Source of the DNA: a virus
Strand: one strand, 5' to 3'
Length of the DNA: 64,000 nucleotides
IMG/VR virus record: IMGVR_UViG_3300028416_000485
The notes beneath the pieces were generated by a model. That model was not told the DNA's origin. It searched no databases and saw nothing but the letters and a program-made list of their open reading frames with translations. The translations under genes were made by a program, and so were the position numbers. This document shows, piece after piece, positions 1 through 64,000 of the stretch (positions are counted from its first letter, which is position 1; the number at the start of each line of letters is the position of its first letter).

Positions 1-38
1 TGGAATATCCAAGGAATGGGACAAAATGTGTTTGTCAT
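1..38 (-). CDS. Radical SAM protein, N-terminal fragment (continues beyond window)
   Basis: Not in ORF track. Reverse strand from ATG at 38 reads MTNTFCPIPWIF, matching the N-termini of neighbouring rSAM genes (TFCNLPWMH, TFCILPWVH). ATGA overlap with the stop of the upstream ORF. Confidence 0.7.
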   Translation of the reverse strand, partial: MTNTFCPIPWIF

Positions 39-688
39 AATATGTTCCTATCAGTTAACTGATCTTTAATCCAGTTAGCTTCCCATTGGTTTCCTTCTGT
101 ACCAAAATGTTCGCCGTCATCAACTACATATTTGTAAAACTGCTTTTCACCTAACTCAGTGAACACACTAGGAATATGAGATTCATATGATCTTCTATGA
201 TGGAAATAAAAATCTACATTATTTTTTACATAGTTTATGTAAACACGATGATCTAAATCAACTTGATCGTCGCACAATCTTTTGTAATATTCTACTCCAA
301 ACTTGTGTTTTTTGCGATCAGAATCTAAAAACTTGTTTGAAAGTATTGTTCCTGTATTAATACGGTCGACAAACTTGCCATAATCTTCCTCTAGGCAATA
401 ATAGTTGTCATATTTTTGATACATTATTTCTTTAAACTTATGAGGTTTCCACCATGTAAATCTTCCAGGACTTGTGACTTGAAAAAGTTTTACATCAAAA
501 GTTTTATCTTGCATTACTTGTTCTAATAAATGAGTATGATATGTTATAGCAGTTCCAGCTGCTGCAAAGTTATAAAATTTATGCTGAGGATACATCTTAC
601 TTAACCAAACTACCCAGTTATCAAAAACTTCTGATTTTACTCCTTGAGTCCAGCTACAACCAAATACTGCAATATTTTTAGACTTCAT
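35..688 (-). CDS. SGNH/GDSL-like hydrolase or acyltransferase
   Basis: Block I-like FGCSWTQG, block II-like NFAAAG, C-terminal DGEH (DxxH). Start moved to ATG 688, which has GGAG upstream. Confidence 0.6.
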   Translation of the reverse strand: MKSKNIAVFGCSWTQGVKSEVFDNWVVWLSKMYPQHKFYNFAAAGTAITYHTHLLEQVMQDKTFDVKLFQVTSPGRFTWWKPHKFKEIMYQKYDNYYCLEEDYGKFVDRINTGTILSNKFLDSDRKKHKFGVEYYKRLCDDQVDLDHRVYINYVKNNVDFYFHHRRSYESHIPSVFTELGEKQFYKYVVDDGEHFGTEGNQWEANWIKDQLTDRNIL

Positions 689-1862
689 ATTTTTTAAACT
701 CCGGTAATACATCATACAGATTTTGACCACGACTTTGGTCTAGTTGTTTACTATAATAATAGAATTTTTCTAGTTTGTCAACCCAGTTCTCAGCATTCAT
801 GTAGTCAATAACTCCTTGGACTTTATCTATATGTGTGTAGTTAGATAATGTTTTTGTAACTTGTGCTTTTAGTTCCTGAGGTAATACTCTTATATTTAAC
901 TCCTCAGGATGATTTAATATATTTAGATAAATTTTATGTCCAAACGGTTCTGCCCAATCTAAAAACTCATGCAATCGTGTTATGTTGTACATCTGTACTG
1001 TGCAATGTATTTCATTTACTACGTTATCCAACTGTCGTACTTTTAAAAAGTTTTCTTCAACTTTATTCCAGTTACTAGGATAACGAATATATCTATCCAA
1101 ATCTCCTATTGCATCAATACTTACATTACATTTTATTGCTTTAAATTCTTTCCATTTTTCTAATAGATAGTTTGGAATATTTGTTAGATTAGTGTTATAT
1201 TTTATTTTTACTTTTTTTGCACGGCCCGACTCTATTATTTTATCAAGTATAAATTCATGATCTTTAATAATAGTAGGTTCGCCGCCTGTAAGGTATACTT
1301 CTTCGATAGTTGGCAAAAAGGCATCAATATTTCTTTCATACTGTGTATACCGATACCAGGGCCAGGTTTCGCCACCAAGTCTTTTCATTTCGTCATCAGG
1401 TAAAGGATCATTAACCAAATGCCATTCATCTAACCATTGATTACTAGCATAAGGATTGCACATACGACATTTGAGATTGCACATATTTCCTAATCTAATA
1501 TCTGCATATACTATGTTTAGTTCGGGGGTTTCTGTATATTCTTTATCTTCTAGCCACCTATCCATCCATGACTGACGTAAACTTTTTATACCAGAGTCTT
1601 CTTCTTTCCAACAACGTGAACACATTTCCGGACGTTCGCCAGCTAACATTTGTTTACGTAGATTTACATAATCTGGGCTATTCCAAACTTTGTCAAGTGG
1701 CACCTTGCCCATTTTATAAGGTTTGCCAGTTTCAGGATCTTTGATGAAGTTTTTTCCAGGAGTACTGTTGCAGCAAGGACGAAAGTTTCCACTTGCATTA
1801 GTAGCAATGTGCATCCACGGAAGATTGCAAAATGTTTCTGATGGTGGTGATATCTTACTCAT
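678..1862 (-). CDS. Radical SAM protein with N-terminal Twitch/SPASM-like Cys cluster (class A)
   Basis: CNLKCRMC, TGGEP; N-terminal FCNLPW..PCC..CSRC. Confidence 0.92.
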   Translation of the reverse strand: MSKISPPSETFCNLPWMHIATNASGNFRPCCNSTPGKNFIKDPETGKPYKMGKVPLDKVWNSPDYVNLRKQMLAGERPEMCSRCWKEEDSGIKSLRQSWMDRWLEDKEYTETPELNIVYADIRLGNMCNLKCRMCNPYASNQWLDEWHLVNDPLPDDEMKRLGGETWPWYRYTQYERNIDAFLPTIEEVYLTGGEPTIIKDHEFILDKIIESGRAKKVKIKYNTNLTNIPNYLLEKWKEFKAIKCNVSIDAIGDLDRYIRYPSNWNKVEENFLKVRQLDNVVNEIHCTVQMYNITRLHEFLDWAEPFGHKIYLNILNHPEELNIRVLPQELKAQVTKTLSNYTHIDKVQGVIDYMNAENWVDKLEKFYYYSKQLDQSRGQNLYDVLPEFKKYEV

Positions 1863-2628
1863 CTGAGTTTATTCCAAGTTTGTTGATTAAATGAGTTGCT
1901 AATAACTCATGTGTGTATTCTTTAAAATGTCCTTGCGGATATATGTCTTTTTTATTATTAGTTCGTTTACTATAGTCGTCAAGTGTTGTTGTGTTAAATC
2001 GTAAATCTTTTAGTGCAACGCCCGGCTTATAAGTGTTGGTGGTATTTACTACATCTATCATATGCACTTTAGGATACATTGTCTTTATCATATGATATAT
2101 TCCTGCATTTGCTGCGCTCCAAAAGTAATCGCAAGGCCCGTCTAACAACATCATTTTGTGTAGTTGTTGTAAATGTTTTTGTTTGTGTGTTTTCATCCAG
2201 TTGAGATTGCGGTTGCCGTCCCAACGTTCTTCGTCAAACATAAATCTGTAAATGTGTGTATAACCAACAAATACAATATCATTGTCCCAGTCTATATGCT
2301 TTTCACGAACAACACTTAGCTCGTGTAAGGCTCTATCAGCACCTGATCCTCGTATTGCATGATTACACAGTTCGTATCCTAGTGACTCTGCAACTTTTCC
2401 TGCATATGACAAATGCTTTTCTTCTTGTAGTAGATCTGTAGTTTTATACAATTCGTCAAGCAAATCTGCCCAGTCATTTCTTACTCTACCAAGGTGTTTG
2501 TCGGGCACTTCCCAAATGTTTGTTGTGCCTGCATTTTCCAGCATCCATTTATCAGGATCTACATATTTAGACACTCCTAGTTCTGTTCCTAGTGTGTGAC
2601 TACAACCAAACGCCCAAACTCTACTCAT
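1855..2628 (-). CDS. SGNH/GDSL-like protein
   Basis: FGCSHTLG, NHAIRGSG, C-terminal PQGHF; same motif layout as 35..688. Confidence 0.55.
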   Translation of the reverse strand: MSRVWAFGCSHTLGTELGVSKYVDPDKWMLENAGTTNIWEVPDKHLGRVRNDWADLLDELYKTTDLLQEEKHLSYAGKVAESLGYELCNHAIRGSGADRALHELSVVREKHIDWDNDIVFVGYTHIYRFMFDEERWDGNRNLNWMKTHKQKHLQQLHKMMLLDGPCDYFWSAANAGIYHMIKTMYPKVHMIDVVNTTNTYKPGVALKDLRFNTTTLDDYSKRTNNKKDIYPQGHFKEYTHELLATHLINKLGINSDE

Positions 2629-3829
2629 AATATAAATCCTTTAAATAATCAAATTCTGTGTAGTAATCAAACAAACATTTGTTATTAACTTTATCCTGTG
2701 CTCGCATCCATTTAACAAATGTGTGATCAAATTCTGCGTTTACAGGTTTGTCTAGCCATTTTATTATTTTTTCTACACTCTGTGTTGCATGGTGTACTAG
2801 TCTGTTAGATGCATGTTGTTTTGTATATTCTAATCCTATATGACAGCGTTCTCTTATTACGTCTTTGAGATTATCTGGTAAGTTACAAATATCCATTACT
2901 CCAGGGTATTGTACAAAACTAACGTGCAATCTACTGTCTAGTTCTGTCCAAAACTTTAACACTTCATCTATCTTAACAGCATTAAGTACATTTACAGTAC
3001 AAGTAGCATGTAAGTCTAGTTGCTTGTTTTCTATTTGAGTCGACATCTGTGTTTTTACAGTGTTCCAGTTTTCTACAAGTTTATCTAAGTTGCCACCTTC
3101 ACGCAAGTATTCGTATGTGCTAGGATCTGAATCTACACTTACTCTACATATAACTCTTTTGTACAATGGCCAATGTTCTAATACATTGTTTAGATAGTGC
3201 AAGTTTGTACTATATTCAAGTGTGATATTTTGTGCATATGGCTTTAATACTTCCAACATTTCATGATGCATCGGGTGCATCAACGGTTCGCCGCCTGTTA
3301 TACGTATCATGTTTAAGTTAGGTGCAAAACTTTTAAGTTGTTGCATAGTATCTTCGGGCAACTGATTGATGCTAAAGTTTAAGCTACCACTTGAAATATC
3401 TTTTGCAACTTCATAAAATTCAGGATCTTTTTTACATTGCGTAACCCACTGACTACTAAACTTAGGACTGCAATGCCTGCATTTCATATTACACAAGTTT
3501 CCAAACCTAAACTCCATATCTCTTGGAAAGGGCGGTATTGTTAAATCTTCTACATCTTCGAGTGCTTCAACTTGTTCTGAATAATCCTCAAGCATTGTTA
3601 ATCTAGTGCTTTTGATTCCTGCTTCTTCCATTTGCCAACAACTTTTACATCCTTCAGGCTTTTCACCTGCAAGATGCTGTCGACGAAACTCTTGCCAGTT
3701 GTCGCTGTACCAAATATCCGTTAGATTAGTTGTAGTATAATCACCTAACTTTTCGTGACAACGCCAGCAAGCGGTTGCTGTTTTGTTTGGCTTTATATTC
3801 ATATGTATAAATGGCATAACACACTGCAT
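2621..3829 (-). CDS. Radical SAM protein, class A
   Basis: CNMKCRHC, TGGEP; N-terminal CVMPF..CWRC..CKSC. Start placed at ATG 3829 by analogy with paralogues. Confidence 0.92.
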   Translation of the reverse strand: MQCVMPFIHMNIKPNKTATACWRCHEKLGDYTTTNLTDIWYSDNWQEFRRQHLAGEKPEGCKSCWQMEEAGIKSTRLTMLEDYSEQVEALEDVEDLTIPPFPRDMEFRFGNLCNMKCRHCSPKFSSQWVTQCKKDPEFYEVAKDISSGSLNFSINQLPEDTMQQLKSFAPNLNMIRITGGEPLMHPMHHEMLEVLKPYAQNITLEYSTNLHYLNNVLEHWPLYKRVICRVSVDSDPSTYEYLREGGNLDKLVENWNTVKTQMSTQIENKQLDLHATCTVNVLNAVKIDEVLKFWTELDSRLHVSFVQYPGVMDICNLPDNLKDVIRERCHIGLEYTKQHASNRLVHHATQSVEKIIKWLDKPVNAEFDHTFVKWMRAQDKVNNKCLFDYYTEFDYLKDLYYE

Positions 3830-3839
3830 ACTGTACTTA
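3827..3839 (-). promoter_or_regulatory. Candidate late promoter variant TAAGTA, 4 nt before ATG (leaderless)
   Basis: TAAGTACAGTATG, identical to 13186..13198; resembles the TAAATA motifs of the structural region; no SD. Confidence 0.45.
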
Positions 3840-4949
3840 CCGTATATAATGTGCGTACATTTCAGAGATGAGCGTCTCCAAATCAACACCTCTATGCTGT
3901 TTCATATACTCAGCTTGTGTCCAAAACTTTTCTATTATTTTATCACTTGGAGTGTACATATAGTTTTCTTCTATATCCTTGATAATATTTTTTAGATCGC
4001 CTTGCTCTGGGTCTTCGGCTTGTTTTAGTTCTTCAACAATCTGTTCGAGCTTGCTAGGCTGTATTAAGTTTACCCTATACTCTTCTGGAAATCTTACAGG
4101 AGTATAAACCATATAATCAAATAAATATCCTTGTTCGTTAATAAACTTTGGTATTTGATGTATATTAAAAGATGTTACTGTCATAGTGTTAATGATTGTA
4201 AATCCTTTATCCTTATATTGCTTGAGATTTTCTTCGATTACATTCCATTCGCTTCTTGGACGTTGATAATGCAATACATCTTCTTGCCCGTCAATTGACG
4301 TTAGAAAATGCACAGTGTCAAAAGTTTTTAAGAAATCGGTTACTTCGTTGTCATATATACTACCGTTTGTTCTATATTGTATTTTTACATCTTTTGAAAG
4401 TTTACTCAAAAAGTCTAAATTTTTCTTTTTATGCAACAACGGTTCTCCGCCGGTGATTTGTACATGACGTAAGTTCGTCATTTGTGGTAGCAAATCTAAC
4501 AGTTGTGTATCATAAAAATCGTTTATTTCCGAAAGAGGCGTACTCCAGTTTTGTTCTTTTGCGATCAAATGACTCGATCCTGCGCCGCACATCACGCATT
4601 TAAAGTTACACAAGTTACTAAACTTAATATACAATGCTTCAACATCAGACGGATCAAATACTTCTTTAACAATACCTTTGTTATTAAATTCTCTAATACT
4701 ACGCAATCGAGGAGTGTCTATACCTAGCTTTTCTTTTGATACACACATTTTACACAACTCTGGAGTAATACCATTTACAGCATCTTTGCGCATTTGTTTT
4801 AGTGTATCGCCGTTTATAAGATCTTTTCCATTATGAATTAATACATGATTTTTAGGATCTAACTTATCAACATGACAACAAGGCATTACCGACCTTGATG
4901 GATTTTCTGAAATATTAATGCCGCCTGCTAGCCAACCACACTTAAACAT
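3837..4949 (-). CDS. Radical SAM protein, class A
   Basis: CNFKCVMC, TGGEP; N-terminal C..PCC..CKMC. Start 4949 gives a TGATG overlap with the upstream gene. Confidence 0.92.
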   Translation of the reverse strand: MFKCGWLAGGINISENPSRSVMPCCHVDKLDPKNHVLIHNGKDLINGDTLKQMRKDAVNGITPELCKMCVSKEKLGIDTPRLRSIREFNNKGIVKEVFDPSDVEALYIKFSNLCNFKCVMCGAGSSHLIAKEQNWSTPLSEINDFYDTQLLDLLPQMTNLRHVQITGGEPLLHKKKNLDFLSKLSKDVKIQYRTNGSIYDNEVTDFLKTFDTVHFLTSIDGQEDVLHYQRPRSEWNVIEENLKQYKDKGFTIINTMTVTSFNIHQIPKFINEQGYLFDYMVYTPVRFPEEYRVNLIQPSKLEQIVEELKQAEDPEQGDLKNIIKDIEENYMYTPSDKIIEKFWTQAEYMKQHRGVDLETLISEMYAHYIR

Positions 4950-5956
4950 CACACACCACACTTTGCTGTGCAAATACCTAGCAAACTATTTTTAAATGAA
5001 TGTGGCAAATCTTTTTTAAAAAAGTCATGATTTACAATATCTTTAAACGAATGCTTATGTAAGTTATTAAAATCTTTGCCATACAACTCGATTTTTTCGT
5101 CGAGCCATTCAAAATTGCCACGCCATCTGCTGCCTGTATGAAAACTTAAATAGCAACAAGGCCATACTTCACCCATCTGGTTTACTTGTAAATTTTTTTC
5201 TTGCTGCCACGGACATGCACTTTTTATTTTTACTAGTTGTTTCTTCTGTTCTGCATTACCAATATATTCTACAGCAGATCGCATAATATCTACTTCTTTA
5301 GCAGTAGGTGCAGTAATTGTGCCTGCAGGAAATTCTTTATATTCGTCTGCTTTATTTTCTGTAAAATAACTACGATTTAGTGTAAATGAACAAAACCCTA
5401 AACGTTTAGCCATATCACTTGCTTCTTTTAACTGATGTTTGTTATGATCAAATACTATCATTCTCCATCGTGCATCGGCGCCATGGTCCATAAATGTTTT
5501 TGCATTAGCCATTACCTGATTAAAGTCGACTCCACGGCGATAGATATGATTAGTATCTTCTAACCCGTCGATACTAAACACAACTTCCGAGTCGTTAAAC
5601 AACTGGTACACTTTTGCAAGATCTATCCAAAATTGTGTATTCCTAGCTCCACCGTTTGTATGTATTGCTAGTTTTATTTTAGGATGTATTTCATGTAGAT
5701 AGTATAACATATCAACGATTTCTGGATGACTTGTAAAATCTCCATAGTTTCCATTAAAAGTTATGAGATGCATATTACTATGTTTAGCAAAGTTACAAAC
5801 TTCTTTCCATATAGACCAAGACATATGCTGCAATTTTAATCTTGGATTTACGGGGCCGCCATTAATATTACGAATACATGAAGGACAAAAACTATTACAG
5901 TAACTTGTTACATCTATTTGTATTTGATAAACATCGGTATCATTAATTGTTTGCAT
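4949..5956 (-). CDS. Radical SAM protein with C-terminal SPASM/Twitch-like Cys cluster (class B)
   Basis: N-terminal CNSFCPSC, GNYGD in place of GGEP, C-terminal C..WPCC..CTAKC. Start 5956 gives a TAATG overlap. Confidence 0.9.
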   Translation of the reverse strand: MQTINDTDVYQIQIDVTSYCNSFCPSCIRNINGGPVNPRLKLQHMSWSIWKEVCNFAKHSNMHLITFNGNYGDFTSHPEIVDMLYYLHEIHPKIKLAIHTNGGARNTQFWIDLAKVYQLFNDSEVVFSIDGLEDTNHIYRRGVDFNQVMANAKTFMDHGADARWRMIVFDHNKHQLKEASDMAKRLGFCSFTLNRSYFTENKADEYKEFPAGTITAPTAKEVDIMRSAVEYIGNAEQKKQLVKIKSACPWQQEKNLQVNQMGEVWPCCYLSFHTGSRWRGNFEWLDEKIELYGKDFNNLHKHSFKDIVNHDFFKKDLPHSFKNSLLGICTAKCGV

Positions 5957-7101
5957 TAAAATAACTCCGGTGTTATTAGGTGTTCTAACTTGTTCCAAAG
6001 CTCGCTGTTTTTATCCATCCAGTGTTCCTTGCGTAGCTTATTTAACTGTGCATCATTTCTTAAAAACAATCCAAAGTTTCCTGGTTGTTTAATCTCGTGT
6101 ACAAGTTGTGCAAATATTTTACGATATAACACACTATAGTTTTTTTCAATATTTTGCAAGTATTCTAAAATCCAAGGTTTTACATCTTCGTGCAAGTTAC
6201 GTGGTTGCATCCACTCCGGTCCATCAACAACCACACATTCATGATACAACTCTTGTTCTATACAAAAATCTAATATTTCATGCACTTTGTTTATATTGTA
6301 TATACTAAATGCACTGTGTACATTTATATGTTTAAAATGCTGTTTGTACCAAGCAAGATTGTTGTAAACTGTGTTCCAGTTACTATCTTTACGAAGAAAC
6401 TCATTAAGCTCTCCGTAACTATCAATACTTAAATCAATATGTACTTTTTTACACTGTTGTAATAGTTCAACCAGTTGTTTGTTTGGTAATATACTTACAT
6501 TTGTTACTAGCAATATAGTCAACTGGCTAAGATTGCACTTGTTGAGTACTTTGATTAGTTTGTCTTGTTCCATCATCGGCTCGCCGCCGAGCACTTTTAT
6601 AAATCTTAAATCAGATAAATCATAATGGTTAACAATAGTGTTGTCTGTGATAATGCCTTTTGGTATTTTCCATCCAAGTTTTTTAGCATCACTGTACCAA
6701 TGTGTACTAAGTTCCGGCATACACATTCTACATTTATTATTACACACATTACTAAGAGCTAGATCGATATTTGTAAGTTTTTTTATCTTTCCTCTGCCTT
6801 CTTCTTCTGTGGGTAATCCAAAATCTCCTATAAGTCCGGCATTAATGTCAGTACGCATACTCCTAGCACTACTTTTTTCATCATCATAACATTTTTTACA
6901 GCCATGAACATACTCATCTTTGGACATTTTTTGTCTAAGATAGTTCATATATTCGTGATTGAACGGATCAGGATGTGCTACATTTAAATCGTCTGGAACT
7001 TCTTCTTCTCTAAACACACAACAAGGTCGTATTTGTCCATCAGGACGCATAGCCATGTGATGAAATGGCAATGCACATGCATATTTTGGTACACTAGGCA
7101 T
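5956..7101 (-). CDS. Radical SAM protein, class A
   Basis: CNNKCRMC, LGGEP; N-terminal CALPF..PCC..CKKC. Confidence 0.92.
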   Translation of the reverse strand: MPSVPKYACALPFHHMAMRPDGQIRPCCVFREEEVPDDLNVAHPDPFNHEYMNYLRQKMSKDEYVHGCKKCYDDEKSSARSMRTDINAGLIGDFGLPTEEEGRGKIKKLTNIDLALSNVCNNKCRMCMPELSTHWYSDAKKLGWKIPKGIITDNTIVNHYDLSDLRFIKVLGGEPMMEQDKLIKVLNKCNLSQLTILLVTNVSILPNKQLVELLQQCKKVHIDLSIDSYGELNEFLRKDSNWNTVYNNLAWYKQHFKHINVHSAFSIYNINKVHEILDFCIEQELYHECVVVDGPEWMQPRNLHEDVKPWILEYLQNIEKNYSVLYRKIFAQLVHEIKQPGNFGLFLRNDAQLNKLRKEHWMDKNSELWNKLEHLITPELF

Positions 7102-7648
7102 ACCATTTCTCTGATTGCATTGGATCAATACTTAGTTCGTTGATGTTCAAATGACTAGGCTGATCTACCATCCATTTGACATATTCAGCAGCTAGATTGA
7201 TATCCATAGTTTTTCTATCTGGGTGTTTTTCTTGATTATTGTCTAGTGTTCCAAAACTAATATAGCTTATTTTAGGACCACTTGCCCATACACCTGTAAG
7301 TCCTAACGTATTACTATAATCACGCAATGCTTTCTTTTCAGCATTGTATAACCATGCTCCGCCTTTTTTAACTCTATCAGTAGTGCTGCCTATGTTGATA
7401 ATATGGCATTGATGATTTTCAAGTGTGCATTTTTTATAGACAATATCAAGTAAACTAGTTTGATTGAATCTAAACAAAGCACTACAGTTAATAAACACAT
7501 CATGTGCTAGTACTGCTTCTGCACAGCGTTCCATGTCTAGTTTTTTACCAAAATCGTAGCCAGTACTTCTACTAATAAACTCTGCATCAGGATAAATCTT
7601 TGCTAATGCTCCAGCTACACCGGTGTCTTTGTTACCCGTTATGATCAT
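7094..7648 (-). CDS. Short-chain dehydrogenase/reductase (minimal SDR)
   Basis: IITGNKDTGVA Rossmann motif, INCSA, IINIGS, catalytic YxxxK (YNAEK). Confidence 0.8.
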   Translation of the reverse strand: MIITGNKDTGVAGALAKIYPDAEFISRSTGYDFGKKLDMERCAEAVLAHDVFINCSALFRFNQTSLLDIVYKKCTLENHQCHIINIGSTTDRVKKGGAWLYNAEKKALRDYSNTLGLTGVWASGPKISYISFGTLDNNQEKHPDRKTMDINLAAEYVKWMVDQPSHLNINELSIDPMQSEKWYA

Positions 7649-8786
7649 CTAATACTCCTATATCTATGTGGTTGTTTAGCACGTTTAATAGTTTATCTGT
7701 TTGCATACTCTTAGGAGCACATAGACCGCAACCACATGTCTGTTTTGGACAAACAATAGTAGGCATAGTACCAGATTGCATTTGTTTTCTTAAATCGTCA
7801 ACTAACTTTTTACCTTCACTTATTTTTCCTATTGCGCCTCTTGTGCCATTAAACTTTGCTTGACAGGTTTGATGATGAAACACTTGATCGGTTTGCTGTT
7901 CTAAGTGTAAGAAAAACCAGTTAACACTACACTTCCATCCTTTAAACTCTCTAAAATCTACAAATGTACTCTTACGTTTTTCTGTACCGTTGTGAAGCAT
8001 CATATCTCTACTGCCGCAACAAGGACGTCCTATACTACTTCCTAGTTTTTTTGCATTTTTTACAACATCACCTACTGCACTACTAGCATACAATGCATCA
8101 TTCTTTTGTTTCCAATAGTTTTTCATCCACGCAAGTTGTTCTTCATTATATTGATGAGCAAAGCTAGGTTTGCTATCAGGCTCTTCGCCGATAACCCGCG
8201 GAACAAAATCAACACCGTGTTGCAGTAAAAACTCACATAGTTCTTTACACTCGTCAAAATATTCTGCATGAAACATAACATTTACACTAACTGTACACCC
8301 ATACATATCGCCCTGATAGTGTAGTTGTAGTATTCTGTCTTTTACTTGTTGTTTGAGTTTACTATCACTTTCACTGTGATAGCTAATAGTGGCATGACAA
8401 AAGTTTTCCATTATTGCTTGGCCCATTTTTTCACTAAATGCACCATTGCTTGTAAGGGCAAAATCAGCTTCCCACTTGTCTTGATATTTTGCTTCGTATG
8501 CTTCTTTTAAATATTTTGCAAACGGAATAAAGTGCGGATTTACCGTAGGTTCGCCGCCTGTAAATCCTACATTTGCTTCCTTGAAGTTACGATGTTCCAT
8601 GTACACGTCAATGTATTCAAACAAGAAATCTACGTTGGCTTTTAGTTCATCTAACGTAGCATGTTTACTAAAGTTGTCATGTCTGTGTATTGGGCAATAA
8701 CTACAGTCATAGTTGCACCGTCTTCCAAGATCCCATGTCACTTGAAACAACTTTCCAGTTAACAAATCAATAGTATCAAAACTCAT
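7632..8786 (-). CDS. Radical SAM protein with Cys-rich C-terminus (class C)
   Basis: CNYDCSYC, TGGEP; C-terminal PCCG..WKC..TC..CPKQTCGCGLC. Confidence 0.9.
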   Translation of the reverse strand: MSFDTIDLLTGKLFQVTWDLGRRCNYDCSYCPIHRHDNFSKHATLDELKANVDFLFEYIDVYMEHRNFKEANVGFTGGEPTVNPHFIPFAKYLKEAYEAKYQDKWEADFALTSNGAFSEKMGQAIMENFCHATISYHSESDSKLKQQVKDRILQLHYQGDMYGCTVSVNVMFHAEYFDECKELCEFLLQHGVDFVPRVIGEEPDSKPSFAHQYNEEQLAWMKNYWKQKNDALYASSAVGDVVKNAKKLGSSIGRPCCGSRDMMLHNGTEKRKSTFVDFREFKGWKCSVNWFFLHLEQQTDQVFHHQTCQAKFNGTRGAIGKISEGKKLVDDLRKQMQSGTMPTIVCPKQTCGCGLCAPKSMQTDKLLNVLNNHIDIGVLDDHNG

Positions 8787-9600
8787 TTATTTCCTCAATG
8801 ACAGATTTTACTTGCTTATCTGCCCAATCTCTTTCTTCGCACCACCAGCACTGTTTACATTCTGGAATATACATTCCTGCATTATAATCTCTAAAATGGC
8901 CGCATGCCTCTTTTATACTTTCCATATGATTTATATCACCTTCACAACTACGTGTTGTGTCATACAAATCTAAAATATTTCGTATATGATACTGTGCTAC
9001 AATCCAGTCTTTTTTTACAAATCTAAAAGGATGTACAAACGTTGATTTTACTTTACCGCTGTAAAACCACACGTCGGACGTTACGCCATCCTCTGCATCT
9101 TTGTCTCTATTGGTCATGCGGTCTTCACGCAAATCGTCTGGGTTTTTACTAGTAGCATTGTACACTGCATCTAGTTTATATTCCCAAGCAGCAAACTTAT
9201 TGTAACTTCCTACTATGATCTGATCGCCACTTTTGCCGTTGATACTTGCTCCTATTACACCGTGTTCTATTTCAGGTGGAATATATGTTGTATATCTATT
9301 CTCAATAATATATGGAAACATATCTTTTAGTTTGTTGAATACTTGTAAACTAATATATCCTTGCCATGGTCTTGTTTCCCAACAACGTTGATATGTAATC
9401 ACATCTACTTTTGTATCTAGATTATTACGTTGTATGATTGTACACAACAGATATGTCAGCAATGCACTATCAGCACCACCTGAAAGATTGATGCCAATAC
9501 GCTGCCATCTTGTATCAAAAGGAATAGTCAACTTACTAAAAGTTGTAAGCAGTATGTCATTTGAAATATTTTTGTATAAAGAATTGTTTGTATTAAACAT
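8776..9600 (-). CDS. QueC-like PP-loop ATPase
   Basis: PP-loop LSGGADS; C-terminal TRSC...CKQCWWC zinc-type motif as in QueC. Confidence 0.7.
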   Translation of the reverse strand: MFNTNNSLYKNISNDILLTTFSKLTIPFDTRWQRIGINLSGGADSALLTYLLCTIIQRNNLDTKVDVITYQRCWETRPWQGYISLQVFNKLKDMFPYIIENRYTTYIPPEIEHGVIGASINGKSGDQIIVGSYNKFAAWEYKLDAVYNATSKNPDDLREDRMTNRDKDAEDGVTSDVWFYSGKVKSTFVHPFRFVKKDWIVAQYHIRNILDLYDTTRSCEGDINHMESIKEACGHFRDYNAGMYIPECKQCWWCEERDWADKQVKSVIEEINEF

Positions 9601-10927
9601 TTCGTATAACTTCTCCGTTTACAAACTTGTAGTTTTTAATATGTTGATTAAAATCTTGCTTCCATATTTTATCTGTTTTTTCAATATACTTCATAAAAGC
9701 AGTCCAATCAGATTTTTTTGCATCGTAGTTTAAAATGTATTTTCTTATATATTCTAAACCTGCTACTGCACTATTGATATCTTGCCACATATCGTAAGGC
9801 TGTTCTATTCCTACTTGGAAGTGACTTTTTAATATCCTAGACGACTCTATGTTCTCTCTTCTTTTTTTATCTACACCAAATATAGCATTACGTGTTTCTT
9901 CGATATCGTTTAATACCGAACTTCTATGTTTCAATAACATTACACTTGGATTTAGATAATCAGGTGTATACACTATACTAACATTGATATAGTTAATGTC
10001 AAGTTCTAAAAAACTAAGCATCGCATCTTTTATTTCCATAAGTTGATATGTTCCTGTAGTGTAAACTATATTAATCTCGCAATGATTATTGTCAGCTTGT
10101 TTAAAATGATTTATATTTTCTTTTAGCTTTTGCCAATCGCCTTGTCTAAAGTAAGGATATAATCTAGGACCAGCATCTACGCTTATTTGAATGTTTACAT
10201 CACCAAACAAGTTTAATAACCTACTTAACTCAACTGCATCAAAATCTGCATTAAAGTTACTATGGAAAATGATTTTCATATTTTCAGCATTAGGATGTTC
10301 AGATAGTTTGCTGAGTGTTGGAAAGAACTGTTTTTGATACAACACTTCGCCGCCGGCAAAATCTACTCTTTCGAGGTTTGGAAAGTTGGTGTTGAGATCT
10401 TCGACTATTTCTAAAGCACGAGCTGTACTAATACTTATAGTATAATCATCATCTGCATCTTGTCGATGCATTTGTCCAGTTAGCTGTATTAGATTGTGTT
10501 TATAATCTTCATCGTCAGGTGTGTATTTTTTTAGCTTGGACATCCAGCCGCTGCTGAATACTTGACTACAATGCAAACAGCTCATATTACAACTATGGCT
10601 AAAACGCATCTCGATTGTTTTTAATCCTTCAAATGCTGTTTCTCCGGTTTCGTTATTATAATATTGCAAATCAACATCTTGCTCTTGACGCATACTCTTG
10701 CCTGCGTTTGCTTGTTCAACATGTTCACACATATTGCAGCCTTTGCACCAAGTTCCACTCATTAGTTTTTTACGATGATTTTTAAAGTTTTCATTATTAA
10801 AAAACTTGCTTGGTAGGTACTCATCATCAAGCATTTGAAACTTTTCGTGTTGTGTAGGACAACTCGTTGCAAATCCATTTTTAAAGTTGATTCCGCCTAC
10901 AGCATAATAACAATCTAAACTAGCCAA
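9593..10927 (-). CDS. Radical SAM protein, class A
   Basis: CNMSCLHC, AGGE; N-terminal C..SCP..CKGCNMC; TTG start with GGGAG upstream. Confidence 0.9.
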   Translation of the reverse strand: MASLDCYYAVGGINFKNGFATSCPTQHEKFQMLDDEYLPSKFFNNENFKNHRKKLMSGTWCKGCNMCEHVEQANAGKSMRQEQDVDLQYYNNETGETAFEGLKTIEMRFSHSCNMSCLHCSQVFSSGWMSKLKKYTPDDEDYKHNLIQLTGQMHRQDADDDYTISISTARALEIVEDLNTNFPNLERVDFAGGEVLYQKQFFPTLSKLSEHPNAENMKIIFHSNFNADFDAVELSRLLNLFGDVNIQISVDAGPRLYPYFRQGDWQKLKENINHFKQADNNHCEINIVYTTGTYQLMEIKDAMLSFLELDINYINVSIVYTPDYLNPSVMLLKHRSSVLNDIEETRNAIFGVDKKRRENIESSRILKSHFQVGIEQPYDMWQDINSAVAGLEYIRKYILNYDAKKSDWTAFMKYIEKTDKIWKQDFNQHIKNYKFVNGEVIRNV

Positions 10928-11798
10928 AGATTTTCTCCCATAAACTTTGTTTTTGTTTTGGTATATCTAATAAAAATCCGCTGACATTGTCCTTTCCCCA
11001 TTGTTTTTCCTGACAGAAAAAACAAGTTCCGCATTCTGGAGGATATTTAGTTTTGTAATCTTCTTTAATATCAACTATGCCAGCTTCACAACTTCGTGTT
11101 AACTTTAATAAATCATCTAACTTATAGTTAACATACTGTGCCATTGTATAGTTTTTTCTTAGAAGCCCAAAAGGATTAATACAAGATCCTGTAATAACCC
11201 AATCCCAGTTATCCTTAACAACTTTTTCATTTCGAAATTCAGGTGCTTGATTGTTATCCAAAGGAGGATTCATAGTGGTTCCGCTGTATACCCATTCGTA
11301 GTTATAAGATTTTATTAAATATTCTTGATAACCGTGTGTTATTAACACATCGCATTTTGCCATTGGTGGCAATGTCAAGTTGGGTAGATTTAGATTTTTT
11401 AAAGGCACTGTTTCAAATTCGTGTGGCAAGAATCCCCAATGCTGCATACCAATGATATTTGGAAACTGTTTTTTTAAATATTTAAAAGCATCTTCTGCCA
11501 TTGGTTTTAGCCAAGGCTTTTGTTCCCAGAAACGTACCATTGTGTATACATCTATTTTTGTTTTGAGTTTTTCTCTTTTAATAAGTGTACACAACATGTA
11601 AAGTAACAGACTGCTGTCGGCACCTCCACTAAATGCTACTAATATTTTTTTTGCATGTTTATCAAGATGTATAGGCAGGTTGTTTATTCTATAAACAGTG
11701 GGATATCTTCGAGTATAGTTCTTTTTTTCAAACTGATCGACAAAATTTCGTTTTTTATAATGTAGTTCTAAATAGTCTAAGTACTTAGTATCATCCAT
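10920..11798 (-). CDS. QueC-like PP-loop ATPase (second paralogue)
   Basis: FSGGADS; TRSC...CGTCFFC; shares R.WE..PW and P.E.E motifs with 8776..9600. Confidence 0.7.
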   Translation of the reverse strand: MDDTKYLDYLELHYKKRNFVDQFEKKNYTRRYPTVYRINNLPIHLDKHAKKILVAFSGGADSSLLLYMLCTLIKREKLKTKIDVYTMVRFWEQKPWLKPMAEDAFKYLKKQFPNIIGMQHWGFLPHEFETVPLKNLNLPNLTLPPMAKCDVLITHGYQEYLIKSYNYEWVYSGTTMNPPLDNNQAPEFRNEKVVKDNWDWVITGSCINPFGLLRKNYTMAQYVNYKLDDLLKLTRSCEAGIVDIKEDYKTKYPPECGTCFFCQEKQWGKDNVSGFLLDIPKQKQSLWEKIFG

Positions 11799-13188
11799 CA
11801 AAAATATCTTTCATCTCAGGAAATGTTTCAGCAAAGGTAATACCACGTTGTTTGTCGCATAGGTTTATAAACTCTTGCATTTCCGGCAAGCGTCTACTCC
11901 AGTCCTCTGATTCCATAAACTGTAGCATACCGTTAAGACGTTTAATACCATAAGGAGCGGCGTCAAACATTGCTTTGGTTACTTTACCTTTGTGCCAACT
12001 AGGAATACCTAGTTCCCAGTTTTCTTCCCACCATGGATAAAACTCTTCATACTTTTTACGTACTTCTGCTTTAAACCATTCTGGCAGCACTTTAACATTC
12101 AAGTGCGGAGGATGGTAAACAAAGTGGTAGTTTACTCCGCCTGCGCCAAAGGGCCACATGTTGATCTTTTTAAATCTTTTCTCTAGTTTCCACTTGATAA
12201 AATCTGGTATGTAGTATATGTTTAGTGCTTGTACTGCACATGCTACAGTTATTTCTACATTGTTACTGGTTTCGTTATCTAATATATGAAATACTTCTTC
12301 CTGACGTTTCCATTCACTTGGATAACGAATATAATCATTCATTTCATGTATGCTATCTATCGAATAGTGGAAGCGCACCAGTTTGAATTCTCGCCATAGA
12401 TCAAATAAATCTTCTCTCCATTCGACTCCATTACTGTTATAACGTAGTTCGAGATCTTTTGCATAGCCCATTTTAATCGCATGTTCAAGTATTTCATAAT
12501 GTTCCTCAATGATAAGACTTTCGCCGCCGGCAAAGTATATTTGTTGCATACTTGGCATTTGTTCGTAAAACTGTTTCCAAAATACTGGATTTTGTTTATG
12601 CCAGTTGTAGCTACTGCCGTTTGTACTGCCTTTGTCTTGCCACTGCATTGTTTCTTTGAGTGACTCATTCTTAACACCTGGAAAGATTGCCTTGTAATCT
12701 TTGATCCAACCACTACTATCGTGTGGTGAACACATTACACATGCCAACTGACACTTGGTGCCGAAGCGTAAGTCAATGTATGCTAGGTTAGGAGGCACTT
12801 CGCCGTCTTCTGTTGTATCGGCTATCAGTTTGTCAACATCAGTACGCTGGCTCCAGTATGCTGTTTCCCACATACGTTTACTATTGTGTCCTGCTGCTTC
12901 TTCTCTATAGCACTTCAAACAACTAGGAGGCTTTTCACCGTTCATCATTTGCTTGCGTACATTTTTCATGTATTCACTATTCCAAGCAGTTTGAAAATCA
13001 GTCACGTTTAAGTTGTTTGGCTTTCCGTCATCGGTTTTAAGAATACCAACTTGTCCGCCATGTTCTTTATCGTTGGTGGCGCCTACACTACTAGCGTTTG
13101 CTGTACAGCATACTCGCATACTACCATCTGGTCTTGTACTAAGGTGTACCCATGGAAGGATACAAAATGTGTCACTTACTTTGCTCAT
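11791..13188 (-). CDS. Radical SAM protein, class A
   Basis: CQLACVMC, AGGES; N-terminal FCILPW..VCC..CLKC. Confidence 0.92.
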   Translation of the reverse strand: MSKVSDTFCILPWVHLSTRPDGSMRVCCTANASSVGATNDKEHGGQVGILKTDDGKPNNLNVTDFQTAWNSEYMKNVRKQMMNGEKPPSCLKCYREEAAGHNSKRMWETAYWSQRTDVDKLIADTTEDGEVPPNLAYIDLRFGTKCQLACVMCSPHDSSGWIKDYKAIFPGVKNESLKETMQWQDKGSTNGSSYNWHKQNPVFWKQFYEQMPSMQQIYFAGGESLIIEEHYEILEHAIKMGYAKDLELRYNSNGVEWREDLFDLWREFKLVRFHYSIDSIHEMNDYIRYPSEWKRQEEVFHILDNETSNNVEITVACAVQALNIYYIPDFIKWKLEKRFKKINMWPFGAGGVNYHFVYHPPHLNVKVLPEWFKAEVRKKYEEFYPWWEENWELGIPSWHKGKVTKAMFDAAPYGIKRLNGMLQFMESEDWSRRLPEMQEFINLCDKQRGITFAETFPEMKDIFDG

Positions 13189-14249
13189 ACTGTACTTATA
13201 CCTTTATCTGCGTAGTTTATTTCATTATGATATGCTTTATTTTTTGCACATGTTCTAATACATCTACTAAGATGTAATGGATGACTTGGTTGCCAACTTG
13301 CTGTTAATAGATCTTTATACCAAGGATGTTGCATTACTTCTTCCTTGGTGTGTAACAGTAAACTATTCCACCCAGGTTCAAATCTGTTTAGTTTCTGCAT
13401 TATACCTTCTCTGTTTTTAAATGCACTATCCCATAAAAAACAACACGGCCACATAGTCTGATCACTTGCTATAAATATTTCACCTTCGTGGATATACTTA
13501 CATATAATACTATCAACTACTTCTTTAGTTTTTTTGGCATCAGCTTTATGAGATTTATACTCAGTAATAAACTTATCTAAATCTTTCATTATATCTTTTT
13601 TACTATGCTCTTTACTTCCTGTAGTTGTAATAACTTTTTGTTCCGTTTGTTTTTTAGTTTTTATTTTTGCAACCCAATCGTGATAACTATTACGCATTCC
13701 AGTACGTGTAGCAAAATCAAATCCTAGTACTGCGGCATGTGCTCTAGCAGTAACTAACTCTTGCTCATTGTGATCAAAAATAATATAAATCCATGTAGCA
13801 TGACGTTCTGGTGCTGCTTCAGAAAATGCTATAATATTGCGTTCTACAACACTCCATTTGGTGTTTACTCTATATATGTGATTGGTGTTTTTGTGTCCGT
13901 CAATACAAAAATGTATATGCAACTTTCCAATATACATTGATGCAAGTTCGCCTAGTTGTTTCCACCACGCTGCATTATTATATCCACCATTGGTACTATA
14001 TTCACAATAAGCACCTTGACTAAGAAGGTACTCTGTCATAGCCAAACAATCAGGATTGGTAATAGGATCTCCAAGCACACCACAAAACTTGAACTCTACT
14101 CCATTGTAATCTGCAGGTGGAAATATTCGCTGCAGATCTTGCAGTGAAAAACTGTTTATTCTCAGCAAATCACTATTAAGTGTTCTAGCACAACCCGGAC
14201 AAGCTGCATTACAATCACTGGTTATTTCTAGTTCAACTTTTTTAATCAT
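13185..14249 (-). CDS. Radical SAM protein, class B
   Basis: CNAACPGC, CGVLGDP, C-terminal C..WPCC..CIRTC. Confidence 0.9.
   Translation of the reverse strand: MIKKVELEITSDCNAACPGCARTLNSDLLRINSFSLQDLQRIFPPADYNGVEFKFCGVLGDPITNPDCLAMTEYLLSQGAYCEYSTNGGYNNAAWWKQLGELASMYIGKLHIHFCIDGHKNTNHIYRVNTKWSVVERNIIAFSEAAPERHATWIYIIFDHNEQELVTARAHAAVLGFDFATRTGMRNSYHDWVAKIKTKKQTEQKVITTTGSKEHSKKDIMKDLDKFITEYKSHKADAKKTKEVVDSIICKYIHEGEIFIASDQTMWPCCFLWDSAFKNREGIMQKLNRFEPGWNSLLLHTKEEVMQHPWYKDLLTASWQPSHPLHLSRCIRTCAKNKAYHNEINYADKGISTV
13186..13200 (-). promoter_or_regulatory. Candidate late promoter TATAAGTA, 4 nt before ATG
   Basis: TATAAGTACAGTATG: one mismatch to the T4 late consensus TATAAATA; 13 nt shared with 3827..3839. 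Confidence 0.5.
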
Positions 14250-15421
14250 ATTAGTTCTGCTAACTCTGGAAAGGTTTCTACAAAGTTAGTATTCCTTTTT
14301 TGGTCCCACATCTCTATTGTTTTTTTAAAGTTACGGTGAAGATTAGGATTATCATCACGTATATTTAGATAATCAAATAATCGATGATTTTTTTGTAGTT
14401 TGTATAACTTTGAATTTGCAAACATCATTTGCTGATCATTTAGTAGCACCGGAGTGTATGCTGTTGGCCCGTGCCATGGTAACAAAATCCAATTGTCCAT
14501 ATCAATATCATTGTCAATATACCATTCTTCTAGTGTATCTATAGTTAGTGCATTAAACAAACTATAACTTGTTTGTACGTGTACTTTTGCAACTTGTTTT
14601 ATTCTGTTGTAGTTTTTTAACCATTTTTCTTCTACCAGCGGATATCTAATATATGTACCACGCTTGCCAAAATGATCATGACTAAATGTGATATCAAAAT
14701 TTGTAAACTTTGACAGATAATCATTTACAATATCTTTGCCTTTGTATGTACTTACACTGCCATTTGTATGCGATGTAATGTGTATGTCAAATATTTTGTT
14801 ATCAATCAATACATCAAATAGTTTGTAGTATTGTTCTTGCATAAAGGGCTCACCTCCGTTACAATGTATTGATTGTATTGTATCCGCATGTTCTAAAATG
14901 TATTCAATAATAGGATCTATATTATTACTCCATTCGCTGGATACATTAGTATGTCGTATATCTAAATCTCTTTGTATTTCTATATCAGTATAGTTTTTTG
15001 CCCATGTACTACTAAGTTCAGATTCGCATCCTAGACATGCAAAGTTACAGTTATTACTTACAAGTAAATCAACAAAAATAGGTTTTTGTTCTGATAAATC
15101 AGCACTCATTACCTGTTTACTATAATGCATTGCCTTGTATGCATTTTCATTTGAAAACATTTGTACATTATGTATGCTGCCGGTTTGATTATAAAACTTG
15201 CTGCAAGACTGGCAACTATTTTTAGGATAGTTTCCTTCTAAAAAATCCTGGCGAGTAAGTTTTGCAGATTTGCTGTTGTAAACATTTTCAATAGAACTGT
15301 AGTTATAGTTGCCAAAACTACTAGTAGATGCGCAACACGGTTTTACAATACCATCTCTTCCAAAATATATTTGGTTAAACGGTGCATAACAAAATGTTTT
15401 ATTTTTCCAATACGGCGTCAT
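14246..15421 (-). CDS. Radical SAM protein, class A
   Basis: CNFACLGC, NGGEP; N-terminal FCYAPF..PCC..CQSC. Confidence 0.92.
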   Translation of the reverse strand: MTPYWKNKTFCYAPFNQIYFGRDGIVKPCCASTSSFGNYNYSSIENVYNSKSAKLTRQDFLEGNYPKNSCQSCSKFYNQTGSIHNVQMFSNENAYKAMHYSKQVMSADLSEQKPIFVDLLVSNNCNFACLGCESELSSTWAKNYTDIEIQRDLDIRHTNVSSEWSNNIDPIIEYILEHADTIQSIHCNGGEPFMQEQYYKLFDVLIDNKIFDIHITSHTNGSVSTYKGKDIVNDYLSKFTNFDITFSHDHFGKRGTYIRYPLVEEKWLKNYNRIKQVAKVHVQTSYSLFNALTIDTLEEWYIDNDIDMDNWILLPWHGPTAYTPVLLNDQQMMFANSKLYKLQKNHRLFDYLNIRDDNPNLHRNFKKTIEMWDQKRNTNFVETFPELAELI

Positions 15422-16497
15422 TTAAACTGCTCTGCAAATGGGTCAAACTCTTTGCCACATTTCATGCTGCATACTTTTAGTTTTCCATCAGCTATACTTT
15501 TCTTATCCCAACTATTTTGTATATTATCAAAAATGCCTGTTTCAAATACTGCACGTAATCCATGTTTTTTAGCACTAATAGCATCTTTGCCTCCAGCTGC
15601 ATCAACAAAATCCCATACTTGTTCTTGCTTAGGATCTTTGTGCCACCATTTGTACATACGTCCAGCAGTCCAACAACACGGCATAGCAAGTCCTTCTGCT
15701 GTAATAAACAAGTTGCCTTCGTCTTTTACTTTACAATGTATAGCAGCACGATCATAATAAGTATCCATACTTCCGTGTTTTTCTTTTACTTTGTCGTATG
15801 TTTCGAGTGCCTTGTTTAAATACTTGGCATCAGGTTTTTTAAGTTTGGCAGTTTGTTCACCTTTGCGATTTACTGCTTGATGTGATTCTTTCTTTTCACT
15901 TTGTGCTGTTACAAATCTGCCAGTTTTCTTCTTAACAAATCTTTCGCATCCCCATGTATTTGCAAGTGCTTCAGCTTCTTCAACTTGGTGTTGATTGTGT
16001 TCAAAAATTAAAAAGTCCCAACGTGCTCTGCCACCTGCTGCAATAAACGCTCGCATGTTGCGTTCTACATTATCCCATACAACGCCTTGACGATACAGGT
16101 GATTAGTATCCCTTAAACCATCAACACTAAAAATAACAGCACCCATCCGGCCAATAACATTAGCCAACTCACTCCACCATTCAACACTTTTTGCTCCTGC
16201 ATTTGTATTCATACTGAGCCACATTTTATCATTGTGTTCACGGAAGTACTTGAATATTTCTAGTGTATCTCGTGCTACAATAGGATCGCCCAAGTTACCG
16301 CACATATACATAGTGTTCAGTTGTGCAATAAACTCTGGTTCAAAGATGCGTTTACAATCATCTAGTGTAAGTTCGCTCAAATCAATATGCGGATTTAATG
16401 CTCCGCCGTTTTGATTTCTATCACACATAGGGCAACTGGCTTGACAGTTTTGTGTGTTTTCTAAATGTATTGTTTTTATATTTTCGTACTTATACAT
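15418..16497 (-). CDS. Radical SAM protein, class B
   Basis: CQASCPMC, CGNLGDP, C-terminal C..MPCC..CSMKC. Confidence 0.9.
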   Translation of the reverse strand: MYKYENIKTIHLENTQNCQASCPMCDRNQNGGALNPHIDLSELTLDDCKRIFEPEFIAQLNTMYMCGNLGDPIVARDTLEIFKYFREHNDKMWLSMNTNAGAKSVEWWSELANVIGRMGAVIFSVDGLRDTNHLYRQGVVWDNVERNMRAFIAAGGRARWDFLIFEHNQHQVEEAEALANTWGCERFVKKKTGRFVTAQSEKKESHQAVNRKGEQTAKLKKPDAKYLNKALETYDKVKEKHGSMDTYYDRAAIHCKVKDEGNLFITAEGLAMPCCWTAGRMYKWWHKDPKQEQVWDFVDAAGGKDAISAKKHGLRAVFETGIFDNIQNSWDKKSIADGKLKVCSMKCGKEFDPFAEQFK

Positions 16498-16714
16498 CCA
16501 TTATCAACTTTACATCTTTACCAGGACCAACCTTACTGGGTAGGTCGCCATACTGTTCAACATACCATTCAATAACAGCCTTGTACCAGTTTTGACTGTT
16601 GTGATGTGCTTTCTTATTAAACTGCCAAATATTATTGTTAGTTGCTTGTATTGTACTTAGAGCTCTTGCACTTTCTTTTTGTAGCTCACGTACACTTAAA
16701 TCACTTATATCCAA
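16490..16714 (-). CDS. Small hypothetical protein (74 aa)
   Basis: Fills the gap between the methyltransferase and rSAM genes with overlaps at both ends; TTG start. Confidence 0.65.
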   Translation of the reverse strand: MDISDLSVRELQKESARALSTIQATNNNIWQFNKKAHHNSQNWYKAVIEWYVEQYGDLPSKVGPGKDVKLIMDV

Positions 16715-17741
16715 TTCGCATAAACCTTTTGTATTTTTCTAGTTCTAGTTCGCCACTGTACAGCTCTTCGCCGAGATATACTTGTTTTGTAAAACTTTCA
16801 AGTGTTTCATGACAGTTAACATGTTCGTTGATTTCAAAATAGTTATTACTTTGCATTATTACTAAACTTCCGTATGTTATGCTGTCATACCAACTATCAA
16901 AGTTATTTATATGTTCGCAACTTGTGTTAATAACAGTATCTGGTACTGTCCACAATCTCTGAGTTGTACCGTCTGTTTTGTTTACATCGTATATATGTTC
17001 GTCAAATCTTATTTCGTGTATGTCTTCAGTGCTGGCTTTAAATTTCCAGTTATCAGTAACCCAAGGTTTGTTAAATATTTCGGCTATTTTCCAAACATCT
17101 GGATCTACATCAAAACTCCGAATAAAATCTATTTTTATATCACTTTCAAATAACATAGTAGCAAGAGTAGCATACCACCCTGCACATAAAAATACTTTAC
17201 CTAGTTCAACATTACATTTTTTAAGCTCATCTACTAGCCAAAGTTTACTTTGTAGCTGTCCTCTACTAAAACAATCTTCGTCTATTTGAACATTATTAGT
17301 CTCAAAGTTTTTAAATGCATCAACAAAATGTGTACTATCTCTATCTTTTAAGAGTCTAAGTATACTCCATATATTGTCATCCATCGTAGCTTTTCTTAAA
17401 TCTTCGTTGCCTACTAATCTAAAAATACTATGCATGTTGTCGTCGACGACTGCTTTTCTTAAATCATCGTTTCCTGGCAGTAATCTAAATAAACTATGTA
17501 AGTTTTTTTCTAAGACTGCCTTGCGTAAGTCTTCAGCTTCACCAATTATACGTTTGTTATCTATACAACGAAAAATACTATGAATGTTTTTCGTTAAAAT
17601 AGCACTACGCAAATCTTCATCTGATGTAAACTCTAATATAGCACTTATATCATTATCAATGTATACACGGCGTAAGTTTTCAAAATATTCATCTTGCGGA
17701 TTTAGTATTTCAAATCTGTCTAAAAGTTTATATATTTCCAT
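16701..17741 (-). CDS. Class I SAM-dependent methyltransferase-like protein with N-terminal helical repeats
   Basis: VFLCAGWYA (motif I-like), RSFDVD acidic motif, VINTSCEH; N-terminal repeats DLRKA....N.HSIFRL. Confidence 0.65.
   Translation of the reverse strand: MEIYKLLDRFEILNPQDEYFENLRRVYIDNDISAILEFTSDEDLRSAILTKNIHSIFRCIDNKRIIGEAEDLRKAVLEKNLHSLFRLLPGNDDLRKAVVDDNMHSIFRLVGNEDLRKATMDDNIWSILRLLKDRDSTHFVDAFKNFETNNVQIDEDCFSRGQLQSKLWLVDELKKCNVELGKVFLCAGWYATLATMLFESDIKIDFIRSFDVDPDVWKIAEIFNKPWVTDNWKFKASTEDIHEIRFDEHIYDVNKTDGTTQRLWTVPDTVINTSCEHINNFDSWYDSITYGSLVIMQSNNYFEINEHVNCHETLESFTKQVYLGEELYSGELELEKYKRFMRIGYK
17349..17621 (-). repeat. Four tandem ~21-28 aa repeats in the methyltransferase N-terminus
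   Basis: EDLRSAILTKNIHSIFRCI / EDLRKAVLEKNLHSLFRLL / DDLRKAVVDDNMHSIFRLV / EDLRKATMDDNIWSILRLL. Confidence 0.85.
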
Positions 17742-19374
17742 CAAACTTTTCCTTTAACCAATCAAAATCATTGATAGCTTTTAATGCTTGGCTATCACCT
17801 TTGTTGCGAGTGCCGTAAGCTGTGCCTGCTTTGGCTCCTTGCAGTGCATCCTTTCCAAACGGAGTATCGGGTATCATATGCATACACCAAGTCCTCAAAC
17901 GTTCATTAGTTTCTTGACTTTTTTGTCTATCAATAATCTTACTCGATAGTTTTGCACATTCTCTAAATGCACTTTTCCACGCATTAAACGCATCAGTGTT
18001 AAATGCTGTAATATTTGAAACACTTGGCATAGCTACAAACTTATCACTAATACTTGTGGTCATATCAGGCTTACTAATATCCATGTTAAGTGTTTCGTGT
18101 CTTGGAAATAACTTAATACCGCCATACCCATAAACTAATCCGTTTACTGGATTTTTACTACGCCATACATGCACATGATTATATTGCCAAGCTGGAACTT
18201 GCCAATCAAAGTTAAAATCGTCAACAACTACAGCATCGCCATCAACTATATAAAGCATAGGTGTATTGCATACCTTTGCTGCTTCGATATGTGCCTGATG
18301 TATTCCTTTGACACCATGTACTCTATGTATTACTCTATCTGGAAATCTAGTTTTTAGATTTTCAAAGTTTTCATCTGCATTTGGTTCTTGATAACTAATA
18401 AAAACAATATCGTAAGGGTTAGGTGTACTTGCTTGTATATCTACTTCTTTTTTGTTAGCAATAAATTTAAAGTGCCATTCACGTTTACTGATTTTAGCAT
18501 ATTTACTGCAAAGTATAATACCATCATGAAACTTGCCATTTAGAAATACATGATTAATACGTCTATCAAAACTATTAGAATGTTCAAAATAATCATCAAA
18601 CATAAAATCTTTACAAACTGTTACCGTTGGGGGAATAATATAAAACATTTCAGTTGTACTAGTTTCTAATGCGTTTATATATTCTTCATATGTATCAACA
18701 ACATTAAATATATTGTACTTACCAGCAACACTTGTAACTATATCGTGTTCTTTTCGATTTACAGGAAATCTATATTCTACTTCTCGTTTACTTAACGGAA
18801 CGTGTTTGCTGCATAAAAATAAACCATTGTACAAATCTTCGCCGTCTACTTGATGTATAAATGCATGGTTTTGTTTTCTATCAATCTGTTCGTGATGTGA
18901 TATGTAGAACGTGTCAACAAACTCTGTATCAATACTAATATTAGCAGTACTCATCCAAAACATATCAGTTGTGCTAGTTTCTAATGCGTTTAAGTATTCT
19001 TTATATGTATCAATGTTGAATATATCATACGGAGCAGGCACACTTGCTTGTATATCTACTTCTTTTTTGTTAACAAAAAATCTATGCTGCAACTCTCTGT
19101 CTGATATTGTTGCATTTTTAGGTATTAGCGAAACACCATCATAAAACTCATTATTTTTAAATACATGAACATAATCAGTGCTCCATGCATCTGGTTCGTA
19201 ATCAAAGTTAAAATCATTGTTTATTACAATGTCAGGCCACACTACCCAGAACATTTTTGTAATACAAATACGCTTTGCATCTTCAAGAGTATCTGCATTT
19301 TTTAAAAGAGGAAATCTTTGTTTTACAGAGTTCCACTGTTTGTTTTTTTCGCCAATAAAGATTATATCATACAT
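17728..19374 (-). CDS. Glycosyltransferase-like protein (GT-A type) with three degenerate N-terminal domain copies
   Basis: C-terminal domain YDIVFISYQEPNA..HGVKG..AH..IVDGD (DxD)..GYGGIK..AWKSAFRE, paralogous to 24146..25069; three ~100-aa repeats precede it. Confidence 0.65.
   Translation of the reverse strand: MYDIIFIGEKNKQWNSVKQRFPLLKNADTLEDAKRICITKMFWVVWPDIVINNDFNFDYEPDAWSTDYVHVFKNNEFYDGVSLIPKNATISDRELQHRFFVNKKEVDIQASVPAPYDIFNIDTYKEYLNALETSTTDMFWMSTANISIDTEFVDTFYISHHEQIDRKQNHAFIHQVDGEDLYNGLFLCSKHVPLSKREVEYRFPVNRKEHDIVTSVAGKYNIFNVVDTYEEYINALETSTTEMFYIIPPTVTVCKDFMFDDYFEHSNSFDRRINHVFLNGKFHDGIILCSKYAKISKREWHFKFIANKKEVDIQASTPNPYDIVFISYQEPNADENFENLKTRFPDRVIHRVHGVKGIHQAHIEAAKVCNTPMLYIVDGDAVVVDDFNFDWQVPAWQYNHVHVWRSKNPVNGLVYGYGGIKLFPRHETLNMDISKPDMTTSISDKFVAMPSVSNITAFNTDAFNAWKSAFRECAKLSSKIIDRQKSQETNERLRTWCMHMIPDTPFGKDALQGAKAGTAYGTRNKGDSQALKAINDFDWLKEKFDGNI
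18427..19072. repeat. Exact 31-bp direct repeat (18427..18457 and 19042..19072)
   Basis: acttgcttgtatatctacttcttttttgtta at both positions, encoding NKKEVDIQAS. Confidence 0.85.
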
Positions 19375-19381
19375 ATAACTA

Positions 19382-19410
19382 GTTATAACATATTTTAATC
19401 AACAAGTCAA
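19382..19410 (-). promoter_or_regulatory. Sigma70-type promoter for the GT/MTase/rSAM operon
   Basis: TTGACT-N17-TATAAC; the -10 element is 7 nt from ATG 19374 and there is no SD. Confidence 0.7.
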
Positions 19411-19423
19411 GAACAGAATGTGA

Positions 19424-19429
19424 TAAATA
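19424..19429 (+). promoter_or_regulatory. Late promoter motif TAAATA
   Basis: GATAAATAC upstream of SD GAGGA and ATG 19453; the same motif precedes structural genes. Confidence 0.6.
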
Positions 19430-19452
19430 CTAGAGAAGAGGAACCAACAAAA

Positions 19453-20868
19453 ATGACCGATTTTATACCAGGTGAAGCATACCGACTAGATATTATTACA
19501 GCAGACGAAACAGTTATTGTTGATAGCTGGCAGGGACAGATTAAAGCCAGTGTTGTTGATGTTGACGGTATTATATTAGTTGATGTTGAAACTGGAAACT
19601 TGTATGGTTCTTTGATTGGAACCATTGAAGATACAGAAGGTAATACTATTTTATCTTCCACAGGCAATCTAACTGGTAGTGTTACTGGTAGTGTATACGA
19701 CGACAACGAGGGGTTAGCATTTGATGGTGATACTGGATTGGTTATTGCTGATGTTGTCGGAAACATTGTAGATAGCAATGGCGAAGCTATTGTTAATACT
19801 GGAGCAAGATCTATTAATGCCGACAGTATTACTGGATCGTTTTACGGTGAGCTTACAGGAAGTATAACTGCTGATAGTGTAATATACGGTACATTTAACG
19901 GTGACTTTAATGGTACTAGCTACGGAGATTTTTTCGGTGATACTACAGGTACACATACTGGTGAAGTAATAGGCGGAGTAACTGGAGACGTAACAGGCAA
20001 TGTTACAGGAAATCTTACTGGAGAGTTACTTGCTATACAGCCAGGCGATGATATTGCTACACGACTAACTGGACACAACAATACTGGTGGATACGATCAA
20101 TGGGAGTTTTACGGTGGACTTGCTCATCCTGTTTATCCTGAAGATGATGCAGTTGCAAGAGGTCCTATAGTTAATATTGGAGCAACTAGAGCTGACACAG
20201 AAGTAAGAGCCAACTTAAATCATTACGATGGCACACCGGTAATGAGATTGTCCCTGGAAAGCTCGCCAACTTACAAAGCTGATTTTATGGGAAGACTTGT
20301 TGGAGCAGTTGCATATGACACACAAGGCGAAGATGGATTTATTAATATTGTATCAGGTTCAAGCAATGGAACACTTATTAGTGGTGTAAATGATAAGGTA
20401 AACATTGGTAATGAAAATGACGAAGTAAATATTATTGCTGATAGTTTAAGTATACAAACTGACTCGATTGACTCTCTTGCACACAGAGGCGAAGGCAATT
20501 CTAAAACATCATTATTAAACAATGACGAACTATTAAGTATCGAAAGCTGGGGATACAACGGTACTGAATACAAACGTGGTGGGCTTTTTGGATTTAAAGT
20601 TGACGGGACACCGGCTGCAACTGGAAATACTATGCCGTCAAGTTTTGGTATACAACTAAGTTCAGCGTCTAATACACATGTTACAAATACAGAAAATAGA
20701 CTAGAGTTCAACAACAAGGGCGTATTAGAAGTTCCAGTATTTAAAGCTAGAGGTACTACATTTGCTGACAGAGATAGTATGACAGCAGAAGCAGGTATGA
20801 TATTGTTTAACACTAGTAATAACAAGTTCCAAGGATATACCGGAACAACATGGGTTGACTTACACTAA
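19453..20868 (+). CDS. Fibre-like virion structural protein
   Basis: G-x-x-x repeats (GDVTGNVTGNLTG); C-terminal GMILFNTSNNKFQGYTGTTW module typical of phage fibre proteins; late motif upstream. Confidence 0.6.
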   Translation: MTDFIPGEAYRLDIITADETVIVDSWQGQIKASVVDVDGIILVDVETGNLYGSLIGTIEDTEGNTILSSTGNLTGSVTGSVYDDNEGLAFDGDTGLVIADVVGNIVDSNGEAIVNTGARSINADSITGSFYGELTGSITADSVIYGTFNGDFNGTSYGDFFGDTTGTHTGEVIGGVTGDVTGNVTGNLTGELLAIQPGDDIATRLTGHNNTGGYDQWEFYGGLAHPVYPEDDAVARGPIVNIGATRADTEVRANLNHYDGTPVMRLSLESSPTYKADFMGRLVGAVAYDTQGEDGFINIVSGSSNGTLISGVNDKVNIGNENDEVNIIADSLSIQTDSIDSLAHRGEGNSKTSLLNNDELLSIESWGYNGTEYKRGGLFGFKVDGTPAATGNTMPSSFGIQLSSASNTHVTNTENRLEFNNKGVLEVPVFKARGTTFADRDSMTAEAGMILFNTSNNKFQGYTGTTWVDLH

Positions 20869-20883
20869 AAAATATGCTATAAT
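20855..20883 (+). promoter_or_regulatory. Sigma70-type promoter
   Basis: TTGACT-N17-TATAAT with extended -10 TG; SD AGGAG before ATG 20921. Confidence 0.75.
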
Positions 20884-20920
20884 GATAACATATTAAAAAG
20901 TCTTCAAAGGAGAGTAAAGT

Positions 20921-21139
20921 ATGTTATTTGATTGGAAACATTTAAAAAAAGCAAATACTAACTATTTTACACATTGTTTTATAGCAATATGTTATAGTTT
21001 TTTGGGACTTGGTATTTTTATAATGGGCATATTACACGCATTTTTTCCTTTTATGTTTGGATTTACACCTTACAAGATTGCTAAAAAAATCACCGACGGT
21101 ACTGAAAAAAACTTTCCTGCTTGTATCAACGAGAAATAA
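20921..21139 (+). CDS. Small membrane protein (DUF6356-like)
   Basis: HL....NYFTH followed by a hydrophobic helix and LHAFFPF; strong SD. Confidence 0.55.
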   Translation: MLFDWKHLKKANTNYFTHCFIAICYSFLGLGIFIMGILHAFFPFMFGFTPYKIAKKITDGTEKNFPACINEK

Positions 21140-22201
21140 ATGAAAATTTTTATAGACGGTGAACAAATATCCGAACAATGGATAAGCGATTACACACTAA
21201 GTAATCCTGTGAATTGTTACAGTAACAACCCAGACTGGGAACAGAACGTTCTTAAACTATTACACAACTGGTATTGGCAAAATGGATATAGCTATGGCTA
21301 TAGAGGTGATCAGTTTCTTAATCTAAGTACTAGCGGTACAACTGGATTTCCGCAGGACATTGGACATACCAAAGAAACCATAGAACAAGTTGTAGATGCA
21401 AATATTAAAACACTAGGGTTAGATAAAAATAGTAAAATACTCAGTTACTATTCTCCTCGCGGTATTGCGTTTAGTGTGCTAAGTGTATACCTTGCATTAA
21501 AACTAGATTGCGAACTATACATCGAAACATTCAAAGGCATTGACTATGTAAATCGTGTACACGAAATACGTCCGACACATACATTATTATTACCCAATGT
21601 TTGGAAAGTATTACACAAACACGATAGATGGAAGACACTAGATTATAGTAGTTTAGAAACTGTTATTACAGGAAGTGATTTTACACCAACAGGTATGCTG
21701 GACGAGCTACGTGAGCATAATCCAGGAAAAGTATACAATGTATACGGTAGTACTGAAGTACCTCCTATGGTGTTGTACAGCGAAGAAGAAAATACATATA
21801 CTATAGATAGTATTACTCCGGGTGCAGAAGTTGATATTGTAAACGGGCAGATTGCTTGCAAATGGAGTAGTCAATCTAACATATGGATTAGTGGTGACTG
21901 TGTTAACGGTGACAGAAATAGATTTACAATTAACGGACGCAAACACAATATGTTTAAACAAAATACTATCAGAGTATACCCTGAACAAATAGAAAAAGCG
22001 GCCGTTGCAGCTGGTGCAGAACTTGCATTATGCCAACAAATTAAAAATCAGTGTATATTATATTATACAGGCAATATAAAAGATATGGCAAATTTTGTAG
22101 AACAACATCGATATATTCCAAGATTTAGACTTCGGGCAGTAGATAAAATAGAAGTAGATAATAATCTAAAAAAGATTATAAGGACGCAAACATTTGTATA
22201 A
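21140..22201 (+). CDS. Short adenylate-forming (ANL/AMP-binding) enzyme
   Basis: TSGTTGFP (A3 P-loop), YGSTE (A5), SGD (A7), GRK..MFK (A8), C-terminal KK (A10). Confidence 0.8.
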   Translation: MKIFIDGEQISEQWISDYTLSNPVNCYSNNPDWEQNVLKLLHNWYWQNGYSYGYRGDQFLNLSTSGTTGFPQDIGHTKETIEQVVDANIKTLGLDKNSKILSYYSPRGIAFSVLSVYLALKLDCELYIETFKGIDYVNRVHEIRPTHTLLLPNVWKVLHKHDRWKTLDYSSLETVITGSDFTPTGMLDELREHNPGKVYNVYGSTEVPPMVLYSEEENTYTIDSITPGAEVDIVNGQIACKWSSQSNIWISGDCVNGDRNRFTINGRKHNMFKQNTIRVYPEQIEKAAVAAGAELALCQQIKNQCILYYTGNIKDMANFVEQHRYIPRFRLRAVDKIEVDNNLKKIIRTQTFV

Positions 22202-22808
22202 ACTAGAAATGTATAATGGTACACAAGATCTAACAGATTTTTATAAAGGTGCTGCTGCTAAAGGGTTTTATAACAATCATAATAAAACTGTGTTAATAGA
22301 TTATATTAACAAACACGAAAATGCAAACTTATTTTTATTATACTATGGAGATAATATTGTAGGCACTAGTGTGAGCCATAGTTTGCAACAGTTAGGCATA
22401 CTAGGAAAAAATGCACATAGAATAAGTGCTAGAACATGTGTATTAAATGATATAGTTGACGGGGAACGTGCCCATGCTGTACACAACTATCGACACTCTC
22501 CTATGAATCATTGGACTAGTCAAATGCTTACGCCTGTGTGTATGCACTATGTTGGATTAGAAAATCCTCAATATATTAGTACAAATACATTAGAAACTGG
22601 AAGTCAAAGTAAAGTACATCGCATATGGTCAAAGATTATGCACAACCAAGGATATTTAAAAGATCCTATAGAGTTAGAGTACAAAGGAACATTTCAAACA
22701 TTTTGGAAAGTTGACGTTGATTTTTATATGAAAAAACTAGAAGAAAATATGTGGCCTGAAACTAAACAAGCACTAGACGTATTTCTTACAAAGTTCAAAA
22801 AAGTCTGA
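22194..22808 (+). CDS. Putative GNAT-fold acyltransferase
   Basis: LFLLYYGDNIVG beta-hairpin then RISARTCV; coupled to the ANL gene. Fold call is weak. Confidence 0.4.
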   Translation: MYKLEMYNGTQDLTDFYKGAAAKGFYNNHNKTVLIDYINKHENANLFLLYYGDNIVGTSVSHSLQQLGILGKNAHRISARTCVLNDIVDGERAHAVHNYRHSPMNHWTSQMLTPVCMHYVGLENPQYISTNTLETGSQSKVHRIWSKIMHNQGYLKDPIELEYKGTFQTFWKVDVDFYMKKLEENMWPETKQALDVFLTKFKKV

Positions 22809-24146
22809 CATCTCTGGAAACACTTGTTCGTGATCAACATTACGTCTACGCCCTTGTTCTTCAAAGAAGTTGTGGAAGTCTCTACGTCCTTGAATAACTT
22901 TATCTAGTGGATATTCTGTAGATTCCATGTAATCAACTACACGACGAAACTTTTCATACTCGATAGTGCTAAATGCATCCTTGCGATTATCATCTGTGTT
23001 CTCTTTGATAAACTGCAAATGGTCGTGCATATAACTCATGTAGTTTTTAGGCAGGATATTGATATCATACTGTAGAGGTTCTTTGAGATGCGGAGTATCA
23101 AACCCTAGTCGTTGCCATCTGTGCGTTTCTACATCATTGTATTTTTTACGCCATTCAAGAATCTTTTCAAGCAATGTGCGGAATGTAGTGACACTGAAAA
23201 TATTAAATGTAATCATAATAACCATTGGTGCTTCACAGTTGCGCATAAAGTAATCTAAGTTGCGTTCAAACACTTCAATGTCTAACCCATCACGAATATA
23301 CTCTGCACGTTTGCCCCAAGTGTCAATACTTGTAAACATTTTAAAACGTCTAATCTTGTTGTTTGTCAACAAGTCATTCACACGGTTTGTAAACTTTTCC
23401 AACTGCTTTGGCTTGCCACCTAAGTTGCTGTTGCAGTTTAGTTCTAACTCTGGTTTAGGATCTGCATCCAGCATATCAAACAACTTGTATGTGCTTTGTT
23501 GTATTGTAGGCTCACCGCCTGTAATACGCAAAATATGCAAGTCCTTACTAAGCTCTGGCCACCATTTCCAAAATGCATCTAAATACGGATTGCTTTGTTC
23601 TTCAAATATTTCAAACCAGTCAATATCGCATCTGTGATTCTTTACGTTTGTATAAGGACCGTGTTGCTTGATCTCTTGATGATATCTACTGCTGGCTTTT
23701 GGATGACAATATCCACAACGGAAGTTGCACTCATTACCAAACGAAACTTCCAAGTATTCTGGATTAACATCAAACTCAGCACCGCCTTCTTTGACAGCTT
23801 TCAAGCGTTCTTTGAAAAAGATAGTTTGATTGCGTTGTTTTCTATCACTAACATAGTCTTTGCCCATTGCTTCAATCTTCCAGCAATAGTTGCATCCACT
23901 AGGTTGTTCACCTTTCATCATAGCAGCACGTTCTGCTTTCTTTTGTGCTGTATTGTGTATAGCACTAGGATTCTCTAATAGCGGTGCTGCGTCAATCTTG
24001 TGAGGAGCAGGATGATAACAACTATGTGTTTCACCTGTCTGAAAATAGATGTTTGCATGATACCACTTGGCAAAGCAAAACGTAGGAGATATTTCCTGCG
24101 TAATCTTATCGATACGCTTGATTTCTTCGCTTTCGCTGCGTTCCAT
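22773..24146 (-). CDS. Radical SAM protein, class A
   Basis: CNFRCGYC, TGGEP; N-terminal FCFAKW..SCYH..CNYC. Confidence 0.92.
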   Translation of the reverse strand: MERSESEEIKRIDKITQEISPTFCFAKWYHANIYFQTGETHSCYHPAPHKIDAAPLLENPSAIHNTAQKKAERAAMMKGEQPSGCNYCWKIEAMGKDYVSDRKQRNQTIFFKERLKAVKEGGAEFDVNPEYLEVSFGNECNFRCGYCHPKASSRYHQEIKQHGPYTNVKNHRCDIDWFEIFEEQSNPYLDAFWKWWPELSKDLHILRITGGEPTIQQSTYKLFDMLDADPKPELELNCNSNLGGKPKQLEKFTNRVNDLLTNNKIRRFKMFTSIDTWGKRAEYIRDGLDIEVFERNLDYFMRNCEAPMVIMITFNIFSVTTFRTLLEKILEWRKKYNDVETHRWQRLGFDTPHLKEPLQYDINILPKNYMSYMHDHLQFIKENTDDNRKDAFSTIEYEKFRRVVDYMESTEYPLDKVIQGRRDFHNFFEEQGRRRNVDHEQVFPEMSDFFELCKKYV

Positions 24147-25069
24147 TATTGTTCTCTATCTAAGAATTGTTTGCTGTTATCACGTGCCGGATTTTTGTAT
24201 ACTGTTTTAAAAAATAGACTTTGATTTCCATCAAGTGGTTCAGCAGCAATAGGCAACTCAAGTTCGTCTATCAGTGAATACCCAAGTCCAACAGTTTCTA
24301 TTTCCATATGGTCTTCATCCATATCTTTGCTATCCCAATACTCATTGAGCCAATCAAAATCACGTACATTTACAAAGTCCCAGTCTGTACACATTGTCTT
24401 GTACAATCCTTCTCGTGCGCCGTAGATAGCCCAACGGCCGTTCTCAACATCTGCACCAATCATTAGCCAGATGTACAAACGGTGCAAGTTCTTCCAGTGA
24501 TTTTTATGAAAGTCCTCTACACTAACACGCATGCCTTGATCCAGTGCCATTTTAACACCTTCTCTAAATCCAGCACGCCATGCTTGATGCGGTGTAGCAT
24601 TATTCATAATAGTACTGTATGTACCATTCATTTGTATGTACTGTGTATCCCAACAGAAATCTACTTGTGCATGTGGATTATCGTTGGGTGCATTTTCGTG
24701 TGTACGCATGTTTAATACATGTTGTTTGGGCCAGCACTTAATGCCGCCATTTCCGTATGTAAGATTATTGATACTATTAAGTGCAGTCCAACTAATAACT
24801 TTATTAGTCAAATCTGTATTTTCATCAAAGTCCATTGTTTGCGACAAAAACTTTTCATCAATAATATTGTCGCCGTCTATTGTAATAAACCTATCAGTAG
24901 TTGATTTGTTAGCGGCTGCTTTGTGTGCGCTATCACTGCCTTTTACACCATGCACACGCTCTGCCCACGGAACTTTCTTACACAAGTCTGCATAGTTTTG
25001 TTCTGCATTAGGCTCGTCGTATGACAAATATATAATATCGCAATCAATAACTCTAAATGTGTTAGCCAT
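24146..25069 (-). CDS. Glycosyltransferase-like protein (GT-A type)
   Basis: DIIYLSYDEPNA..HGVKG..AH..TIDGD (DxD)..GNGGIK..AWRAGFRE. Confidence 0.65.
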   Translation of the reverse strand: MANTFRVIDCDIIYLSYDEPNAEQNYADLCKKVPWAERVHGVKGSDSAHKAAANKSTTDRFITIDGDNIIDEKFLSQTMDFDENTDLTNKVISWTALNSINNLTYGNGGIKCWPKQHVLNMRTHENAPNDNPHAQVDFCWDTQYIQMNGTYSTIMNNATPHQAWRAGFREGVKMALDQGMRVSVEDFHKNHWKNLHRLYIWLMIGADVENGRWAIYGAREGLYKTMCTDWDFVNVRDFDWLNEYWDSKDMDEDHMEIETVGLGYSLIDELELPIAAEPLDGNQSLFFKTVYKNPARDNSKQFLDREQ

Positions 25070-25604
25070 TTATTTCCTCATAATGATAAGTATCAAACCT
25101 ACGCATAGTATATACTGAAACTTCTTCGTTGTCAAACTCAAAATCATTTTCAAACGCTACTTCATCTCCGTTATTAAAACGTATTAATCGATACAATACA
25201 TTTGGGTCATCTTTTTTTGTTATACTAAAGTAGTAGTTTGAAAGATCGATTGTAACTTTTTTATCATTTAAATCTTCTATAAAACCAGGATCAGCAGATA
25301 TTTTCCAAACATGTTTTACATTATCTTTAGTTAATACTATTTGTTTGTTATTAGGTACAGTTCTAGGAATCTGATATAGAAAACACCACATCAGCTTGTC
25401 CTCGTCGACTTGTGTCTGGTTTTTAATATAATATTTTTTATCTATAAAATCATATTCAACCTTGTAGTCTAATAAACTCCAATGTCCTTCTATAAACTTC
25501 TTAACATCTTCAAAGTCGCACTCAAGAAACTTAAATCTGTCATCAGATTCTTTTGAGATTTTATAAATATTTCCATCGTCATCAAAACATACAAATCGTT
25601 TCAT
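25062..25604 (-). CDS. Hypothetical protein
   Basis: 180-aa ORF coupled within the GT operon. Confidence 0.7.
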   Translation of the reverse strand: MKRFVCFDDDGNIYKISKESDDRFKFLECDFEDVKKFIEGHWSLLDYKVEYDFIDKKYYIKNQTQVDEDKLMWCFLYQIPRTVPNNKQIVLTKDNVKHVWKISADPGFIEDLNDKKVTIDLSNYYFSITKKDDPNVLYRLIRFNNGDEVAFENDFEFDNEEVSVYTMRRFDTYHYEEING

Positions 25605-25605
25605 A

Positions 25606-26448
25606 TTATATTCCTAAACATTTTTCATATTTTTTCATTAAACTATTATTTAAGAAATCTTTTTCAGTGTAATGAAAAATGCCCGATTGCTGATGATTTC
25701 CTATTTTTAGCCTCATATCACTGTCAAAATAAACACCAACTCTATCTTGCCAACGATATGCAAAGTTAATGTCCCAACCTTGAATCTTTGGTTTCATATG
25801 TGTAAATGTAGGATTCTTAACTTTATTGTTTGTAATCAAATGTTCAATGTCCATTATTTTACAAGCAACTGCTGCGCTAACATCCATGCTTGGACGCAAT
25901 GCAAACTTTTTTCCAGAACTAGCTGATTTATAAAACTGTTCCCAGTTGTTTGTTATCATTTCAAGCCAAGTATAAAACTCATGTGCTAAGTCAGATTTCT
26001 TAAACCAATGGAGACCACTATACAAGTTTGGAAGATTGTATTTTTTGAACGCTTTACGATAATAGTTGTCATCTACTAGTTCTCCACGGTATGTATACAC
26101 ATTGCTAGTGTAAAATAAATCATAGTTTCTTAAGAAATCAAACCAACTACTAATGTCTTCAAGTATTAACATATCTGTATCTATCACCGCAGTTTCGTTA
26201 TACGGAATAGCATGATATATTTTCCAACGATTGCTGATTTTCCAATCTTCATCCTTGGCATGATCTCCCCACGGTATTTCAACGATATGATCAAACAAAT
26301 GTTTGTATTTTGTAGGCACACTTTCATTAGTGATAAGACAAATACTAACATCTTTGTTTGTAGCATGAATACTCATTGCTGCTAAACATGCTTGTCTAAC
26401 ATAATCAAAACCACTGTTTTGTGCCAGCATTGTAAAGTTATTGGTCAA
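25606..26448 (-). CDS. Glycosyltransferase (GT8/mannosyltransferase-like, GT-A)
   Basis: Y...A...AMSI, PY.ET..IDTD (DxD), SG..WFKK, FTHMK. Confidence 0.7.
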   Translation of the reverse strand: MTNNFTMLAQNSGFDYVRQACLAAMSIHATNKDVSICLITNESVPTKYKHLFDHIVEIPWGDHAKDEDWKISNRWKIYHAIPYNETAVIDTDMLILEDISSWFDFLRNYDLFYTSNVYTYRGELVDDNYYRKAFKKYNLPNLYSGLHWFKKSDLAHEFYTWLEMITNNWEQFYKSASSGKKFALRPSMDVSAAVACKIMDIEHLITNNKVKNPTFTHMKPKIQGWDINFAYRWQDRVGVYFDSDMRLKIGNHQQSGIFHYTEKDFLNNSLMKKYEKCLGI

Positions 26449-27259
26449 TAATTCTCTCCAAACTAAACTTGTTCATCACATGACAGTTACTACCTTTGAG
26501 ATTTACAGCAGTGTATTCTCCAAGTCTTTTATTTTTTTGTACTAGTATTTTTATTTCATCGTCTTTAATCCCAACAGCTACGTCTTTGTCTGTTGCATAA
26601 AACTTTGTTCCTGGCAAACTTCCAACAAAGTTTCCTGTTTGATATCCATTCATAATATGTACTGCAATACTAAAAGCAAAATCGTTTCTATATACACTTG
26701 TTTTAAACTGATACATATTACGATAGTGTATATAGTTTTCTTCAATGTGCTTGATCAAATCAAAGAACATTTTGTTTTCATCTGTTTTTCTAAAAAAGAT
26801 TACAGTAGCCCAATAAAAATCTACACTAGTATCACTTACTTTTTCAAACTCGGGTACTATTCTATGCATTCCAACATGAGTAGCATCCTTGTATAGCAAA
26901 AGATCTTTTTGCTGTACAAAGCAGTTGTTTAGTAAATCATTGCTAATGATATAATCAGTATCCATTACAATAGTAGAATCGTAAGGAGTTAACTCATATG
27001 CAGATGCTCTGTTTTTATTATTAAACTTTAATGTTTTATCACTAAAATCGCCATCGGCATATCGTTTACTAGTACTATTTTTAGTCATGTCATCGGAGTG
27101 AATAACATAATCAAATACATCAGATTCGATATCTATATCTGTAACAATCGAAGTGGGCAAGTCCATATACTTGCGTATGCGTTTAGCAAGGAAAATAGCT
27201 TGCTTTACATAATCAACTGATTTATTATTACTTGCGAATAACAATACACCCTTTGTCAT
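26438..27259 (-). CDS. Glycosyltransferase (GT8-like, GT-A), paralogue of the downstream gene
   Basis: YVKQA..LAKRI, TPYDSTIVMDTD (DxD), RNDFAFSIA, HVMNK. Confidence 0.7.
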   Translation of the reverse strand: MTKGVLLFASNNKSVDYVKQAIFLAKRIRKYMDLPTSIVTDIDIESDVFDYVIHSDDMTKNSTSKRYADGDFSDKTLKFNNKNRASAYELTPYDSTIVMDTDYIISNDLLNNCFVQQKDLLLYKDATHVGMHRIVPEFEKVSDTSVDFYWATVIFFRKTDENKMFFDLIKHIEENYIHYRNMYQFKTSVYRNDFAFSIAVHIMNGYQTGNFVGSLPGTKFYATDKDVAVGIKDDEIKILVQKNKRLGEYTAVNLKGSNCHVMNKFSLERIIDQ

Positions 27260-27603
27260 AAATCCATAATACTTTCAACTGTTCTATTTGTTTTTAACTT
27301 ATTATATTCAGTTAAGTATTTGTTTGTTGATTGCCAATACACATTTACGAGTTCATTGGCAAAATCTTGTAATACTTCTATTTCAATAGGTATACCACTA
27401 TCATCAACTAATATAGTTTCAGTTTGATGTAGTGCCAATAAACTTTGACAAAAACTTATAAGATCTTTTGTTACAGAAAACTGACCACCATTAAAATAAT
27501 AAACAAGATTATCGTGGTACTGTTCTTTTAACAAACGTTTTTGATTATTTAAAGTAATCATGTAATTGCTAAAATCTAATGCTTTTTCTAAGCGTTCGTC
27601 CAT
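27256..27603 (-). CDS. Hypothetical protein
   Basis: 115-aa ORF with SD AGGAGA; first gene of the GT operon. Confidence 0.75.
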   Translation of the reverse strand: MDERLEKALDFSNYMITLNNQKRLLKEQYHDNLVYYFNGGQFSVTKDLISFCQSLLALHQTETILVDDSGIPIEIEVLQDFANELVNVYWQSTNKYLTEYNKLKTNRTVESIMDL

Positions 27604-27626
27604 AAATATCTCCTACTTGTAATAGT

Positions 27627-27655
27627 AGTATATATGCTTTAGACTACATTGTCAA
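27627..27655 (-). promoter_or_regulatory. Sigma70-type promoter for the GT operon
   Basis: TTGACA-N17-TATACT. Confidence 0.75.
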
Positions 27656-27656
27656 G

Positions 27657-28766
27657 TTAAAAATCGGAATCTTTTGTTCCGGTTGGAGTAGGTAATGAGA
27701 TAGCATTGTAAGTAGTACTATCCCAAACAAAATCACTACTCGGAGTATAAGTGTATACTGTACTGTTGATTGTTGCTGTAACACTTTCGTCTACTAGCTG
27801 CCCTGCTGGTCCGCCTGGTTCTGCCTGGCCGCCTGTTCCAGAATCGCCATCGTCTAGTTCTATTTTAAACTTTAGTTGTGTTGCTGTATTAAATGCAGTA
27901 TTAGTACTTGCATAAATCCTAAAAAAGTTATCATCATAAATCTGTGCTACAGGTACATCTCCTGGATTACCTCCGGCTCTGCCGCCACCTTGTTTTTCAA
28001 AAATCTTTGTAGTTGGAGAACCAGTTGTAATACTTGCATTACTATAACCTGTTCCTGTGCCTGTTACTGAATCGCAACGCCAGGTATTTTGATTTACTCT
28101 ACCAAACCGTATTTGTCCAGCATCATTTAACACTTGTGCCCAGTCCCAATCTTTTGTATACTGAGTGCCTGTGGTTCCTCCACTTGCGTTTGATGCAAAA
28201 CGTATTTCTCCTCCAGATGCTAAGAAATATAAAAATGCTTGATGAGATCCAAAATCAACTGTAACTTCGTGCGATATAACTTTAACTGCGTCGGCCGATC
28301 CACCAAAACTTGTAGTACGAGAACTAGTTGTACTTGCTCCGCCTGTTGTTTCTAACGGATTTGGACCATCAAAACTACTAGTTGGAAAATCTGTAGATGT
28401 ATGATTAAATGCTAGAATAGTATTTGCTGTAGTAGTTAGGTCGGTAATATGTTGTTCAACAATTTGATCAACTCCTTGTTCAAAGTCAGTAGGATCAATA
28501 TCAGTTGCTAATGTGCCGGTTTGATGAACATGTGCCGCTTGTATATCCAACCATAAATCAAAGTATTGTTGCTCAGTTACTGTATCACTTACACCTGGTG
28601 TATTTCCGCCAACTACTGTATTACTACTAAAACTTCTACCATATCCGCTTGTACTTGTTAGTGGAGTTGTCAATGACCCATATTCAGTCCAAACAGATTG
28701 ATTGCCTACTCTTCCAGCTATTGATTCTCTAATATTATTATAGTTAAGAGCAGATATTGATGGCAT
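27657..28766 (-). CDS. Virion structural protein (Thr/Gly-rich)
   Basis: Paralogue of 28814..29731 (GGEIRF, K..DW, AGQI.FGR, Y.DN); lies in the tail module. Confidence 0.6.
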   Translation of the reverse strand: MPSISALNYNNIRESIAGRVGNQSVWTEYGSLTTPLTSTSGYGRSFSSNTVVGGNTPGVSDTVTEQQYFDLWLDIQAAHVHQTGTLATDIDPTDFEQGVDQIVEQHITDLTTTANTILAFNHTSTDFPTSSFDGPNPLETTGGASTTSSRTTSFGGSADAVKVISHEVTVDFGSHQAFLYFLASGGEIRFASNASGGTTGTQYTKDWDWAQVLNDAGQIRFGRVNQNTWRCDSVTGTGTGYSNASITTGSPTTKIFEKQGGGRAGGNPGDVPVAQIYDDNFFRIYASTNTAFNTATQLKFKIELDDGDSGTGGQAEPGGPAGQLVDESVTATINSTVYTYTPSSDFVWDSTTYNAISLPTPTGTKDSDF

Positions 28767-28784
28767 CTATGGTTCCTTTTTTAT

Positions 28785-28813
28785 AATGTAACATACTATA
28801 CATTGTATGTCAA
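28785..28813 (-). promoter_or_regulatory. Sigma70-type promoter
   Basis: TTGACA-N17-TACATT upstream of SD AAGGA and ATG 28766. Confidence 0.55.
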
Positions 28814-29731
28814 TCATAAATCGCTTGTTTTTGCATACGACGGGGCTGGTGAACTTACATAAGAGCCCGATGCTCTAATATGCGAAACTGCACTAGTAAG
28901 AACTCCTGCAACATATTCATCTGCTCCTCCGGTGCCAACATCTAAATCATTAAATACAATATTAAAAGTAATATCAGTGTTATTTGATTCTAACTTTGCT
29001 TCAATATAATATTCGTTATCTGAATATCCGCCCGCAATGCTACCTGTTTTTCTATATATAGTTTGGTATGAAGTTGTTAAATCCTCATTGCCAATAGCAT
29101 AAGAAGTTCCTGATGGTTTTGTATTAGTAGTTACTGTTCTTCCAAATTTTATTTGGCCTGCATTAAATATAATATCATACCAGTCTTGATTTTTTTGTAG
29201 GTTAGTGTCAGCTGGAACATTATCAATATTGATTGACGAATCAAATCTAATTTCGCCACCAGCGTTAAAGAAACATCTGCGAGCTGCAATCGAAGAAAAA
29301 GATATCTGTACAGTATGATTAACTGATTGAGGCTGGGATGTTCCTCCCCAAGGCGATGTAGCTCCATCTCTTACACTATTAACTCCGCCTGATTCTATGT
29401 CAGCTTGATTGCCATTTAGAATAAATCTATCGTCTTCTAGTTCAACTATTAATATTTCATATGCATTATATAAAGCATCTTCTATTTCATTAGAAGTAGC
29501 AACTGTATTAATAGTAACTGGTGCAGTATTATTAATGTGTACATATACTTTTTCAAAGTCGGCAAACAATGTGTTCATGTCAGAAACTAATACTTCGTTT
29601 CCTTCGGCAACTGGATTACTCGATACAGTATTGTTGTATCCTTTATCACCAGACCCAACTCCTAATAATGCTGAAATTTTTCCTTGTAGTTCGTTGTATC
29701 TTGATTGTGAGATAATGTCGCCGACTGCCAT
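28814..29731 (-). CDS. Virion structural protein
   Basis: FFNAGGEIRF motif; TAAATA motif upstream; tail module context. Confidence 0.6.
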   Translation of the reverse strand: MAVGDIISQSRYNELQGKISALLGVGSGDKGYNNTVSSNPVAEGNEVLVSDMNTLFADFEKVYVHINNTAPVTINTVATSNEIEDALYNAYEILIVELEDDRFILNGNQADIESGGVNSVRDGATSPWGGTSQPQSVNHTVQISFSSIAARRCFFNAGGEIRFDSSINIDNVPADTNLQKNQDWYDIIFNAGQIKFGRTVTTNTKPSGTSYAIGNEDLTTSYQTIYRKTGSIAGGYSDNEYYIEAKLESNNTDITFNIVFNDLDVGTGGADEYVAGVLTSAVSHIRASGSYVSSPAPSYAKTSDL

Positions 29732-29747
29732 AACTTTTCCTTTTTAG

Positions 29748-29753
29748 TATTTA
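29748..29753 (-). promoter_or_regulatory. Late promoter motif TAAATA
   Basis: GTAAATAC upstream of SD AAGGA; overlaps the upstream stop codon. Confidence 0.55.
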
Positions 29754-31286
29754 CACTTTTAAAACGCACTCAACCAACTTTTCTGAAGGATCGTCGCTTG
29801 ATTCTAATGCAATACCAACTAATGCTTTAGTAGCAGTTTGAGAAGCAACTCCGTCTTCCCATGCATACAATGCCATTCCTTTTTGAACTATGCCTGTGCA
29901 TCTTACTGGTACACGGCCCTTTAGTGCAATAGCTTGTCCGTCGATTTCTGAATTCATTAAGTAAGCTGGATTTTCACTGATAACACCTATTGCAAAATCG
30001 CTAGATTTTGCAGGTCTTGTTTCGGCACTAATATCTTGTGATTCTGTAAACTTAGCACTCGATACTGCCATTACTGTTCCAACTGGATGTGTTTCTTCTG
30101 TTGTATATTTTTCTGCAAGGTCAGCATAACGTGCTTTAGTTGCTGTACCATTGAATACTGTTGCAGTTAAGTTTCCACTACTATCTCTTGCTGCAATAGT
30201 GTTTACTCCTGCTGTAGTAGATGCGCTGCGGGCAGTACCACCTACATCAAGTGCATTGGCACTTGTTGCCGATCCGTTAAATGTAGTAGCATACATTGTA
30301 TTAAACTTTTCGGTTGCGCTACCAATGTTATACAGGTTTGTTGTTTCTGGATAAATTCCTTTATCAACTGATGCGTTTCTTATCGAAACAATGCCTACAG
30401 CTGATCCTGCTGCTGGTGCAGTTAATGCAAACAATATCTTGTTACTTGCGTTATTTTGATTTACAAGTCTTGGAACTGTGCCATCATTTACGTCTATTTT
30501 TAAATCGTTACTGTTACCAACTGTAAATCCAGCATCGCCCAATGCTAATGAATCAGTTGTTTTTAAATAATCACTAGCTAAAAAGCCGCCTAAACGTAAT
30601 GCATCATTTGCAGATCCCCAAATAATTGGTTCATTGTTAGCACCGGTAACCGGCTGGTCTAGCTCATTTTGTGTGATTCCTGTAGTACTATTAACTAAAG
30701 TAATACCTTTTTTGATTAAACTAAATCCGGTTAACGAAGGAACACCAGCTGCTTGTACGCCATTTAATGTAAATTCTTCTCCAGAAATTACATACACACT
30801 AACATCATTTATTAGAGCAACAATAATAGTTTTTTCAACTGACGGAACTGAGTTATCTGTAACATTAACACTAAGCATCTGTGTTGTTCCGCTGCCTGCA
30901 CTTTGAGGACCTACTAAGATAAATTCACCTGCTGCTGTTTTACCGTACAGTTGATTACTTGTACTGCTCCACCATAAGTCGCCTTCATCTAGTCCTGCTG
31001 GTTCTGAACTTGAAACTTCTGTGCCGCCTGCTGTTTTCCACGCACTACCAGTATAAAACTTTAGTTTAGTAGTTCCTGCGTCATACCATACCTGGCCATC
31101 TATAGCTTTAGCAGGAGCAGTAGTTCCTCTAAAGTTTTCTAGTAAATGAACTAAATTTTCGTTCTGTGCTTCGCCAAAACCACTATAGTTTTTACCAATA
31201 AGTTTTAGATCAGTTGTTTGATCTATTGTGCCGTCTTCAACGACTGTTATCTGTGTACCGTTATATCTATTTACAATATAGGCCAT
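29751..31286 (-). CDS. Tail fibre protein with C-terminal chaperone/peptidase-G2-like domain
   Basis: Shared N-terminal GKNY.GFGE..NEN...LLENF..P...GQ.WYD domain; C-terminal YADLAEKY..GVIS.NPAYLMN..ALKGRVP. Confidence 0.7.
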   Translation of the reverse strand: MAYIVNRYNGTQITVVEDGTIDQTTDLKLIGKNYSGFGEAQNENLVHLLENFRGTTAPAKAIDGQVWYDAGTTKLKFYTGSAWKTAGGTEVSSSEPAGLDEGDLWWSSTSNQLYGKTAAGEFILVGPQSAGSGTTQMLSVNVTDNSVPSVEKTIIVALINDVSVYVISGEEFTLNGVQAAGVPSLTGFSLIKKGITLVNSTTGITQNELDQPVTGANNEPIIWGSANDALRLGGFLASDYLKTTDSLALGDAGFTVGNSNDLKIDVNDGTVPRLVNQNNASNKILFALTAPAAGSAVGIVSIRNASVDKGIYPETTNLYNIGSATEKFNTMYATTFNGSATSANALDVGGTARSASTTAGVNTIAARDSSGNLTATVFNGTATKARYADLAEKYTTEETHPVGTVMAVSSAKFTESQDISAETRPAKSSDFAIGVISENPAYLMNSEIDGQAIALKGRVPVRCTGIVQKGMALYAWEDGVASQTATKALVGIALESSDDPSEKLVECVLKV

Positions 31287-31316
31287 TGTTGCTCCTCGTG
31301 CTTAGTGCTCTTATGT

Positions 31317-31322
31317 TATTTA
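31317..31322 (-). promoter_or_regulatory. Late promoter motif TAAATA
   Basis: GATAAATA in the intergenic gap, upstream of SD GAGGAG. Confidence 0.6.
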
Positions 31323-31325
31323 TCG

Positions 31326-33248
31326 TTAAAGTGCCGATGCTGCTATTGTGCTGCCATTGACATCCCATAATCCGCTGTTTATCTTCATAGTTATTATTAG
31401 TCTAGTTGCTGTTAGATTAACTGTTGCTGTAGGAGAGTTGATTGTAAAATCGCCTATAACATTAACGTTTTGTGTACCAGCACTGTCAACTGCTGTTAAC
31501 GATTTTACAACGCCGGTGTTAACATCAATCGGATCTGACGAGCCTGTATAATAGTAAGCATGTATTTTTGCTGTTTTGCCTTGTGTGTCAAAGGGCGCTA
31601 CTGGTATTGGATATAGTTCTGTTAATAATACAGCAATATTAGTAAGCAATCCATCGTCAGCCAAAGTATCACCATATGTTCCTGTTGCATATGTAGTACC
31701 AAGTCCAGTAACATCAACTCCCATAACAATAGTTGCTGATTGTATTTCGTCATCAACATATCTTTTAACTATTACATCTTGATCCGCACCTTCTGTTAAT
31801 AATACGTTGTCGGCTTTTCGACGTGGACTTACTGGAGTTTCTACATTTGTTATTTTTACTTTGTTTATTAAGTTTATACTACCAGTTGATGCAAACTCTA
31901 GATTATTAGTTGTTGTGATACGATCTTCAGTAAATGTCATTGTATCACTTTGCAGGTTGTTTCCTACTACTAATGTATTAAGTTGTCCGATTCCTGTTAG
32001 GCTACTGTTTACAACTGTTGACCCTAATGTATCTAAAGACAAAACATTTGTGCTGTTAATAGCATAATAATTTAACTCGTTTTCAATATCGATAATATGA
32101 CTACTAGTCCAACTGTTGGTTGAATTTAACCAAGTCCACCGTTTATCGTCGCCTTCAACTCTTATAACAATACCGCCGTCGTCTGCTTCACTATCTGTTG
32201 CTAATGTACTATCGTCTTTAATTGCAAGTTCAATCTGATGGTCTTCAACTCTTAATGTAGCAACATCTAAACTTGTAGCGTCACCTTCGATCAATAAATC
32301 TCCAGTAACACGTAAATCACCAGTAACATCTAATGTGTATGCAGGATTTTCTTTAAAAACACCAATCTTCTTAGTATCTGCATCAAAATGCATAGCAGTG
32401 TATTGTCCAGACACGTCTTTAAGATCTATTTTTAAATCAGCATCTTGAATATTGTTTTGCCATAACGTTGTTTGGCCACTTACTTTTATTGTAAGATCTG
32501 TATCAAGTCCAACACTTAATCCGTTGTCATTTGCTATTGCTAGTCGACCTGTTGTAACATCGTCAACTACAGCACTTAAGAAACTATTTTGATCAAAAAC
32601 ATTTCCAAGCTCGTCAACAATCTTTCCAGCACTTGATGCTTTTCCAAGCCATTCAAAATCAACAAATGCTGTGTTTATGTTAACACCTTGTTTTAAATCT
32701 GTAAATCCTGTGATAGCCGGAAATGGTGTAAATGTTGTAGTCTCTTTTGAAAGTACAGCATATAGACTACCGTTTAAATATTTTTTAATAACTACTCTAT
32801 TTTGTCCTGTAGTATCTTTGATAGTTTCTATTTCATCGCCTGACCTAAGCTGATTTTTAGTATATGATGGTCCTACTAATACTGCTTCAACTCCGTTCCA
32901 AAACAACAACTGATCTTTAGATCCGTCTATCCATATATCTCCTGGTATTAGTTCTGACGGTTGAGAACTAGCATATATTGTACTATCTGTACTTCTAAAT
33001 GTTATACCATCGTATATTTTTAATCTACCTGTAGAAGTATCATACCAAAGTTGGCCTTTGAGCGGTTTAACTGGTGCTGTACTATTACTAAAGTTTTCCA
33101 ACATTTTAATAAAGTTTTCATTTATACTTTCACCAAACCCTTGATAGTTTTTTCCTATTAGTGCAATATCAGCACTGGATATATCTAACCTACCATCAAC
33201 TAGTTCTACTAGTAGCGATCCGTCTGTTTTGTTTAGTTTATAGGCCAT
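31326..33248 (-). CDS. Tail fibre/baseplate-associated structural protein
   Basis: Same N-terminal domain as its neighbours; LDVTGDLRVTGDL fibre repeats. Confidence 0.7.
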   Translation of the reverse strand: MAYKLNKTDGSLLVELVDGRLDISSADIALIGKNYQGFGESINENFIKMLENFSNSTAPVKPLKGQLWYDTSTGRLKIYDGITFRSTDSTIYASSQPSELIPGDIWIDGSKDQLLFWNGVEAVLVGPSYTKNQLRSGDEIETIKDTTGQNRVVIKKYLNGSLYAVLSKETTTFTPFPAITGFTDLKQGVNINTAFVDFEWLGKASSAGKIVDELGNVFDQNSFLSAVVDDVTTGRLAIANDNGLSVGLDTDLTIKVSGQTTLWQNNIQDADLKIDLKDVSGQYTAMHFDADTKKIGVFKENPAYTLDVTGDLRVTGDLLIEGDATSLDVATLRVEDHQIELAIKDDSTLATDSEADDGGIVIRVEGDDKRWTWLNSTNSWTSSHIIDIENELNYYAINSTNVLSLDTLGSTVVNSSLTGIGQLNTLVVGNNLQSDTMTFTEDRITTTNNLEFASTGSINLINKVKITNVETPVSPRRKADNVLLTEGADQDVIVKRYVDDEIQSATIVMGVDVTGLGTTYATGTYGDTLADDGLLTNIAVLLTELYPIPVAPFDTQGKTAKIHAYYYTGSSDPIDVNTGVVKSLTAVDSAGTQNVNVIGDFTINSPTATVNLTATRLIITMKINSGLWDVNGSTIAASAL

Positions 33249-35234
33249 TTATGATACTCCGTGATAGATAATAAAGTTAAGTGCAACATACGGATTTGTT
33301 ATATCTACTGCATCGTTTGCTATATCTACTACACCTCCTGATGTTTGTAGACGAGATCCAGTTCCAGACGAATCACCGTCATTGGGTACAACTTCAGATG
33401 CGGTTGCTGTAGCTGTTGTAGTAGCATAAAACTGCTCTCCTGTACTGCTTCGTAAATCGTGTTCGTGTTCCGGCAAGTTGGCTGCTGCTAAGGTAACATC
33501 CTCGCTACCTCCTATGCCGCCCATAACACCTACTGTTCCGTCTGTAATTCTATTATTAGATGCTAATACTCTACCAAGTCCTGCAGGCGATCTTCCTCGC
33601 ATATCCGGAATCTTAAATAATGTATTTGGATCGCTTGGAGTTCCGTGATACCATGTTGTTGGATCTGCTGCAAGATATCCTAATACTGTTGCTAAGTTAC
33701 CATATGTTGTTAATGATTTTTCAGCGCCATCTAAAATAAACCACCCATCGGGTGCAACTAGGCCTCCAAACATTATCACTGTGCCTACTGGCATAGTATC
33801 AATAGATCCAATCAGTTGATCAGGTGTTGCTTTAACTAATGTTCCGCCTTGATTCAACAACACTTCGTCGGTTGTTCTGTTTACACTAGATGCTGCTGCC
33901 CTGTCAGAAATAGCAGTTGATTGTATAGTTGATGTAAACGTTTTTGAAGAGCCGCCTGTTTGTCCGTCAAATGTAAAACTTGTTGCACTAACATCGCCTG
34001 CTAATGAAAATGTAGTTACACTATTAAGTTTGGCTGTACTACCTGCTGTTCCACTAACATTACCTGTTACGTTACCTGTTAGACTGCCTGTTATACGATT
34101 AGCATGAAGTGTATCATATGGCAGTACTGACGATCCAATAGAATAAACATTTGCTGTGTCAGGCATTATACTTGTTGTAGTTAAACTGCCGTCAACATCA
34201 AAGTTTCCTGTTACGGTTAAATTTCCAGTTACACTAGTATTGCCTGTCAGTCCTGTTGTTCCGGTTACAGTTAAGTTACCAGCAAGTTTTTGATTTCCAA
34301 CTACATCTAAACTTTCAGTTGGAGATAAGTTGTTAATACCTACATTAGTGTTTCCTTTAACTCTAATCGGTATTGAAAATATTCCGTTGTTGTTGACTCT
34401 TAAATCTATTGGTGCGCCTGGTACAGCATTTTCAATAATGCTATTGTTGCCTTCAACTAATACACTTAGTGTTTTCGAAACGCCAACTTCTAATCCGTCA
34501 TTTGTTTTGATTTGTAGTTTTTCAGCTAACTGATTAACAATATTATTACGCATAAATGCAGAACTTGGAATAACTCCGCCACTTACTAACAAGTTTTCTG
34601 CTGTTGTTGCAGTACCATTAAATTTTGCTGTAGTCAATGCTTGACTAAAGTTTGTTCCAACTTTTATTGGTGTTGTGCTATTAAATCCAGCAAATGCTGT
34701 TTTAGGTGAAAACTCAACTCTACTTGTAATAGTAACTGGTATATTTTCAATGTATACTACAACTACCGTTCGGGTAACATCACCGGTATCTATTAACTCA
34801 ACTGATTTTGCTCCAGTAGTATTTCCGTTACTAAAATCTGGTCCTATTAATAACCAGCCGCTGCCTGTATACAAATATAACTGACTAGTTGATGTATTAA
34901 CCCAAAGATCTCCTTTAACACTGTTTGTGCTATCAGGTTCTGATGCGTTCTTTTTTAGGCCGCCGGCTGCAACCCAGTTTGTACCATCATATATTTTTAA
35001 CTGATCTATGCTGTCTGTAGTATCATACCAAAGTTGTCCTTCAACAGGATTTAATGGCGGGTTAGCGTTTGAAAAGTTTTCTAATAGTTTTAAAAAGTTT
35101 TCATTAACAGCAACTCCGTAATCTGATAATAATCTGCCTGGAAGTTTTAAACTAGTTTCGGTATTGATTGCATTATCTTCAACAGTTATAATACCCTTAT
35201 TGGATTGATCAGTGAATGGAATCTCATATGCCAT
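33249..35234 (-). CDS. Tail fibre protein with tail-collar domain
   Basis: Shared N-terminal domain; MPVGTVIMFGG..P.GW...DG..FKIPDMRGR collar motif; LPEHEH and PYVALNFII tip motifs. Confidence 0.8.
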   Translation of the reverse strand: MAYEIPFTDQSNKGIITVEDNAINTETSLKLPGRLLSDYGVAVNENFLKLLENFSNANPPLNPVEGQLWYDTTDSIDQLKIYDGTNWVAAGGLKKNASEPDSTNSVKGDLWVNTSTSQLYLYTGSGWLLIGPDFSNGNTTGAKSVELIDTGDVTRTVVVVYIENIPVTITSRVEFSPKTAFAGFNSTTPIKVGTNFSQALTTAKFNGTATTAENLLVSGGVIPSSAFMRNNIVNQLAEKLQIKTNDGLEVGVSKTLSVLVEGNNSIIENAVPGAPIDLRVNNNGIFSIPIRVKGNTNVGINNLSPTESLDVVGNQKLAGNLTVTGTTGLTGNTSVTGNLTVTGNFDVDGSLTTTSIMPDTANVYSIGSSVLPYDTLHANRITGSLTGNVTGNVSGTAGSTAKLNSVTTFSLAGDVSATSFTFDGQTGGSSKTFTSTIQSTAISDRAAASSVNRTTDEVLLNQGGTLVKATPDQLIGSIDTMPVGTVIMFGGLVAPDGWFILDGAEKSLTTYGNLATVLGYLAADPTTWYHGTPSDPNTLFKIPDMRGRSPAGLGRVLASNNRITDGTVGVMGGIGGSEDVTLAAANLPEHEHDLRSSTGEQFYATTTATATASEVVPNDGDSSGTGSRLQTSGGVVDIANDAVDITNPYVALNFIIYHGVS

Positions 35235-35836
35235 TAAGTATTACCTCCCGAAAGACTTTGTACTCTTACAGTATAATCAATTTGTATTAACCTATTGAGT
35301 GATTTTTGTACTGGATGGAAAATAACATGTGTAAGAAGTCTTCCTGTTCCGCTAGATGAATATCCGACTAGCCCTAGCTCGTCAAATACAAACTGTTGTT
35401 CTGTATTAGCAGCAGTATCAAATGCATCTTGTCCTTCTGGTTCTCCATAATCTAACAAACAACTTACAACAATATCTGTATAGTTTGTACCAGTAACGTG
35501 ACGTGTTTCAATCTTATTTCTTTGAGGGTCAACATTGTTTACACTGCGATCGTCTACCACTTTTGCATATGTTTGATTGTACAAACTTGCATTTGTACCT
35601 GTGCTGTTTGGTGTTAAGTATGTAATAATACCAGTTGGATCAACAGTTGTTCCGCCGTTGCCAAACCCCATTTGATATATGTAGCCTGATCCAGCATTGC
35701 CAAGACTTTCAGCAAGACTAATACTCATATTTTCATAATGAATAGCATTGCGCTTGTTAACAAATACATGCCCACTTTCTGGATTGTGTATTTTTATGTG
35801 TCCTTCGAGGTGTACACCGCTTTGTTCGTTAATCAT
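35234..35836 (-). CDS. Putative baseplate/virion structural protein
   Basis: 200-aa ORF between the giant baseplate gene and fibre genes; late motif upstream. Confidence 0.6.
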   Translation of the reverse strand: MINEQSGVHLEGHIKIHNPESGHVFVNKRNAIHYENMSISLAESLGNAGSGYIYQMGFGNGGTTVDPTGIITYLTPNSTGTNASLYNQTYAKVVDDRSVNNVDPQRNKIETRHVTGTNYTDIVVSCLLDYGEPEGQDAFDTAANTEQQFVFDELGLVGYSSSGTGRLLTHVIFHPVQKSLNRLIQIDYTVRVQSLSGGNT

Positions 35837-35859
35837 GTTTCCATTCCGTTTCTATACTG

Positions 35860-35865
35860 TATTTA
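35860..35865 (-). promoter_or_regulatory. Late promoter motif TAAATA
   Basis: GATAAATACAGTAT overlapping the stop of the 4540-aa gene. Confidence 0.55.
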
Positions 35866-38800
35866 TCGTGGTAGCGATATTGTTTTGTCTGTTATAAATC
35901 TAGCTATTTGATTTTCACTATCTGCTAGAGTTTTTCCTGTATCATTCCATATTCTTCCTGTTCGACGAACAACTTCAATAAATGTTCCGTCTGCAGGAGG
36001 GTCAATATAATCTGCAAGTGTTAGCACGGTTACTGTGCCGCTTTCTGTTGATATATTTTCAATAGTATATTCAGGATCTATTGTTACATCTGCCTCAGGT
36101 GAATCTTGATCTACTGTTTTGTCAAATGTTATAATGTTATCTTTACGCAATCTAGCTCCAGCTAAAAATACATCAATCTCGTTAATACTAGTTGGAACAA
36201 AATCAAGTATAAACTCCTTGGTACTAGCATCGCCAACAAACATAGTTTTAGATGTTTCGTCTTTGTAAGGAATATTTTCTTCTATACCCTGGCCTTGTAC
36301 TTTTGTTGCTGTTGAATATTGTTCTTTAATGCCTGTGCCTAAAGTACCTCTTCTTATCTGTCTAAGAAGGTTGCCATCAACACTAAAATATTCAATACGC
36401 TCTTTGTCTATCCAAACAACACCCGGTACACCCAATGCCTTGTTAGGTTCTTGAATACCTGTACTGTCAACTAGTTGAATATTAGAATCATAATAGTTTA
36501 ATGGTTGTTGCAACTCGTATTCGTTGTCTTTATTTAAACGCTTGAAGTGGAATCTATTTAACATATCTTTGAAAATACGATATCCAAACTTAGGATTACT
36601 TGTTAATCCTGTAAACTGCAATACTTCAACTTTGTCATTTGATGTAACTTTACTGTAAAGCTGAACGCCTGTTCCACTAGCATCAAGTGAATAATCGTTT
36701 TGTGGCGAAAGCAATATTCCATTTTTAAATACCCAAACAAAGTTTGCACTTAATGCAGGTTTTTCAAGTTTGATAAATCCTCTGCTTAATAAGTTTTTAT
36801 CAATATAAAACTGTGTTCCAGCAGGTGCTTGATTTGTATTCCAAACAATATCATATGTATTTCTTTCAAATCCGTTTATATCGTGATTACTGAATACATA
36901 GATGTCTATAGTTTCCCAATCAGCTGGTGCTTCAGTTAATGATAAAATATCTGTTTCTATAAGAGTAATATCTCCAATAACTGCTTTTGTACTATCATTT
37001 TCCCAACTTGCTACAATCTCCGGTGTGTCGTCAATACTTTTTAGTTGGAATAATTCTCTAATATATCCTTGTAGTTCTATTAATAGTGTTGAACCTGATC
37101 TACTAAACTTTTCAACACAAGCAATAACTGTAGTACTATCATCAGCCAATTCAAAACTTATATCTTGCCCAACTACTGGATCATTAACTGCTGTGCCATT
37201 TTGTATTTCTACTGTTGTGTTTATAAAGTAATATTCTGCATCTCTAATAATAAAGATTTCTAATGTATCTCCAATAAGTCCAACATTGTTGTTAAGAAGT
37301 TCTACTCTACCGTTTGCAGTATCATAATAGTAATCAAGAACATTAACAATAGAACCATTAATATAAAGTATAACATCTGTATTTCTAACGGCTGTTGTAT
37401 CTTCAAACTGCCATCTATCAATATCATATGATCTATTACTATCTATTGTATATTTTTTTCTATAGCCTGCATTTAAGAATCTACCATCTCCACGCTTGAC
37501 TAAAATATTATGTGCAAGAGGCTTATTAATAATAGGCAATGCAACATCATTTGTAAATCTATGAACTTTATTTTGGCCATCTGTTGCAAAGGTATTGTCG
37601 ATTACCATCTGACTGTATTGGTTTACATTACCATCATATATTGTATATCCAATAATTTTGCCGGCAGTTATTTTAATCGGAAACTCCAGCTGTGCTGTAT
37701 TGTTATCTGATTCTGTAAGCCCGTAGTCAGTTGTATCATTTTGTAATACACCATTGATTGTTACAAAAGAACTTAATCCAGTTTTCCATGTGATTGGCAA
37801 ATCGTATATAAAAGTGTCACCAGTAGAAACAATATTATCACTATCAAGTAAATCAACTCCGTTAGTTCCGATTGATAGTATAGAAAGATTTTTTCCTGCA
37901 TCTAGTGCTGTACTATCATTTAAACTTATAACTTTGTTTTCATAATCAACATTTAGATCGTTGTTATCAATAATATCGCTGTCAACTTTTACAATCAGTG
38001 TAGTATTTGATTGTGGAAAACTATCAAACTCCCATTCGATAGTTGTGCCATCTGTGATATAGTTTCTAACACTAATAACACCTTGTCCGTCTGAACTTCT
38101 ATTGTACACTTGAATATCAACTGTATCTAGTACTTGTCCCGGAACTTGTTCTTCTGGTCCTTTACTGTTTGTTTCTGTAACAAATCCGTCGCCATCAACA
38201 ACTATATCTCCAGAATCTATTCCAGTTGCAGTTGTATATTCAAAGTTTCCACCTTGCAAACTTACATCAAATGCTGTTGACTCTGGAGTAAAACTACCAT
38301 CACTAGTAGATTTTCTAATGATCACAATATCGCCGTCTTTGGTTTCTATAACATCACTATCTAAGAATATAGTATTTGTAATATTGTCGCCTTGTGGTGA
38401 TACCATTTTTGCATTTGGATTAGCTGTTACACTAACTCCGTCATATGCAGGATCATCTATTCTTACATTGTTAAGATACACGTTGTATGTTACACCTGAG
38501 TCTAAAACACTACTCAGTGTTATTATTTGAGTACTACCATCTAGTGTAATAATCTCGTCTTCGTAGTTAGTGTCAAATGTATCAAAATCAATACCAAACC
38601 CGTTTGCATCAAATCCGGTATTTTCTCCAAAGCCGATACTATCCATTTGTACGCCGCCGTAATCAACACCGTCCATTAGCTGACTTAGTTCTTTTCCTGG
38701 CATATTTGTAGTAGGCTTATAGAAGAAGTTTATTCTATCTTCGGCTGTTAATAAACTAGATGATTTTTTATAGTTTATAACAATCTGAGCATTATTTGCA

Positions 38801-41800
38801 GGTGCATTTGCAAATGTTATTTTACCACGAAATCTATCAAAGGTTTTGGTTGTATCAATAACATTTGATGATACAAAATCACTAAGTAACTGCGGTTCGC
38901 CAGCTACAGTTATTGATATATCAGCACTGTTTGTACTCAATGGCCATTTTAAACTAAAATCAGTTAAACCACCGTTGCCAACAAAAGTTTCTGTTTCATC
39001 TAATGTAGTAAAGTAATATGCACCAACAACTCTATCAAACTTCATTAACATATGAGTTGATCTGATTACACTGTTTCCTATTTGTGCATAAACAACTGCA
39101 TCAACACCATCCTCTGTTAAACTTCCGTTTATTGTTACAGTTGGTGTTGTAAAGTATTTTGCGCCTGTAGTATTAACTTCTATATATTGTATAGAACCGC
39201 CGCCGATATAAGCAAGCCCTTCTAGTGTTGGGCCGCCGCCTCCGCTTACTGTTACATTTGCAGTGTCAGTATATCCGCTGCCGCCGGTGTAAACCACAAA
39301 CTCTGTTATTTCAAATCCAACATTATCTAACCAATGCTTTTGTGGATATGTAGTTGTAGTATCATTTATACCAGTAATGCCATTGTTGAAAAACTTAATA
39401 GTTTCGCTAATAATCTGTCCACGCTCTGCATCATAACGAGGTGGTAAATCAAAATCAGTAACACTAGTTTGTGTTGGTTCTGTTCTACCATAAGAACTAA
39501 TATATTCTCTAATCTTAGTACTATACGGTTTTACTTCTTCTATGTAATCTTGATAGTTTGGAAGATTGTCGTTTTGATATGTTACTTTTTGTGTAAGCTC
39601 TCCGACATTGTGTTTTGCAACTACAAAACTTGATTTAAATATCCAATCTAAATCAACTTGTTCGCTCATTGCATATCTAATGCTACTAAAGAATAGTTTG
39701 TTCCATTCTACTTCTAGCTGATCAACAAATAAGTTATCTCTTAGTGCATATAGTATTATTTTTATTTCGTCTGTTGGTTCGCTATCATATAACGATATAT
39801 CATAGATTATATTATCAAATCCAACTGCATCGTTTTGATATAGTGTATTGCTAAACTCTATTGTACCATTTTGTCTACCTACTACTTTATAGTTAATAGT
39901 ATAGTCTACTTCAACTTGATTGTCAATCTTTTCTAATAATATCCAGCCGCCGCTGCCAATATTTTCAATCTTAACAGTATTTCCTAGTTTATCGTCTAAT
40001 GCTTCAAGTGCATAACTTCCGTCAATCACAAAATCAATAGATGTAACTTCGTTATATCCAGTTGAATACCAATCAACATATCTCCAATACTTGTTAACAT
40101 CATAGCTTTGAATATAGTTTCTAAACCATTCCTGTGTAGAAGACATCCAGTTGTACACTGCCCATAGGCCGCCTACTTCGGAGTCAGTTGTTACAAGGAC
40201 ACTAAATGGACGCACAATAAGCGTAGTATCATTTAAATAGTTTTTGCCACCATCAACTACTTCAACTTCAATAACTTGACCAAGATTGTTGATGTAAGTT
40301 TTTAACTCTGCGCCGGAACCTTGTCCTTCTACAGTTACAGTAGGACCATGACGTTTGCCTGTTGTATAGTTACTATCAACATATCCTCTACCAGATTGCG
40401 TAATAGTTGCACCTGTAATAGTTCCATCAACAATAATAGGCGTAAGAGTTGCTTGTTTGATTTTTGCAGTACCTACAAATCTCAACAAACTTTCACTGTC
40501 AATTTGAGTATCCCACTCATTGCTAAACTTACTTGGAGGAGTTTCTGTTTGGAATAATGGAGAAATATCAAAATCATCAACTATTGTATATTGAGACAAT
40601 ACTCCGTTTACTCTTTCAACAACTTGTTTTAATGCTTCTTGTCTATTAACAAAAATAGTTTGATTTGGATTATTTAAAATACCGTATCTTTGAGCAACAC
40701 TAATATTTAAATCAGGCAGAACTCTTCCGTTTCTGTCGTAGCCTGCTAAACTATCAACCCACTTGTCGACAATGTCATTGTTTGGCTTGCTAGATGCTAA
40801 TCCTTCAACAACTAATGCATACTCGCTGTGAATATTTCTATTTTCTGCATTGTCTTGAACATAGTAATCAACATGCAAAATAGTATCTTTGTCTTTTACT
40901 AGATTTTTTATATTATGTAATGCAAACTTTTTGCCATCGAGTAATGTAACATGTCTATAACCTTGTCCTGCTGGATCTGCTATTAAGTTTGCAACATCAA
41001 ACGAACTAATCTTCCTGCCATATGTAGTAGGCAGTGTATTTTTATTCTTAACCCAGAAATAATATTTTGGTGCAAATACATTTGCTACACTATCATATAC
41101 TCTTGCTCTTACATAAGAATCATCACTGTATAATGATGTTCCACTTATGCTGCTGGCTAAGCCTTCGGTAGTATCAGCTATTTGATCCCATTCGCTTGGT
41201 AACAAGTCACTCTCAACCCATTCGTATACATCTACACTAAATCCAGGAATAATCTGATTCCATGTATTTGATTTATATTGTATACTTCCTTGATATGGAT
41301 TATACCACTTTATAGCATCGAGATTCCACCATAGTTTTCCAACCTGTTGTTTCCCCCAAAGATCTGATACACCGGTATCTCTAGTACCAACATTGTAAAC
41401 TGCTGGATCATAATAAGTTTTATAACTAAGTTCTTGTTCTGCCGGTCCGGCAATACGGCCTGCTATTGGATCTATGTAATCAAGATATGTGATTAAATCA
41501 TTTGTGTTTGTATCATATAGCCACACACCTTTGATTTTATCAATATCAACATAACTATCGCCTTGACTATTAATATTCCAAGCAGTAGCATTTAAATCAG
41601 TTCTATGATCTTGAATCAGTCCTGTTTTATCATCAACAGTAGTTCCAATCGAAATAACATACAAATGATTTCTATTTAATACACTTAATATATTAGAAGA
41701 ATCAGATATGTCTACTTGTGAATAAAGTTTTTCAGCATATACTAACTTGTTGTTTAATGTTTCGTATACATAAACTTGTCCATTATCTTTGATTTTATCA

Positions 41801-44800
41801 AATATATTTGTTGCTTTATTATCAAACTCTGTAAGTTCTTGATCAAATGTTACATATGCTGCGGTATCGCCGTTGCGACTTGTTACAGCAAGTTTATTAG
41901 AGTTAAAACTTACATTTGTGCCAAATCTTTCAGTCTTTTCTCCGTTGGGTGCAAGCAATATTTGATCTTGAACATATGCTTCGTTTGTAAGTTTGTATAC
42001 ATATACTGCACCATTGTAAATACCATTGATATTTGATAGCTGTGCGCCTATTGCTATTTTAGAACCATCGTCATTTAAACTTAATGTAGTTCCAAACGCT
42101 TCGTTTTCGGTTGCAGGGTTGATGTTTTCGTCAAACACAAATCTGCCGTTTGTTTTTCTATAGATTGCAATACGATATTCGCCGCCGTTTTGTATACCAC
42201 CAAGTGCCAATACTTCGCCATTTTTACTAATATCATAAGTTGTGCCGATGCCCAATGCATTTAAAAAATCACTACTATCGTTAAGAGCTGGCGCTGTTTC
42301 TTCTGAAGAATCAGGAACATAACCTAAATAATCAACATATGTATCAAGTACGTCCCATTGACTGTTATCAAAAGGATTACCTGCAAGTACTGTTGTATTA
42401 GCTTGACGAAGTTCGCCTTCATAGTAGACAATATTATTAGGAATATATTTTGCAATACTTTCCCATTCACCTTTGTAGTTTGTGTCTCTTGAATATGCAT
42501 AAGATGTTACAGCATCTTGCCCTTTGTTGTTAACAAAGTAAACACGGCCGTTGTCTCTAAGACTTCTAATAACAGTATTATGTTGGAAATCACTTGGAGA
42601 AGCTGATTTAATTGCAATACCAAACTGTTCGTTTTCTGTTGGATCTGGACTTAGAATAATGTCTACTAAATCAAAAGACTGATCTATTAGTCTTTTATAA
42701 ATGTAAACCACGCCTTGGTTTGCATATCCAAGACTTGTTCCAGATGTGTCTGTAACTATTAGTTCTGATATTTCCCAATCTTGACTTAGTAGATTAATAG
42801 TAGAACTTTCTGCTGTAACATTAACTAGTGCTCTCCATATTGCTCCACGTTGACTTACATAATCGCCTGCTAGATAACTTTCTCCTTCAGTAAATATACC
42901 TCTATAACGTGTTTTAACATTAGCAGCAGTTGGTGCGCCAACATACAAATACTGACCATTGTCTGTTATTTCAACACTTGTACCAAACGCACCACCATCA
43001 TGATGATTAGACAATGGTTCTAATGTCTGTTTTAATTTAAATTCACTGGCTTCGCTGCCACGAGTATATACATAAACTTTGCCATCATCTTTATCAGGTG
43101 TTCCAACTGCCAATGTAGTATTATTGTTGCTAACAGATACAGCTGATCCAAACTCCCTATTGTCTATTTCAGGTGCTGTAATACTTTGTTTAAAACTACG
43201 TATAATACTGCTGTCGTATACTCCAAATGTTCCGTTTCCAGTATTGTCAACCCACACTCTATCATCATCGTCTAAATCATAAAGTTTAGTAATATTGTTT
43301 ATATCTGCAGGAGTTGATACTCTACGTGATGATAGTTCTGATACTATTCCAAGAGTGCTATCTGCTAGGTCAATAAAATCTTCAGTTATTGGATTATCTA
43401 GTTGTATCTCAATATCTGTATATCCAATATTTTGTACAATCCAAAAGCCATTAACTTCATTATTAATATTATTGAATCCAACAATATCGCCTTCTACAAA
43501 CGTAATAGGCTTACTAAAGTTTGCTTTAAATCCTAATGTTGTCTTTTCAATAGATTCAATAGATATAGGCGATACAATATGCTTGTAAACATTCCACGAT
43601 TGTGCATCTTTTGGTACCCATATATAACTACCAATATCAACACTATCAATATCTAAAACCAACATATCGTTTTTTGTAGTTGTTAAAAAGTTCACTTGAT
43701 CTAGTTTAACATAACCAGCAGTTTTAGTATATTCTGTACTATTTGTTGTTAACGGCAACGATGTATGTGCATAATCATCTGGTGAAAGATAAACGTCTTT
43801 TCTTGGATATTGATAAACCAAGTCTGTACGTATTGAATCTACAGTTTCAACAAACTCTATAAGTTGTGGTTCAATTCTAAACTGGCTTTCGTCTAGTTTA
43901 AATTCAACTTCGTCATAACTTGTAGTTGCGCCGTATCTACCAACACGTATTGCCCATTCTTCGTATAGCTCTACACTATCAGTGTTTGCTGATCCAAGTT
44001 TATCAAACAGTTTTGTAATAGCGTTTGATGTACCTTTGTCTTGTATAAATCCTTGATAAAACTTATACTGACTAACATCGTCTTGAATAATGTTAGCAAG
44101 GTATTCACGCTTTTGATACCCAATAAGATGCTGTGCTAATCTTTGTTGTTCGCTATCAAAGTTGTCAGTATCTAAGTCGTAAAAATCTGCAAACTGATTT
44201 GCCCTGTAATCCCAGTTTGGTTTTAGTTCACTTGTAGGTTTACTATCTAGTCTACTCCAGTTTCCGTTGACAAACTCCTGTGTGCCGCTGTGTGTAAACC
44301 TAGCTGCATAGTAAAATTCTTTGTATTTTACTAGTTCGGCAGTTTTATAATCTTTGTAACTAGTCCATTCAGTAACCTTAGCATCATCGTATATAAATCC
44401 AGGAATATTTAAACTACCATTCCATTCATCAGTTCTATAACCTACAACTTTTAAACGCTCTTGTCTATATCCAGTTTCAGGAACATATATTGTATCATTA
44501 AATACTGTTGTATTATCGATCAATACAAGATGTTCTTTTTGTATCAGCGGTAGTTTAATAAGATAGATGCCTTCTTCATTTGATGTTAAACTAAATTTGT
44601 TGCTATTATCTCTATATATACTAGAACGATTTTTACTAACTACATTTCCATTTTCATTTAACACTGCAAATCCATAAAGATTATTATGTACATTGTCAAC
44701 TACATAAAACTCTTTTTCAAATTCAATCTGATTAGCTAAAGGTGATAAAGTTATCGTACTAGTATTTGCCCAGTTTTGTGTTATCCAAAATAGAAACTCT

Positions 44801-47800
44801 TTAGATGCTAGTTGCCAGTTTTCAACTGTTTCGGTTGTTTTGTTAAAATATTCAAACTTAAATCCAATGTCTTTTAAATATTTTTGATATCCTAATAAAA
44901 AGTTAACTACTTGCTGTTCATCGTTTAATATTGTTCCGTAGTCAAGTGTTGATATTTCATTTGTAAAAGACTTTCTAAAATAGGCGCCGCGGCCACCGTT
45001 TTCAGGTAAGCTCGGTAGCGGTGTATATAAACTTAAATCAAAGTCAGTTGTTGTAGTATGATTTGCATTTACTCTATAATATCTATCGTTATATTCTACA
45101 AGTTTACCGGCAACTAAAAACTTATTTTCAGTCCACGTTATATATGCTTCACTTATACCGCCGACATTTACAAAAGGATCATTTGCACTTTCTCTTGGTA
45201 TATTATATTTAAAATACGGAGTATCTTTATCATATCCATTTATACGATATCCACTTTGTGTTCTTTCAATAATCACACCACTATAAGTTGCTACTATTTG
45301 GGGACTAGAAGTTCTCAAAACAATGTTATAGTTTTCATCCGGAACAAATATGTTTCCTTTATTCAACGGAGTTTTACTATCTAATACTAGTTTTAGTTTG
45401 TTCTTTTCGGCAAACCCAGCAAGTTTAAATCCTATTTTATTATCTAAAAGTTTTAGATTATTAGTGTATGTGGTATACGGATACAAAGAATCTGCATTAA
45501 TATATTCACTAATATAGTTTAAAAATCCTGCACTTACAGCATTTTCTATTTTAGGAAATATTAAATCCGTTGTGTTTATTCTTTTGTTTGTAGCAGTATA
45601 GATTAAGTTTCCAGCAATGTCACGCTGTGTTCTACTTCTGTCAAATCCAACACCCATTGTATGTGCAGGTCTAACGATCAATGCAGCAATCATCAAGCTG
45701 AACGGATAACCACTGCTTCTTCTCCACGCTGTTTCAGTTGGTGCTTCGTCGCCAAACTCAAATAGATTTTGACTTTGTGGTGCATAACTGAAGTTGCTTA
45801 CGTATCCGCTTTCTAAAGGTGATATTAGTTGGCCATTTTCATTGACTGGAATATGCTTTAGTAAGTTATGTCTAATATATTTTTTATTTCTTAGTATTGT
45901 TTTACCAGGTTCTCTAATCACGCCGTTTTGCAGGTCGGTCCAAAGTATTAAGTTATTGCTTGTGTAAGGGGCTGGGCCATAAACGTTTTCCCACCATGCT
46001 GGTTGTATTCCGTATCCTAACATTTCCCAAGGATGTGTATGCGGGCGATCAGTATCAAATGCCTGTCTATAAATGCCGCGCCAAAATCCTGGTACTGCTT
46101 CATTGCGGTCATTTGTACTTCCTGTATAGTTATAAGTAAAACTATCTCCTTGTACTATAAAGTTATTTTTAGTATAATCAGAAATCTTTGCAACATCAGT
46201 CCAGTCAATAAAATCTTTGATAATAATATTATTAATTTCTTGTGATGATATTTTTGTATTTCTATCTGCGCCACCTACAATATCATTTATGTCAAATATA
46301 TCTGGATTATAATCAACTTTTAGATTATTAAAAATACGCTTTTCCATTTCTAAAATCAAATCGTCTCTATAATCGTTATAAGCAAGTGTAATGCTGCCGT
46401 CATGGCCTCTAATAACAGTTTGCGGAGTTTGATAGCTAGAGTCAACAAATAGTTCAGGAACATATGCCGGGAACATTCCTATTTTTGTAGGCGTTGGTGG
46501 AATAAAACTACCTTCAGTATTATCATATTCGTGTATAGTTAATATATCGCCATCAGTTAGTGTTGCTGAAATATCTACAAATCCAGTTCCTGTAAATGTA
46601 TAATCTTTGTTAAACACAAGTTGTTGATCATTTAGATATATGTACAAGGCTTTATTACTAATGGCAGATTTATCAAATACTGTTGATAGTGAATAAACTG
46701 TTAATCTACTATCGAGTATTTCGTATTCAATCTTTTTACTGCCGCCTGTAGCTGCCATATCTGTACTATAAAAAGGAGTACTAGTAGTCTTTGTATTATT
46801 GATTTCATTAAAGATAAAATCAACATATTCTTTTACTGTTCCGTTAAATGAAGTTTCGGTTGCTGTCTGTACAAACTGTCTTTTAAACTTAGTATATTCA
46901 TTTAGTGCATATCTAATAGCTGCAACAACATTTGAACTTTTATTAACTAGATGATAAAGTGACAAGTTTAACGGGCCACTGTGCTGAACAAACTTTCGGC
47001 CATATTCGGCAACTGGTCCTAAATCTCGTAGATTGTTTATGCCAGGTTGAATACCTGCAAATGTTGCAACTTCTGAAACTAGTCCTTCAACATGATCATT
47101 TACTTCTCCTAATGTAAAATCTGTAATATTTTTATTAGACGGATTTCTTTCAAAGTTGTGTGGAATCTCATAATATCCATTATTGTTTTTGTCTGCTGAG
47201 CTTTTAGTTTTAATAACAACAATATCAGTAAATCCAATATCGTCAGGAAGTATAACCTTAGTTGTTTTATTTTCGTTGACTGTTTGATAATCAGATTTAT
47301 AACTATTATTGACATATACTTTTATTTCTAAGTCTGTTAGGTCTGCACTATTGTTATAGACATTAATCGGAAATCTATTTGTGTATTCTTCGCCAGTGTA
47401 TTTTTGTATAACATATTGACTACTTTTTATGTTTGCTTTTTTCCAAGCATTAGTGTATGATATAACTTGATTATTATATTCTTGTAAGAAGAAAACATCA
47501 CTACTTATAGTTTTAAAAATACTATTGACTTTATACTTGTAATCTTCTGCAAGTAAAGAAAAATCAAAAACAATATCGCCGATATTTACAAAGTTTTTGT
47601 ATGTAAGCGGAAATCCAAGTTCTGTATCGTTAGCACCTTCTCCTACTCTATAAGTAAAAAGTCTATTACCAGCAAAATCTGTACTATCATAAACTGTATT
47701 ATCTCCTAGGCTATTTCCACTACTGTCAAACAAATCAAACTTTGGTGCTTGATTTAATCCTGTTTTATCTTGAGCCGGTTGCCATCCTGTTGCATTATAC

Positions 47801-49485
47801 CAATACATTTTTCCAGCATTTTTAACTCCGTCTTTGACTAGTACAGTTTGATCTAGAATAGGATCAGTATCGTCTGTTTCAACTAAACTTATTTGAGTAG
47901 TATTAGTATGAGTAATAAACTTAACTTTAAATATTTTATCTTTTACTAAACTGTCAGTATCTGCTGTAAACAGTATACGCATTCCTTCAACTAAATCTAT
48001 TCCATCAATGTTATATCCTACAGAACCTTCTATTGTACTGAATACATCTTTTGTAAATGTATCAACTAAATCAACATTAAGTTTAGCTTCATTACCGTGA
48101 TTCCACAAACGTAAATTTGGTTCAAACTCGATGATAGGACGTTTAGCTCTTGCTGTTTGATCTAACTCAATTGCCTGATTGTTAATATTTGCACTTTTTT
48201 CAATAACCGATTTGTGGAACCAACGATTGTATCTGGCCCATGCATTTCTACTAGTGTCTCTTCTGTTTATACAAATATAATCTTTAGTTCCTGCGTAACT
48301 TCTAGCATTACTCCAAGGAACACGGTCAAATCCGTTTACATCAAAAGGTATTTGTGTATCCTGTGTAAATATAGCCGGAACTTCAAGGTCGCTAACTGGA
48401 ACTAGTTTAATAGATTTGCCTACACCTTCGACATAGTATAGACCTTGTGCATATGTTGCTGGCGTTACATTGCCTTGAAAATATACTTTCATACCATTTG
48501 ACATATTCCAACCATCAATAGTTGTGTATGTTTTCTTGCCTACTATTTCGTCGCCTACATTTATGTCGCTGTTTTCTTCTATGTCAAAAACATTAAATGC
48601 ACCACTGTTGTCAATGTCGTTTTGACTAACATAATACAGATTTTCAGGAGCGTCACCCGGTACTGTAAATTCAATGACGCCATTTTCAATAAATCCATCT
48701 TCTAAGTAATCTTGTGGATTTACTAATGTGTCGTCTACGTTTTCATGTGTTAGTACAATACCTTCTCGATACAACGTGCTAACTAATGTACTATCAGGTG
48801 AATACTCAACTTTTTTCTGTCTGCTTGTTGCAAAACTAATAGGGTGTCCAGGAACATTAACTTCAAATCTGTATGTTTGTCCTCTAAACAATCTTATGCT
48901 TTTATTACGTGTTACTCCATCAGGAGAAAATACATAAGCTGTATTATCATCATCAACTACAGTTTCAATAGTAAAAGTGCTGACTACTTCTCTGCCTTGT
49001 CCTCTTATAGGAACTTCTTGTGGACCATTTGGTAACCAATAGTATTCTCTAAAGTTAGTAAACTTATCAAAATCAATATGTGGGTTCCAAGCATAAAACT
49101 CTTGGGCAAAAAGTTTATCTTGGTTTTTAATAGAACCACCAAAGGCACTTATTTGTCCTAATATATCAACATAGTCGGCATCAAACTCTACATTTCCAAG
49201 ATTGTCCTGCACAATAGCAAAAGGTTCTAACTGATAGTTTTCTCTATTAGAATTGATGTCACTAATATAACTATCTTTAGTAGTAACTGCTTTGGCAACT
49301 CTACTTCCAACAAACCCATTAATCTTTTCAACAACACCTGGATTAGTTAACTGATCAACTGTACTACCTAAAAACTTTTTATTTGGATTAGTTCTAAAAT
49401 ATCTCGGAAGTAATGAAGCAGAAGTTCTTTTTGAGTCCGAACTTCCTGGTACAGGGTATTCGTTTTGATCGTCATTGTATGCCAT
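35863..49485 (-). CDS. Giant (4540 aa) baseplate wedge/structural protein
   Basis: Uninterrupted ORF coupled to the gp6-like gene (gp7 position); FG-GAP-like repeats, W....Y..G..V.Y modules, GSGY-type repeats. Confidence 0.75.
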   Translation of the reverse strand: MAYNDDQNEYPVPGSSDSKRTSASLLPRYFRTNPNKKFLGSTVDQLTNPGVVEKINGFVGSRVAKAVTTKDSYISDINSNRENYQLEPFAIVQDNLGNVEFDADYVDILGQISAFGGSIKNQDKLFAQEFYAWNPHIDFDKFTNFREYYWLPNGPQEVPIRGQGREVVSTFTIETVVDDDNTAYVFSPDGVTRNKSIRLFRGQTYRFEVNVPGHPISFATSRQKKVEYSPDSTLVSTLYREGIVLTHENVDDTLVNPQDYLEDGFIENGVIEFTVPGDAPENLYYVSQNDIDNSGAFNVFDIEENSDINVGDEIVGKKTYTTIDGWNMSNGMKVYFQGNVTPATYAQGLYYVEGVGKSIKLVPVSDLEVPAIFTQDTQIPFDVNGFDRVPWSNARSYAGTKDYICINRRDTSRNAWARYNRWFHKSVIEKSANINNQAIELDQTARAKRPIIEFEPNLRLWNHGNEAKLNVDLVDTFTKDVFSTIEGSVGYNIDGIDLVEGMRILFTADTDSLVKDKIFKVKFITHTNTTQISLVETDDTDPILDQTVLVKDGVKNAGKMYWYNATGWQPAQDKTGLNQAPKFDLFDSSGNSLGDNTVYDSTDFAGNRLFTYRVGEGANDTELGFPLTYKNFVNIGDIVFDFSLLAEDYKYKVNSIFKTISSDVFFLQEYNNQVISYTNAWKKANIKSSQYVIQKYTGEEYTNRFPINVYNNSADLTDLEIKVYVNNSYKSDYQTVNENKTTKVILPDDIGFTDIVVIKTKSSADKNNNGYYEIPHNFERNPSNKNITDFTLGEVNDHVEGLVSEVATFAGIQPGINNLRDLGPVAEYGRKFVQHSGPLNLSLYHLVNKSSNVVAAIRYALNEYTKFKRQFVQTATETSFNGTVKEYVDFIFNEINNTKTTSTPFYSTDMAATGGSKKIEYEILDSRLTVYSLSTVFDKSAISNKALYIYLNDQQLVFNKDYTFTGTGFVDISATLTDGDILTIHEYDNTEGSFIPPTPTKIGMFPAYVPELFVDSSYQTPQTVIRGHDGSITLAYNDYRDDLILEMEKRIFNNLKVDYNPDIFDINDIVGGADRNTKISSQEINNIIIKDFIDWTDVAKISDYTKNNFIVQGDSFTYNYTGSTNDRNEAVPGFWRGIYRQAFDTDRPHTHPWEMLGYGIQPAWWENVYGPAPYTSNNLILWTDLQNGVIREPGKTILRNKKYIRHNLLKHIPVNENGQLISPLESGYVSNFSYAPQSQNLFEFGDEAPTETAWRRSSGYPFSLMIAALIVRPAHTMGVGFDRSRTQRDIAGNLIYTATNKRINTTDLIFPKIENAVSAGFLNYISEYINADSLYPYTTYTNNLKLLDNKIGFKLAGFAEKNKLKLVLDSKTPLNKGNIFVPDENYNIVLRTSSPQIVATYSGVIIERTQSGYRINGYDKDTPYFKYNIPRESANDPFVNVGGISEAYITWTENKFLVAGKLVEYNDRYYRVNANHTTTTDFDLSLYTPLPSLPENGGRGAYFRKSFTNEISTLDYGTILNDEQQVVNFLLGYQKYLKDIGFKFEYFNKTTETVENWQLASKEFLFWITQNWANTSTITLSPLANQIEFEKEFYVVDNVHNNLYGFAVLNENGNVVSKNRSSIYRDNSNKFSLTSNEEGIYLIKLPLIQKEHLVLIDNTTVFNDTIYVPETGYRQERLKVVGYRTDEWNGSLNIPGFIYDDAKVTEWTSYKDYKTAELVKYKEFYYAARFTHSGTQEFVNGNWSRLDSKPTSELKPNWDYRANQFADFYDLDTDNFDSEQQRLAQHLIGYQKREYLANIIQDDVSQYKFYQGFIQDKGTSNAITKLFDKLGSANTDSVELYEEWAIRVGRYGATTSYDEVEFKLDESQFRIEPQLIEFVETVDSIRTDLVYQYPRKDVYLSPDDYAHTSLPLTTNSTEYTKTAGYVKLDQVNFLTTTKNDMLVLDIDSVDIGSYIWVPKDAQSWNVYKHIVSPISIESIEKTTLGFKANFSKPITFVEGDIVGFNNINNEVNGFWIVQNIGYTDIEIQLDNPITEDFIDLADSTLGIVSELSSRRVSTPADINNITKLYDLDDDDRVWVDNTGNGTFGVYDSSIIRSFKQSITAPEIDNREFGSAVSVSNNNTTLAVGTPDKDDGKVYVYTRGSEASEFKLKQTLEPLSNHHDGGAFGTSVEITDNGQYLYVGAPTAANVKTRYRGIFTEGESYLAGDYVSQRGAIWRALVNVTAESSTINLLSQDWEISELIVTDTSGTSLGYANQGVVYIYKRLIDQSFDLVDIILSPDPTENEQFGIAIKSASPSDFQHNTVIRSLRDNGRVYFVNNKGQDAVTSYAYSRDTNYKGEWESIAKYIPNNIVYYEGELRQANTTVLAGNPFDNSQWDVLDTYVDYLGYVPDSSEETAPALNDSSDFLNALGIGTTYDISKNGEVLALGGIQNGGEYRIAIYRKTNGRFVFDENINPATENEAFGTTLSLNDDGSKIAIGAQLSNINGIYNGAVYVYKLTNEAYVQDQILLAPNGEKTERFGTNVSFNSNKLAVTSRNGDTAAYVTFDQELTEFDNKATNIFDKIKDNGQVYVYETLNNKLVYAEKLYSQVDISDSSNILSVLNRNHLYVISIGTTVDDKTGLIQDHRTDLNATAWNINSQGDSYVDIDKIKGVWLYDTNTNDLITYLDYIDPIAGRIAGPAEQELSYKTYYDPAVYNVGTRDTGVSDLWGKQQVGKLWWNLDAIKWYNPYQGSIQYKSNTWNQIIPGFSVDVYEWVESDLLPSEWDQIADTTEGLASSISGTSLYSDDSYVRARVYDSVANVFAPKYYFWVKNKNTLPTTYGRKISSFDVANLIADPAGQGYRHVTLLDGKKFALHNIKNLVKDKDTILHVDYYVQDNAENRNIHSEYALVVEGLASSKPNNDIVDKWVDSLAGYDRNGRVLPDLNISVAQRYGILNNPNQTIFVNRQEALKQVVERVNGVLSQYTIVDDFDISPLFQTETPPSKFSNEWDTQIDSESLLRFVGTAKIKQATLTPIIVDGTITGATITQSGRGYVDSNYTTGKRHGPTVTVEGQGSGAELKTYINNLGQVIEVEVVDGGKNYLNDTTLIVRPFSVLVTTDSEVGGLWAVYNWMSSTQEWFRNYIQSYDVNKYWRYVDWYSTGYNEVTSIDFVIDGSYALEALDDKLGNTVKIENIGSGGWILLEKIDNQVEVDYTINYKVVGRQNGTIEFSNTLYQNDAVGFDNIIYDISLYDSEPTDEIKIILYALRDNLFVDQLEVEWNKLFFSSIRYAMSEQVDLDWIFKSSFVVAKHNVGELTQKVTYQNDNLPNYQDYIEEVKPYSTKIREYISSYGRTEPTQTSVTDFDLPPRYDAERGQIISETIKFFNNGITGINDTTTTYPQKHWLDNVGFEITEFVVYTGGSGYTDTANVTVSGGGGPTLEGLAYIGGGSIQYIEVNTTGAKYFTTPTVTINGSLTEDGVDAVVYAQIGNSVIRSTHMLMKFDRVVGAYYFTTLDETETFVGNGGLTDFSLKWPLSTNSADISITVAGEPQLLSDFVSSNVIDTTKTFDRFRGKITFANAPANNAQIVINYKKSSSLLTAEDRINFFYKPTTNMPGKELSQLMDGVDYGGVQMDSIGFGENTGFDANGFGIDFDTFDTNYEDEIITLDGSTQIITLSSVLDSGVTYNVYLNNVRIDDPAYDGVSVTANPNAKMVSPQGDNITNTIFLDSDVIETKDGDIVIIRKSTSDGSFTPESTAFDVSLQGGNFEYTTATGIDSGDIVVDGDGFVTETNSKGPEEQVPGQVLDTVDIQVYNRSSDGQGVISVRNYITDGTTIEWEFDSFPQSNTTLIVKVDSDIIDNNDLNVDYENKVISLNDSTALDAGKNLSILSIGTNGVDLLDSDNIVSTGDTFIYDLPITWKTGLSSFVTINGVLQNDTTDYGLTESDNNTAQLEFPIKITAGKIIGYTIYDGNVNQYSQMVIDNTFATDGQNKVHRFTNDVALPIINKPLAHNILVKRGDGRFLNAGYRKKYTIDSNRSYDIDRWQFEDTTAVRNTDVILYINGSIVNVLDYYYDTANGRVELLNNNVGLIGDTLEIFIIRDAEYYFINTTVEIQNGTAVNDPVVGQDISFELADDSTTVIACVEKFSRSGSTLLIELQGYIRELFQLKSIDDTPEIVASWENDSTKAVIGDITLIETDILSLTEAPADWETIDIYVFSNHDINGFERNTYDIVWNTNQAPAGTQFYIDKNLLSRGFIKLEKPALSANFVWVFKNGILLSPQNDYSLDASGTGVQLYSKVTSNDKVEVLQFTGLTSNPKFGYRIFKDMLNRFHFKRLNKDNEYELQQPLNYYDSNIQLVDSTGIQEPNKALGVPGVVWIDKERIEYFSVDGNLLRQIRRGTLGTGIKEQYSTATKVQGQGIEENIPYKDETSKTMFVGDASTKEFILDFVPTSINEIDVFLAGARLRKDNIITFDKTVDQDSPEADVTIDPEYTIENISTESGTVTVLTLADYIDPPADGTFIEVVRRTGRIWNDTGKTLADSENQIARFITDKTISLPR

Positions 49486-52400
49486 TAGTAATCATTTCCT
49501 TCAGTAATGGTAGTTGTCGAAGTTGTTGCACTTTGAACACCTGTATTTAAAACTTCGTTACTTGTAATAACATTTGCAGTTGCTTTAAGTCTTGATGCAG
49601 TAATACTATCAATAACTTCAATATCACTAACACTTGCACTACTAATCAATATTTCGTCATTTTCGCTTTTTAGTTCATACATACTACCAAACGACTGTGT
49701 TTCGCTTTTTGGTACTAGAACAATACTACTTATATCGGGCGCAACTTGCTTCATAATATATGCTGCTAGTTCACTAAAATAAAACGTTTCTCCAAAGTCC
49801 CAGTTTTCTAAAGCAAAAAATTCATTAATACTATCTACAACTCTTGATTTTATATCATTATCGTTTACAACACGATTTGTATTTTTTACTATTTTAAATG
49901 TTGCTTGCACATCGGTATCGCTTTCTGAACCAAATAAAGATTTATATTTTACAGGATGATATATTACTTCATCACTGATTGATTTAATCTTTTTAATATC
50001 TTTACCAAAATCTAAAAACAACGAGTCGCTGCTAGGTGGTAAAGGTTTTGTTGTAATATCGCCCCTAAGATATCTTCTATATTCAACATCATATGATTTT
50101 GTTAAAATATATAAGTCAACAATATTACTACTACTTGGATCAATACGTCGATTTTCAGCAGCAGCATGTTTGTAATCAAATCTAATATTGTCTCTACCTT
50201 TATATGCTTTGTAATCAATGCATAGTTCTAATCCTGTTTGTAATGAATTAAACTTTTTAAATACATTAGTGCTACTAATATAAAATATTGTTTTTGCATC
50301 ATAAGAACTATATGCGCCAATTGCTGCTTCAGTTTGTTTTACTACAATATATTCAGCTGCGGCGTTAACGTATTCGTAAGTTTCTACATCATTTTTTTCA
50401 AACTTTTTAGAAAATATATATTTTGTATCTGGCAAGTAATTAGGTGCAACAATATTTGTAAATAAATCTGGATCGTCGATCACGCCATCTGCATCACTGT
50501 CGGTAAATCCTACTTCTAGTTTTTTACTATCTATATACCCATCAACACTACGATACTCTTTAACAACTTGCCATTTCCAGTCTTGATTAAACGGCGTTAG
50601 TATATCAGGTTTATTATTATTACTTAAAACGCTAATACTATCAGTAATAATTTTACCAACTTTACTATCATATATACGATCATTGCCGTCAAAGTAAAAA
50701 CGTATTTGTTTATCACTTTCAAATACATATCTTACAGCACGACTAGTTACTGTGTATTTTTCTCCGTCTGTTTCAAACAAGAAAAGCCAACTAGCATCTT
50801 GATTTGTGCCTGTAGCATCTCCAGTTTTTCCTGTATCAAACTCACTAGTTGTATCAAGATTACTGTTTGTAATAACCTTCCAGTTAGTTGTTTCAACATC
50901 ATATCGTAGTCCAAATGTTTTGAATGCAAATACTTGATCAACCATTTGTGATAATGTATCATTTACAATGATATTATTTAATACCGGAATGATTTCTGAA
51001 AGTTTGCTAGTCGAAGGCACTTCGTCGTTGAGTATAATAGGACCTAATGTACTATTGATATCACCTATTGTTCCGTTTTCATATACACTTATAATTTTAG
51101 TCCATATATATTCTTTGTCACCTAGTGTAGATACTTCGCCCAACACTAGATTGTTATCTTTATCATAATGATATCCAGTTGGAGGCGTAAACTTAACTAA
51201 ACTTCCAGCAGCAGCAAACTTCATTGTTGTAGCTGTAAAACTCGATACTGCAACTGGTACAGAAAACTGATCTTGAAATATTCCACTACTTTGATTTGTT
51301 TCGTTTGTTGTAGCATTCCATGTATAGTTTAAATCAGCAATACTTGCATTTCTACTAAAGTTTTTGTAATAAAAGTTTTTAGTTTGTGTGTTTTTTATTA
51401 TTTCTAAAACTTGATTATTAATAACTGCCTCAATATCTGTTTTTGAAACAAAGTTAAAAGTAAATTTATTTTTTAAATCTTCTGTAAAAATACTTCCGTC
51501 ATCTCCAAACATTAATGTGTTGCTGTATTTGCCAGTTGCATCACGCAAATCATAGTATCTACTAATACCGCTACTTGTTCTATTAATACTTTTTGTTTTA
51601 ATAATCTGCTGACTTACTCCTAGAGGACCAATATTGTAATCTTCGCCTGTAATCAAACGATTTTGTGTGTAATATGTACTAGGTGCATTTGTTTGAATGC
51701 TTTCATTCGATTCTGATTCGTCAGCATTTGAAACAACTGATTGTAATTCTAGCACAATATTAAGTGTTTCTGCTGAGTTATTTTTACTAATATAAGGAAC
51801 TTGTATTTGTATTCCTGTCATATCAGCTGGATTTATATTAAACTGTTCATTTGCTGATGTTCTATAATAAACTTTAAAATCACCCTTTGGTAATGTTCCA
51901 AAAGTTCCGTCACTAAACACAAGACTTATTCGATCGCTTACACGACTTAGAACACTATACAAGTCACGAACACCTTTAGTAACACTGTTATACACAATAT
52001 TATTACCTTCTGTGTTTTCAACTTTTTGCCATAGTGATTCTTCATTTCCGTTGCTGTCTAACTTGTAAAGCCAAACATCACTGTTGTTGATGTTATCGCT
52101 GTCAATATTTACAGTTGTATTTGGAACAGGATTCATTACAGAAAATGTATTTTCTTGTAAACTACCTTGTCTAAAGTGCATAAAAAATCCACTGTTCGAA
52201 CTTCCTGCACCTTGTCCGTTATCTCTATATAAAAATCCTAGTTTATTTCCAGGAAATGGTTCTTCTTCGTATATTGTTGTATTATCTGTATTAATACCAG
52301 TACTAACAATTTCAAACTTGCGAGATGCATCGTCTATATTTTTTGTAAAACTGTATATAGGCAATCCTGTATTACTTGCGCTGAATCGATATTGTTCAGT

Positions 52401-52949
52401 TGCTACACCATTTACAATGGCTTTTTTAATAGGACGGCCAAATGTAGAGTTTGCTGGCAACGAAGCATTCATAATCTTAATAAACTGTTCATACCAATCA
52501 GAGTTAGTAGGATCGTTCCATATAATAGTTTGATTAGATAGATTGTTGTTGTTGGCATCAATAACATCTTCGGTGGTACTAACACTTTCTATTTTTAGTA
52601 ACCCGTTTGCTGGAATATTTCTATTTGCATTATAACTAATAAGTCTTGCTAAACGGAGAATACTCTCTCTACGATCAGCAGTTTCAATAAAATTTTCTCT
52701 AGCATTTAAGTCTGTACGGAAAGCAAGGTTTTGGCCTAAAAATGCAATAAGGTCGATAAGTGCAAGATACTCACTGGACTCTATGTAGTCGTTAAAGTCT
52801 TCAGGATAGTTTTCACGAATATATGTAATCATAGTTCTGCGAAGATTATCAAAGTCGTAACTTTGGAAATCTGCGTATCTAAAACTTTGATATATTGTTT
52901 TCCAGTCTTCTGCTAGTAGAAGTCTATTTTGCCTATCGGTCGTTGACAT
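49485..52949 (-). CDS. gp6: Baseplate wedge protein, gp6-like
   Basis: DFDNLR..MI.Y....F.DY.ESS....LID..A....RENF..TA..RESI..LA..ISY; TQNRLITGEDY; follows gp25. Confidence 0.8.
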   Translation of the reverse strand: MSTTDRQNRLLLAEDWKTIYQSFRYADFQSYDFDNLRRTMITYIRENYPEDFNDYIESSEYLALIDLIAFLGQNLAFRTDLNARENFIETADRRESILRLARLISYNANRNIPANGLLKIESVSTTEDVIDANNNNLSNQTIIWNDPTNSDWYEQFIKIMNASLPANSTFGRPIKKAIVNGVATEQYRFSASNTGLPIYSFTKNIDDASRKFEIVSTGINTDNTTIYEEEPFPGNKLGFLYRDNGQGAGSSNSGFFMHFRQGSLQENTFSVMNPVPNTTVNIDSDNINNSDVWLYKLDSNGNEESLWQKVENTEGNNIVYNSVTKGVRDLYSVLSRVSDRISLVFSDGTFGTLPKGDFKVYYRTSANEQFNINPADMTGIQIQVPYISKNNSAETLNIVLELQSVVSNADESESNESIQTNAPSTYYTQNRLITGEDYNIGPLGVSQQIIKTKSINRTSSGISRYYDLRDATGKYSNTLMFGDDGSIFTEDLKNKFTFNFVSKTDIEAVINNQVLEIIKNTQTKNFYYKNFSRNASIADLNYTWNATTNETNQSSGIFQDQFSVPVAVSSFTATTMKFAAAGSLVKFTPPTGYHYDKDNNLVLGEVSTLGDKEYIWTKIISVYENGTIGDINSTLGPIILNDEVPSTSKLSEIIPVLNNIIVNDTLSQMVDQVFAFKTFGLRYDVETTNWKVITNSNLDTTSEFDTGKTGDATGTNQDASWLFLFETDGEKYTVTSRAVRYVFESDKQIRFYFDGNDRIYDSKVGKIITDSISVLSNNNKPDILTPFNQDWKWQVVKEYRSVDGYIDSKKLEVGFTDSDADGVIDDPDLFTNIVAPNYLPDTKYIFSKKFEKNDVETYEYVNAAAEYIVVKQTEAAIGAYSSYDAKTIFYISSTNVFKKFNSLQTGLELCIDYKAYKGRDNIRFDYKHAAAENRRIDPSSSNIVDLYILTKSYDVEYRRYLRGDITTKPLPPSSDSLFLDFGKDIKKIKSISDEVIYHPVKYKSLFGSESDTDVQATFKIVKNTNRVVNDNDIKSRVVDSINEFFALENWDFGETFYFSELAAYIMKQVAPDISSIVLVPKSETQSFGSMYELKSENDEILISSASVSDIEVIDSITASRLKATANVITSNEVLNTGVQSATTSTTTITEGNDY

Positions 52950-52972
52950 TCGCTGTTCCTCACTTTATAGTA

Positions 52973-52978
52973 TATTTA
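52973..52978 (-). promoter_or_regulatory. Late promoter motif TAAATA
   Basis: GGTAAATAT in the intergenic gap, upstream of SD GAGGA. Confidence 0.55.
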
Positions 52979-53001
52979 CCTGAAGTAAAAAACTGCGTAC
53001 T

Positions 53002-53439
53002 TTAAATTAATCCGTTGTCTTGATCAAACTTTATACGCATACTTTCGCTGATGCTATAAGGAATATAAGTTAGAGAACAATCAATCTGTATGCCACTTTC
53101 GTAACTATCAACGATTACACTGTCAACATTAACTCGTGGGTCAAAGTTGACTATCTCTGTTACGTCTTCAATGATAAGCTGTTTTAGGTCATCAGTAAAT
53201 GGTTCAAATAATATATCCCATATGATAGTTCCAAACTCTGGATTTTCAAGTTTTTCGCCTTGACGAATGTGAAAATGATTTATAATATCTTGTTTAATTA
53301 TACTAATATCGTATAAGTTAAATCCTTTAGGATTAGCTACTGTGCTAACTCCTCTGTATTGTTTAGAAACTACAGGAGGGTTATCAATGTCATTTGATAC
53401 TGTTACATTTTTGTATAAAGGTTTTTCATTTGTGGCCAT
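53002..53439 (-). CDS. gp25: Baseplate wedge subunit gp25
   Basis: IKQDIINHF..RQGEKLENPEFGT.IWD.LFEP..DPRV signature. Confidence 0.88.
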   Translation of the reverse strand: MATNEKPLYKNVTVSNDIDNPPVVSKQYRGVSTVANPKGFNLYDISIIKQDIINHFHIRQGEKLENPEFGTIIWDILFEPFTDDLKQLIIEDVTEIVNFDPRVNVDSVIVDSYESGIQIDCSLTYIPYSISESMRIKFDQDNGLI

Positions 53440-53443
53440 AACG

Positions 53444-53449
53444 TATTTA
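53444..53449 (-). promoter_or_regulatory. Late promoter motif TAAATA, 4 nt before the gp25 ATG
   Basis: GATAAATACGTTATG. Confidence 0.55.
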
Positions 53450-54706
53450 TCCTACTGTCATATAGTTAAATGCGGCTTGACTTTCGGCGGGTAATTTTAA
53501 TAGTTCGGTTGACCTGTTACTAGGATTCAACTCTACTATTCTATCAAAGTCATATGATCCTATTTTAAATACTTGTCCGTCTACTACAATGCCTAGTATT
53601 GTATCTTCTTTTGCTTTTTCTTCAACACTTACTCCAAACCCGTTGTTCTTTTTAACAAGTTTAGTTCTAAACTTTTTAGCACAACGCTTACAAGCAGTTG
53701 CCATATTTGCAAATGCAGGATCATTTGTTGTTTTAAATGTTTTTTTATCTATTTGTTTGGCTAAACTTGCCATATTATTAAGTTGTCCTACTGGATTTTC
53801 TTTGAATATAATATCTTTAGCTATTTGTTTACCTGCTTTGCTAGTAATATTTGGTTTGTTAAATATTTTTCCAACCAAGTTTGCTCCTACGTTTGCAGCA
53901 GCGCCGGACAATATATCTTGTAAGCCAGTTGGTAATCCGTTTACTGCTCCTGAAAGGTTTTTTGTAAAGTCTCCTATTCCTCTACTGAACTGATCAAACA
54001 CAGGACCTACACCTGGAATACCAGAAATAGCTGCTCCTAATCCGCTGGCTAGTTTTCCTGCCATATCTCCTAATGCACCCGATACTGCTCCAAGTGCATT
54101 TCCAATAGCGCCATCAATAGCACCTAATGCACTTCCTAATGCACCAGACAATCCTGTACTTGATAGCAAATCTCCCATTACACTAGGAAGTTTTCCTAAT
54201 AACCCACCAAGGAAAGATCCTGCTATACTACTTAATCCGCCTTGAACACCTTGTAAGAAACTATCTGCTATATATTCAACTGCATTAGTAGTTGTATCTT
54301 GTATTTCAGTTCTAACTTCTGCTGGATTAGCTGCGTTTGTGCCGCCTGCATACGTATCGACTACTACTTCTTCTCCGGCTGCATTATTTCCAGTGCGTTG
54401 TGCAGCAATTTCAGGAGTGTTTCCGGCTGCAAGAATAGCAGGACTAACAAATCCTAAATTTTCAACAAATGCTGCTGAGTTTCCTGCTAGTTTTCCTGCT
54501 AATGTTCCAAATACTGCGCCTGCGGCGCCTTGTAGTGCTCCTTCGAGATTGCCCTCGGCTATACCGCCAGCTATACCGCCAACAAGTGCTACTGTAGGCA
54601 AAGGTGCGTTAGCAATTGCCTGATTTATTCCTTGTACTCCTCGAGATATTGATTCCCTAATAATAGGATCAACTAACTGCGAGTTGTTTATTGCAAATGC
54701 TACCAT
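53447..54706 (-). CDS. Gly/Ala-rich hypothetical virion protein (glycine-zipper-like)
   Basis: Long GxxxG helices (GALGSALGAIDGAIGNALGAVSGALG); between gp5 and gp25; own late motif and SD. Confidence 0.6.
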   Translation of the reverse strand: MVAFAINNSQLVDPIIRESISRGVQGINQAIANAPLPTVALVGGIAGGIAEGNLEGALQGAAGAVFGTLAGKLAGNSAAFVENLGFVSPAILAAGNTPEIAAQRTGNNAAGEEVVVDTYAGGTNAANPAEVRTEIQDTTTNAVEYIADSFLQGVQGGLSSIAGSFLGGLLGKLPSVMGDLLSSTGLSGALGSALGAIDGAIGNALGAVSGALGDMAGKLASGLGAAISGIPGVGPVFDQFSRGIGDFTKNLSGAVNGLPTGLQDILSGAAANVGANLVGKIFNKPNITSKAGKQIAKDIIFKENPVGQLNNMASLAKQIDKKTFKTTNDPAFANMATACKRCAKKFRTKLVKKNNGFGVSVEEKAKEDTILGIVVDGQVFKIGSYDFDRIVELNPSNRSTELLKLPAESQAAFNYMTVG

Positions 54707-54722
54707 AATGCCCTCCTAGTAG

Positions 54723-54730
54723 TATTTATA
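54723..54730 (-). promoter_or_regulatory. T4-type late promoter TATAAATA
   Basis: Exact T4 late consensus upstream of SD AGGAGG. Confidence 0.7.
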
Positions 54731-56225
54731 AGTCGTTCATTAGAGTTCGATCTGTATGAACAGGGCGTTCGTCCATATGCACGTCTTGACTTTCTGTATC
54801 AACTGCTTCAGTTTTATCAGGTGCTGTTTCTATTGGGTTCCAGTTTTCGTGTCCATTCCAAGGCTCGTGTTGCGGAACACGTTGCGGAAACTTTGCTTTA
54901 ACTGCATCTGCGGCTGCTTCTGCTGCTGGCCCATTAAGATTGATATCGCCTCCAGAGATTGTTGTATTTGCTGCTCCGATAGAAAAGTTTCCTCCGGCAG
55001 TGTTTTTAAATGCGCCGCCACTTTTGATGTTCATTTCTGCGCCGGCTGAGATATTTCCATTGGCACCAACTTTTATTTCCATATTTCCAGCAGCACTTTG
55101 ATGTATACTTCCATTTACAATCATATTAATGTTTCTACCAGCTTCAAAGTTAATATCTCTATCAGCAACAAAGTTAAAATCTGTTTCAGTGTGAAAACTA
55201 ATACTATCTTTAGCATAAACATCAAGTTTGCCGTTGCTTGTCATTTCTATCCAAGCGGTTCCTCTGCTATTATTAATATATATTAGATCTTCGCTGGTGT
55301 TAATCATTATTTGCGCACCAGTGCGTGTTCTAAAGCGTATCATTTCGTTTGCAGGTCTAGTCACATCGCCGCCGGCTTCACTAGATTCTTTGTTTAGGTA
55401 TTTGTAGGGAGTATCTTCAGGCGAACCTTCTCTTATAAGTTTATCATCGCCGTCATCAATGACAAAGCTACTACTGCCTAAGCGACTTACATGTACTGTT
55501 GCTTGGCTTTCTTTTATACCTATTCTTCCTTGCGGTGAACCTCCACGCTTGTCGACAGGGCCTGGACTACTTAATCCAACCACTGCACTTGGAAATTCAC
55601 GTTGCGCACTACTAGTTGTTATTCCTCTGATATCATCTTCAACTAATCCTTGCTCTTTTAGAGACGCAATAAAATCTTCGTTGATAGGTCTTTTGTATTT
55701 TACAGGATTATTAGTTTGTATTTTTGTTATTTTTTTATTATATTCTCCAGCTGGTAGTTTTTTACCTTTTAGTTCTGTTGGAACTGGGCCGCTAGTTTGT
55801 TCAGTACTAGGTTGTCCACCAGGTAACATAAATGTCATACCTCTTTCAGGTACACATCCAAACCAATACCCAAAATCTCTACTTCCTTCAACAAATGTAC
55901 ACAACACCAATGTTCCAGGATCTGGAGGAATAGCCCAAAACCCATAACTTTTTTGTGTGTTTGAATATGTGTCGTTTTTTCCTAAATGCTGCGCTCCTGT
56001 AACTCCATAAAATGGACTTGCATAGTAGACTATTGAAGTTTGTCCTAATGTTTCGCCTGCTGTGCCTGCTTCGCTTATTTTTAGAAGCTCAACTTCTAAT
56101 GCTCCAAGATATAAAGGATCAGCATGTTTGATAACTCTAGCCAAATAAGTGCCTGGTGTTGAATCATTTTGACCACTATCAACTGATCTTGTTTGTTCTG
56201 CTTTTATTGGTCCGTTGTTTTGCAT
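54726..56225 (-). CDS. gp5: Baseplate hub/central spike, gp5/VgrG-like
   Basis: OB-fold motifs ARV...DP...G.L.V and PPDPGT.V...F.EG; beta-helix repeats ending in INLNG. Confidence 0.75.
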   Translation of the reverse strand: MQNNGPIKAEQTRSVDSGQNDSTPGTYLARVIKHADPLYLGALEVELLKISEAGTAGETLGQTSIVYYASPFYGVTGAQHLGKNDTYSNTQKSYGFWAIPPDPGTLVLCTFVEGSRDFGYWFGCVPERGMTFMLPGGQPSTEQTSGPVPTELKGKKLPAGEYNKKITKIQTNNPVKYKRPINEDFIASLKEQGLVEDDIRGITTSSAQREFPSAVVGLSSPGPVDKRGGSPQGRIGIKESQATVHVSRLGSSSFVIDDGDDKLIREGSPEDTPYKYLNKESSEAGGDVTRPANEMIRFRTRTGAQIMINTSEDLIYINNSRGTAWIEMTSNGKLDVYAKDSISFHTETDFNFVADRDINFEAGRNINMIVNGSIHQSAAGNMEIKVGANGNISAGAEMNIKSGGAFKNTAGGNFSIGAANTTISGGDINLNGPAAEAAADAVKAKFPQRVPQHEPWNGHENWNPIETAPDKTEAVDTESQDVHMDERPVHTDRTLMNDL

Positions 56226-58571
56226 TTAACTATTAAATCCTGTGTTTACTTGACTTGCTCTATTAGCATCTTTTACTTTATTTGCTTGATCTGAAGTTCC
56301 TGATGTATTTGTATCTTCGGGTTGTCCTCGTCTTCTTAGTAGTGTAAGCTCTTGTGTAAACATATTTCGTTGAATTTTGTTTTCAATAGCAGTTACTCTA
56401 TATAATCCATTAAACTGAGATACAGGAACTGTATCTTCTGGATAAATCATTCCTCCAGTATCTGGATTGTAATCTATTGGAGTTCTAAAGTTTAATATAA
56501 CATCAACTTCACTACGTTGATAATCAACTTGTCCTCCAGCAGTAGTGTTTAAATCGCCAGCTTCGTCGGTCCAGTTACCCATACCACTGTCAACTATAAA
56601 ATAAGGATCTCCAAATATTTCAAGTTTAACTTCAACTAAGTCAACACTACCGTTTCCTAGTATTTGATCGTGAAATTTACGTGCCCATCTTATTTTACTA
56701 TTATCAATACCAGCTCCGCCGCCACCTTGGGTGCTACTAGAGTTTACAAATCCTTGTGTAGCTAACCCAGTTGAGCTATTTGCTCCCGAAGGTTGAATAT
56801 TTAATCCTAACTGAGAAGGCTTTGTCTGAGTAAGATTAAACTGTGTTCCTCCAGTTTTTGCATCAATACTTAGTTGTCCACTATCGGGTTGTATAAACTG
56901 AAAAAATGCTGCTTTGAAGCTTATATCAAACCTAACAATATCAGTATTTTCTCCACTGTAAATGTAATTGTACTCTTTTTTTGCATTTTGTCTTAGGCTG
57001 TTGTAGTCTACACCTGCTGCTCCAGCGTTTTGAAAGTGACTACTATGTACTTTATACTCTACAACTTTGTAATGATTTACTTTTGCATCTTCTCCAAACA
57101 CATTTTCTTGTTGTGCATTTGGTTTTAGGTAACTTTCTGCATCTATTCTAAACCACGGAACCATTCCGTTTTCATCAGGCGCTCTTTCTTTTATAGATTT
57201 GCCCCAATCGCTTGTTAATATTACATCTTCAATTATTTTTAGTATCGATGTTCCAGAACCATAGTTGAAAACTCTTTCATCATTACTGACAGTATTCTTA
57301 GCACGAGTCATAACTTTATTTCTCTTGTCATAAACTTGCCCTGTTTGAGGCATTGGCACTGTTCCGCTTTCTTCTGCTCCTGAAATAATTCTTGCAGAGC
57401 CAAGATTATTTAAACTAGCAGGATCCTGTGCTATTGATGATAACTTTTCTCCGATACTACTTTTTGTTAATACCTGGCCTGTAATCATACTCAAGAATGC
57501 TTCAAAGTTTTGCGGTGCTTGCGCTCCTAAAAATCCACTAATGTTTTCAAAAAGTCCTTGTATGTTTCCTGATTTAAAATTTGATAATAACCCTCCAAGA
57601 CTTTTATCAAGTCCGCCTGCTATTCCTCCTAATACATCATTAAAACTATCTTTTAAACTGTTGCCGCCAAGTACTCCGCCTACAACGCCTCCTACAACAC
57701 CAGCTGCTACTGCACCAAATATTTTTCCGCCTTTGCCGCCACCGCCTCCGCCGCCTCCGCCGCTGCGAGACGCAGTAGTAGCGCCTGCATCGCTTGTATT
57801 CGGTATTCTTGAAGGATTACCAGAAGACGCAATATCTTTTGGAAATGTAATAACTATTTCTGATGCTTCTGCTATTTGATTTGCTTTTCGAAGTTCTTCA
57901 TAATGTCCATTAATAATAGTTGTTAAACTTTGTTCGCCACTTTGTAGTAGTTTTTCAACAGTATTGCCTGTTAGTGCTATATCAACTGGACTTGATGTTG
58001 CATCATCAAGATATGCTTGTTCATTCCATGGCAATGCTTCAACTGTATATGTTGTACCACCTTGGTTTACTTCAAACTCTATGTTTGTTAGTTTAATAGG
58101 AACATCTCTACGAAGATTTAATCCTGATTCTGTAACAATAACATCTCCATCGTCGTCATATCCAATAAACTCCATTGATAACATAAATGGAGCGTTAGCA
58201 TAGTTCTGAAATCCACTCATAGTTGCAGCTATTTGACAAGTTTGTAAGAATAATCCCATACTATATGGTTCTTCAACTGTAAAAGTTATAAATGTAGCGT
58301 TTGTACTACGTGATTTTGAGTTTGGAACACATAATGCTTCGATATTAACATTATCAATAAAATATTCTAGCTTGCCGCCAATAATATCTTCGTATTCAGT
58401 TGTGACTTTGTTGTCGCCGGCGCCGCCGCCGCTTCTAAGAATAACATTTTGAGGACCGTATGCTCTATAGGTTTCATTAGGTACAGCAATCTCATCTCTT
58501 GTCAAACAAGACATTGTAAATATAGTATTGAAACTAGAAAACTGATGTAGACTGTTTGTTTCTATAGACAT
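56226..58571 (-). CDS. Putative baseplate hub/tail protein (gp27-like position)
   Basis: Between gp53-like and gp5 genes; C-terminal LEIFGDPY..F.GLYRV..IE......FTQEL typical of hub proteins. Confidence 0.55.
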   Translation of the reverse strand: MSIETNSLHQFSSFNTIFTMSCLTRDEIAVPNETYRAYGPQNVILRSGGGAGDNKVTTEYEDIIGGKLEYFIDNVNIEALCVPNSKSRSTNATFITFTVEEPYSMGLFLQTCQIAATMSGFQNYANAPFMLSMEFIGYDDDGDVIVTESGLNLRRDVPIKLTNIEFEVNQGGTTYTVEALPWNEQAYLDDATSSPVDIALTGNTVEKLLQSGEQSLTTIINGHYEELRKANQIAEASEIVITFPKDIASSGNPSRIPNTSDAGATTASRSGGGGGGGGGKGGKIFGAVAAGVVGGVVGGVLGGNSLKDSFNDVLGGIAGGLDKSLGGLLSNFKSGNIQGLFENISGFLGAQAPQNFEAFLSMITGQVLTKSSIGEKLSSIAQDPASLNNLGSARIISGAEESGTVPMPQTGQVYDKRNKVMTRAKNTVSNDERVFNYGSGTSILKIIEDVILTSDWGKSIKERAPDENGMVPWFRIDAESYLKPNAQQENVFGEDAKVNHYKVVEYKVHSSHFQNAGAAGVDYNSLRQNAKKEYNYIYSGENTDIVRFDISFKAAFFQFIQPDSGQLSIDAKTGGTQFNLTQTKPSQLGLNIQPSGANSSTGLATQGFVNSSSTQGGGGAGIDNSKIRWARKFHDQILGNGSVDLVEVKLEIFGDPYFIVDSGMGNWTDEAGDLNTTAGGQVDYQRSEVDVILNFRTPIDYNPDTGGMIYPEDTVPVSQFNGLYRVTAIENKIQRNMFTQELTLLRRRGQPEDTNTSGTSDQANKVKDANRASQVNTGFNS

Positions 58572-58873
58572 TAGATTCCTAACTCTGTTTTTAACTTAGA
58601 TTTTTTAGGTAAAAATATTTTAGTGCCTGCTTCAAAGTCAAACACAGGATCTTTTATTATATCCATGTTTCTTTGAGCAAAAACCCACCATAACTTTGGC
58701 GTATTATACAAATCGTATGCTAGTAAATCAGGACGATGCGAATATTGAGGTTCAATAGTATAAAGAATATCATCATCTTCTGCTGGCACGGGTCTAATAG
58801 AGAAAATACCTAACTCTCCAGTACTTGTAAGTTTTGTGTTTCCATAAGGACTAGTTTTTCCGTAGTTTGCCAT
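58571..58873 (-). CDS. gp53: Baseplate wedge gp53-like (LysM-type) protein
   Basis: Y.I...Y..RPDLLAYDLY....LWWVF..RN..I.DP..G.KI.LP. Confidence 0.75.
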   Translation of the reverse strand: MANYGKTSPYGNTKLTSTGELGIFSIRPVPAEDDDILYTIEPQYSHRPDLLAYDLYNTPKLWWVFAQRNMDIIKDPVFDFEAGTKIFLPKKSKLKTELGI

Positions 58874-59661
58874 TAGATAAATCCTTTATTTGCTATATTA
58901 CCATTAATAAACTGATCCATATTAAAACTTGACACTTTGCTTCTGCTGTATGTTGGTTTTAATGTTAAACTTAATGAACTCATTGTCGGAACCATTTGAT
59001 ATGTTGATGAATATTCTCCAAATGATCCTGTGTTTACTTTAATATAATCAATTTCATCAGCTAAATCAAATGTAAACTGTGTAACCACAGTAGGAACATT
59101 ATTTAAAACATAATCTCCATATCCACTTAGTTTTACAACAGGCGGAGGAGATCCTTTTTCGCTACTTTCGCCATAAAACATCTTAGTTAAACTTCTAAAC
59201 AGATGAACACAAGCAACCCAATACATTCCGTCTTGTTCAGACTGCACTGGAAATCTTCCAACGATGCTTATATCTTCATGCCTACTATTAACATACTGAG
59301 GAAAAGGATAATTACTATGTGTAGGAGACATTTCATCGTAGTTTGCTACTGTTACAAGACTTATTGTTGGCGTAACTGGAAAAACAGCATACCAATCTGT
59401 TTGTGCTAAAGGAGCTAGTATAGGACTGTATCTATAAGTAGATAATGTAGGAACTTTTATTTTAACTCGCCAATCTGGAACTGAATCGTTGGTTGGAGCA
59501 AAACGTGCAGTTGTTGCTGAACCTCTATCCGGCTCAGCACCTGGTGGTAATAATCTCGATCGTATTGATTTTCCAACACTCGATCTGTTTGCAAAGAATG
59601 TGTTGTTAATATTTCTAGTACCAACTGTGTTTGGTACTGATTGATTTGGTTTTCTTGCCAT
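58873..59661 (-). CDS. Putative tail tube initiator/baseplate protein (gp48/gp54-like)
   Basis: FP.TP.I, GSPPPVVKLSGYG..VLNNVP.VV..F motif; first gene of the baseplate operon. Confidence 0.5.
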   Translation of the reverse strand: MARKPNQSVPNTVGTRNINNTFFANRSSVGKSIRSRLLPPGAEPDRGSATTARFAPTNDSVPDWRVKIKVPTLSTYRYSPILAPLAQTDWYAVFPVTPTISLVTVANYDEMSPTHSNYPFPQYVNSRHEDISIVGRFPVQSEQDGMYWVACVHLFRSLTKMFYGESSEKGSPPPVVKLSGYGDYVLNNVPTVVTQFTFDLADEIDYIKVNTGSFGEYSSTYQMVPTMSSLSLTLKPTYSRSKVSSFNMDQFINGNIANKGFI

Positions 59662-59678
59662 TGTAAACTCCTACATAC

Positions 59679-59684
59679 TATTTA
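59679..59684 (-). promoter_or_regulatory. Late promoter motif TAAATA for the baseplate operon
   Basis: CTAAATAG upstream of SD AGGAG and ATG 59661. Confidence 0.6.
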
Positions 59685-59685
59685 G

Positions 59686-59714
59686 TTGACAAAATAAACT
59701 ATGTATATTATAAT
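59686..59714 (+). promoter_or_regulatory. Perfect sigma70 consensus promoter for the late sigma gene
   Basis: TTGACA-N17-TATAAT; SD AAGGAG at 59721..59726. Confidence 0.85.
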
Positions 59715-59733
59715 ATAATAAAGGAGTCGATAA

Positions 59734-60564
59734 ATGGCTAGAAAAGTAAACTATCTCAACAACAAAGACATGTTATTAGAGATACACCGAAGTAAGGCTA
59801 CGTTTTGTAGTTATATTGCACCCGAACATGCTGATTATGATATTATTTTACCTAGTGTAGATAAAATTAACATTAGAACTATTGCAGAAGCAAAGAGAAA
59901 TAAAGCAAAACTGCAAGGATCTCGTGCATACGAAGCAGCAAAAGCAGCTGGTAAAAAGGTAAAGATGGCAGAGTTTGCTGTGGACTATAGAAAGATTGAA
60001 AAAAACGAACTAATCTTCCGTATTATGACATTTGATCATGTTCCAGACGAACCTGGACGTAAGAAGAATCCTAAAACAGTTGCAGATCACAAAACTAAAC
60101 TAAACTTTCCTCCATTTCAACATTATAAGTTTGATGACGAAGACAATATTATTTGTGTAGGTAAAAGTCACTGGGAAGGTGGAATGGAAAATGGTTATTT
60201 CAACAAAGGGCACGGCATGGCAACCAACAAACTTGCTATGATGTGGTTAAAACTTGTTGATCGGTACGCTACAAGAGGCAATGTGCGTGGATACACCTAT
60301 AACGACGAGATGAAAGGTCAAGCAATCCTCCAACTATCGCAGATTGGACTACAGTTTGACGAATCAAAGTCAAATAATCCCTTTGCATACTACACTGCTG
60401 TGGTTACTAACTCGTTTGTACGTGTAATCAACATCGAAAAACGTGCGCAGAACATACGTGATGACATTTTAGAAATGAATGACATGAATCCTTCACACAC
60501 TAGACTGCACAGCGGCGAATGGGAAGCTGCTGTGAAGCGCGAAGAAGGTGCTACCAAAAAATAA
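59734..60564 (+). CDS. gp55: Late transcription sigma factor, gp55-like
   Basis: NYLNNKDML, GYTYNDEM, FDESKSNNPFAYYT; synteny with gp47/gp46 as in T4-like phages. Confidence 0.85.
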   Translation: MARKVNYLNNKDMLLEIHRSKATFCSYIAPEHADYDIILPSVDKINIRTIAEAKRNKAKLQGSRAYEAAKAAGKKVKMAEFAVDYRKIEKNELIFRIMTFDHVPDEPGRKKNPKTVADHKTKLNFPPFQHYKFDDEDNIICVGKSHWEGGMENGYFNKGHGMATNKLAMMWLKLVDRYATRGNVRGYTYNDEMKGQAILQLSQIGLQFDESKSNNPFAYYTAVVTNSFVRVINIEKRAQNIRDDILEMNDMNPSHTRLHSGEWEAAVKREEGATKK

Positions 60565-60567
60565 AGG

Positions 60568-60596
60568 TTGATCTTCTAGAAATTTTAGTTTATAAT
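60568..60596 (+). promoter_or_regulatory. Sigma70-type promoter for gp47/gp46
   Basis: TTGATC-N17-TATAAT. Confidence 0.65.
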
Positions 60597-60618
60597 ATAC
60601 AGGAAATGGAGAATATTC

Positions 60619-61632
60619 TTGTTTAACAAAGCGGCAGTGTTTACTGACATACACTTAGGTATGAAAGGCAACTCTCGAGTTCACAATCAGGACTGCGAGG
60701 ACTATATTGACTGGTATATCGAACAAGCTAAGGCTCACGGATGTGAAACTGGCTTGTTTTGTGGCGACTGGCACCATAATAGAAACAGTCTTAACCTTAC
60801 AACTATGGATACAACTATTAGACTACTAGAAAAACTAGGTGCTGCCTTTGAAAACTTTTATATGTTTGCTGGTAACCACGACTTGTACTACAAAGACAAG
60901 CGTGATATCAGTTCAACTGAGTTTGCAAGACACATACCGGGCATTACCGTAATAGATCAAATGATGGTCCAAGACGATGTTGCACTGGTTCCGTGGTTAG
61001 TTGGCGACGAGTGGAAGAAGATCGAAAAGTTAAAAGCAAAATACTTGTTTGGTCACTTCGAACTCCCATCGTTTTATATGAACGCTATGGTACAGATGCC
61101 AGACCACGGAGAACTAAAAGCTGAACACTTCAAGAATCAAGAGTATGTGTTCAGTGGACACTTCCACAAGCGTCAGAAACAAGGAAAGGTACATTACATT
61201 GGTAATGCTTTTCCACACAACTACGCAGATGCGTGGGACGATGCACGTGGTATGATGATACTGGACAAAGAAAATGATGTAGAACCATTGTACATCGACT
61301 GGACAGAGTGTCCTAAGTACCGTACAGTCAAGCTATCAAAGCTGATCGACGAGAAAGATACTCTTATCAAGCCAAACATGTATCTCAGGGTTACACTTGA
61401 CATTGATATCAGCTACGAAGAAGCAACTTTTATCAAAGAAACCTTTATGGAAACATATAGTTGCAGAGAAATAACACTTATTCCAAACAAAAACATCGAA
61501 GATATTACAACCGACCTTGACATTGAACAGTTTGAGAGTGTGGATCAGATTGTAAGCAACGAGATACAAGCAATCGACAGTGAACAGTTTAACAAAAAAC
61601 TATTATTAGACATATATAACGAGCTAACATGA
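60619..61632 (+). CDS. gp47: Recombination endonuclease subunit (Mre11/SbcD-like)
   Basis: Metallophosphoesterase motifs DIH, GDWHH, GNHD, GHF, GHFH. Confidence 0.92.
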   Translation: MFNKAAVFTDIHLGMKGNSRVHNQDCEDYIDWYIEQAKAHGCETGLFCGDWHHNRNSLNLTTMDTTIRLLEKLGAAFENFYMFAGNHDLYYKDKRDISSTEFARHIPGITVIDQMMVQDDVALVPWLVGDEWKKIEKLKAKYLFGHFELPSFYMNAMVQMPDHGELKAEHFKNQEYVFSGHFHKRQKQGKVHYIGNAFPHNYADAWDDARGMMILDKENDVEPLYIDWTECPKYRTVKLSKLIDEKDTLIKPNMYLRVTLDIDISYEEATFIKETFMETYSCREITLIPNKNIEDITTDLDIEQFESVDQIVSNEIQAIDSEQFNKKLLLDIYNELT

Positions 61633-63407
61633 TTAAGATACAAGACTTAACCGTAAAAAACTTTATGAGTGTGGGTAATGTTACCCAGGCTGTTGACTTT
61701 AACAAAGAACAACTAACACTTGTACTAGGAGAGAACTTAGACCAAGGCGGAGATGACACTGGATCACGTAATGGTACAGGTAAGACTACTATCATTAATG
61801 CATTAAGCTATGCATTGTATGGTACAGCTCTTACAAACATCAAACGCAACAACTTGATCAACAAAACTAACAGTAAAGGCATGCTAGTCACTCTTAACTT
61901 TAGTATAGGTGCTAACCAATACCGTATTGAGCGTGGTAGATCTCCAAATGTACTCAAGTTTTACGTAAACAATCACGAGCAGAAGGACGATTTACACGAC
62001 GAATCACAAGGTGATAGCCGTAAAACACAAGAAGATATTAATAGTTTGCTTGATATGACTCACGACATGTTTAAACACGTGGTTGCACTCAATACTTACA
62101 CAGAACCTTTCCTAAGTATGCGAGCAAACGATCAACGTGCTATTATTGAGCAGTTGTTGGGCATTACCATACTTACTGAGAAGGCAGATAACTTAAAAGA
62201 AAAAGTAAAACAAACAAAAGATGCCATTACAGAAGAAACATTAAAGATTAATGCCATTGAAGCTGCAAATAAAAAGATTGAACAGAGTATTGAAACACTT
62301 GCAGGCAGACAACGTGCTTGGCAAAGCAAAAGTAGGCAAGACCAAGGAAAACTAGCAACAGGCATCGAAGAATTAGAAAAACTAGACATTGAAGCTGAAC
62401 TTGATGCGCATGAAAAACTAGCTAACTGGACTGAACACAACAATAAAATAACCTCTTTAAGGAAGGAGTTAAGCACACTCGAACCTGCACTACGGCGTGC
62501 CACTACTAGTGTTGAAAAGGTTAATAAAGACATCTTAGAATTAAAAGATGCAACATGTTATACCTGTGGACAAGAGCTACATGCAGACAAAAAAGCCGAG
62601 ATTGAATCACGAAAAGTGCAAGAACTTGACGATGCAGTTGCATATCAAGGCGAAGTTTCAAGTAAACTGAGCACAACTATGCAGTTATTAGAAGAAATAG
62701 GCGATATCAACGGCAAGCCTACTACTTTTTACGAAAATGCAAAAGAAGCATACGAACATCGTAACAATGTAGACAATTTACGCAATACTTTGATAAGTAA
62801 ACAGCAAGAAGAAGATCCTTATCAAACACAGATTGACGATTTAACAGAAACAGCACTACAAGTTATTGACTGGGAACCAGTTAATCAACTTACATTACTC
62901 AAAGAACACCAAGAGTTTTTGCTAAAACTGTTAACAAACAAAGACTCGTTCATTCGTAAAAAGATTATAGATCAAAACTTAGCGTACTTGAACAACAGGC
63001 TCACATACTATCTTGATAAACTAGGCTTACCACATCAAGTTCAGTTTCAAAATGATTTATCTACTGAGATTACTCAGTTAGGACAGGATTTAGACTTTGA
63101 TAACTTGAGCAGAGGCGAACGTAACAGGCTAATACTAGGCATGAGCTGGGCATTTAGAGATGTTTGGGAGTCGTTGTACCAAGGTATCAACCTATTGTTT
63201 ATTGACGAGCTCATTGATAGCGGTATGGATACTGCTGGTGTTGAATCAGCACTTGCTGTACTGAAGAAAATGGGCAGAGAACGTAGTAAAAATGTTTTTT
63301 TAATCTCACACAAAGACGAATTGATAGGTAGAGTTAACCATGTTATGAAAGTTATCAAAGAAAACGGCTTTACTAGTTACGAAAATGATATTGATATTAT
63401 AGACTAA
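61629..63407 (+). CDS. gp46: Recombination ATPase subunit (Rad50/SbcC-like)
   Basis: Walker A NGTGKT, coiled coil with zinc hook CYTC, signature LSRGE, Walker B FIDE, ISH. Confidence 0.93.
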   Translation: MIKIQDLTVKNFMSVGNVTQAVDFNKEQLTLVLGENLDQGGDDTGSRNGTGKTTIINALSYALYGTALTNIKRNNLINKTNSKGMLVTLNFSIGANQYRIERGRSPNVLKFYVNNHEQKDDLHDESQGDSRKTQEDINSLLDMTHDMFKHVVALNTYTEPFLSMRANDQRAIIEQLLGITILTEKADNLKEKVKQTKDAITEETLKINAIEAANKKIEQSIETLAGRQRAWQSKSRQDQGKLATGIEELEKLDIEAELDAHEKLANWTEHNNKITSLRKELSTLEPALRRATTSVEKVNKDILELKDATCYTCGQELHADKKAEIESRKVQELDDAVAYQGEVSSKLSTTMQLLEEIGDINGKPTTFYENAKEAYEHRNNVDNLRNTLISKQQEEDPYQTQIDDLTETALQVIDWEPVNQLTLLKEHQEFLLKLLTNKDSFIRKKIIDQNLAYLNNRLTYYLDKLGLPHQVQFQNDLSTEITQLGQDLDFDNLSRGERNRLILGMSWAFRDVWESLYQGINLLFIDELIDSGMDTAGVESALAVLKKMGRERSKNVFLISHKDELIGRVNHVMKVIKENGFTSYENDIDIID

Positions 63408-63616
63408 TGAACGATACTCACGACCAGATAATGCAAGCCGTATTAAGTTACTTGAAGGCTAGTGAAACATTCGAAAGAAGACCAAGCGAAAGTACAAAAC
63501 GTACTGCTCGAAGAGAACTAAGATTGCTGATCGGTTTAGCAAAGCAAAGACAAGACGAAATCATAAACAAATATGAAAGTCATATGATTGATTTACGTAG
63601 TAGGAGAGATAAATGA
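63407..63616 (+). CDS. Small hypothetical protein
   Basis: 69-aa ORF coupled on both sides (TAATG and ATGA overlaps). Confidence 0.65.
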   Translation: MNDTHDQIMQAVLSYLKASETFERRPSESTKRTARRELRLLIGLAKQRQDEIINKYESHMIDLRSRRDK

Positions 63617-64000
63617 AAATAACTGTTGTAGGAAGTGGAACTGCTGGTAGTTTAACAAGTGCCTTCATAGCAAAAGAGTTTCCTAATGCAACAGTTGAAA
63701 TGATACACAGTGAAAAAGTTGGTATCATAGGTGTTGGTGAGAGTATTACACCACATTTACCCGGAATGCTTGGCGGACTAGGTGTAGATGAAAAACGTTT
63801 TATGCGTGAAACAGATGCTGTGTTTAAATACGGCAACAGCATGGAAGACTGGACAGATACCGCAGACGGTCCTGATGTATTGAGAATGTTTTACTGGAGT
63901 AACGGATTAGAAAAAGAAAATACTTGGGAAAATGTTACAAGCACTTTCCCAAATGAAATAAAAACAACTGATGTTTGGTTAGATGTATTCAAGAATGGAA
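63613..64000 (+). CDS. Flavin-dependent halogenase (tryptophan halogenase family), 5' part
   Basis: Not in ORF track. MKITVVGSGTAG (FAD GxGxxG), IGVGES, DAVFKYG (position of the PrnA catalytic Lys); SD AGGAGA; open to the window end. Confidence 0.85.
   Translation, partial: MKITVVGSGTAGSLTSAFIAKEFPNATVEMIHSEKVGIIGVGESITPHLPGMLGGLGVDEKRFMRETDAVFKYGNSMEDWTDTADGPDVLRMFYWSNGLEKENTWENVTSTFPNEIKTTDVWLDVFKNG

Follow-up and report, generated by a model that had tools for sequence, protein, structure and literature searches.

Gene content of the locus

The window analyzed here, a stretch of 64,000 nt of viral DNA (IMG/VR record IMGVR_UViG_3300028416_000485), contains a dense array of radical SAM (rSAM) genes (Table 1). 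As the initial annotation had counted, positions 1–16497 hold 11 intact ORFs with an in-frame CxxxCxxC motif and a twelfth lies at 22773–24146; the ORF and motif scan found no further in-frame CxxxCxxC in the window, all other such strings being out of frame. The 12 genes share the minus strand and every ORF junction in 1–16497 is an overlap, of 4–53 nt, in agreement with the co-directional, overlapping layout first described, and the 11 genes cover ~79% of these 16.5 kb. Compared in pairs, the rSAM proteins are 20–31% identical, which confirms their reported divergence. The truncated rSAM gene that had been placed at the left edge does not exist: 35–730 is a complete ORF with its stop at position 35 and without CxxxCxxC. 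The array nevertheless likely runs beyond this edge, because relatives carry more rSAM genes after the orthologue of 678–1862. Other genes are interleaved with these: two of the QueC-like PP-loop type, two SGNH-like ones, one resembling methyltransferases, two with weak resemblance to glycosyltransferases, one for an adenylating enzyme and one for a conserved protein of 74 aa.

Table 1. Features of the radical SAM island, in window coordinates.
Position	Strand	Feature	Length (aa)	Basis or selection
35..730	-	SGNH/GDSL-like protein (putative), complete	231	FGCSWTQG block-I-like motif
678..1862	-	N_Twi radical SAM (class A)	394	NF033640 387 bits
1855..2628	-	SGNH/GDSL-like protein (putative)	257	N-terminal FGCSHTLG motif
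2621..3889	-	N_Twi radical SAM (class A)	422	NF033640 273 bits
3837..4973	-	N_Twi radical SAM (class A)	378	NF033640 210 bits
4949..5998	-	Class B radical SAM	349	Pfam Radical_SAM 30-192, SPASM 262-347
5956..7128	-	N_Twi radical SAM (class A)	390	NF033640 239 bits; dN/dS 0.04
7094..7648	-	Short SDR-like protein	184	Weak adh_short and YdfG matches, below cut-off
7632..8786	-	Radical SAM of another type (N-terminal core, Cys-rich tail)	384	Pfam Radical_SAM E 2e-9
8776..9600	-	QueC-like PP-loop ATP-dependent enzyme	274	Motifs and fold
9593..10927	-	N_Twi radical SAM (class A)	444	NF033640 194.5 bits
10920..11801	-	QueC-like PP-loop paralogue	293	33% identical to 8776-9600
11791..13188	-	N_Twi radical SAM (class A), lineage anchor gene	465	NF033640 422 bits; dN/dS 0.02-0.04
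13185..14249	-	Class B radical SAM	354	Class B profile 392 bits
14246..15421	-	N_Twi radical SAM (class A)	391	NF033640 243 bits
15418..16497	-	Class B radical SAM, second conserved anchor	359	dN/dS 0.03-0.08
16490..16714	-	Conserved 74-aa protein	74	End overlaps start of class B gene 15418-16497
16701..17744	-	Repeat-bearing protein, methyltransferase-like C-terminal domain	347	Rossmann-like motifs read from sequence
17728..19374	-	Three ~110-aa repeats and GT-A-like domain	548	Conserved DGD
19420..20868	+	Fiber-like protein inside island	482	Gly/Thr-rich repeats, fiber-type C-terminus
21140..22201	+	ANL-type adenylating enzyme	353	Pfam AMP-binding E 4e-18
22773..24146	-	N_Twi radical SAM (class A)	457	NF033640 299.5 bits
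24146..25069	-	GT-A-like domain paralogue	307	31% identical to residues 322-545 of 17728-19374
25062..27603	-	Four genes without family match, head of island		Profile searches

Architecture of the radical SAM enzymes

The superfamily assignment was upheld by profile search: all 12 proteins match Radical_SAM, eight of them above the PF04055 gathering cut-off of 29.5 bits. Of those below, the genes starting at 14246 (23.8 bits) and 22773 (24.3 bits) pass NF033640 (cut-off 170 bits), and those at 13185 (19.5 bits) and 15418 (28.9 bits) share a single class B profile with 4949–5998, which exceeds the Pfam cut-off. Eight genes are class A (N_Twi_rSAM, NF033640), with end-to-end matches of 194–422 bits, three are class B (28–42 bits against NF033640) and one, 7632–8786, is of another type (22 bits). 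Compared with NF033640 as catalogued, the window thus adds three permuted relatives and one other rSAM protein, all below the cut-off. These family matches rule out that the array consists of housekeeping rSAM genes on a cellular contig.

In class A, an N-terminal C-x17-CC-x~50-CxxC domain precedes CxxxCxxC; in 678–1862, the N-terminal Cys lie at residues 12, 30, 31, 81 and 84, and CxxxCxxC at residue 128. Within the class A alignment, C12, C30, C81 and C84 of the twitch domain are invariant, as are SxD and the GGE-type SAM-binding motif (G193, G194 and E195, in 8/8 genes). Pfam SPASM matches fall at residues ~10–90, ahead of the rSAM core, and the N-terminal domain aligns with the twitch domain of BtrN (E 1e-5). 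The full seven-cysteine SPASM motif, CX9-15GX4C ... CX2CX5CX3C ... C, is absent from this domain, which has four to five Cys and lacks CX2CX5CX3C; it is of the twitch type, probably with one auxiliary cluster. Like BtrN, SkfB, anSME, CteB, BlsE and MoaA, the class A proteins combine an rSAM core that forms a partial TIM barrel with a Cys-rich domain for auxiliary clusters, but they place the auxiliary domain before the core. The AF2 model of 678–1862 (pLDDT 92) reaches TM-scores of ≤0.41 over the model, at 13–17% identity, against solved twitch/SPASM structures, in which the helical C-terminal third of the class A model has no counterpart.

Class B reverses this order, with the core first and a twitch/SPASM-like Cys domain at the C-terminus: 13185–14249 has CxxxCxxC at residue 13 and a C-terminal C-x18-CC-x59-CxxxC, and the class A profile matches 4949–5998 in two pieces whose order is swapped. 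Class B has a conserved G-x-x-GD, unlike the GGE of class A. The class B enzymes are circularly permuted relatives of class A.

Partner genes

The family of the QueC-like protein 8776–9600 has invariant SGGADS and TRSCEG motifs and an invariant C-terminal CxxCxxC of the Zn type (n = 17 sequences). The best PDB neighbor of its AF2 model (pLDDT 85) is QueC (3bl5), with a TM-score of only 0.46/0.62, closely followed by the tRNA-modifying PP-loop enzymes NcsA, TtuA and TilS; Cap9, whose deposited structure is a complex with modified CdnD, also has this fold. No window protein has a Pfam or NCBIfam match to QueC (PF06508), and the paralogue 10920–11801 gives weak PP-loop, TilS and QueC-like matches. 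The SGNH-like protein 35–730 matches DUF1574 below the cut-off (E 8e-6), and 1855–2628 has no match in Pfam or NCBIfam. Among the best 80 of 294 related loci, the SDR-like gene is conserved in 30 and the 74-aa gene, directly upstream of 15418–16497, in 74; the 74-aa protein is conserved over its full length, with 34 invariant columns in the A2 alignment and a dN/dS of 0.04–0.13.

No family match was obtained for 16701–17744; a Bdellovibrionales locus encodes a protein homologous to its C-terminal domain (38% identity, E 2e-34). The GT-A-like protein 17728–19374 matches Glyco_tranf_2_3 with E 9.5e-4 and 19.7 bits, below the 27-bit cut-off; an hhalign comparison of its C-terminal domain with eight GT2 proteins gave a borderline E of 0.014, with the DxD motifs in register, and a search against PDB sequences gave no match for it. 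The other matches of the adenylating enzyme are to generic acyl-CoA ligases and adenylation domains, and the fiber-like protein has weak PHROG matches at residues 409–481. A near-consensus sigma-70-type site (27655–27627) lies in the gap upstream of the four genes that head the island.

Lineage, selection and cassette turnover

The window is a fragment of an uncultured marine jumbo myovirus. The island adjoins tail-fiber and baseplate genes, which bears out the phage origin assumed initially, and is also flanked by a 4540-aa protein; the baseplate wedge is 32–36% identical to those of Atu_ph07, Phosso, GAP32 and PA5oct, and the genomes of relatives are estimated at ~350 kb. A relative of the anchor gene 11791–13188 is encoded on ~294 IMG/VR contigs, and among the best 80 of these 294 loci the anchor is 85–97% identical and 15418–16497 has an orthologue in 74 (64–96% identity), whereas 2621–3889 and 3837–4973 have none above 45%. 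The rSAM expansion extends to the relatives, the 37 full loci having 6–14 rSAM ORFs per 21 kb and each of four related records 15–20 Radical_SAM matches (8 in a fifth, a fragment). All shared genes are under strong purifying selection, with dN/dS values of 0.005–0.10; for 7632–8786, the value is 0.005–0.01, with 99% amino acid identity to the closest relatives. Together with the 20–31% identity, this supports the earlier view of an expanded family and marks its members as intact, old paralogues. The same cannot be said of the single multi-step pathway proposed alongside it: cassettes are swapped downstream of 5956–7128 among relatives that are 94–99% identical in their shared genes, and a modular tool-kit fits this variation better than a fixed linear pathway.

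Relatives additionally carry B12-binding rSAM genes, and the island of one includes genes for FA_desaturase, an aminotransferase and a nitroreductase. Asp/Asn beta-hydroxylases adjoin the arrays in a 343-kb phage contig. Fe-S assembly genes were not found in four relatives.

Related arrays in phages and predatory bacteria

The assumption that a phage has only a few rSAM genes no longer holds. The T4-like phages of Campylobacter include CP220, with 11 rSAM genes, and CPt10, with 12, among them an interchangeable five-gene module without assigned role (Timms et al., 2010, PMC2853527); 12 also occur in a T4-like genome of marine origin (Nishimura et al., 2017, PMC5332604). Multi-rSAM phages have been known since 2010, and the present locus is a further case, with most of its rSAM genes from a catalogued but uncharacterized family. 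CP220 has no NF033640 member above the cut-off, its four matches covering the core only; CP220 and CPt10 also differ in host and habitat, and relatives of the window phage reach 20 matches. Pelagimyophages have a hypervariable host-recognition cluster in which radical SAM cassettes occur together with fibers and glycosyltransferases (Zaragoza-Solas et al., 2020, PMC7029224): these phages and that of Nishimura et al. (2017), like the phage described here, are marine myophages with a hypervariable rSAM island in the structural region. However, they are T4-like, with genomes of ~150–180 kb, whereas the window phage groups with jumbo phages, and neither study analyzed the enzymes themselves.

Outside phages, relatives of 40–47% identity occur in Bdellovibrio-like bacteria, on chromosomal contigs as long as 3 Mb; these genomes have 8–20 N_Twi copies each, in clusters (~14 in 30 kb). 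Inside a Bdellovibrionales array lie a methyltransferase and an unambiguous GT-B (E 2.5e-18), and Asp/Asn beta-hydroxylases accompany these arrays. The arrays share the C-terminal domain of 16701–17744 with the window phage, but are cellular and lack the 74-aa, QueC-like and GT-A-like genes in the stretches compared.

Putative function of the island

We tentatively favor, at somewhat less than an even chance, that the island is a modular radical tailoring kit whose likeliest product is a decorated surface glycoconjugate affecting recognition. The GT-B and methyltransferase of the Bdellovibrionales array, the weak GT2 match, the SGNH motifs, the QueC-like fold and the AMP-binding enzyme support this, as do BlsE, DesII, viperin and MoaA (small-molecule and sugar enzymes) among the structural neighbors, the fiber/baseplate position and the host-recognition cluster of PMC7029224. 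It is weakened by the sub-cut-off GT-A match and the borderline GT2 profile comparison (E 0.014), by the lack of a recognized nucleotide-sugar synthesis gene in the window and of a canonical GT2 or ABC-2 exporter inside the two main arrays of four Bdellovibrionales genomes (G008:C1:745-775 kb and G007:C2:2131-2154 kb), and by NF033640 being catalogued only, with no characterized member or known substrate found. To our knowledge, 10–20 radical steps on one glycan are without precedent. Further counterevidence is that the nearest neighbors of the rSAM core are peptide maturases, that 3/9 long homologues carry TPR repeats in fusion with an N_Twi domain, and that Asp/Asn beta-hydroxylases lie beside the arrays.

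These last observations lead to a close second, nearly as likely and in itself doubtful, in which the enzymes would modify a phage fiber, giant virion proteins or the 74-aa protein by cross-linking, oxidation or epimerization, as SPASM/twitch maturases do, with PP-loop and ANL enzymes adding amide-linked groups. SkfB is the best PDB sequence match (E 3e-11) and, with CteB, anSME and SuiB, heads the structural matches; the highly conserved 74-aa gene ends within the start of a conserved class B gene, fiber genes and the 4540-aa protein flank the island, and the TPR repeats, the beta-hydroxylases (in the 343-kb contig and Bdellovibrionales) and the Cap9 complex point the same way. However, there is one small ORF for twelve enzymes, its product is conserved throughout like a folded protein, without a variable core, no RRE (PqqD-like) domain was recognized among the Pfam/NCBIfam matches of window proteins, and the GT-like, SGNH-like and methyltransferase-like partners suit a glycan equally. 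It is improbable that the island, in the manner of a natural-product cluster, makes a diffusible metabolite or makes or remodels a lipid, such as the acyl chains of lipid A, during infection. The best named ANL matches are fatty-acid-CoA ligases, tetraether lipid synthase ranks third among the PDB sequence matches, one relative has the desaturase, aminotransferase and nitroreductase genes, PagP is annotated ~9 kb from a small rSAM cluster in Vibrio phage K566, and B12-binding rSAM enzymes, present in relatives, typically act in the C-methylation of lipids and natural products. All these hints come from relatives or generic matches, though; no lipid-specific enzyme was recognized in the window, and transporters or regulators typical for metabolite clusters were not seen. 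Least likely is a 7-deazapurine-like base for phage DNA or tRNA, built by QueC-like and rSAM enzymes, to which the QueC-type SGGxDS and CxxCxxC motifs, QueC as top structural neighbor and the proximity of NcsA, TtuA and TilS could point. TGT/DpdA (PF01702) was not found in five related records (up to 256 kb, 24–72% completeness), the QueC HMM is below the cut-off in 4/5 of them, with faint precomputed matches, window proteins gave no QueD, FolE or QueE equivalogue matches, the window is without tRNA genes, and cassette variability and a location at fiber genes are unusual for DNA-modification modules.

According to the favored glycoconjugate scheme, the array would form the right-hand portion of a large, hypervariable accessory island carried by an abundant marine jumbo myovirus. 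All 12 enzymes are predicted to bind a SAM-cleaving [4Fe-4S] cluster (CxxxCxxC, GGE), and the 11 class A and B enzymes an extra auxiliary cluster on the four conserved twitch-domain Cys. They would abstract hydrogen from unactivated carbons and could thereby oxidize, epimerize, dehydrate or cross-link their substrate, their putative partners being QueC-like enzymes that use ATP to activate carboxylates, an ANL adenylase, SGNH-like esterases or acyltransferases, and methyltransferase-like and GT-A-like proteins. With tailoring cassettes traded among related phages, the decorated glycoconjugate, on virion fibers or the infected-cell envelope, would alter recognition. More generally, it is conceivable, albeit rather unlikely, that N_Twi arrays are a combinatorial radical-tailoring system of jumbo phages and Bdellovibrio-like predators, which would place variable marks on a surface macromolecule (glycan or fiber protein) and might set recognition, superinfection exclusion or resistance by a chemistry unlike that of any characterized rSAM enzyme.

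A radical SAM array of two permuted architectures

The eleven complete CxxxCxxC radical SAM (rSAM) genes that the initial annotation had counted in 1-16497, and the further one at 22773-24146, are borne out by a single in-frame motif per ORF, and the eleven occupy ~79% of the 16.5 kb. Pfam Radical_SAM matches all twelve, four of them under the gathering cut-off. The co-directional layout with overlapping gene ends also holds, with every gene in 1-19374 on the minus strand and ends overlapping or abutting, and the paralogues are as highly diverged as had been thought (pairwise identity 20-31%). The truncated rSAM gene also counted there, by contrast, was not found: ORF 35-730, the first from the left, is full-length and not radical SAM. 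Its protein has no relative in IMG/VR, the exact 33-mer at the left edge is absent from that database, and 1-20000 found no match among cultured phages by megablast. In other relatives, the array extends beyond the orthologue of 678-1862, which fits the initial guess that it runs past the left edge of the window.

Eight genes (class A) exceed the curated cut-off of the N_Twi_rSAM family, NF033640 (170 bits), with 194-422 bits. In all eight, the Pfam SPASM model covers residues ~10-90, before the rSAM core, and the twitch domain of BtrN aligns with this N-terminal domain (E 1e-5). Invariant in class A are four Cys of the N-terminal domain, CxxxCxxC, GGE, an SxD and an Arg. Three genes (class B; 4949-5998, 13185-14249 and 15418-16497) begin with the core and end in a similar C-x18-CC-x~60-CxxxC domain, while 7632-8786 represents a further rSAM type belonging to neither class. 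On 4949-5998, the class A profile aligns as two pieces whose order is swapped, and 3837-4973 and 5956-7128 show the same swap against the class B profile. Judged from these split matches, classes A and B are circular permutations of one architecture; when the profiles of the two domains themselves (N-terminal in class A, C-terminal in class B) are compared directly, the match is weak (E 0.004). AlphaFold predicts 678-1862 with high confidence (pLDDT 92), and the PDB neighbours of the model, SkfB, CteB, anSME, viperin, SuiB and BlsE, are distant (TM <=0.41 over the model).

Selection and variation by cassette

That the genes are intact rather than decaying, as their appearance had suggested, is supported by dN/dS values of 0.005-0.10 in every shared rSAM gene, computed against three relatives at dS 0.2-1.0. 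In the same comparison, the gene encoding a 74-aa protein gives 0.04-0.13, and relaxed selection is therefore ruled out for the shared rSAM genes and the 74-aa gene. A sequence pattern from the class A gene 11791-13188, used as an anchor, matched 295 IMG/VR stretches, 294 of which encode a relative; the best 80 of these 294 loci are 85-97% identical. Of the 80 loci examined, 74 have the 74-aa gene and class B gene 15418-16497 beside the anchor, and full 21-kb loci contain 6-14 rSAM ORFs (median 10, 37 loci). The count of paralogues in related phages upholds the proposed expansion, with 15-20 Radical_SAM matches in four larger records and 8 in a fifth. Proteins exceeding the NF033640 cut-off number 8-13 in five records and are mostly gathered in one ~45-kb island. 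Some relatives carry B12-binding rSAM genes, and four relatives lack genes for A-type Fe-S carriers.

The three closest relatives have 5956-19374 in common with the window at 78-99% identity. Although this stretch is kept, none of them has orthologues of 2621-3889, 3837-4973 or 4949-5998, and gene content therefore changes by cassette.

Partner genes

The genes interleaved with the array are listed with the other features in the table. For the PP-loop paralogue 8776-9600, the nearest fold to the predicted model (pLDDT 85) is QueC, followed by NcsA, TtuA, TilS, Cap9 and LarE; neither paralogue reaches a QueC HMM cut-off. The GT-like domain scores under the cut-off of a GT2-type model, and profile comparison with eight GT2 proteins gave no clear match. 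PDB-sequence profile searches with the alignments of the PP-loop proteins (A5), 16701-17744 (A4) and the GT-like domain (A7) returned nothing significant, and most accessory genes have no match in PHROGs or NCBIfam. The 74-aa gene, found in 74 related loci, has 34 invariant columns in its alignment (A2). Repeats precede the enzyme-like domains of two partners: four ~25-aa DLRKAV..N.HSIFRL units in 16701-17744, visible in the DNA as a 66-nt tandem repeat at 17389-17519, and three ~110-aa units in 17728-19374 (minus strand). A plus-strand insert (19420-22808) within the minus-strand island encodes a fibre-like protein, a 72-aa ORF (20921-21139), the ANL adenylase and a protein of 204 aa with no assigned family.

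Features of the window other than the rSAM genes
Feature	Position	Strand	Remarks
SGNH-type proteins (putative)	35-730, 1855-2628		N-terminal FGCSxTxG motif
QueC-like PP-loop paralogues	8776-9600, 10920-11801		invariant SGGADS, TRSCEG, CxxCxxC
74-aa ORF	16490-16714		occupies the sole gap in the array; 3' end overlaps the start of 15418-16497
Methyltransferase-like	16701-17744	-	Rossmann-like C-domain; assigned from motifs only
GT-like domain	within 17728-19374 and 24146-25069		common to both; conserved DGD
Near-consensus sigma-70-type site, extended TG	20855-20883	+	gap before the 72-aa ORF
ANL adenylating enzyme	21140-22201	+	inside the plus-strand insert
Sigma-70-type site	27655-27627	-	main intergenic gap
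Baseplate wedge protein			phrog_10646, E 2e-293
Baseplate hub	elsewhere in the window		
Exonuclease-type gene(s)	rest of the window		with the SbcC-like gene

Replicon and transcription signals

The baseplate wedge protein is 32-36% identical to its counterparts in the jumbo phages Atu_ph07, Phosso, GAP32 and PA5oct. Related IMG/VR records reach 256 kb at an estimated completeness of 72%, which would put the genome at ~350 kb; the close relatives come from seawater metagenomes. Three consecutive fibre-like proteins on the minus strand (29751-31286, 31326-33248 and 33249-35234) have a common N-terminal region of ~90 residues (phrog_14394, phrog_15511) and differing C-terminal domains, and thus look like alternative fibres that share one adaptor. 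A single 4540-aa ORF (35863-49485, minus strand) separates the fibre genes from the wedge gene. At the right end (60619-63407), coding switches to the plus strand, with ORF 60619-61632 followed by an SbcC-like gene (61629-63407; phrog_77, E 3e-99).

No enrichment is seen for the T4 late-promoter motif TATAAATA (4 occurrences vs 11.9 expected), and scans for sigma-70 promoters and terminators stay at chance level overall. Among the six sigma-70-type matches that score best, two sit precisely within the main intergenic gaps, one in each and correctly oriented, which hints at host-polymerase transcription and may serve only as a lead.

Distribution beyond this phage

Searched among 1.84 billion representative proteins, a profile built from the class A genes (all eight) matches 7,718 clusters (50% identity; E <= 1e-30), tandem fusions included. 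Viral sequences make up 88-100% of the closest ESM Atlas clusters, and in 14 control genomes no protein exceeds the NF033640 cut-off. Among the representative-library proteins P0121-P0147, taking gene calls as given, many of ~800 aa are apparent fusions of two complete N_Twi units in tandem, and some of 1100-1466 aa join N_Twi units to TPR repeats; such repeats occur in 3 of 9 long homologues. Culturable carriers are Vibrio phage K566, with four matching places, and Ralstonia phage RsoM2USA, with two.

Seven matches in species genomes, 40-47% identical, come from Bdellovibrionia/Oligoflexia MAGs and sit on contigs as long as 3 Mb; four of these genomes have clustered N_Twi copies, 8-20 per genome. 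Array neighbours in Bdellovibrionales include two Asp/Asn beta-hydroxylases, a methyltransferase and a GT-B, and the C-domain of 16701-17744 has a homologue there too. Four Bdellovibrionales genomes were checked for a canonical GT2 or ABC-2 exporter, and none lies within their two main arrays (G008:C1:745-775 kb and G007:C2:2131-2154 kb). Two more matches, of 56-59% identity, are in a Crocinitomicaceae MAG (L090) and the Gammaproteobacteria MAG MED685 (L091). Both contigs carry the phage core genes, with identities of 67-78% for the 74-aa gene and class B rSAM and of 37-44% for the 16701-17744 C-terminal domain; L091 has the GT-like gene as well. They probably belong to phages of this lineage and were binned into bacterial MAGs, whose assignments could be a weak host hint.

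Possible roles and significance

Tailoring of a glycoconjugate is a tentative reading of the array, and the one with most support from within the window, each piece of it weak. It is suggested by the GT-like, SGNH-like, methyltransferase-like and SDR-like genes together with amide-forming ligases, and by the O-antigen-like cassette variation and the place of the island among fibre genes; it agrees with the host-recognition cluster of pelagimyophages (PMC7029224). The peptide maturases closest to the rSAM core in sequence and structure, the 74-aa gene in the array, the TPR fusions of homologues and the Asp/Asn hydroxylases would instead fit tailoring of a protein or peptide, a reading only a little less probable than the first. 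Hints from relatives point to lipid or small-molecule metabolism, an improbable role, and modification of nucleic acid is more improbable still, TGT/DpdA having not been found in five related records of 24-72% completeness.

Phage rSAM arrays as such are already on record. Campylobacter phages CP220 and CPt10 have 11 and 12 rSAM genes, with an interchangeable module of five genes among them (PMC2853527), 12 are present in a T4-like genome of marine origin (PMC5332604), and pelagimyophage islands contain rSAM cassettes (PMC7029224). Unlike in the window, however, no CP220 protein exceeds the NF033640 cut-off. The N_Twi_rSAM family is catalogued, and no characterised member was found. This analysis adds the dN/dS values, the occurrence of both permuted architectures in a single array, a conserved core made up of the 74-aa gene with class B and N_Twi genes, and the likeness of the PP-loop partners to QueC in fold. 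Abundant marine jumbo phages give tens of kilobases to the N_Twi family, and its substrate, once found, would open a large block of unexplored enzyme chemistry. The substrate could also account for the hypervariable region, which probably bears on host range or phage-phage competition.

Follow-up and report, generated by a model that had tools for sequence, protein, structure and literature searches.

The genes beside the tail-fibre module of the phage DNA studied here (the window, a single stretch of 64,000 nucleotides) most likely assemble a sugar chain and modify it chemically. Our overall reading, to which we give a probability of roughly 35%, is that this island (positions 1-27655), which sits distally in the tail-fibre, or host-recognition, module, lets the phage assemble and tailor a glycan, with virion proteins slightly favoured as the acceptor. 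The phage is an abundant, uncultured, marine giant phage of a jumbo lineage with contigs of up to 353 kb and with Atu_ph07, PA5oct, Rak2 and RsoM2USA as distant kin; RsoM2USA is among the phages whose baseplate wedge protein matches that of the window, none of these matches reaching 60% identity and the highest listed being 32-36%. Glycosyltransferase (GT), methyltransferase, radical SAM (rSAM), PP-loop, SDR and SGNH genes had been named in a preliminary description, and all of these classes are found, with uneven support.

The fibre module consists of a 200-aa protein, three fibre proteins with a common N-terminal domain, a 305-aa protein (28814-29731) and the paralogue of the latter (27657-28766), and its gene order is kept in 80 loci. 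The order that follows, from the fibres through a 115-aa gene to GT8, GT8 and GT-A, is kept in 80 related IMG/VR loci and in the cultured Ralstonia phage RsoM2USA, a recurrence that confirms that the arrangement is far from chance. Directly downstream of the block, rSAM genes are present in 48 of 58 informative loci, their number ranging from 0 to 10 in the stretch covered; in the other ten the GT block is there but that stretch has no rSAM gene, and in none of the 58 does an rSAM gene lie inside the fibre module. The linkage of GT, rSAM and fibre genes, on which the preliminary description had staked its proposal in advance, therefore holds among relatives, with the block in essentially all 80 loci and the rSAM genes as just counted. 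The ancestral order is a continuous run of the 115-aa gene, GT8, GT8, GT-A, a twitch rSAM, GT-A and a SAM-transferase-like gene. The features of this part of the window are as follows.

27657-35836, minus strand: fibre module upstream of the island, with PHROG tail-fibre and virion structural matches and a Collar domain
27627-27655, minus strand: sigma70-type promoter of the GT block, TTGACA-17-TATACT, 24 nt 5' of the 115-aa gene
27256-27603, minus strand: 115-aa gene, first of the GT block (73 of 80 loci; RsoM2USA ORF354)
26438-27259, minus strand: GT8-like glycosyltransferase with a DTD motif, paralogue of 25606-26448 (77 of 80 loci)
25606-26448, minus strand: GT8-like glycosyltransferase with a DTD motif (78 of 80 loci)
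25062-25604, minus strand: 180-aa gene inside the GT block (32 of 80 loci)
24146-25069, minus strand: GT-A (GT2-like) glycosyltransferase with an invariant DGD, from alignments and predicted structure
22773-24146, minus strand: N-terminal-twitch rSAM immediately 3' of the GT-A gene (NF033640, 299.5 bits)
19420-22808, plus strand: opposite-strand insert with a fibre-like 482-aa protein, a 72-aa membrane protein, a short ANL adenylating enzyme and a 204-aa protein
19382-19410, minus strand: sigma70-like promoter, TTGACT-17-TATAAC, 8 nt 5' of the large rSAM operon
17728-19374, minus strand: 548-aa protein with three degenerate GT-A-like modules and a complete C-terminal GT-A domain (DGD)
16701-17744, minus strand: N-terminal 24-aa repeats and a C-terminal class I SAM-transferase-like (MTase-like) domain

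The GT genes do lie 3' of the fibre module as first described, but the four are not contiguous, since the twitch rSAM 22773-24146 and the 3.4-kb opposite-strand cassette separate the third from the fourth. The genes of this cassette, among them an ANL enzyme with an AMP-binding match (E 4e-18), are present in just 2-8 of the 80 loci, and we therefore regard it as an insertion into an otherwise continuous operon.

Positions 1-27655 hold two GT8-like and two GT-A domains, and none of the four GT-like proteins reaches Pfam thresholds. A joint profile of the two GT8-like paralogues matches glycogenin (E 1e-6), the AF2 model of 25606-26448 (pLDDT 94) has glycogenin, LARGE1 and UGGT as its best Foldseek matches (E about 1e-7), and 26438-27259 is 37% identical to its RsoM2USA counterpart. 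The GT-A protein 24146-25069, 45% identical to RsoM2USA ORF350, gives a model (pLDDT 88.6) that over residues 3-173 has VIA Z scores of 10.2-8.8 to B4GALNT1, STIV A197, SunS and SpsA; its Foldseek search places the SunS/ThuS peptide S-glycosyltransferases on top and includes PBCV-1 A64R. In the 548-aa protein, the C-terminal domain aligns with 24146-25069, with the DGD invariant in both, and the Glyco_tranf_2_3 match is sub-threshold (19.7 bits). The DxD-bearing GT-like genes of the preliminary description thus indeed encode GT8 and GT-A folds, with their DxD motifs conserved. Most of the nearest structural neighbours of the island GTs are protein- or peptide-directed or viral (glycogenin, UGGT, LARGE1, SunS, PBCV-1 A64R, STIV A197). 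Three relatives (L048, L049, L062) fuse the 17728-type GT-A with the 24146-type, and a fourth (L082) has a GT-A, GT-A and MTase-like fusion. The family profile of 16701-17744, which is 31% identical to RsoM2USA ORF347, matches the class I methyltransferase MJ0882 (E 0.004) and spermidine synthase (E 0.15). Family and PDB searches with the 115-aa gene returned no relative, and family searches with the 180-aa gene returned no match.

The remainder of the island is dominated by rSAM genes, twelve of which are intact in positions 1-27655: eight with an N-terminal twitch domain (NF033640; N_Twi) and four of classic or SPASM type.

678-1862, 2621-3889, 3837-4973, 5956-7128, 9593-10927, 11791-13188, 14246-15421 and 22773-24146, minus strand: the eight N-terminal-twitch rSAM genes
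4949-5998, 7632-8786, 13185-14249 and 15418-16497, minus strand: the four classic or C-terminal SPASM rSAM genes
16490-16714, minus strand: 74-aa protein overlapping the genes on both sides (28 distinct orthologues aligned)
15418-16497, minus strand: core array rSAM with a C-terminal Cys-rich domain (Radical_SAM, 28.9 bits; CX3CX2C)
13185-15421, minus strand: rSAM pair, 14246-15421 of N-twitch and 13185-14249 of classic/SPASM type
11791-13188, minus strand: the best-conserved N-terminal-twitch rSAM (NF033640, 421.8 bits)
8776-11801, minus strand: two QueC-like PP-loop proteins (10920-11801 and 8776-9600) flanking the N-twitch rSAM 9593-10927
7094-8786, minus strand: rSAM 7632-8786 (Radical_SAM, 38.2 bits) and a short SDR-like gene, 7094-7648
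35-7128, minus strand: five rSAM genes (5956-7128, 4949-5998, 3837-4973, 2621-3889, 678-1862) with two SGNH/GDSL-like paralogues among them (35-730 and 1855-2628; sub-threshold HMM matches and motifs)

All twelve carry CX3CX2C, the cysteines are invariant in an alignment of all eight N-terminal-twitch members, and the four of these eight that were scanned score 273-422 bits against NF033640 (cut-off 170 bits); the array extends beyond the left edge of the window. For the rSAM 11791-13188, homologues number over 2000, and the top 120 are 80-89% identical and lie on marine contigs of up to 353 kb. Orthologues of 15418-16497 occur at 46-96% identity in 35 of 80 loci, and homologues of 22773-24146, which is 34% identical to RsoM2USA ORF349 in the equivalent position, in 34 of 80, while the rSAM 7632-8786 and the SDR-like 7094-7648 have orthologues at 72% and 74% identity in one relative (L003). 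The N-terminal domain of the twitch family aligns to the BtrN twitch domain (residues 165-259, E 6e-6) and shares with it four cysteines of an auxiliary cluster, so the proposed likeness to BtrN stands for the domain itself; unlike in BtrN, where it is C-terminal, the domain is N-terminal here, a permuted order. The twitch rSAM core lies no nearer to BtrN than to SkfB, MoaA or viperin, and NF033640 is an uncharacterised family, whose action on sugar we infer.

Both PP-loop proteins have an invariant SGGADS and a C-terminal Cys4 motif (C-x28-C-x2-C-x2-C), with weak HMM matches to PP-loop, TilS_N and LarE; they do not reach the QueC model, to which the L001 orthologue has a faint match. The SDR-like protein is sub-threshold for both adh_short (16.3 bits) and YdfG (E 1.6e-6), and the SGNH-like paralogues, which share FGCS.T.G and N.A..G blocks, reach 25.9 bits against DUF1574 (cut-off 29.1). 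No nucleotide-sugar synthesis gene is recognisable in the window. Among relatives, six loci and one further contig have a UDP-Glc/GDP-Man dehydrogenase within the island, several carry a NodU/CmcH-type carbamoyltransferase, and LpxO-type Asp_Arg_Hydrox (in the islands) and TauD oxygenases also occur. A nitroreductase and an aldehyde dehydrogenase also belong to the enzyme set of the island.

Some bacterial relatives of the twitch rSAMs occur in comparable company. One Bacteroidota chromosome brings together a GDSL gene, four N_Twi genes, an MTase-GT2 fusion and GT-C genes; beyond the array come GT2 and GT-C/PMT_2-type genes, which we read as a polyprenyl-phosphate route to periplasmic acceptors. 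Elsewhere a GT2 gene lies 2 kb from an N_Twi gene (G574), and GDSL-like genes lie within 6 kb of N_Twi in G081 and G285. The G081 cluster combines N_Twi with five PhyH (2OG) oxygenases, a halogenase-like gene and an MTase, has no GT, and adjoins the gene of a fibre-like, secreted protein that carries a Peptidase_S74 domain.

The nucleotide-sugar enzymes of relatives, the bacterial arrays and the GT-A/GT-A/MTase fusions support a glycan-building and radical-tailoring system. In such a system, the soluble GTs would assemble an oligosaccharide from nucleotide sugars in the cytoplasm, and the SAM-transferase-like, SGNH-like, short SDR and QueC-like PP-loop proteins could introduce or change methyl/alkyl, acyl, keto/hydroxyl and amide/nitrile groups. 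Each diverged rSAM paralogue may contribute a single radical reaction at a sugar residue, with oxidation, epimerisation, deoxygenation, C-methylation and C-C bond formation as candidates, and gain and loss of rSAM cassettes would make the product hypervariable among closely related phages. We slightly favour virion proteins, such as those of the adjacent fibre module, as the acceptor, by comparison with mycobacteriophages, chloroviruses and mimivirus fibrils, all of which have virion glycosylation systems. Those systems, PBCV-1 A64R among them, likewise place virus-encoded soluble GTs near structural genes and often include methyltransferases and sugar-pathway genes; none is known to involve radical SAM enzymes. 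They differ from the island in that its block has its own sigma70-type promoters instead of sharing transcripts with structural genes. Glycan building with hypermodification, as first proposed, is partly supported, by folds, synteny and relatives' nucleotide-sugar enzymes, and is weakened by these promoters, by the ten of 58 loci without rSAM genes and by the GT-free G081 cluster.

The GT and rSAM genes overlap and are closely packed into operons that have their own sigma70-type promoters; in 42 of 66 distinct loci the motif at 27627-27655 also precedes the orthologous gene (background 1.2%), and further motifs lie at 25135-25107 by the GT-A gene 24146-25069 (minus strand) and at 20855-20883 in the insert (plus strand). 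Within the fibre module, only the family of 27657-28766 has a sigma70-like motif upstream (28813-28785, minus strand). As such conserved promoters are absent from the fibre genes, the island is not simply part of a late fibre operon, and an early function, such as modification of the host or of DNA, would account for the pattern no less well than decoration of the virion. It is a real possibility, then, that the same enzymology acts on a host envelope glycoconjugate (LPS core or O-chain, capsule, surface glycoprotein), early remodelling of which would block superinfection or stop loss of progeny on debris. Sigma70-type promoters in the window otherwise mark non-structural units such as an SbcCD-like operon, the LPS-core alpha-glycosyltransferases belong to GT8 as well, and the GT2 and GT-C/PMT_2-type genes after the Bacteroidota array, the LpxO-type Asp_Arg_Hydrox of relatives and a PagP-like gene that neighbours the Vibrio phage K566 rSAM cluster all point the same way. 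Against this, the island has no flippase, polymerase, ligase, polyprenyl-phosphate GT or membrane GT, its strict conservation beside the fibre genes is left unexplained, and exclusion has no obvious need for such extreme cassette variability.

Similar GT8 and rSAM cassettes are already known from the host-recognition clusters of pelagimyophages, for which modification of the host O-chain, in line with the host-envelope reading, is the published proposal (Zaragoza-Solas et al. 2020; PMC7029224). Those clusters too are hypervariable marine myophage regions in which tail-fibre and GT8-type genes occur together with rSAM cassettes gained or lost among close relatives; the pelagimyophages are T4-like with genomes of about 140-170 kb, unlike the jumbo lineage here, and the cassettes are likened by description.

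A more doubtful alternative is that a protein or peptide, and not a sugar, is what the rSAM array alters (by cross-links, epimerisation, methylation or hydroxylation, in a RiPP- or proteusin-like manner), with fibre-module proteins as candidate substrates and the GTs glycosylating the same protein. The nearest solved rSAM cores, which also weigh against the preferred reading, are RiPP maturases (the TvgB-like cyclopropyl synthase 8VPO, PMC10878394, and SkfB) together with the lipid enzyme GDGT-MAS, the classic members weakly match metalloenzyme or peptide maturases, and the oxygenases of relatives, the S74-associated G081 cluster and the SunS/ThuS matches would also suit it. No precursor-like gene was found, however: the only small ORF encodes the 74-aa protein, which is conserved over its full length without a variable core and is therefore unlikely to be a RiPP precursor. 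The island proteins scanned have no Pfam match to an RRE/PqqD domain, protease or exporter, and the nucleotide-sugar enzymes and GT/MTase fusions of relatives indicate sugar chemistry.

Hypermodification of phage DNA or nucleotide precursors against restriction (7-deazaguanine elaboration, base glycosylation) is improbable. The promoter type would suit early-type expression and the two PP-loop proteins are QueC-like, but they fall below the QueC model; neither the window nor those islands of relatives that were scanned contain DpdA, a hydroxymethylase, a DNA kinase or a DNA-binding module, GT8, GT-A, UDP-sugar dehydrogenase, carbamoyltransferase and SGNH resemble polysaccharide or glycoprotein chemistry, and the bacterial N_Twi contexts are not DNA-related. 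Equally hard to credit is a free aminoglycoside-, nucleoside- or glycolipid-like product acting on host or competitors: rSAMs, ANL ligase, carbamoyltransferase, oxygenases, nitroreductase and aldehyde dehydrogenase form a biosynthetic-gene-cluster-like set, G081 has halogenase-like and PhyH genes, and Campylobacter phages and a cyanophage pair rSAM with amidinotransferase genes (PMC2853527, PMC12801897), but none of the genes was recognisable as encoding a scaffold-forming enzyme, an exporter or a resistance function, and the fixed site after the fibre genes stays unexplained.

For the preferred reading, a glycan system tied to the fibre module, one of the closest parallels is RsoM2USA ORF347-354 (MG752970), with the same order and proteins 31-45% identical. 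This block, all annotated hypothetical, lies directly after virion genes and consists of overlapping genes for a 123-aa protein, GT8, GT8, a 185-aa protein, GT-A, an N_Twi rSAM, GT-A and an MTase-like protein. Its upstream neighbours ORF356, ORF359 and ORF361 are virion proteins by mass spectrometry, and an NDP-sugar 4,6-dehydratase adjoins it (PMC8504454). Unlike the island, it is minimal, with a single rSAM (a second N_Twi gene lies elsewhere in RsoM2USA) and without PP-loop, SGNH or SPASM members. Phages rich in rSAM genes have been known since 2010, without demonstrated function: Campylobacter phages CP220/CPt10 (PMC2853527) and the marine T4-like EVG TARA_ERS488813_N000010 (PMC5332604) hold 11-12 per genome, in interchangeable modules as here. 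Amidinotransferases or Fe-S assembly genes accompany these clusters as published, no post-fibre GT block is described for them, and the match found here is only a weak one, 24% identity to one CP220 rSAM.

The island (1-27655, minus strand) is best read as a cytoplasmic system that builds a glycan and tailors it by radical chemistry. Twelve radical SAM (rSAM) genes were confirmed in 1-24146 with Pfam and NCBIfam models. The CX3CX2C motif, which binds the SAM-cleaving [4Fe-4S] cluster and defines the Radical SAM superfamily (PF04055), is present in all 12 translations, and its cysteines (C146, C150, C153) are invariant in an alignment of eight paralogues. Eight of the 12 proteins exceed the PF04055 cut-off of 29.5 bits; those at 13185, 14246, 15418 and 22773 (genes being named by lower coordinate) fall below it, at 19.5-28.9 bits. 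Eight were assigned to NF033640 ("twitch domain-containing radical SAM protein"), referred to here as the N-terminal-twitch or N_Twi family. The model, which has a curated cut-off of 170 bits and requires a full-length match, was run on the four proteins listed; the remaining four align to these from end to end and share their Cys pattern.

N_Twi radical SAM genes scanned with NF033640
678-1862, minus strand: N_Twi rSAM, 387.2 bits
2621-3889, minus strand: N_Twi rSAM, 272.7 bits
11791-13188, minus strand: N_Twi rSAM, 421.8 bits
22773-24146, minus strand: N_Twi rSAM, 299.5 bits

The eight N_Twi paralogues are only 21-33% identical to one another, and all retain C9, C27, C90 and C93, which form a four-Cys auxiliary-cluster domain N-terminal to the rSAM core. 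Pfam SPASM matches fall at residues ~10-90 of N_Twi proteins, before the Radical_SAM matches, and positions 4-77 of the eight-paralogue profile align with the C-terminal twitch domain of BtrN (E 6e-6); a single-sequence PDB search with 11791 gave no match. The twitch-domain enzymes proposed in the preliminary description are thus recovered at the level of the domain, while the order of domains is permuted, the twitch being N-terminal here and C-terminal in BtrN. Classic rSAMs with C-terminal Cys-rich regions are encoded at 4949, 7632, 13185 and 15418. The N_Twi family comprises 7,654 clusters at 50% identity (E <= 1e-30), tandem fusions included, and to our knowledge has no characterised member. 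Many of the top library matches to its profile (P0121-P0148) are proteins of 750-1400 aa that consist of two or three complete tandem N_Twi units, indicating that some paralogue arrays have become one polypeptide by fusion. In three such fused or extended proteins, no informative extra Pfam domain was recognised, faint TPR apart.

Four genes had been described as DxD glycosyltransferase (GT)-like, a description that the profile and fold comparisons bear out, with conserved DxD motifs in GT8-like and GT-A folds. None of the four proteins reached a Pfam threshold, and they were therefore tested by profile and fold instead. In 62 sequences of the 25606 and 26438 families the DxD aspartates are nearly invariant (D90) and invariant (D92), and the profile of these sequences matches glycogenin over positions 3-106 (E 9e-7). 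An AF2 model of the 25606-26448 protein (pLDDT 94) has glycogenin, LARGE1 and UGGT as its best Foldseek matches (E about 1e-7), the glycogenin match having E 9e-8 and probability 1.0 but a TM of only 0.4-0.55. As Pfam Glyco_transf_8 matches neither 25606-26448 nor 26438-27259 even at E 10, we call both GT8-like rather than members of GT8. A DGD motif (D65, D67) is invariant in the 24146 family and in the C-terminal GT-A domain of the 548-aa protein at 17728-19374. Residues 3-173 of the 24146 model (pLDDT 88.6) match many GT-A enzymes at VIA Z scores of 10.2-8.0, including B4GALNT1, STIV A197, SunS and SpsA, with PBCV-1 A64R among the Foldseek matches; because nucleotidyltransferases of the same fold also score Z about 8, we infer its transferase chemistry from the DxD and the top matches. 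The 17728-19374 protein reaches 19.7 bits with Glyco_tranf_2_3, below the cut-off of 27, and Pfam GT2 models return nothing for 24146-25069. No PDB match was obtained with 24146 or 25606 as single sequences, or with the GT-A family profile.

For the accessory enzymes the preliminary description holds in part. Its PP-loop assignment is retained through an SGGADS motif invariant in both window paralogues and two orthologues, together with weak matches of the PP-loop region to LarE and TtuA (E 0.02-0.2), and its methyltransferase (MTase), SDR and SGNH proteins are kept as candidates with motifs and sub-threshold matches. The PP-loop proteins also have four invariant C-terminal cysteines (C219, C248, C251, C254), at a wider spacing than in QueC; the window proteins do not match the QueC model, and an orthologue in a related locus (L001) has only a faint precomputed PF06508 match. 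SGNH/GDSL proteins were sought by a family model match and by the Gly-x-Ser nucleophile of block I and the Gly/Asn of blocks II/III: the paralogues at 35-730 and 1855-2628 share FGCS.T.G and N.A..G, with DUF1574 at 25.9 bits (cut-off 29.1) for the former and no match for the latter. SDRs were sought by the Rossmann TGxxxGxG, the catalytic YxxxK and a family model match; in the SDR-like protein, of only 184 aa, ITGNKDTGVAG and YNAEK are legible, adh_short scores 16.3 bits (cut-off 26.6), and YdfG matches at E 1.6e-6, far below the YdfG cut-off. A 29-sequence profile of the MTase-like family matches MJ0882 (E 0.004) and spermidine synthase (0.15), Pfam gives no match, and all Atlas leads are at or below 0.80; this putative enzyme could transfer methyl or aminopropyl groups, between which these matches do not distinguish. 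Pfam (at E 10) and PHROGs return nothing useful for the GT-like, MTase-like, 115-aa, 180-aa, 74-aa and 204-aa proteins, and a 115-aa family profile finds only chance-level helical matches in the PDB. The 74-aa gene was considered as a RiPP precursor and rejected, as it is conserved from end to end in 28 distinct orthologues.

The source of the window is an uncultured jumbo myophage. PHROG matches place baseplate and fibre proteins at 35234-59661 (minus strand), and the 1154-aa baseplate wedge protein shares 32-36% identity with its counterparts in Atu_ph07, SCTP-2, PA5oct and Rak2-like phages. The phage is abundant in marine metagenomes: the 11791-13188 rSAM has >2000 homologues, the best 120 at 80-89% identity on contigs of up to 353 kb, many from Tara, and 215 blocks of the assembly collection list the exact 678-1862 protein. 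Phage rSAM genes at 74-85% identity also occur on two contigs of MAGs that are labelled Crocinitomicaceae and Neisseriaceae (L094, L095), and one such MAG has 15 N_Twi matches spread over several contigs. A host call from these labels was rejected because the contigs carry near-identical phage genes; they are probably binned phage DNA and at most a weak host hint.

Linkage of the GT, rSAM and fibre genes in relatives, which the preliminary description had proposed as a check, was found. The GT-A family retrieved >586 IMG/VR loci, of which the best 80 were compared, and these keep the gene order 35234, 33249, 31326, 29751, 28814, 27256, 26438, 25606, (25062), 24146. rSAM genes lie downstream of the GT block (the 115-aa gene, two GT8-like genes and GT-A) in 48 of the 58 loci with at least 5 kb of downstream sequence, at 0-10 per locus in the stretch compared, and none lies inside the fibre module. 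In ten loci of one subgroup this stretch is without rSAMs, and the GT block is followed directly by a DNA-metabolism module that includes ThyX and an exonuclease. The quartet 17728-16701-16490-15418 follows the GT block directly in many marine loci. The opposite-strand cassette at 19420-22808 (plus strand), which encodes an ANL adenylating enzyme, occurs in only 2-8 of the 80, which marks it as an insertion that interrupted an originally continuous operon. In some relatives the two GT-A types form a single fusion protein, and in one (L082) they are additionally joined to the MTase-like domain. Genes for nucleotide-sugar and sugar-tailoring enzymes lie in or beside the island of relatives, among them a carbamoyltransferase and, in six loci and another contig, a UDP-Glc/GDP-Man dehydrogenase. 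Beyond the left edge of the window the island has a further 3-4 rSAM genes together with genes for Asp_Arg_Hydrox, for a nitroreductase and for aldehyde dehydrogenase or TauD/SET, in cassettes that differ among contigs with an identical 678-1862 protein.

The cultured Ralstonia phage RsoM2USA (344 kb, from soil) has the same block in compact form, with overlapping genes at 31-45% identity in the order 123-aa protein, GT8, GT8, 185-aa protein, GT-A, N_Twi, GT-A, MTase-like. Upstream the block adjoins genes for MS-confirmed virion proteins, and an NDP-sugar 4,6-dehydratase gene lies beside it (PMC8504454). A second N_Twi rSAM of this phage (L009, 126846-128228), 35% identical to 22773-24146, lies ~90 kb from the GT block, and none of its neighbours resembles a window protein. 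KVP40-like Vibrio phages differ in having 3-4 clustered N_Twi-type rSAMs (20-28% identity; K566 161548-168284) without a GT block; ~3 kb from the K566 cluster is a gene for a PagP-like lipid A acyltransferase. The records of both K566 and RsoM2USA list mostly hypothetical proteins.

The island has its own sigma70-type promoter motifs. A near-consensus sigma70 promoter (TTGACA-17-TATACT) occupies the 53-nt gap before the 115-aa gene, and the motif recurs upstream of its orthologue in 42 of 66 distinct loci, against a background of 1.2% and 0-2% in fibre families. When relaxed to T or C at the last -10 base, it has nine copies in the whole window. Six are located no more than 38 nt upstream of a gene start; of these, the island accounts for four (28813, 27655, 25135, 19410), the ANL cassette and an SbcCD-like operon are preceded by one each, and baseplate and fibre genes by none. 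A generic promoter scan showed no excess (63 vs 63.4 in shuffles). Information came only from the stricter motif, taken together with where it lies and how well it is conserved. The T4-type late promoter TATAAATA is not enriched in the window (4 found vs 11.9 expected). Judged by these motifs, the island would be read by unmodified host RNA polymerase as an early/middle unit apart from the late fibre genes. In the promoter of the large rSAM operon (19382-19410, minus strand), just 8 nt separate the end of the -10 element from the 17728-19374 start codon (ATG), and the mRNA would be leaderless or nearly so. Eight loci of one subgroup (L025, L031, L037, L050, L051, L053, L056, L057) are without a sigma70-like motif upstream of the 27256 orthologue; what they have in common there is a different conserved element, TAAATAGTTATAC...AACTAGGAGTATAACTATG, which may represent another class of promoter.

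Few bacteria have N_Twi genes: of the genomes sampled, they occur in 4 of 400 further Bacteroidota, in 2 of 400 further Pseudomonadota and in none of 14 controls, and where present they are mostly in tandem arrays. Neighbourhoods were inspected in six genomes. One Bacteroidota chromosome has four N_Twi genes flanked by a GDSL gene on one side and, on the other, by an MTase-GT2 fusion with GT-C genes after it. On another such chromosome (L108, G081:C2:1208000-1227900), two divergent N_Twi genes are accompanied by genes for five PhyH-type 2OG oxygenases, for an MTase, for a WelO5-type halogenase-like protein and for a reductive-dehalogenase-like Fe-S protein, as well as by a GDSL gene and one for a T9SS-secreted Peptidase_S74 (fibre chaperone) protein; this has the look of a tailoring cluster not yet characterised. 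In genome G574 the distance between N_Twi and a GT2 gene is 2 kb, and G285 has GDSL-like genes 4-6 kb from N_Twi; neither GT2 nor GDSL was matched on the N_Twi contigs of G503 and G308. In bacteria, N_Twi genes thus recur with SGNH/GDSL, MTase and often GT genes, a combination that the phage shows as well.

Two acceptors for the glycan have evidence in their favour. Virion proteins are favoured by the position of the island beside the fibre genes, by viral glycosylation precedents and by the protein-directed enzymes that are the nearest structural neighbours of the GTs; in the 80 loci and RsoM2USA the GT genes adjoin virion structural genes, as in mycobacteriophage-type virion glycosylation. 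The GT8 family is linked to LPS. The host envelope as acceptor is favoured by this link, by the type of the island promoters, by the GT-C context of bacterial N_Twi and by a published proposal for pelagimyophages (PMC7029224). Action of the rSAMs on protein or peptide is possible at lower odds; no RiPP precursor with conserved leader and variable core was found among the island genes, which overlap or abut and so leave no room for small ORFs. Similarly lower odds attach to DNA hypermodification, with no match to the DpdA or FolE/QueD/QueE/QueC families among the window proteins scanned, and to production of a free metabolite.

The question why some phages carry a dozen or more rSAM genes dates back to the 2010 description of CP220. 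This Campylobacter phage and another, CPt10, are reported to have 11-12 (PMC2853527), a marine T4-like genome has twelve (PMC5332604), and the pelagimyophage host recognition cluster combines GT8 with rSAM cassettes (PMC7029224); none of these papers assigns a function to the arrays. New here are the conserved GT core that also occurs in a cultured jumbo phage, the promoter evidence, the GT-A and MTase-like fusions, the bacterial neighbourhoods, and the assignment of most of the rSAMs to NF033640, with a BtrN-like permuted twitch domain. The arrays are thereby tied to a conserved GT operon at the end of the fibre module with its own host-type promoters, while in bacteria this rSAM family is linked to genes of the GDSL, MTase and GT kinds. 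We tentatively propose, at a probability of roughly 0.3, that N_Twi proteins are a large unrecognised class of carbohydrate-tailoring radical enzymes, of which giant marine phages string up to about 16-19 behind four GTs to produce hypervariable, radically modified glycans on tail fibres or the infected cell surface. If true, such diversification would be without known counterpart in viruses or cells. The minimal eight-gene version in RsoM2USA makes the question testable at the bench; with an N_Twi substrate assigned, thousands of genes would gain an annotation, and new sugar chemistry that bears on the host range of ocean phages could come to light.

Several further features of the window were observed. 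A 4540-aa ORF (35863-49485, minus strand) between the baseplate wedge and fibre genes, with FG-GAP (E 2e-14) and weak CBM5/12 matches, is probably a giant fibre or adhesin; its position is comparable to that of the 2541-aa RsoM2USA ORF361, which adjoins the baseplate wedge gene ORF362. Three consecutive fibre proteins of 661, 640 and 511 aa (29751-35234, minus strand) have a common N-terminal region of ~90 aa (phrog_14394/15511), also found in RsoM2USA ORF355, and different C-termini, and look like alternative receptor-binding proteins on a common attachment domain. At 59686-63407 (plus strand), a consensus promoter (TTGACA-17-TATAAT) precedes a divergent operon for a 276-aa protein and for Metallophos and AAA_23/SMC_N proteins that resemble SbcCD or the gp46/47 recombination nuclease. 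The 369-aa Ser/Thr/Gly-rich protein at 27657-28766 (minus strand) is paralogous to the protein of 305 aa at 28814-29731, which is conserved universally; the 369-aa protein is present in only 11 of the 80 relatives and, unlike other fibre-module genes, has its own sigma70-like promoter at 28785-28813.
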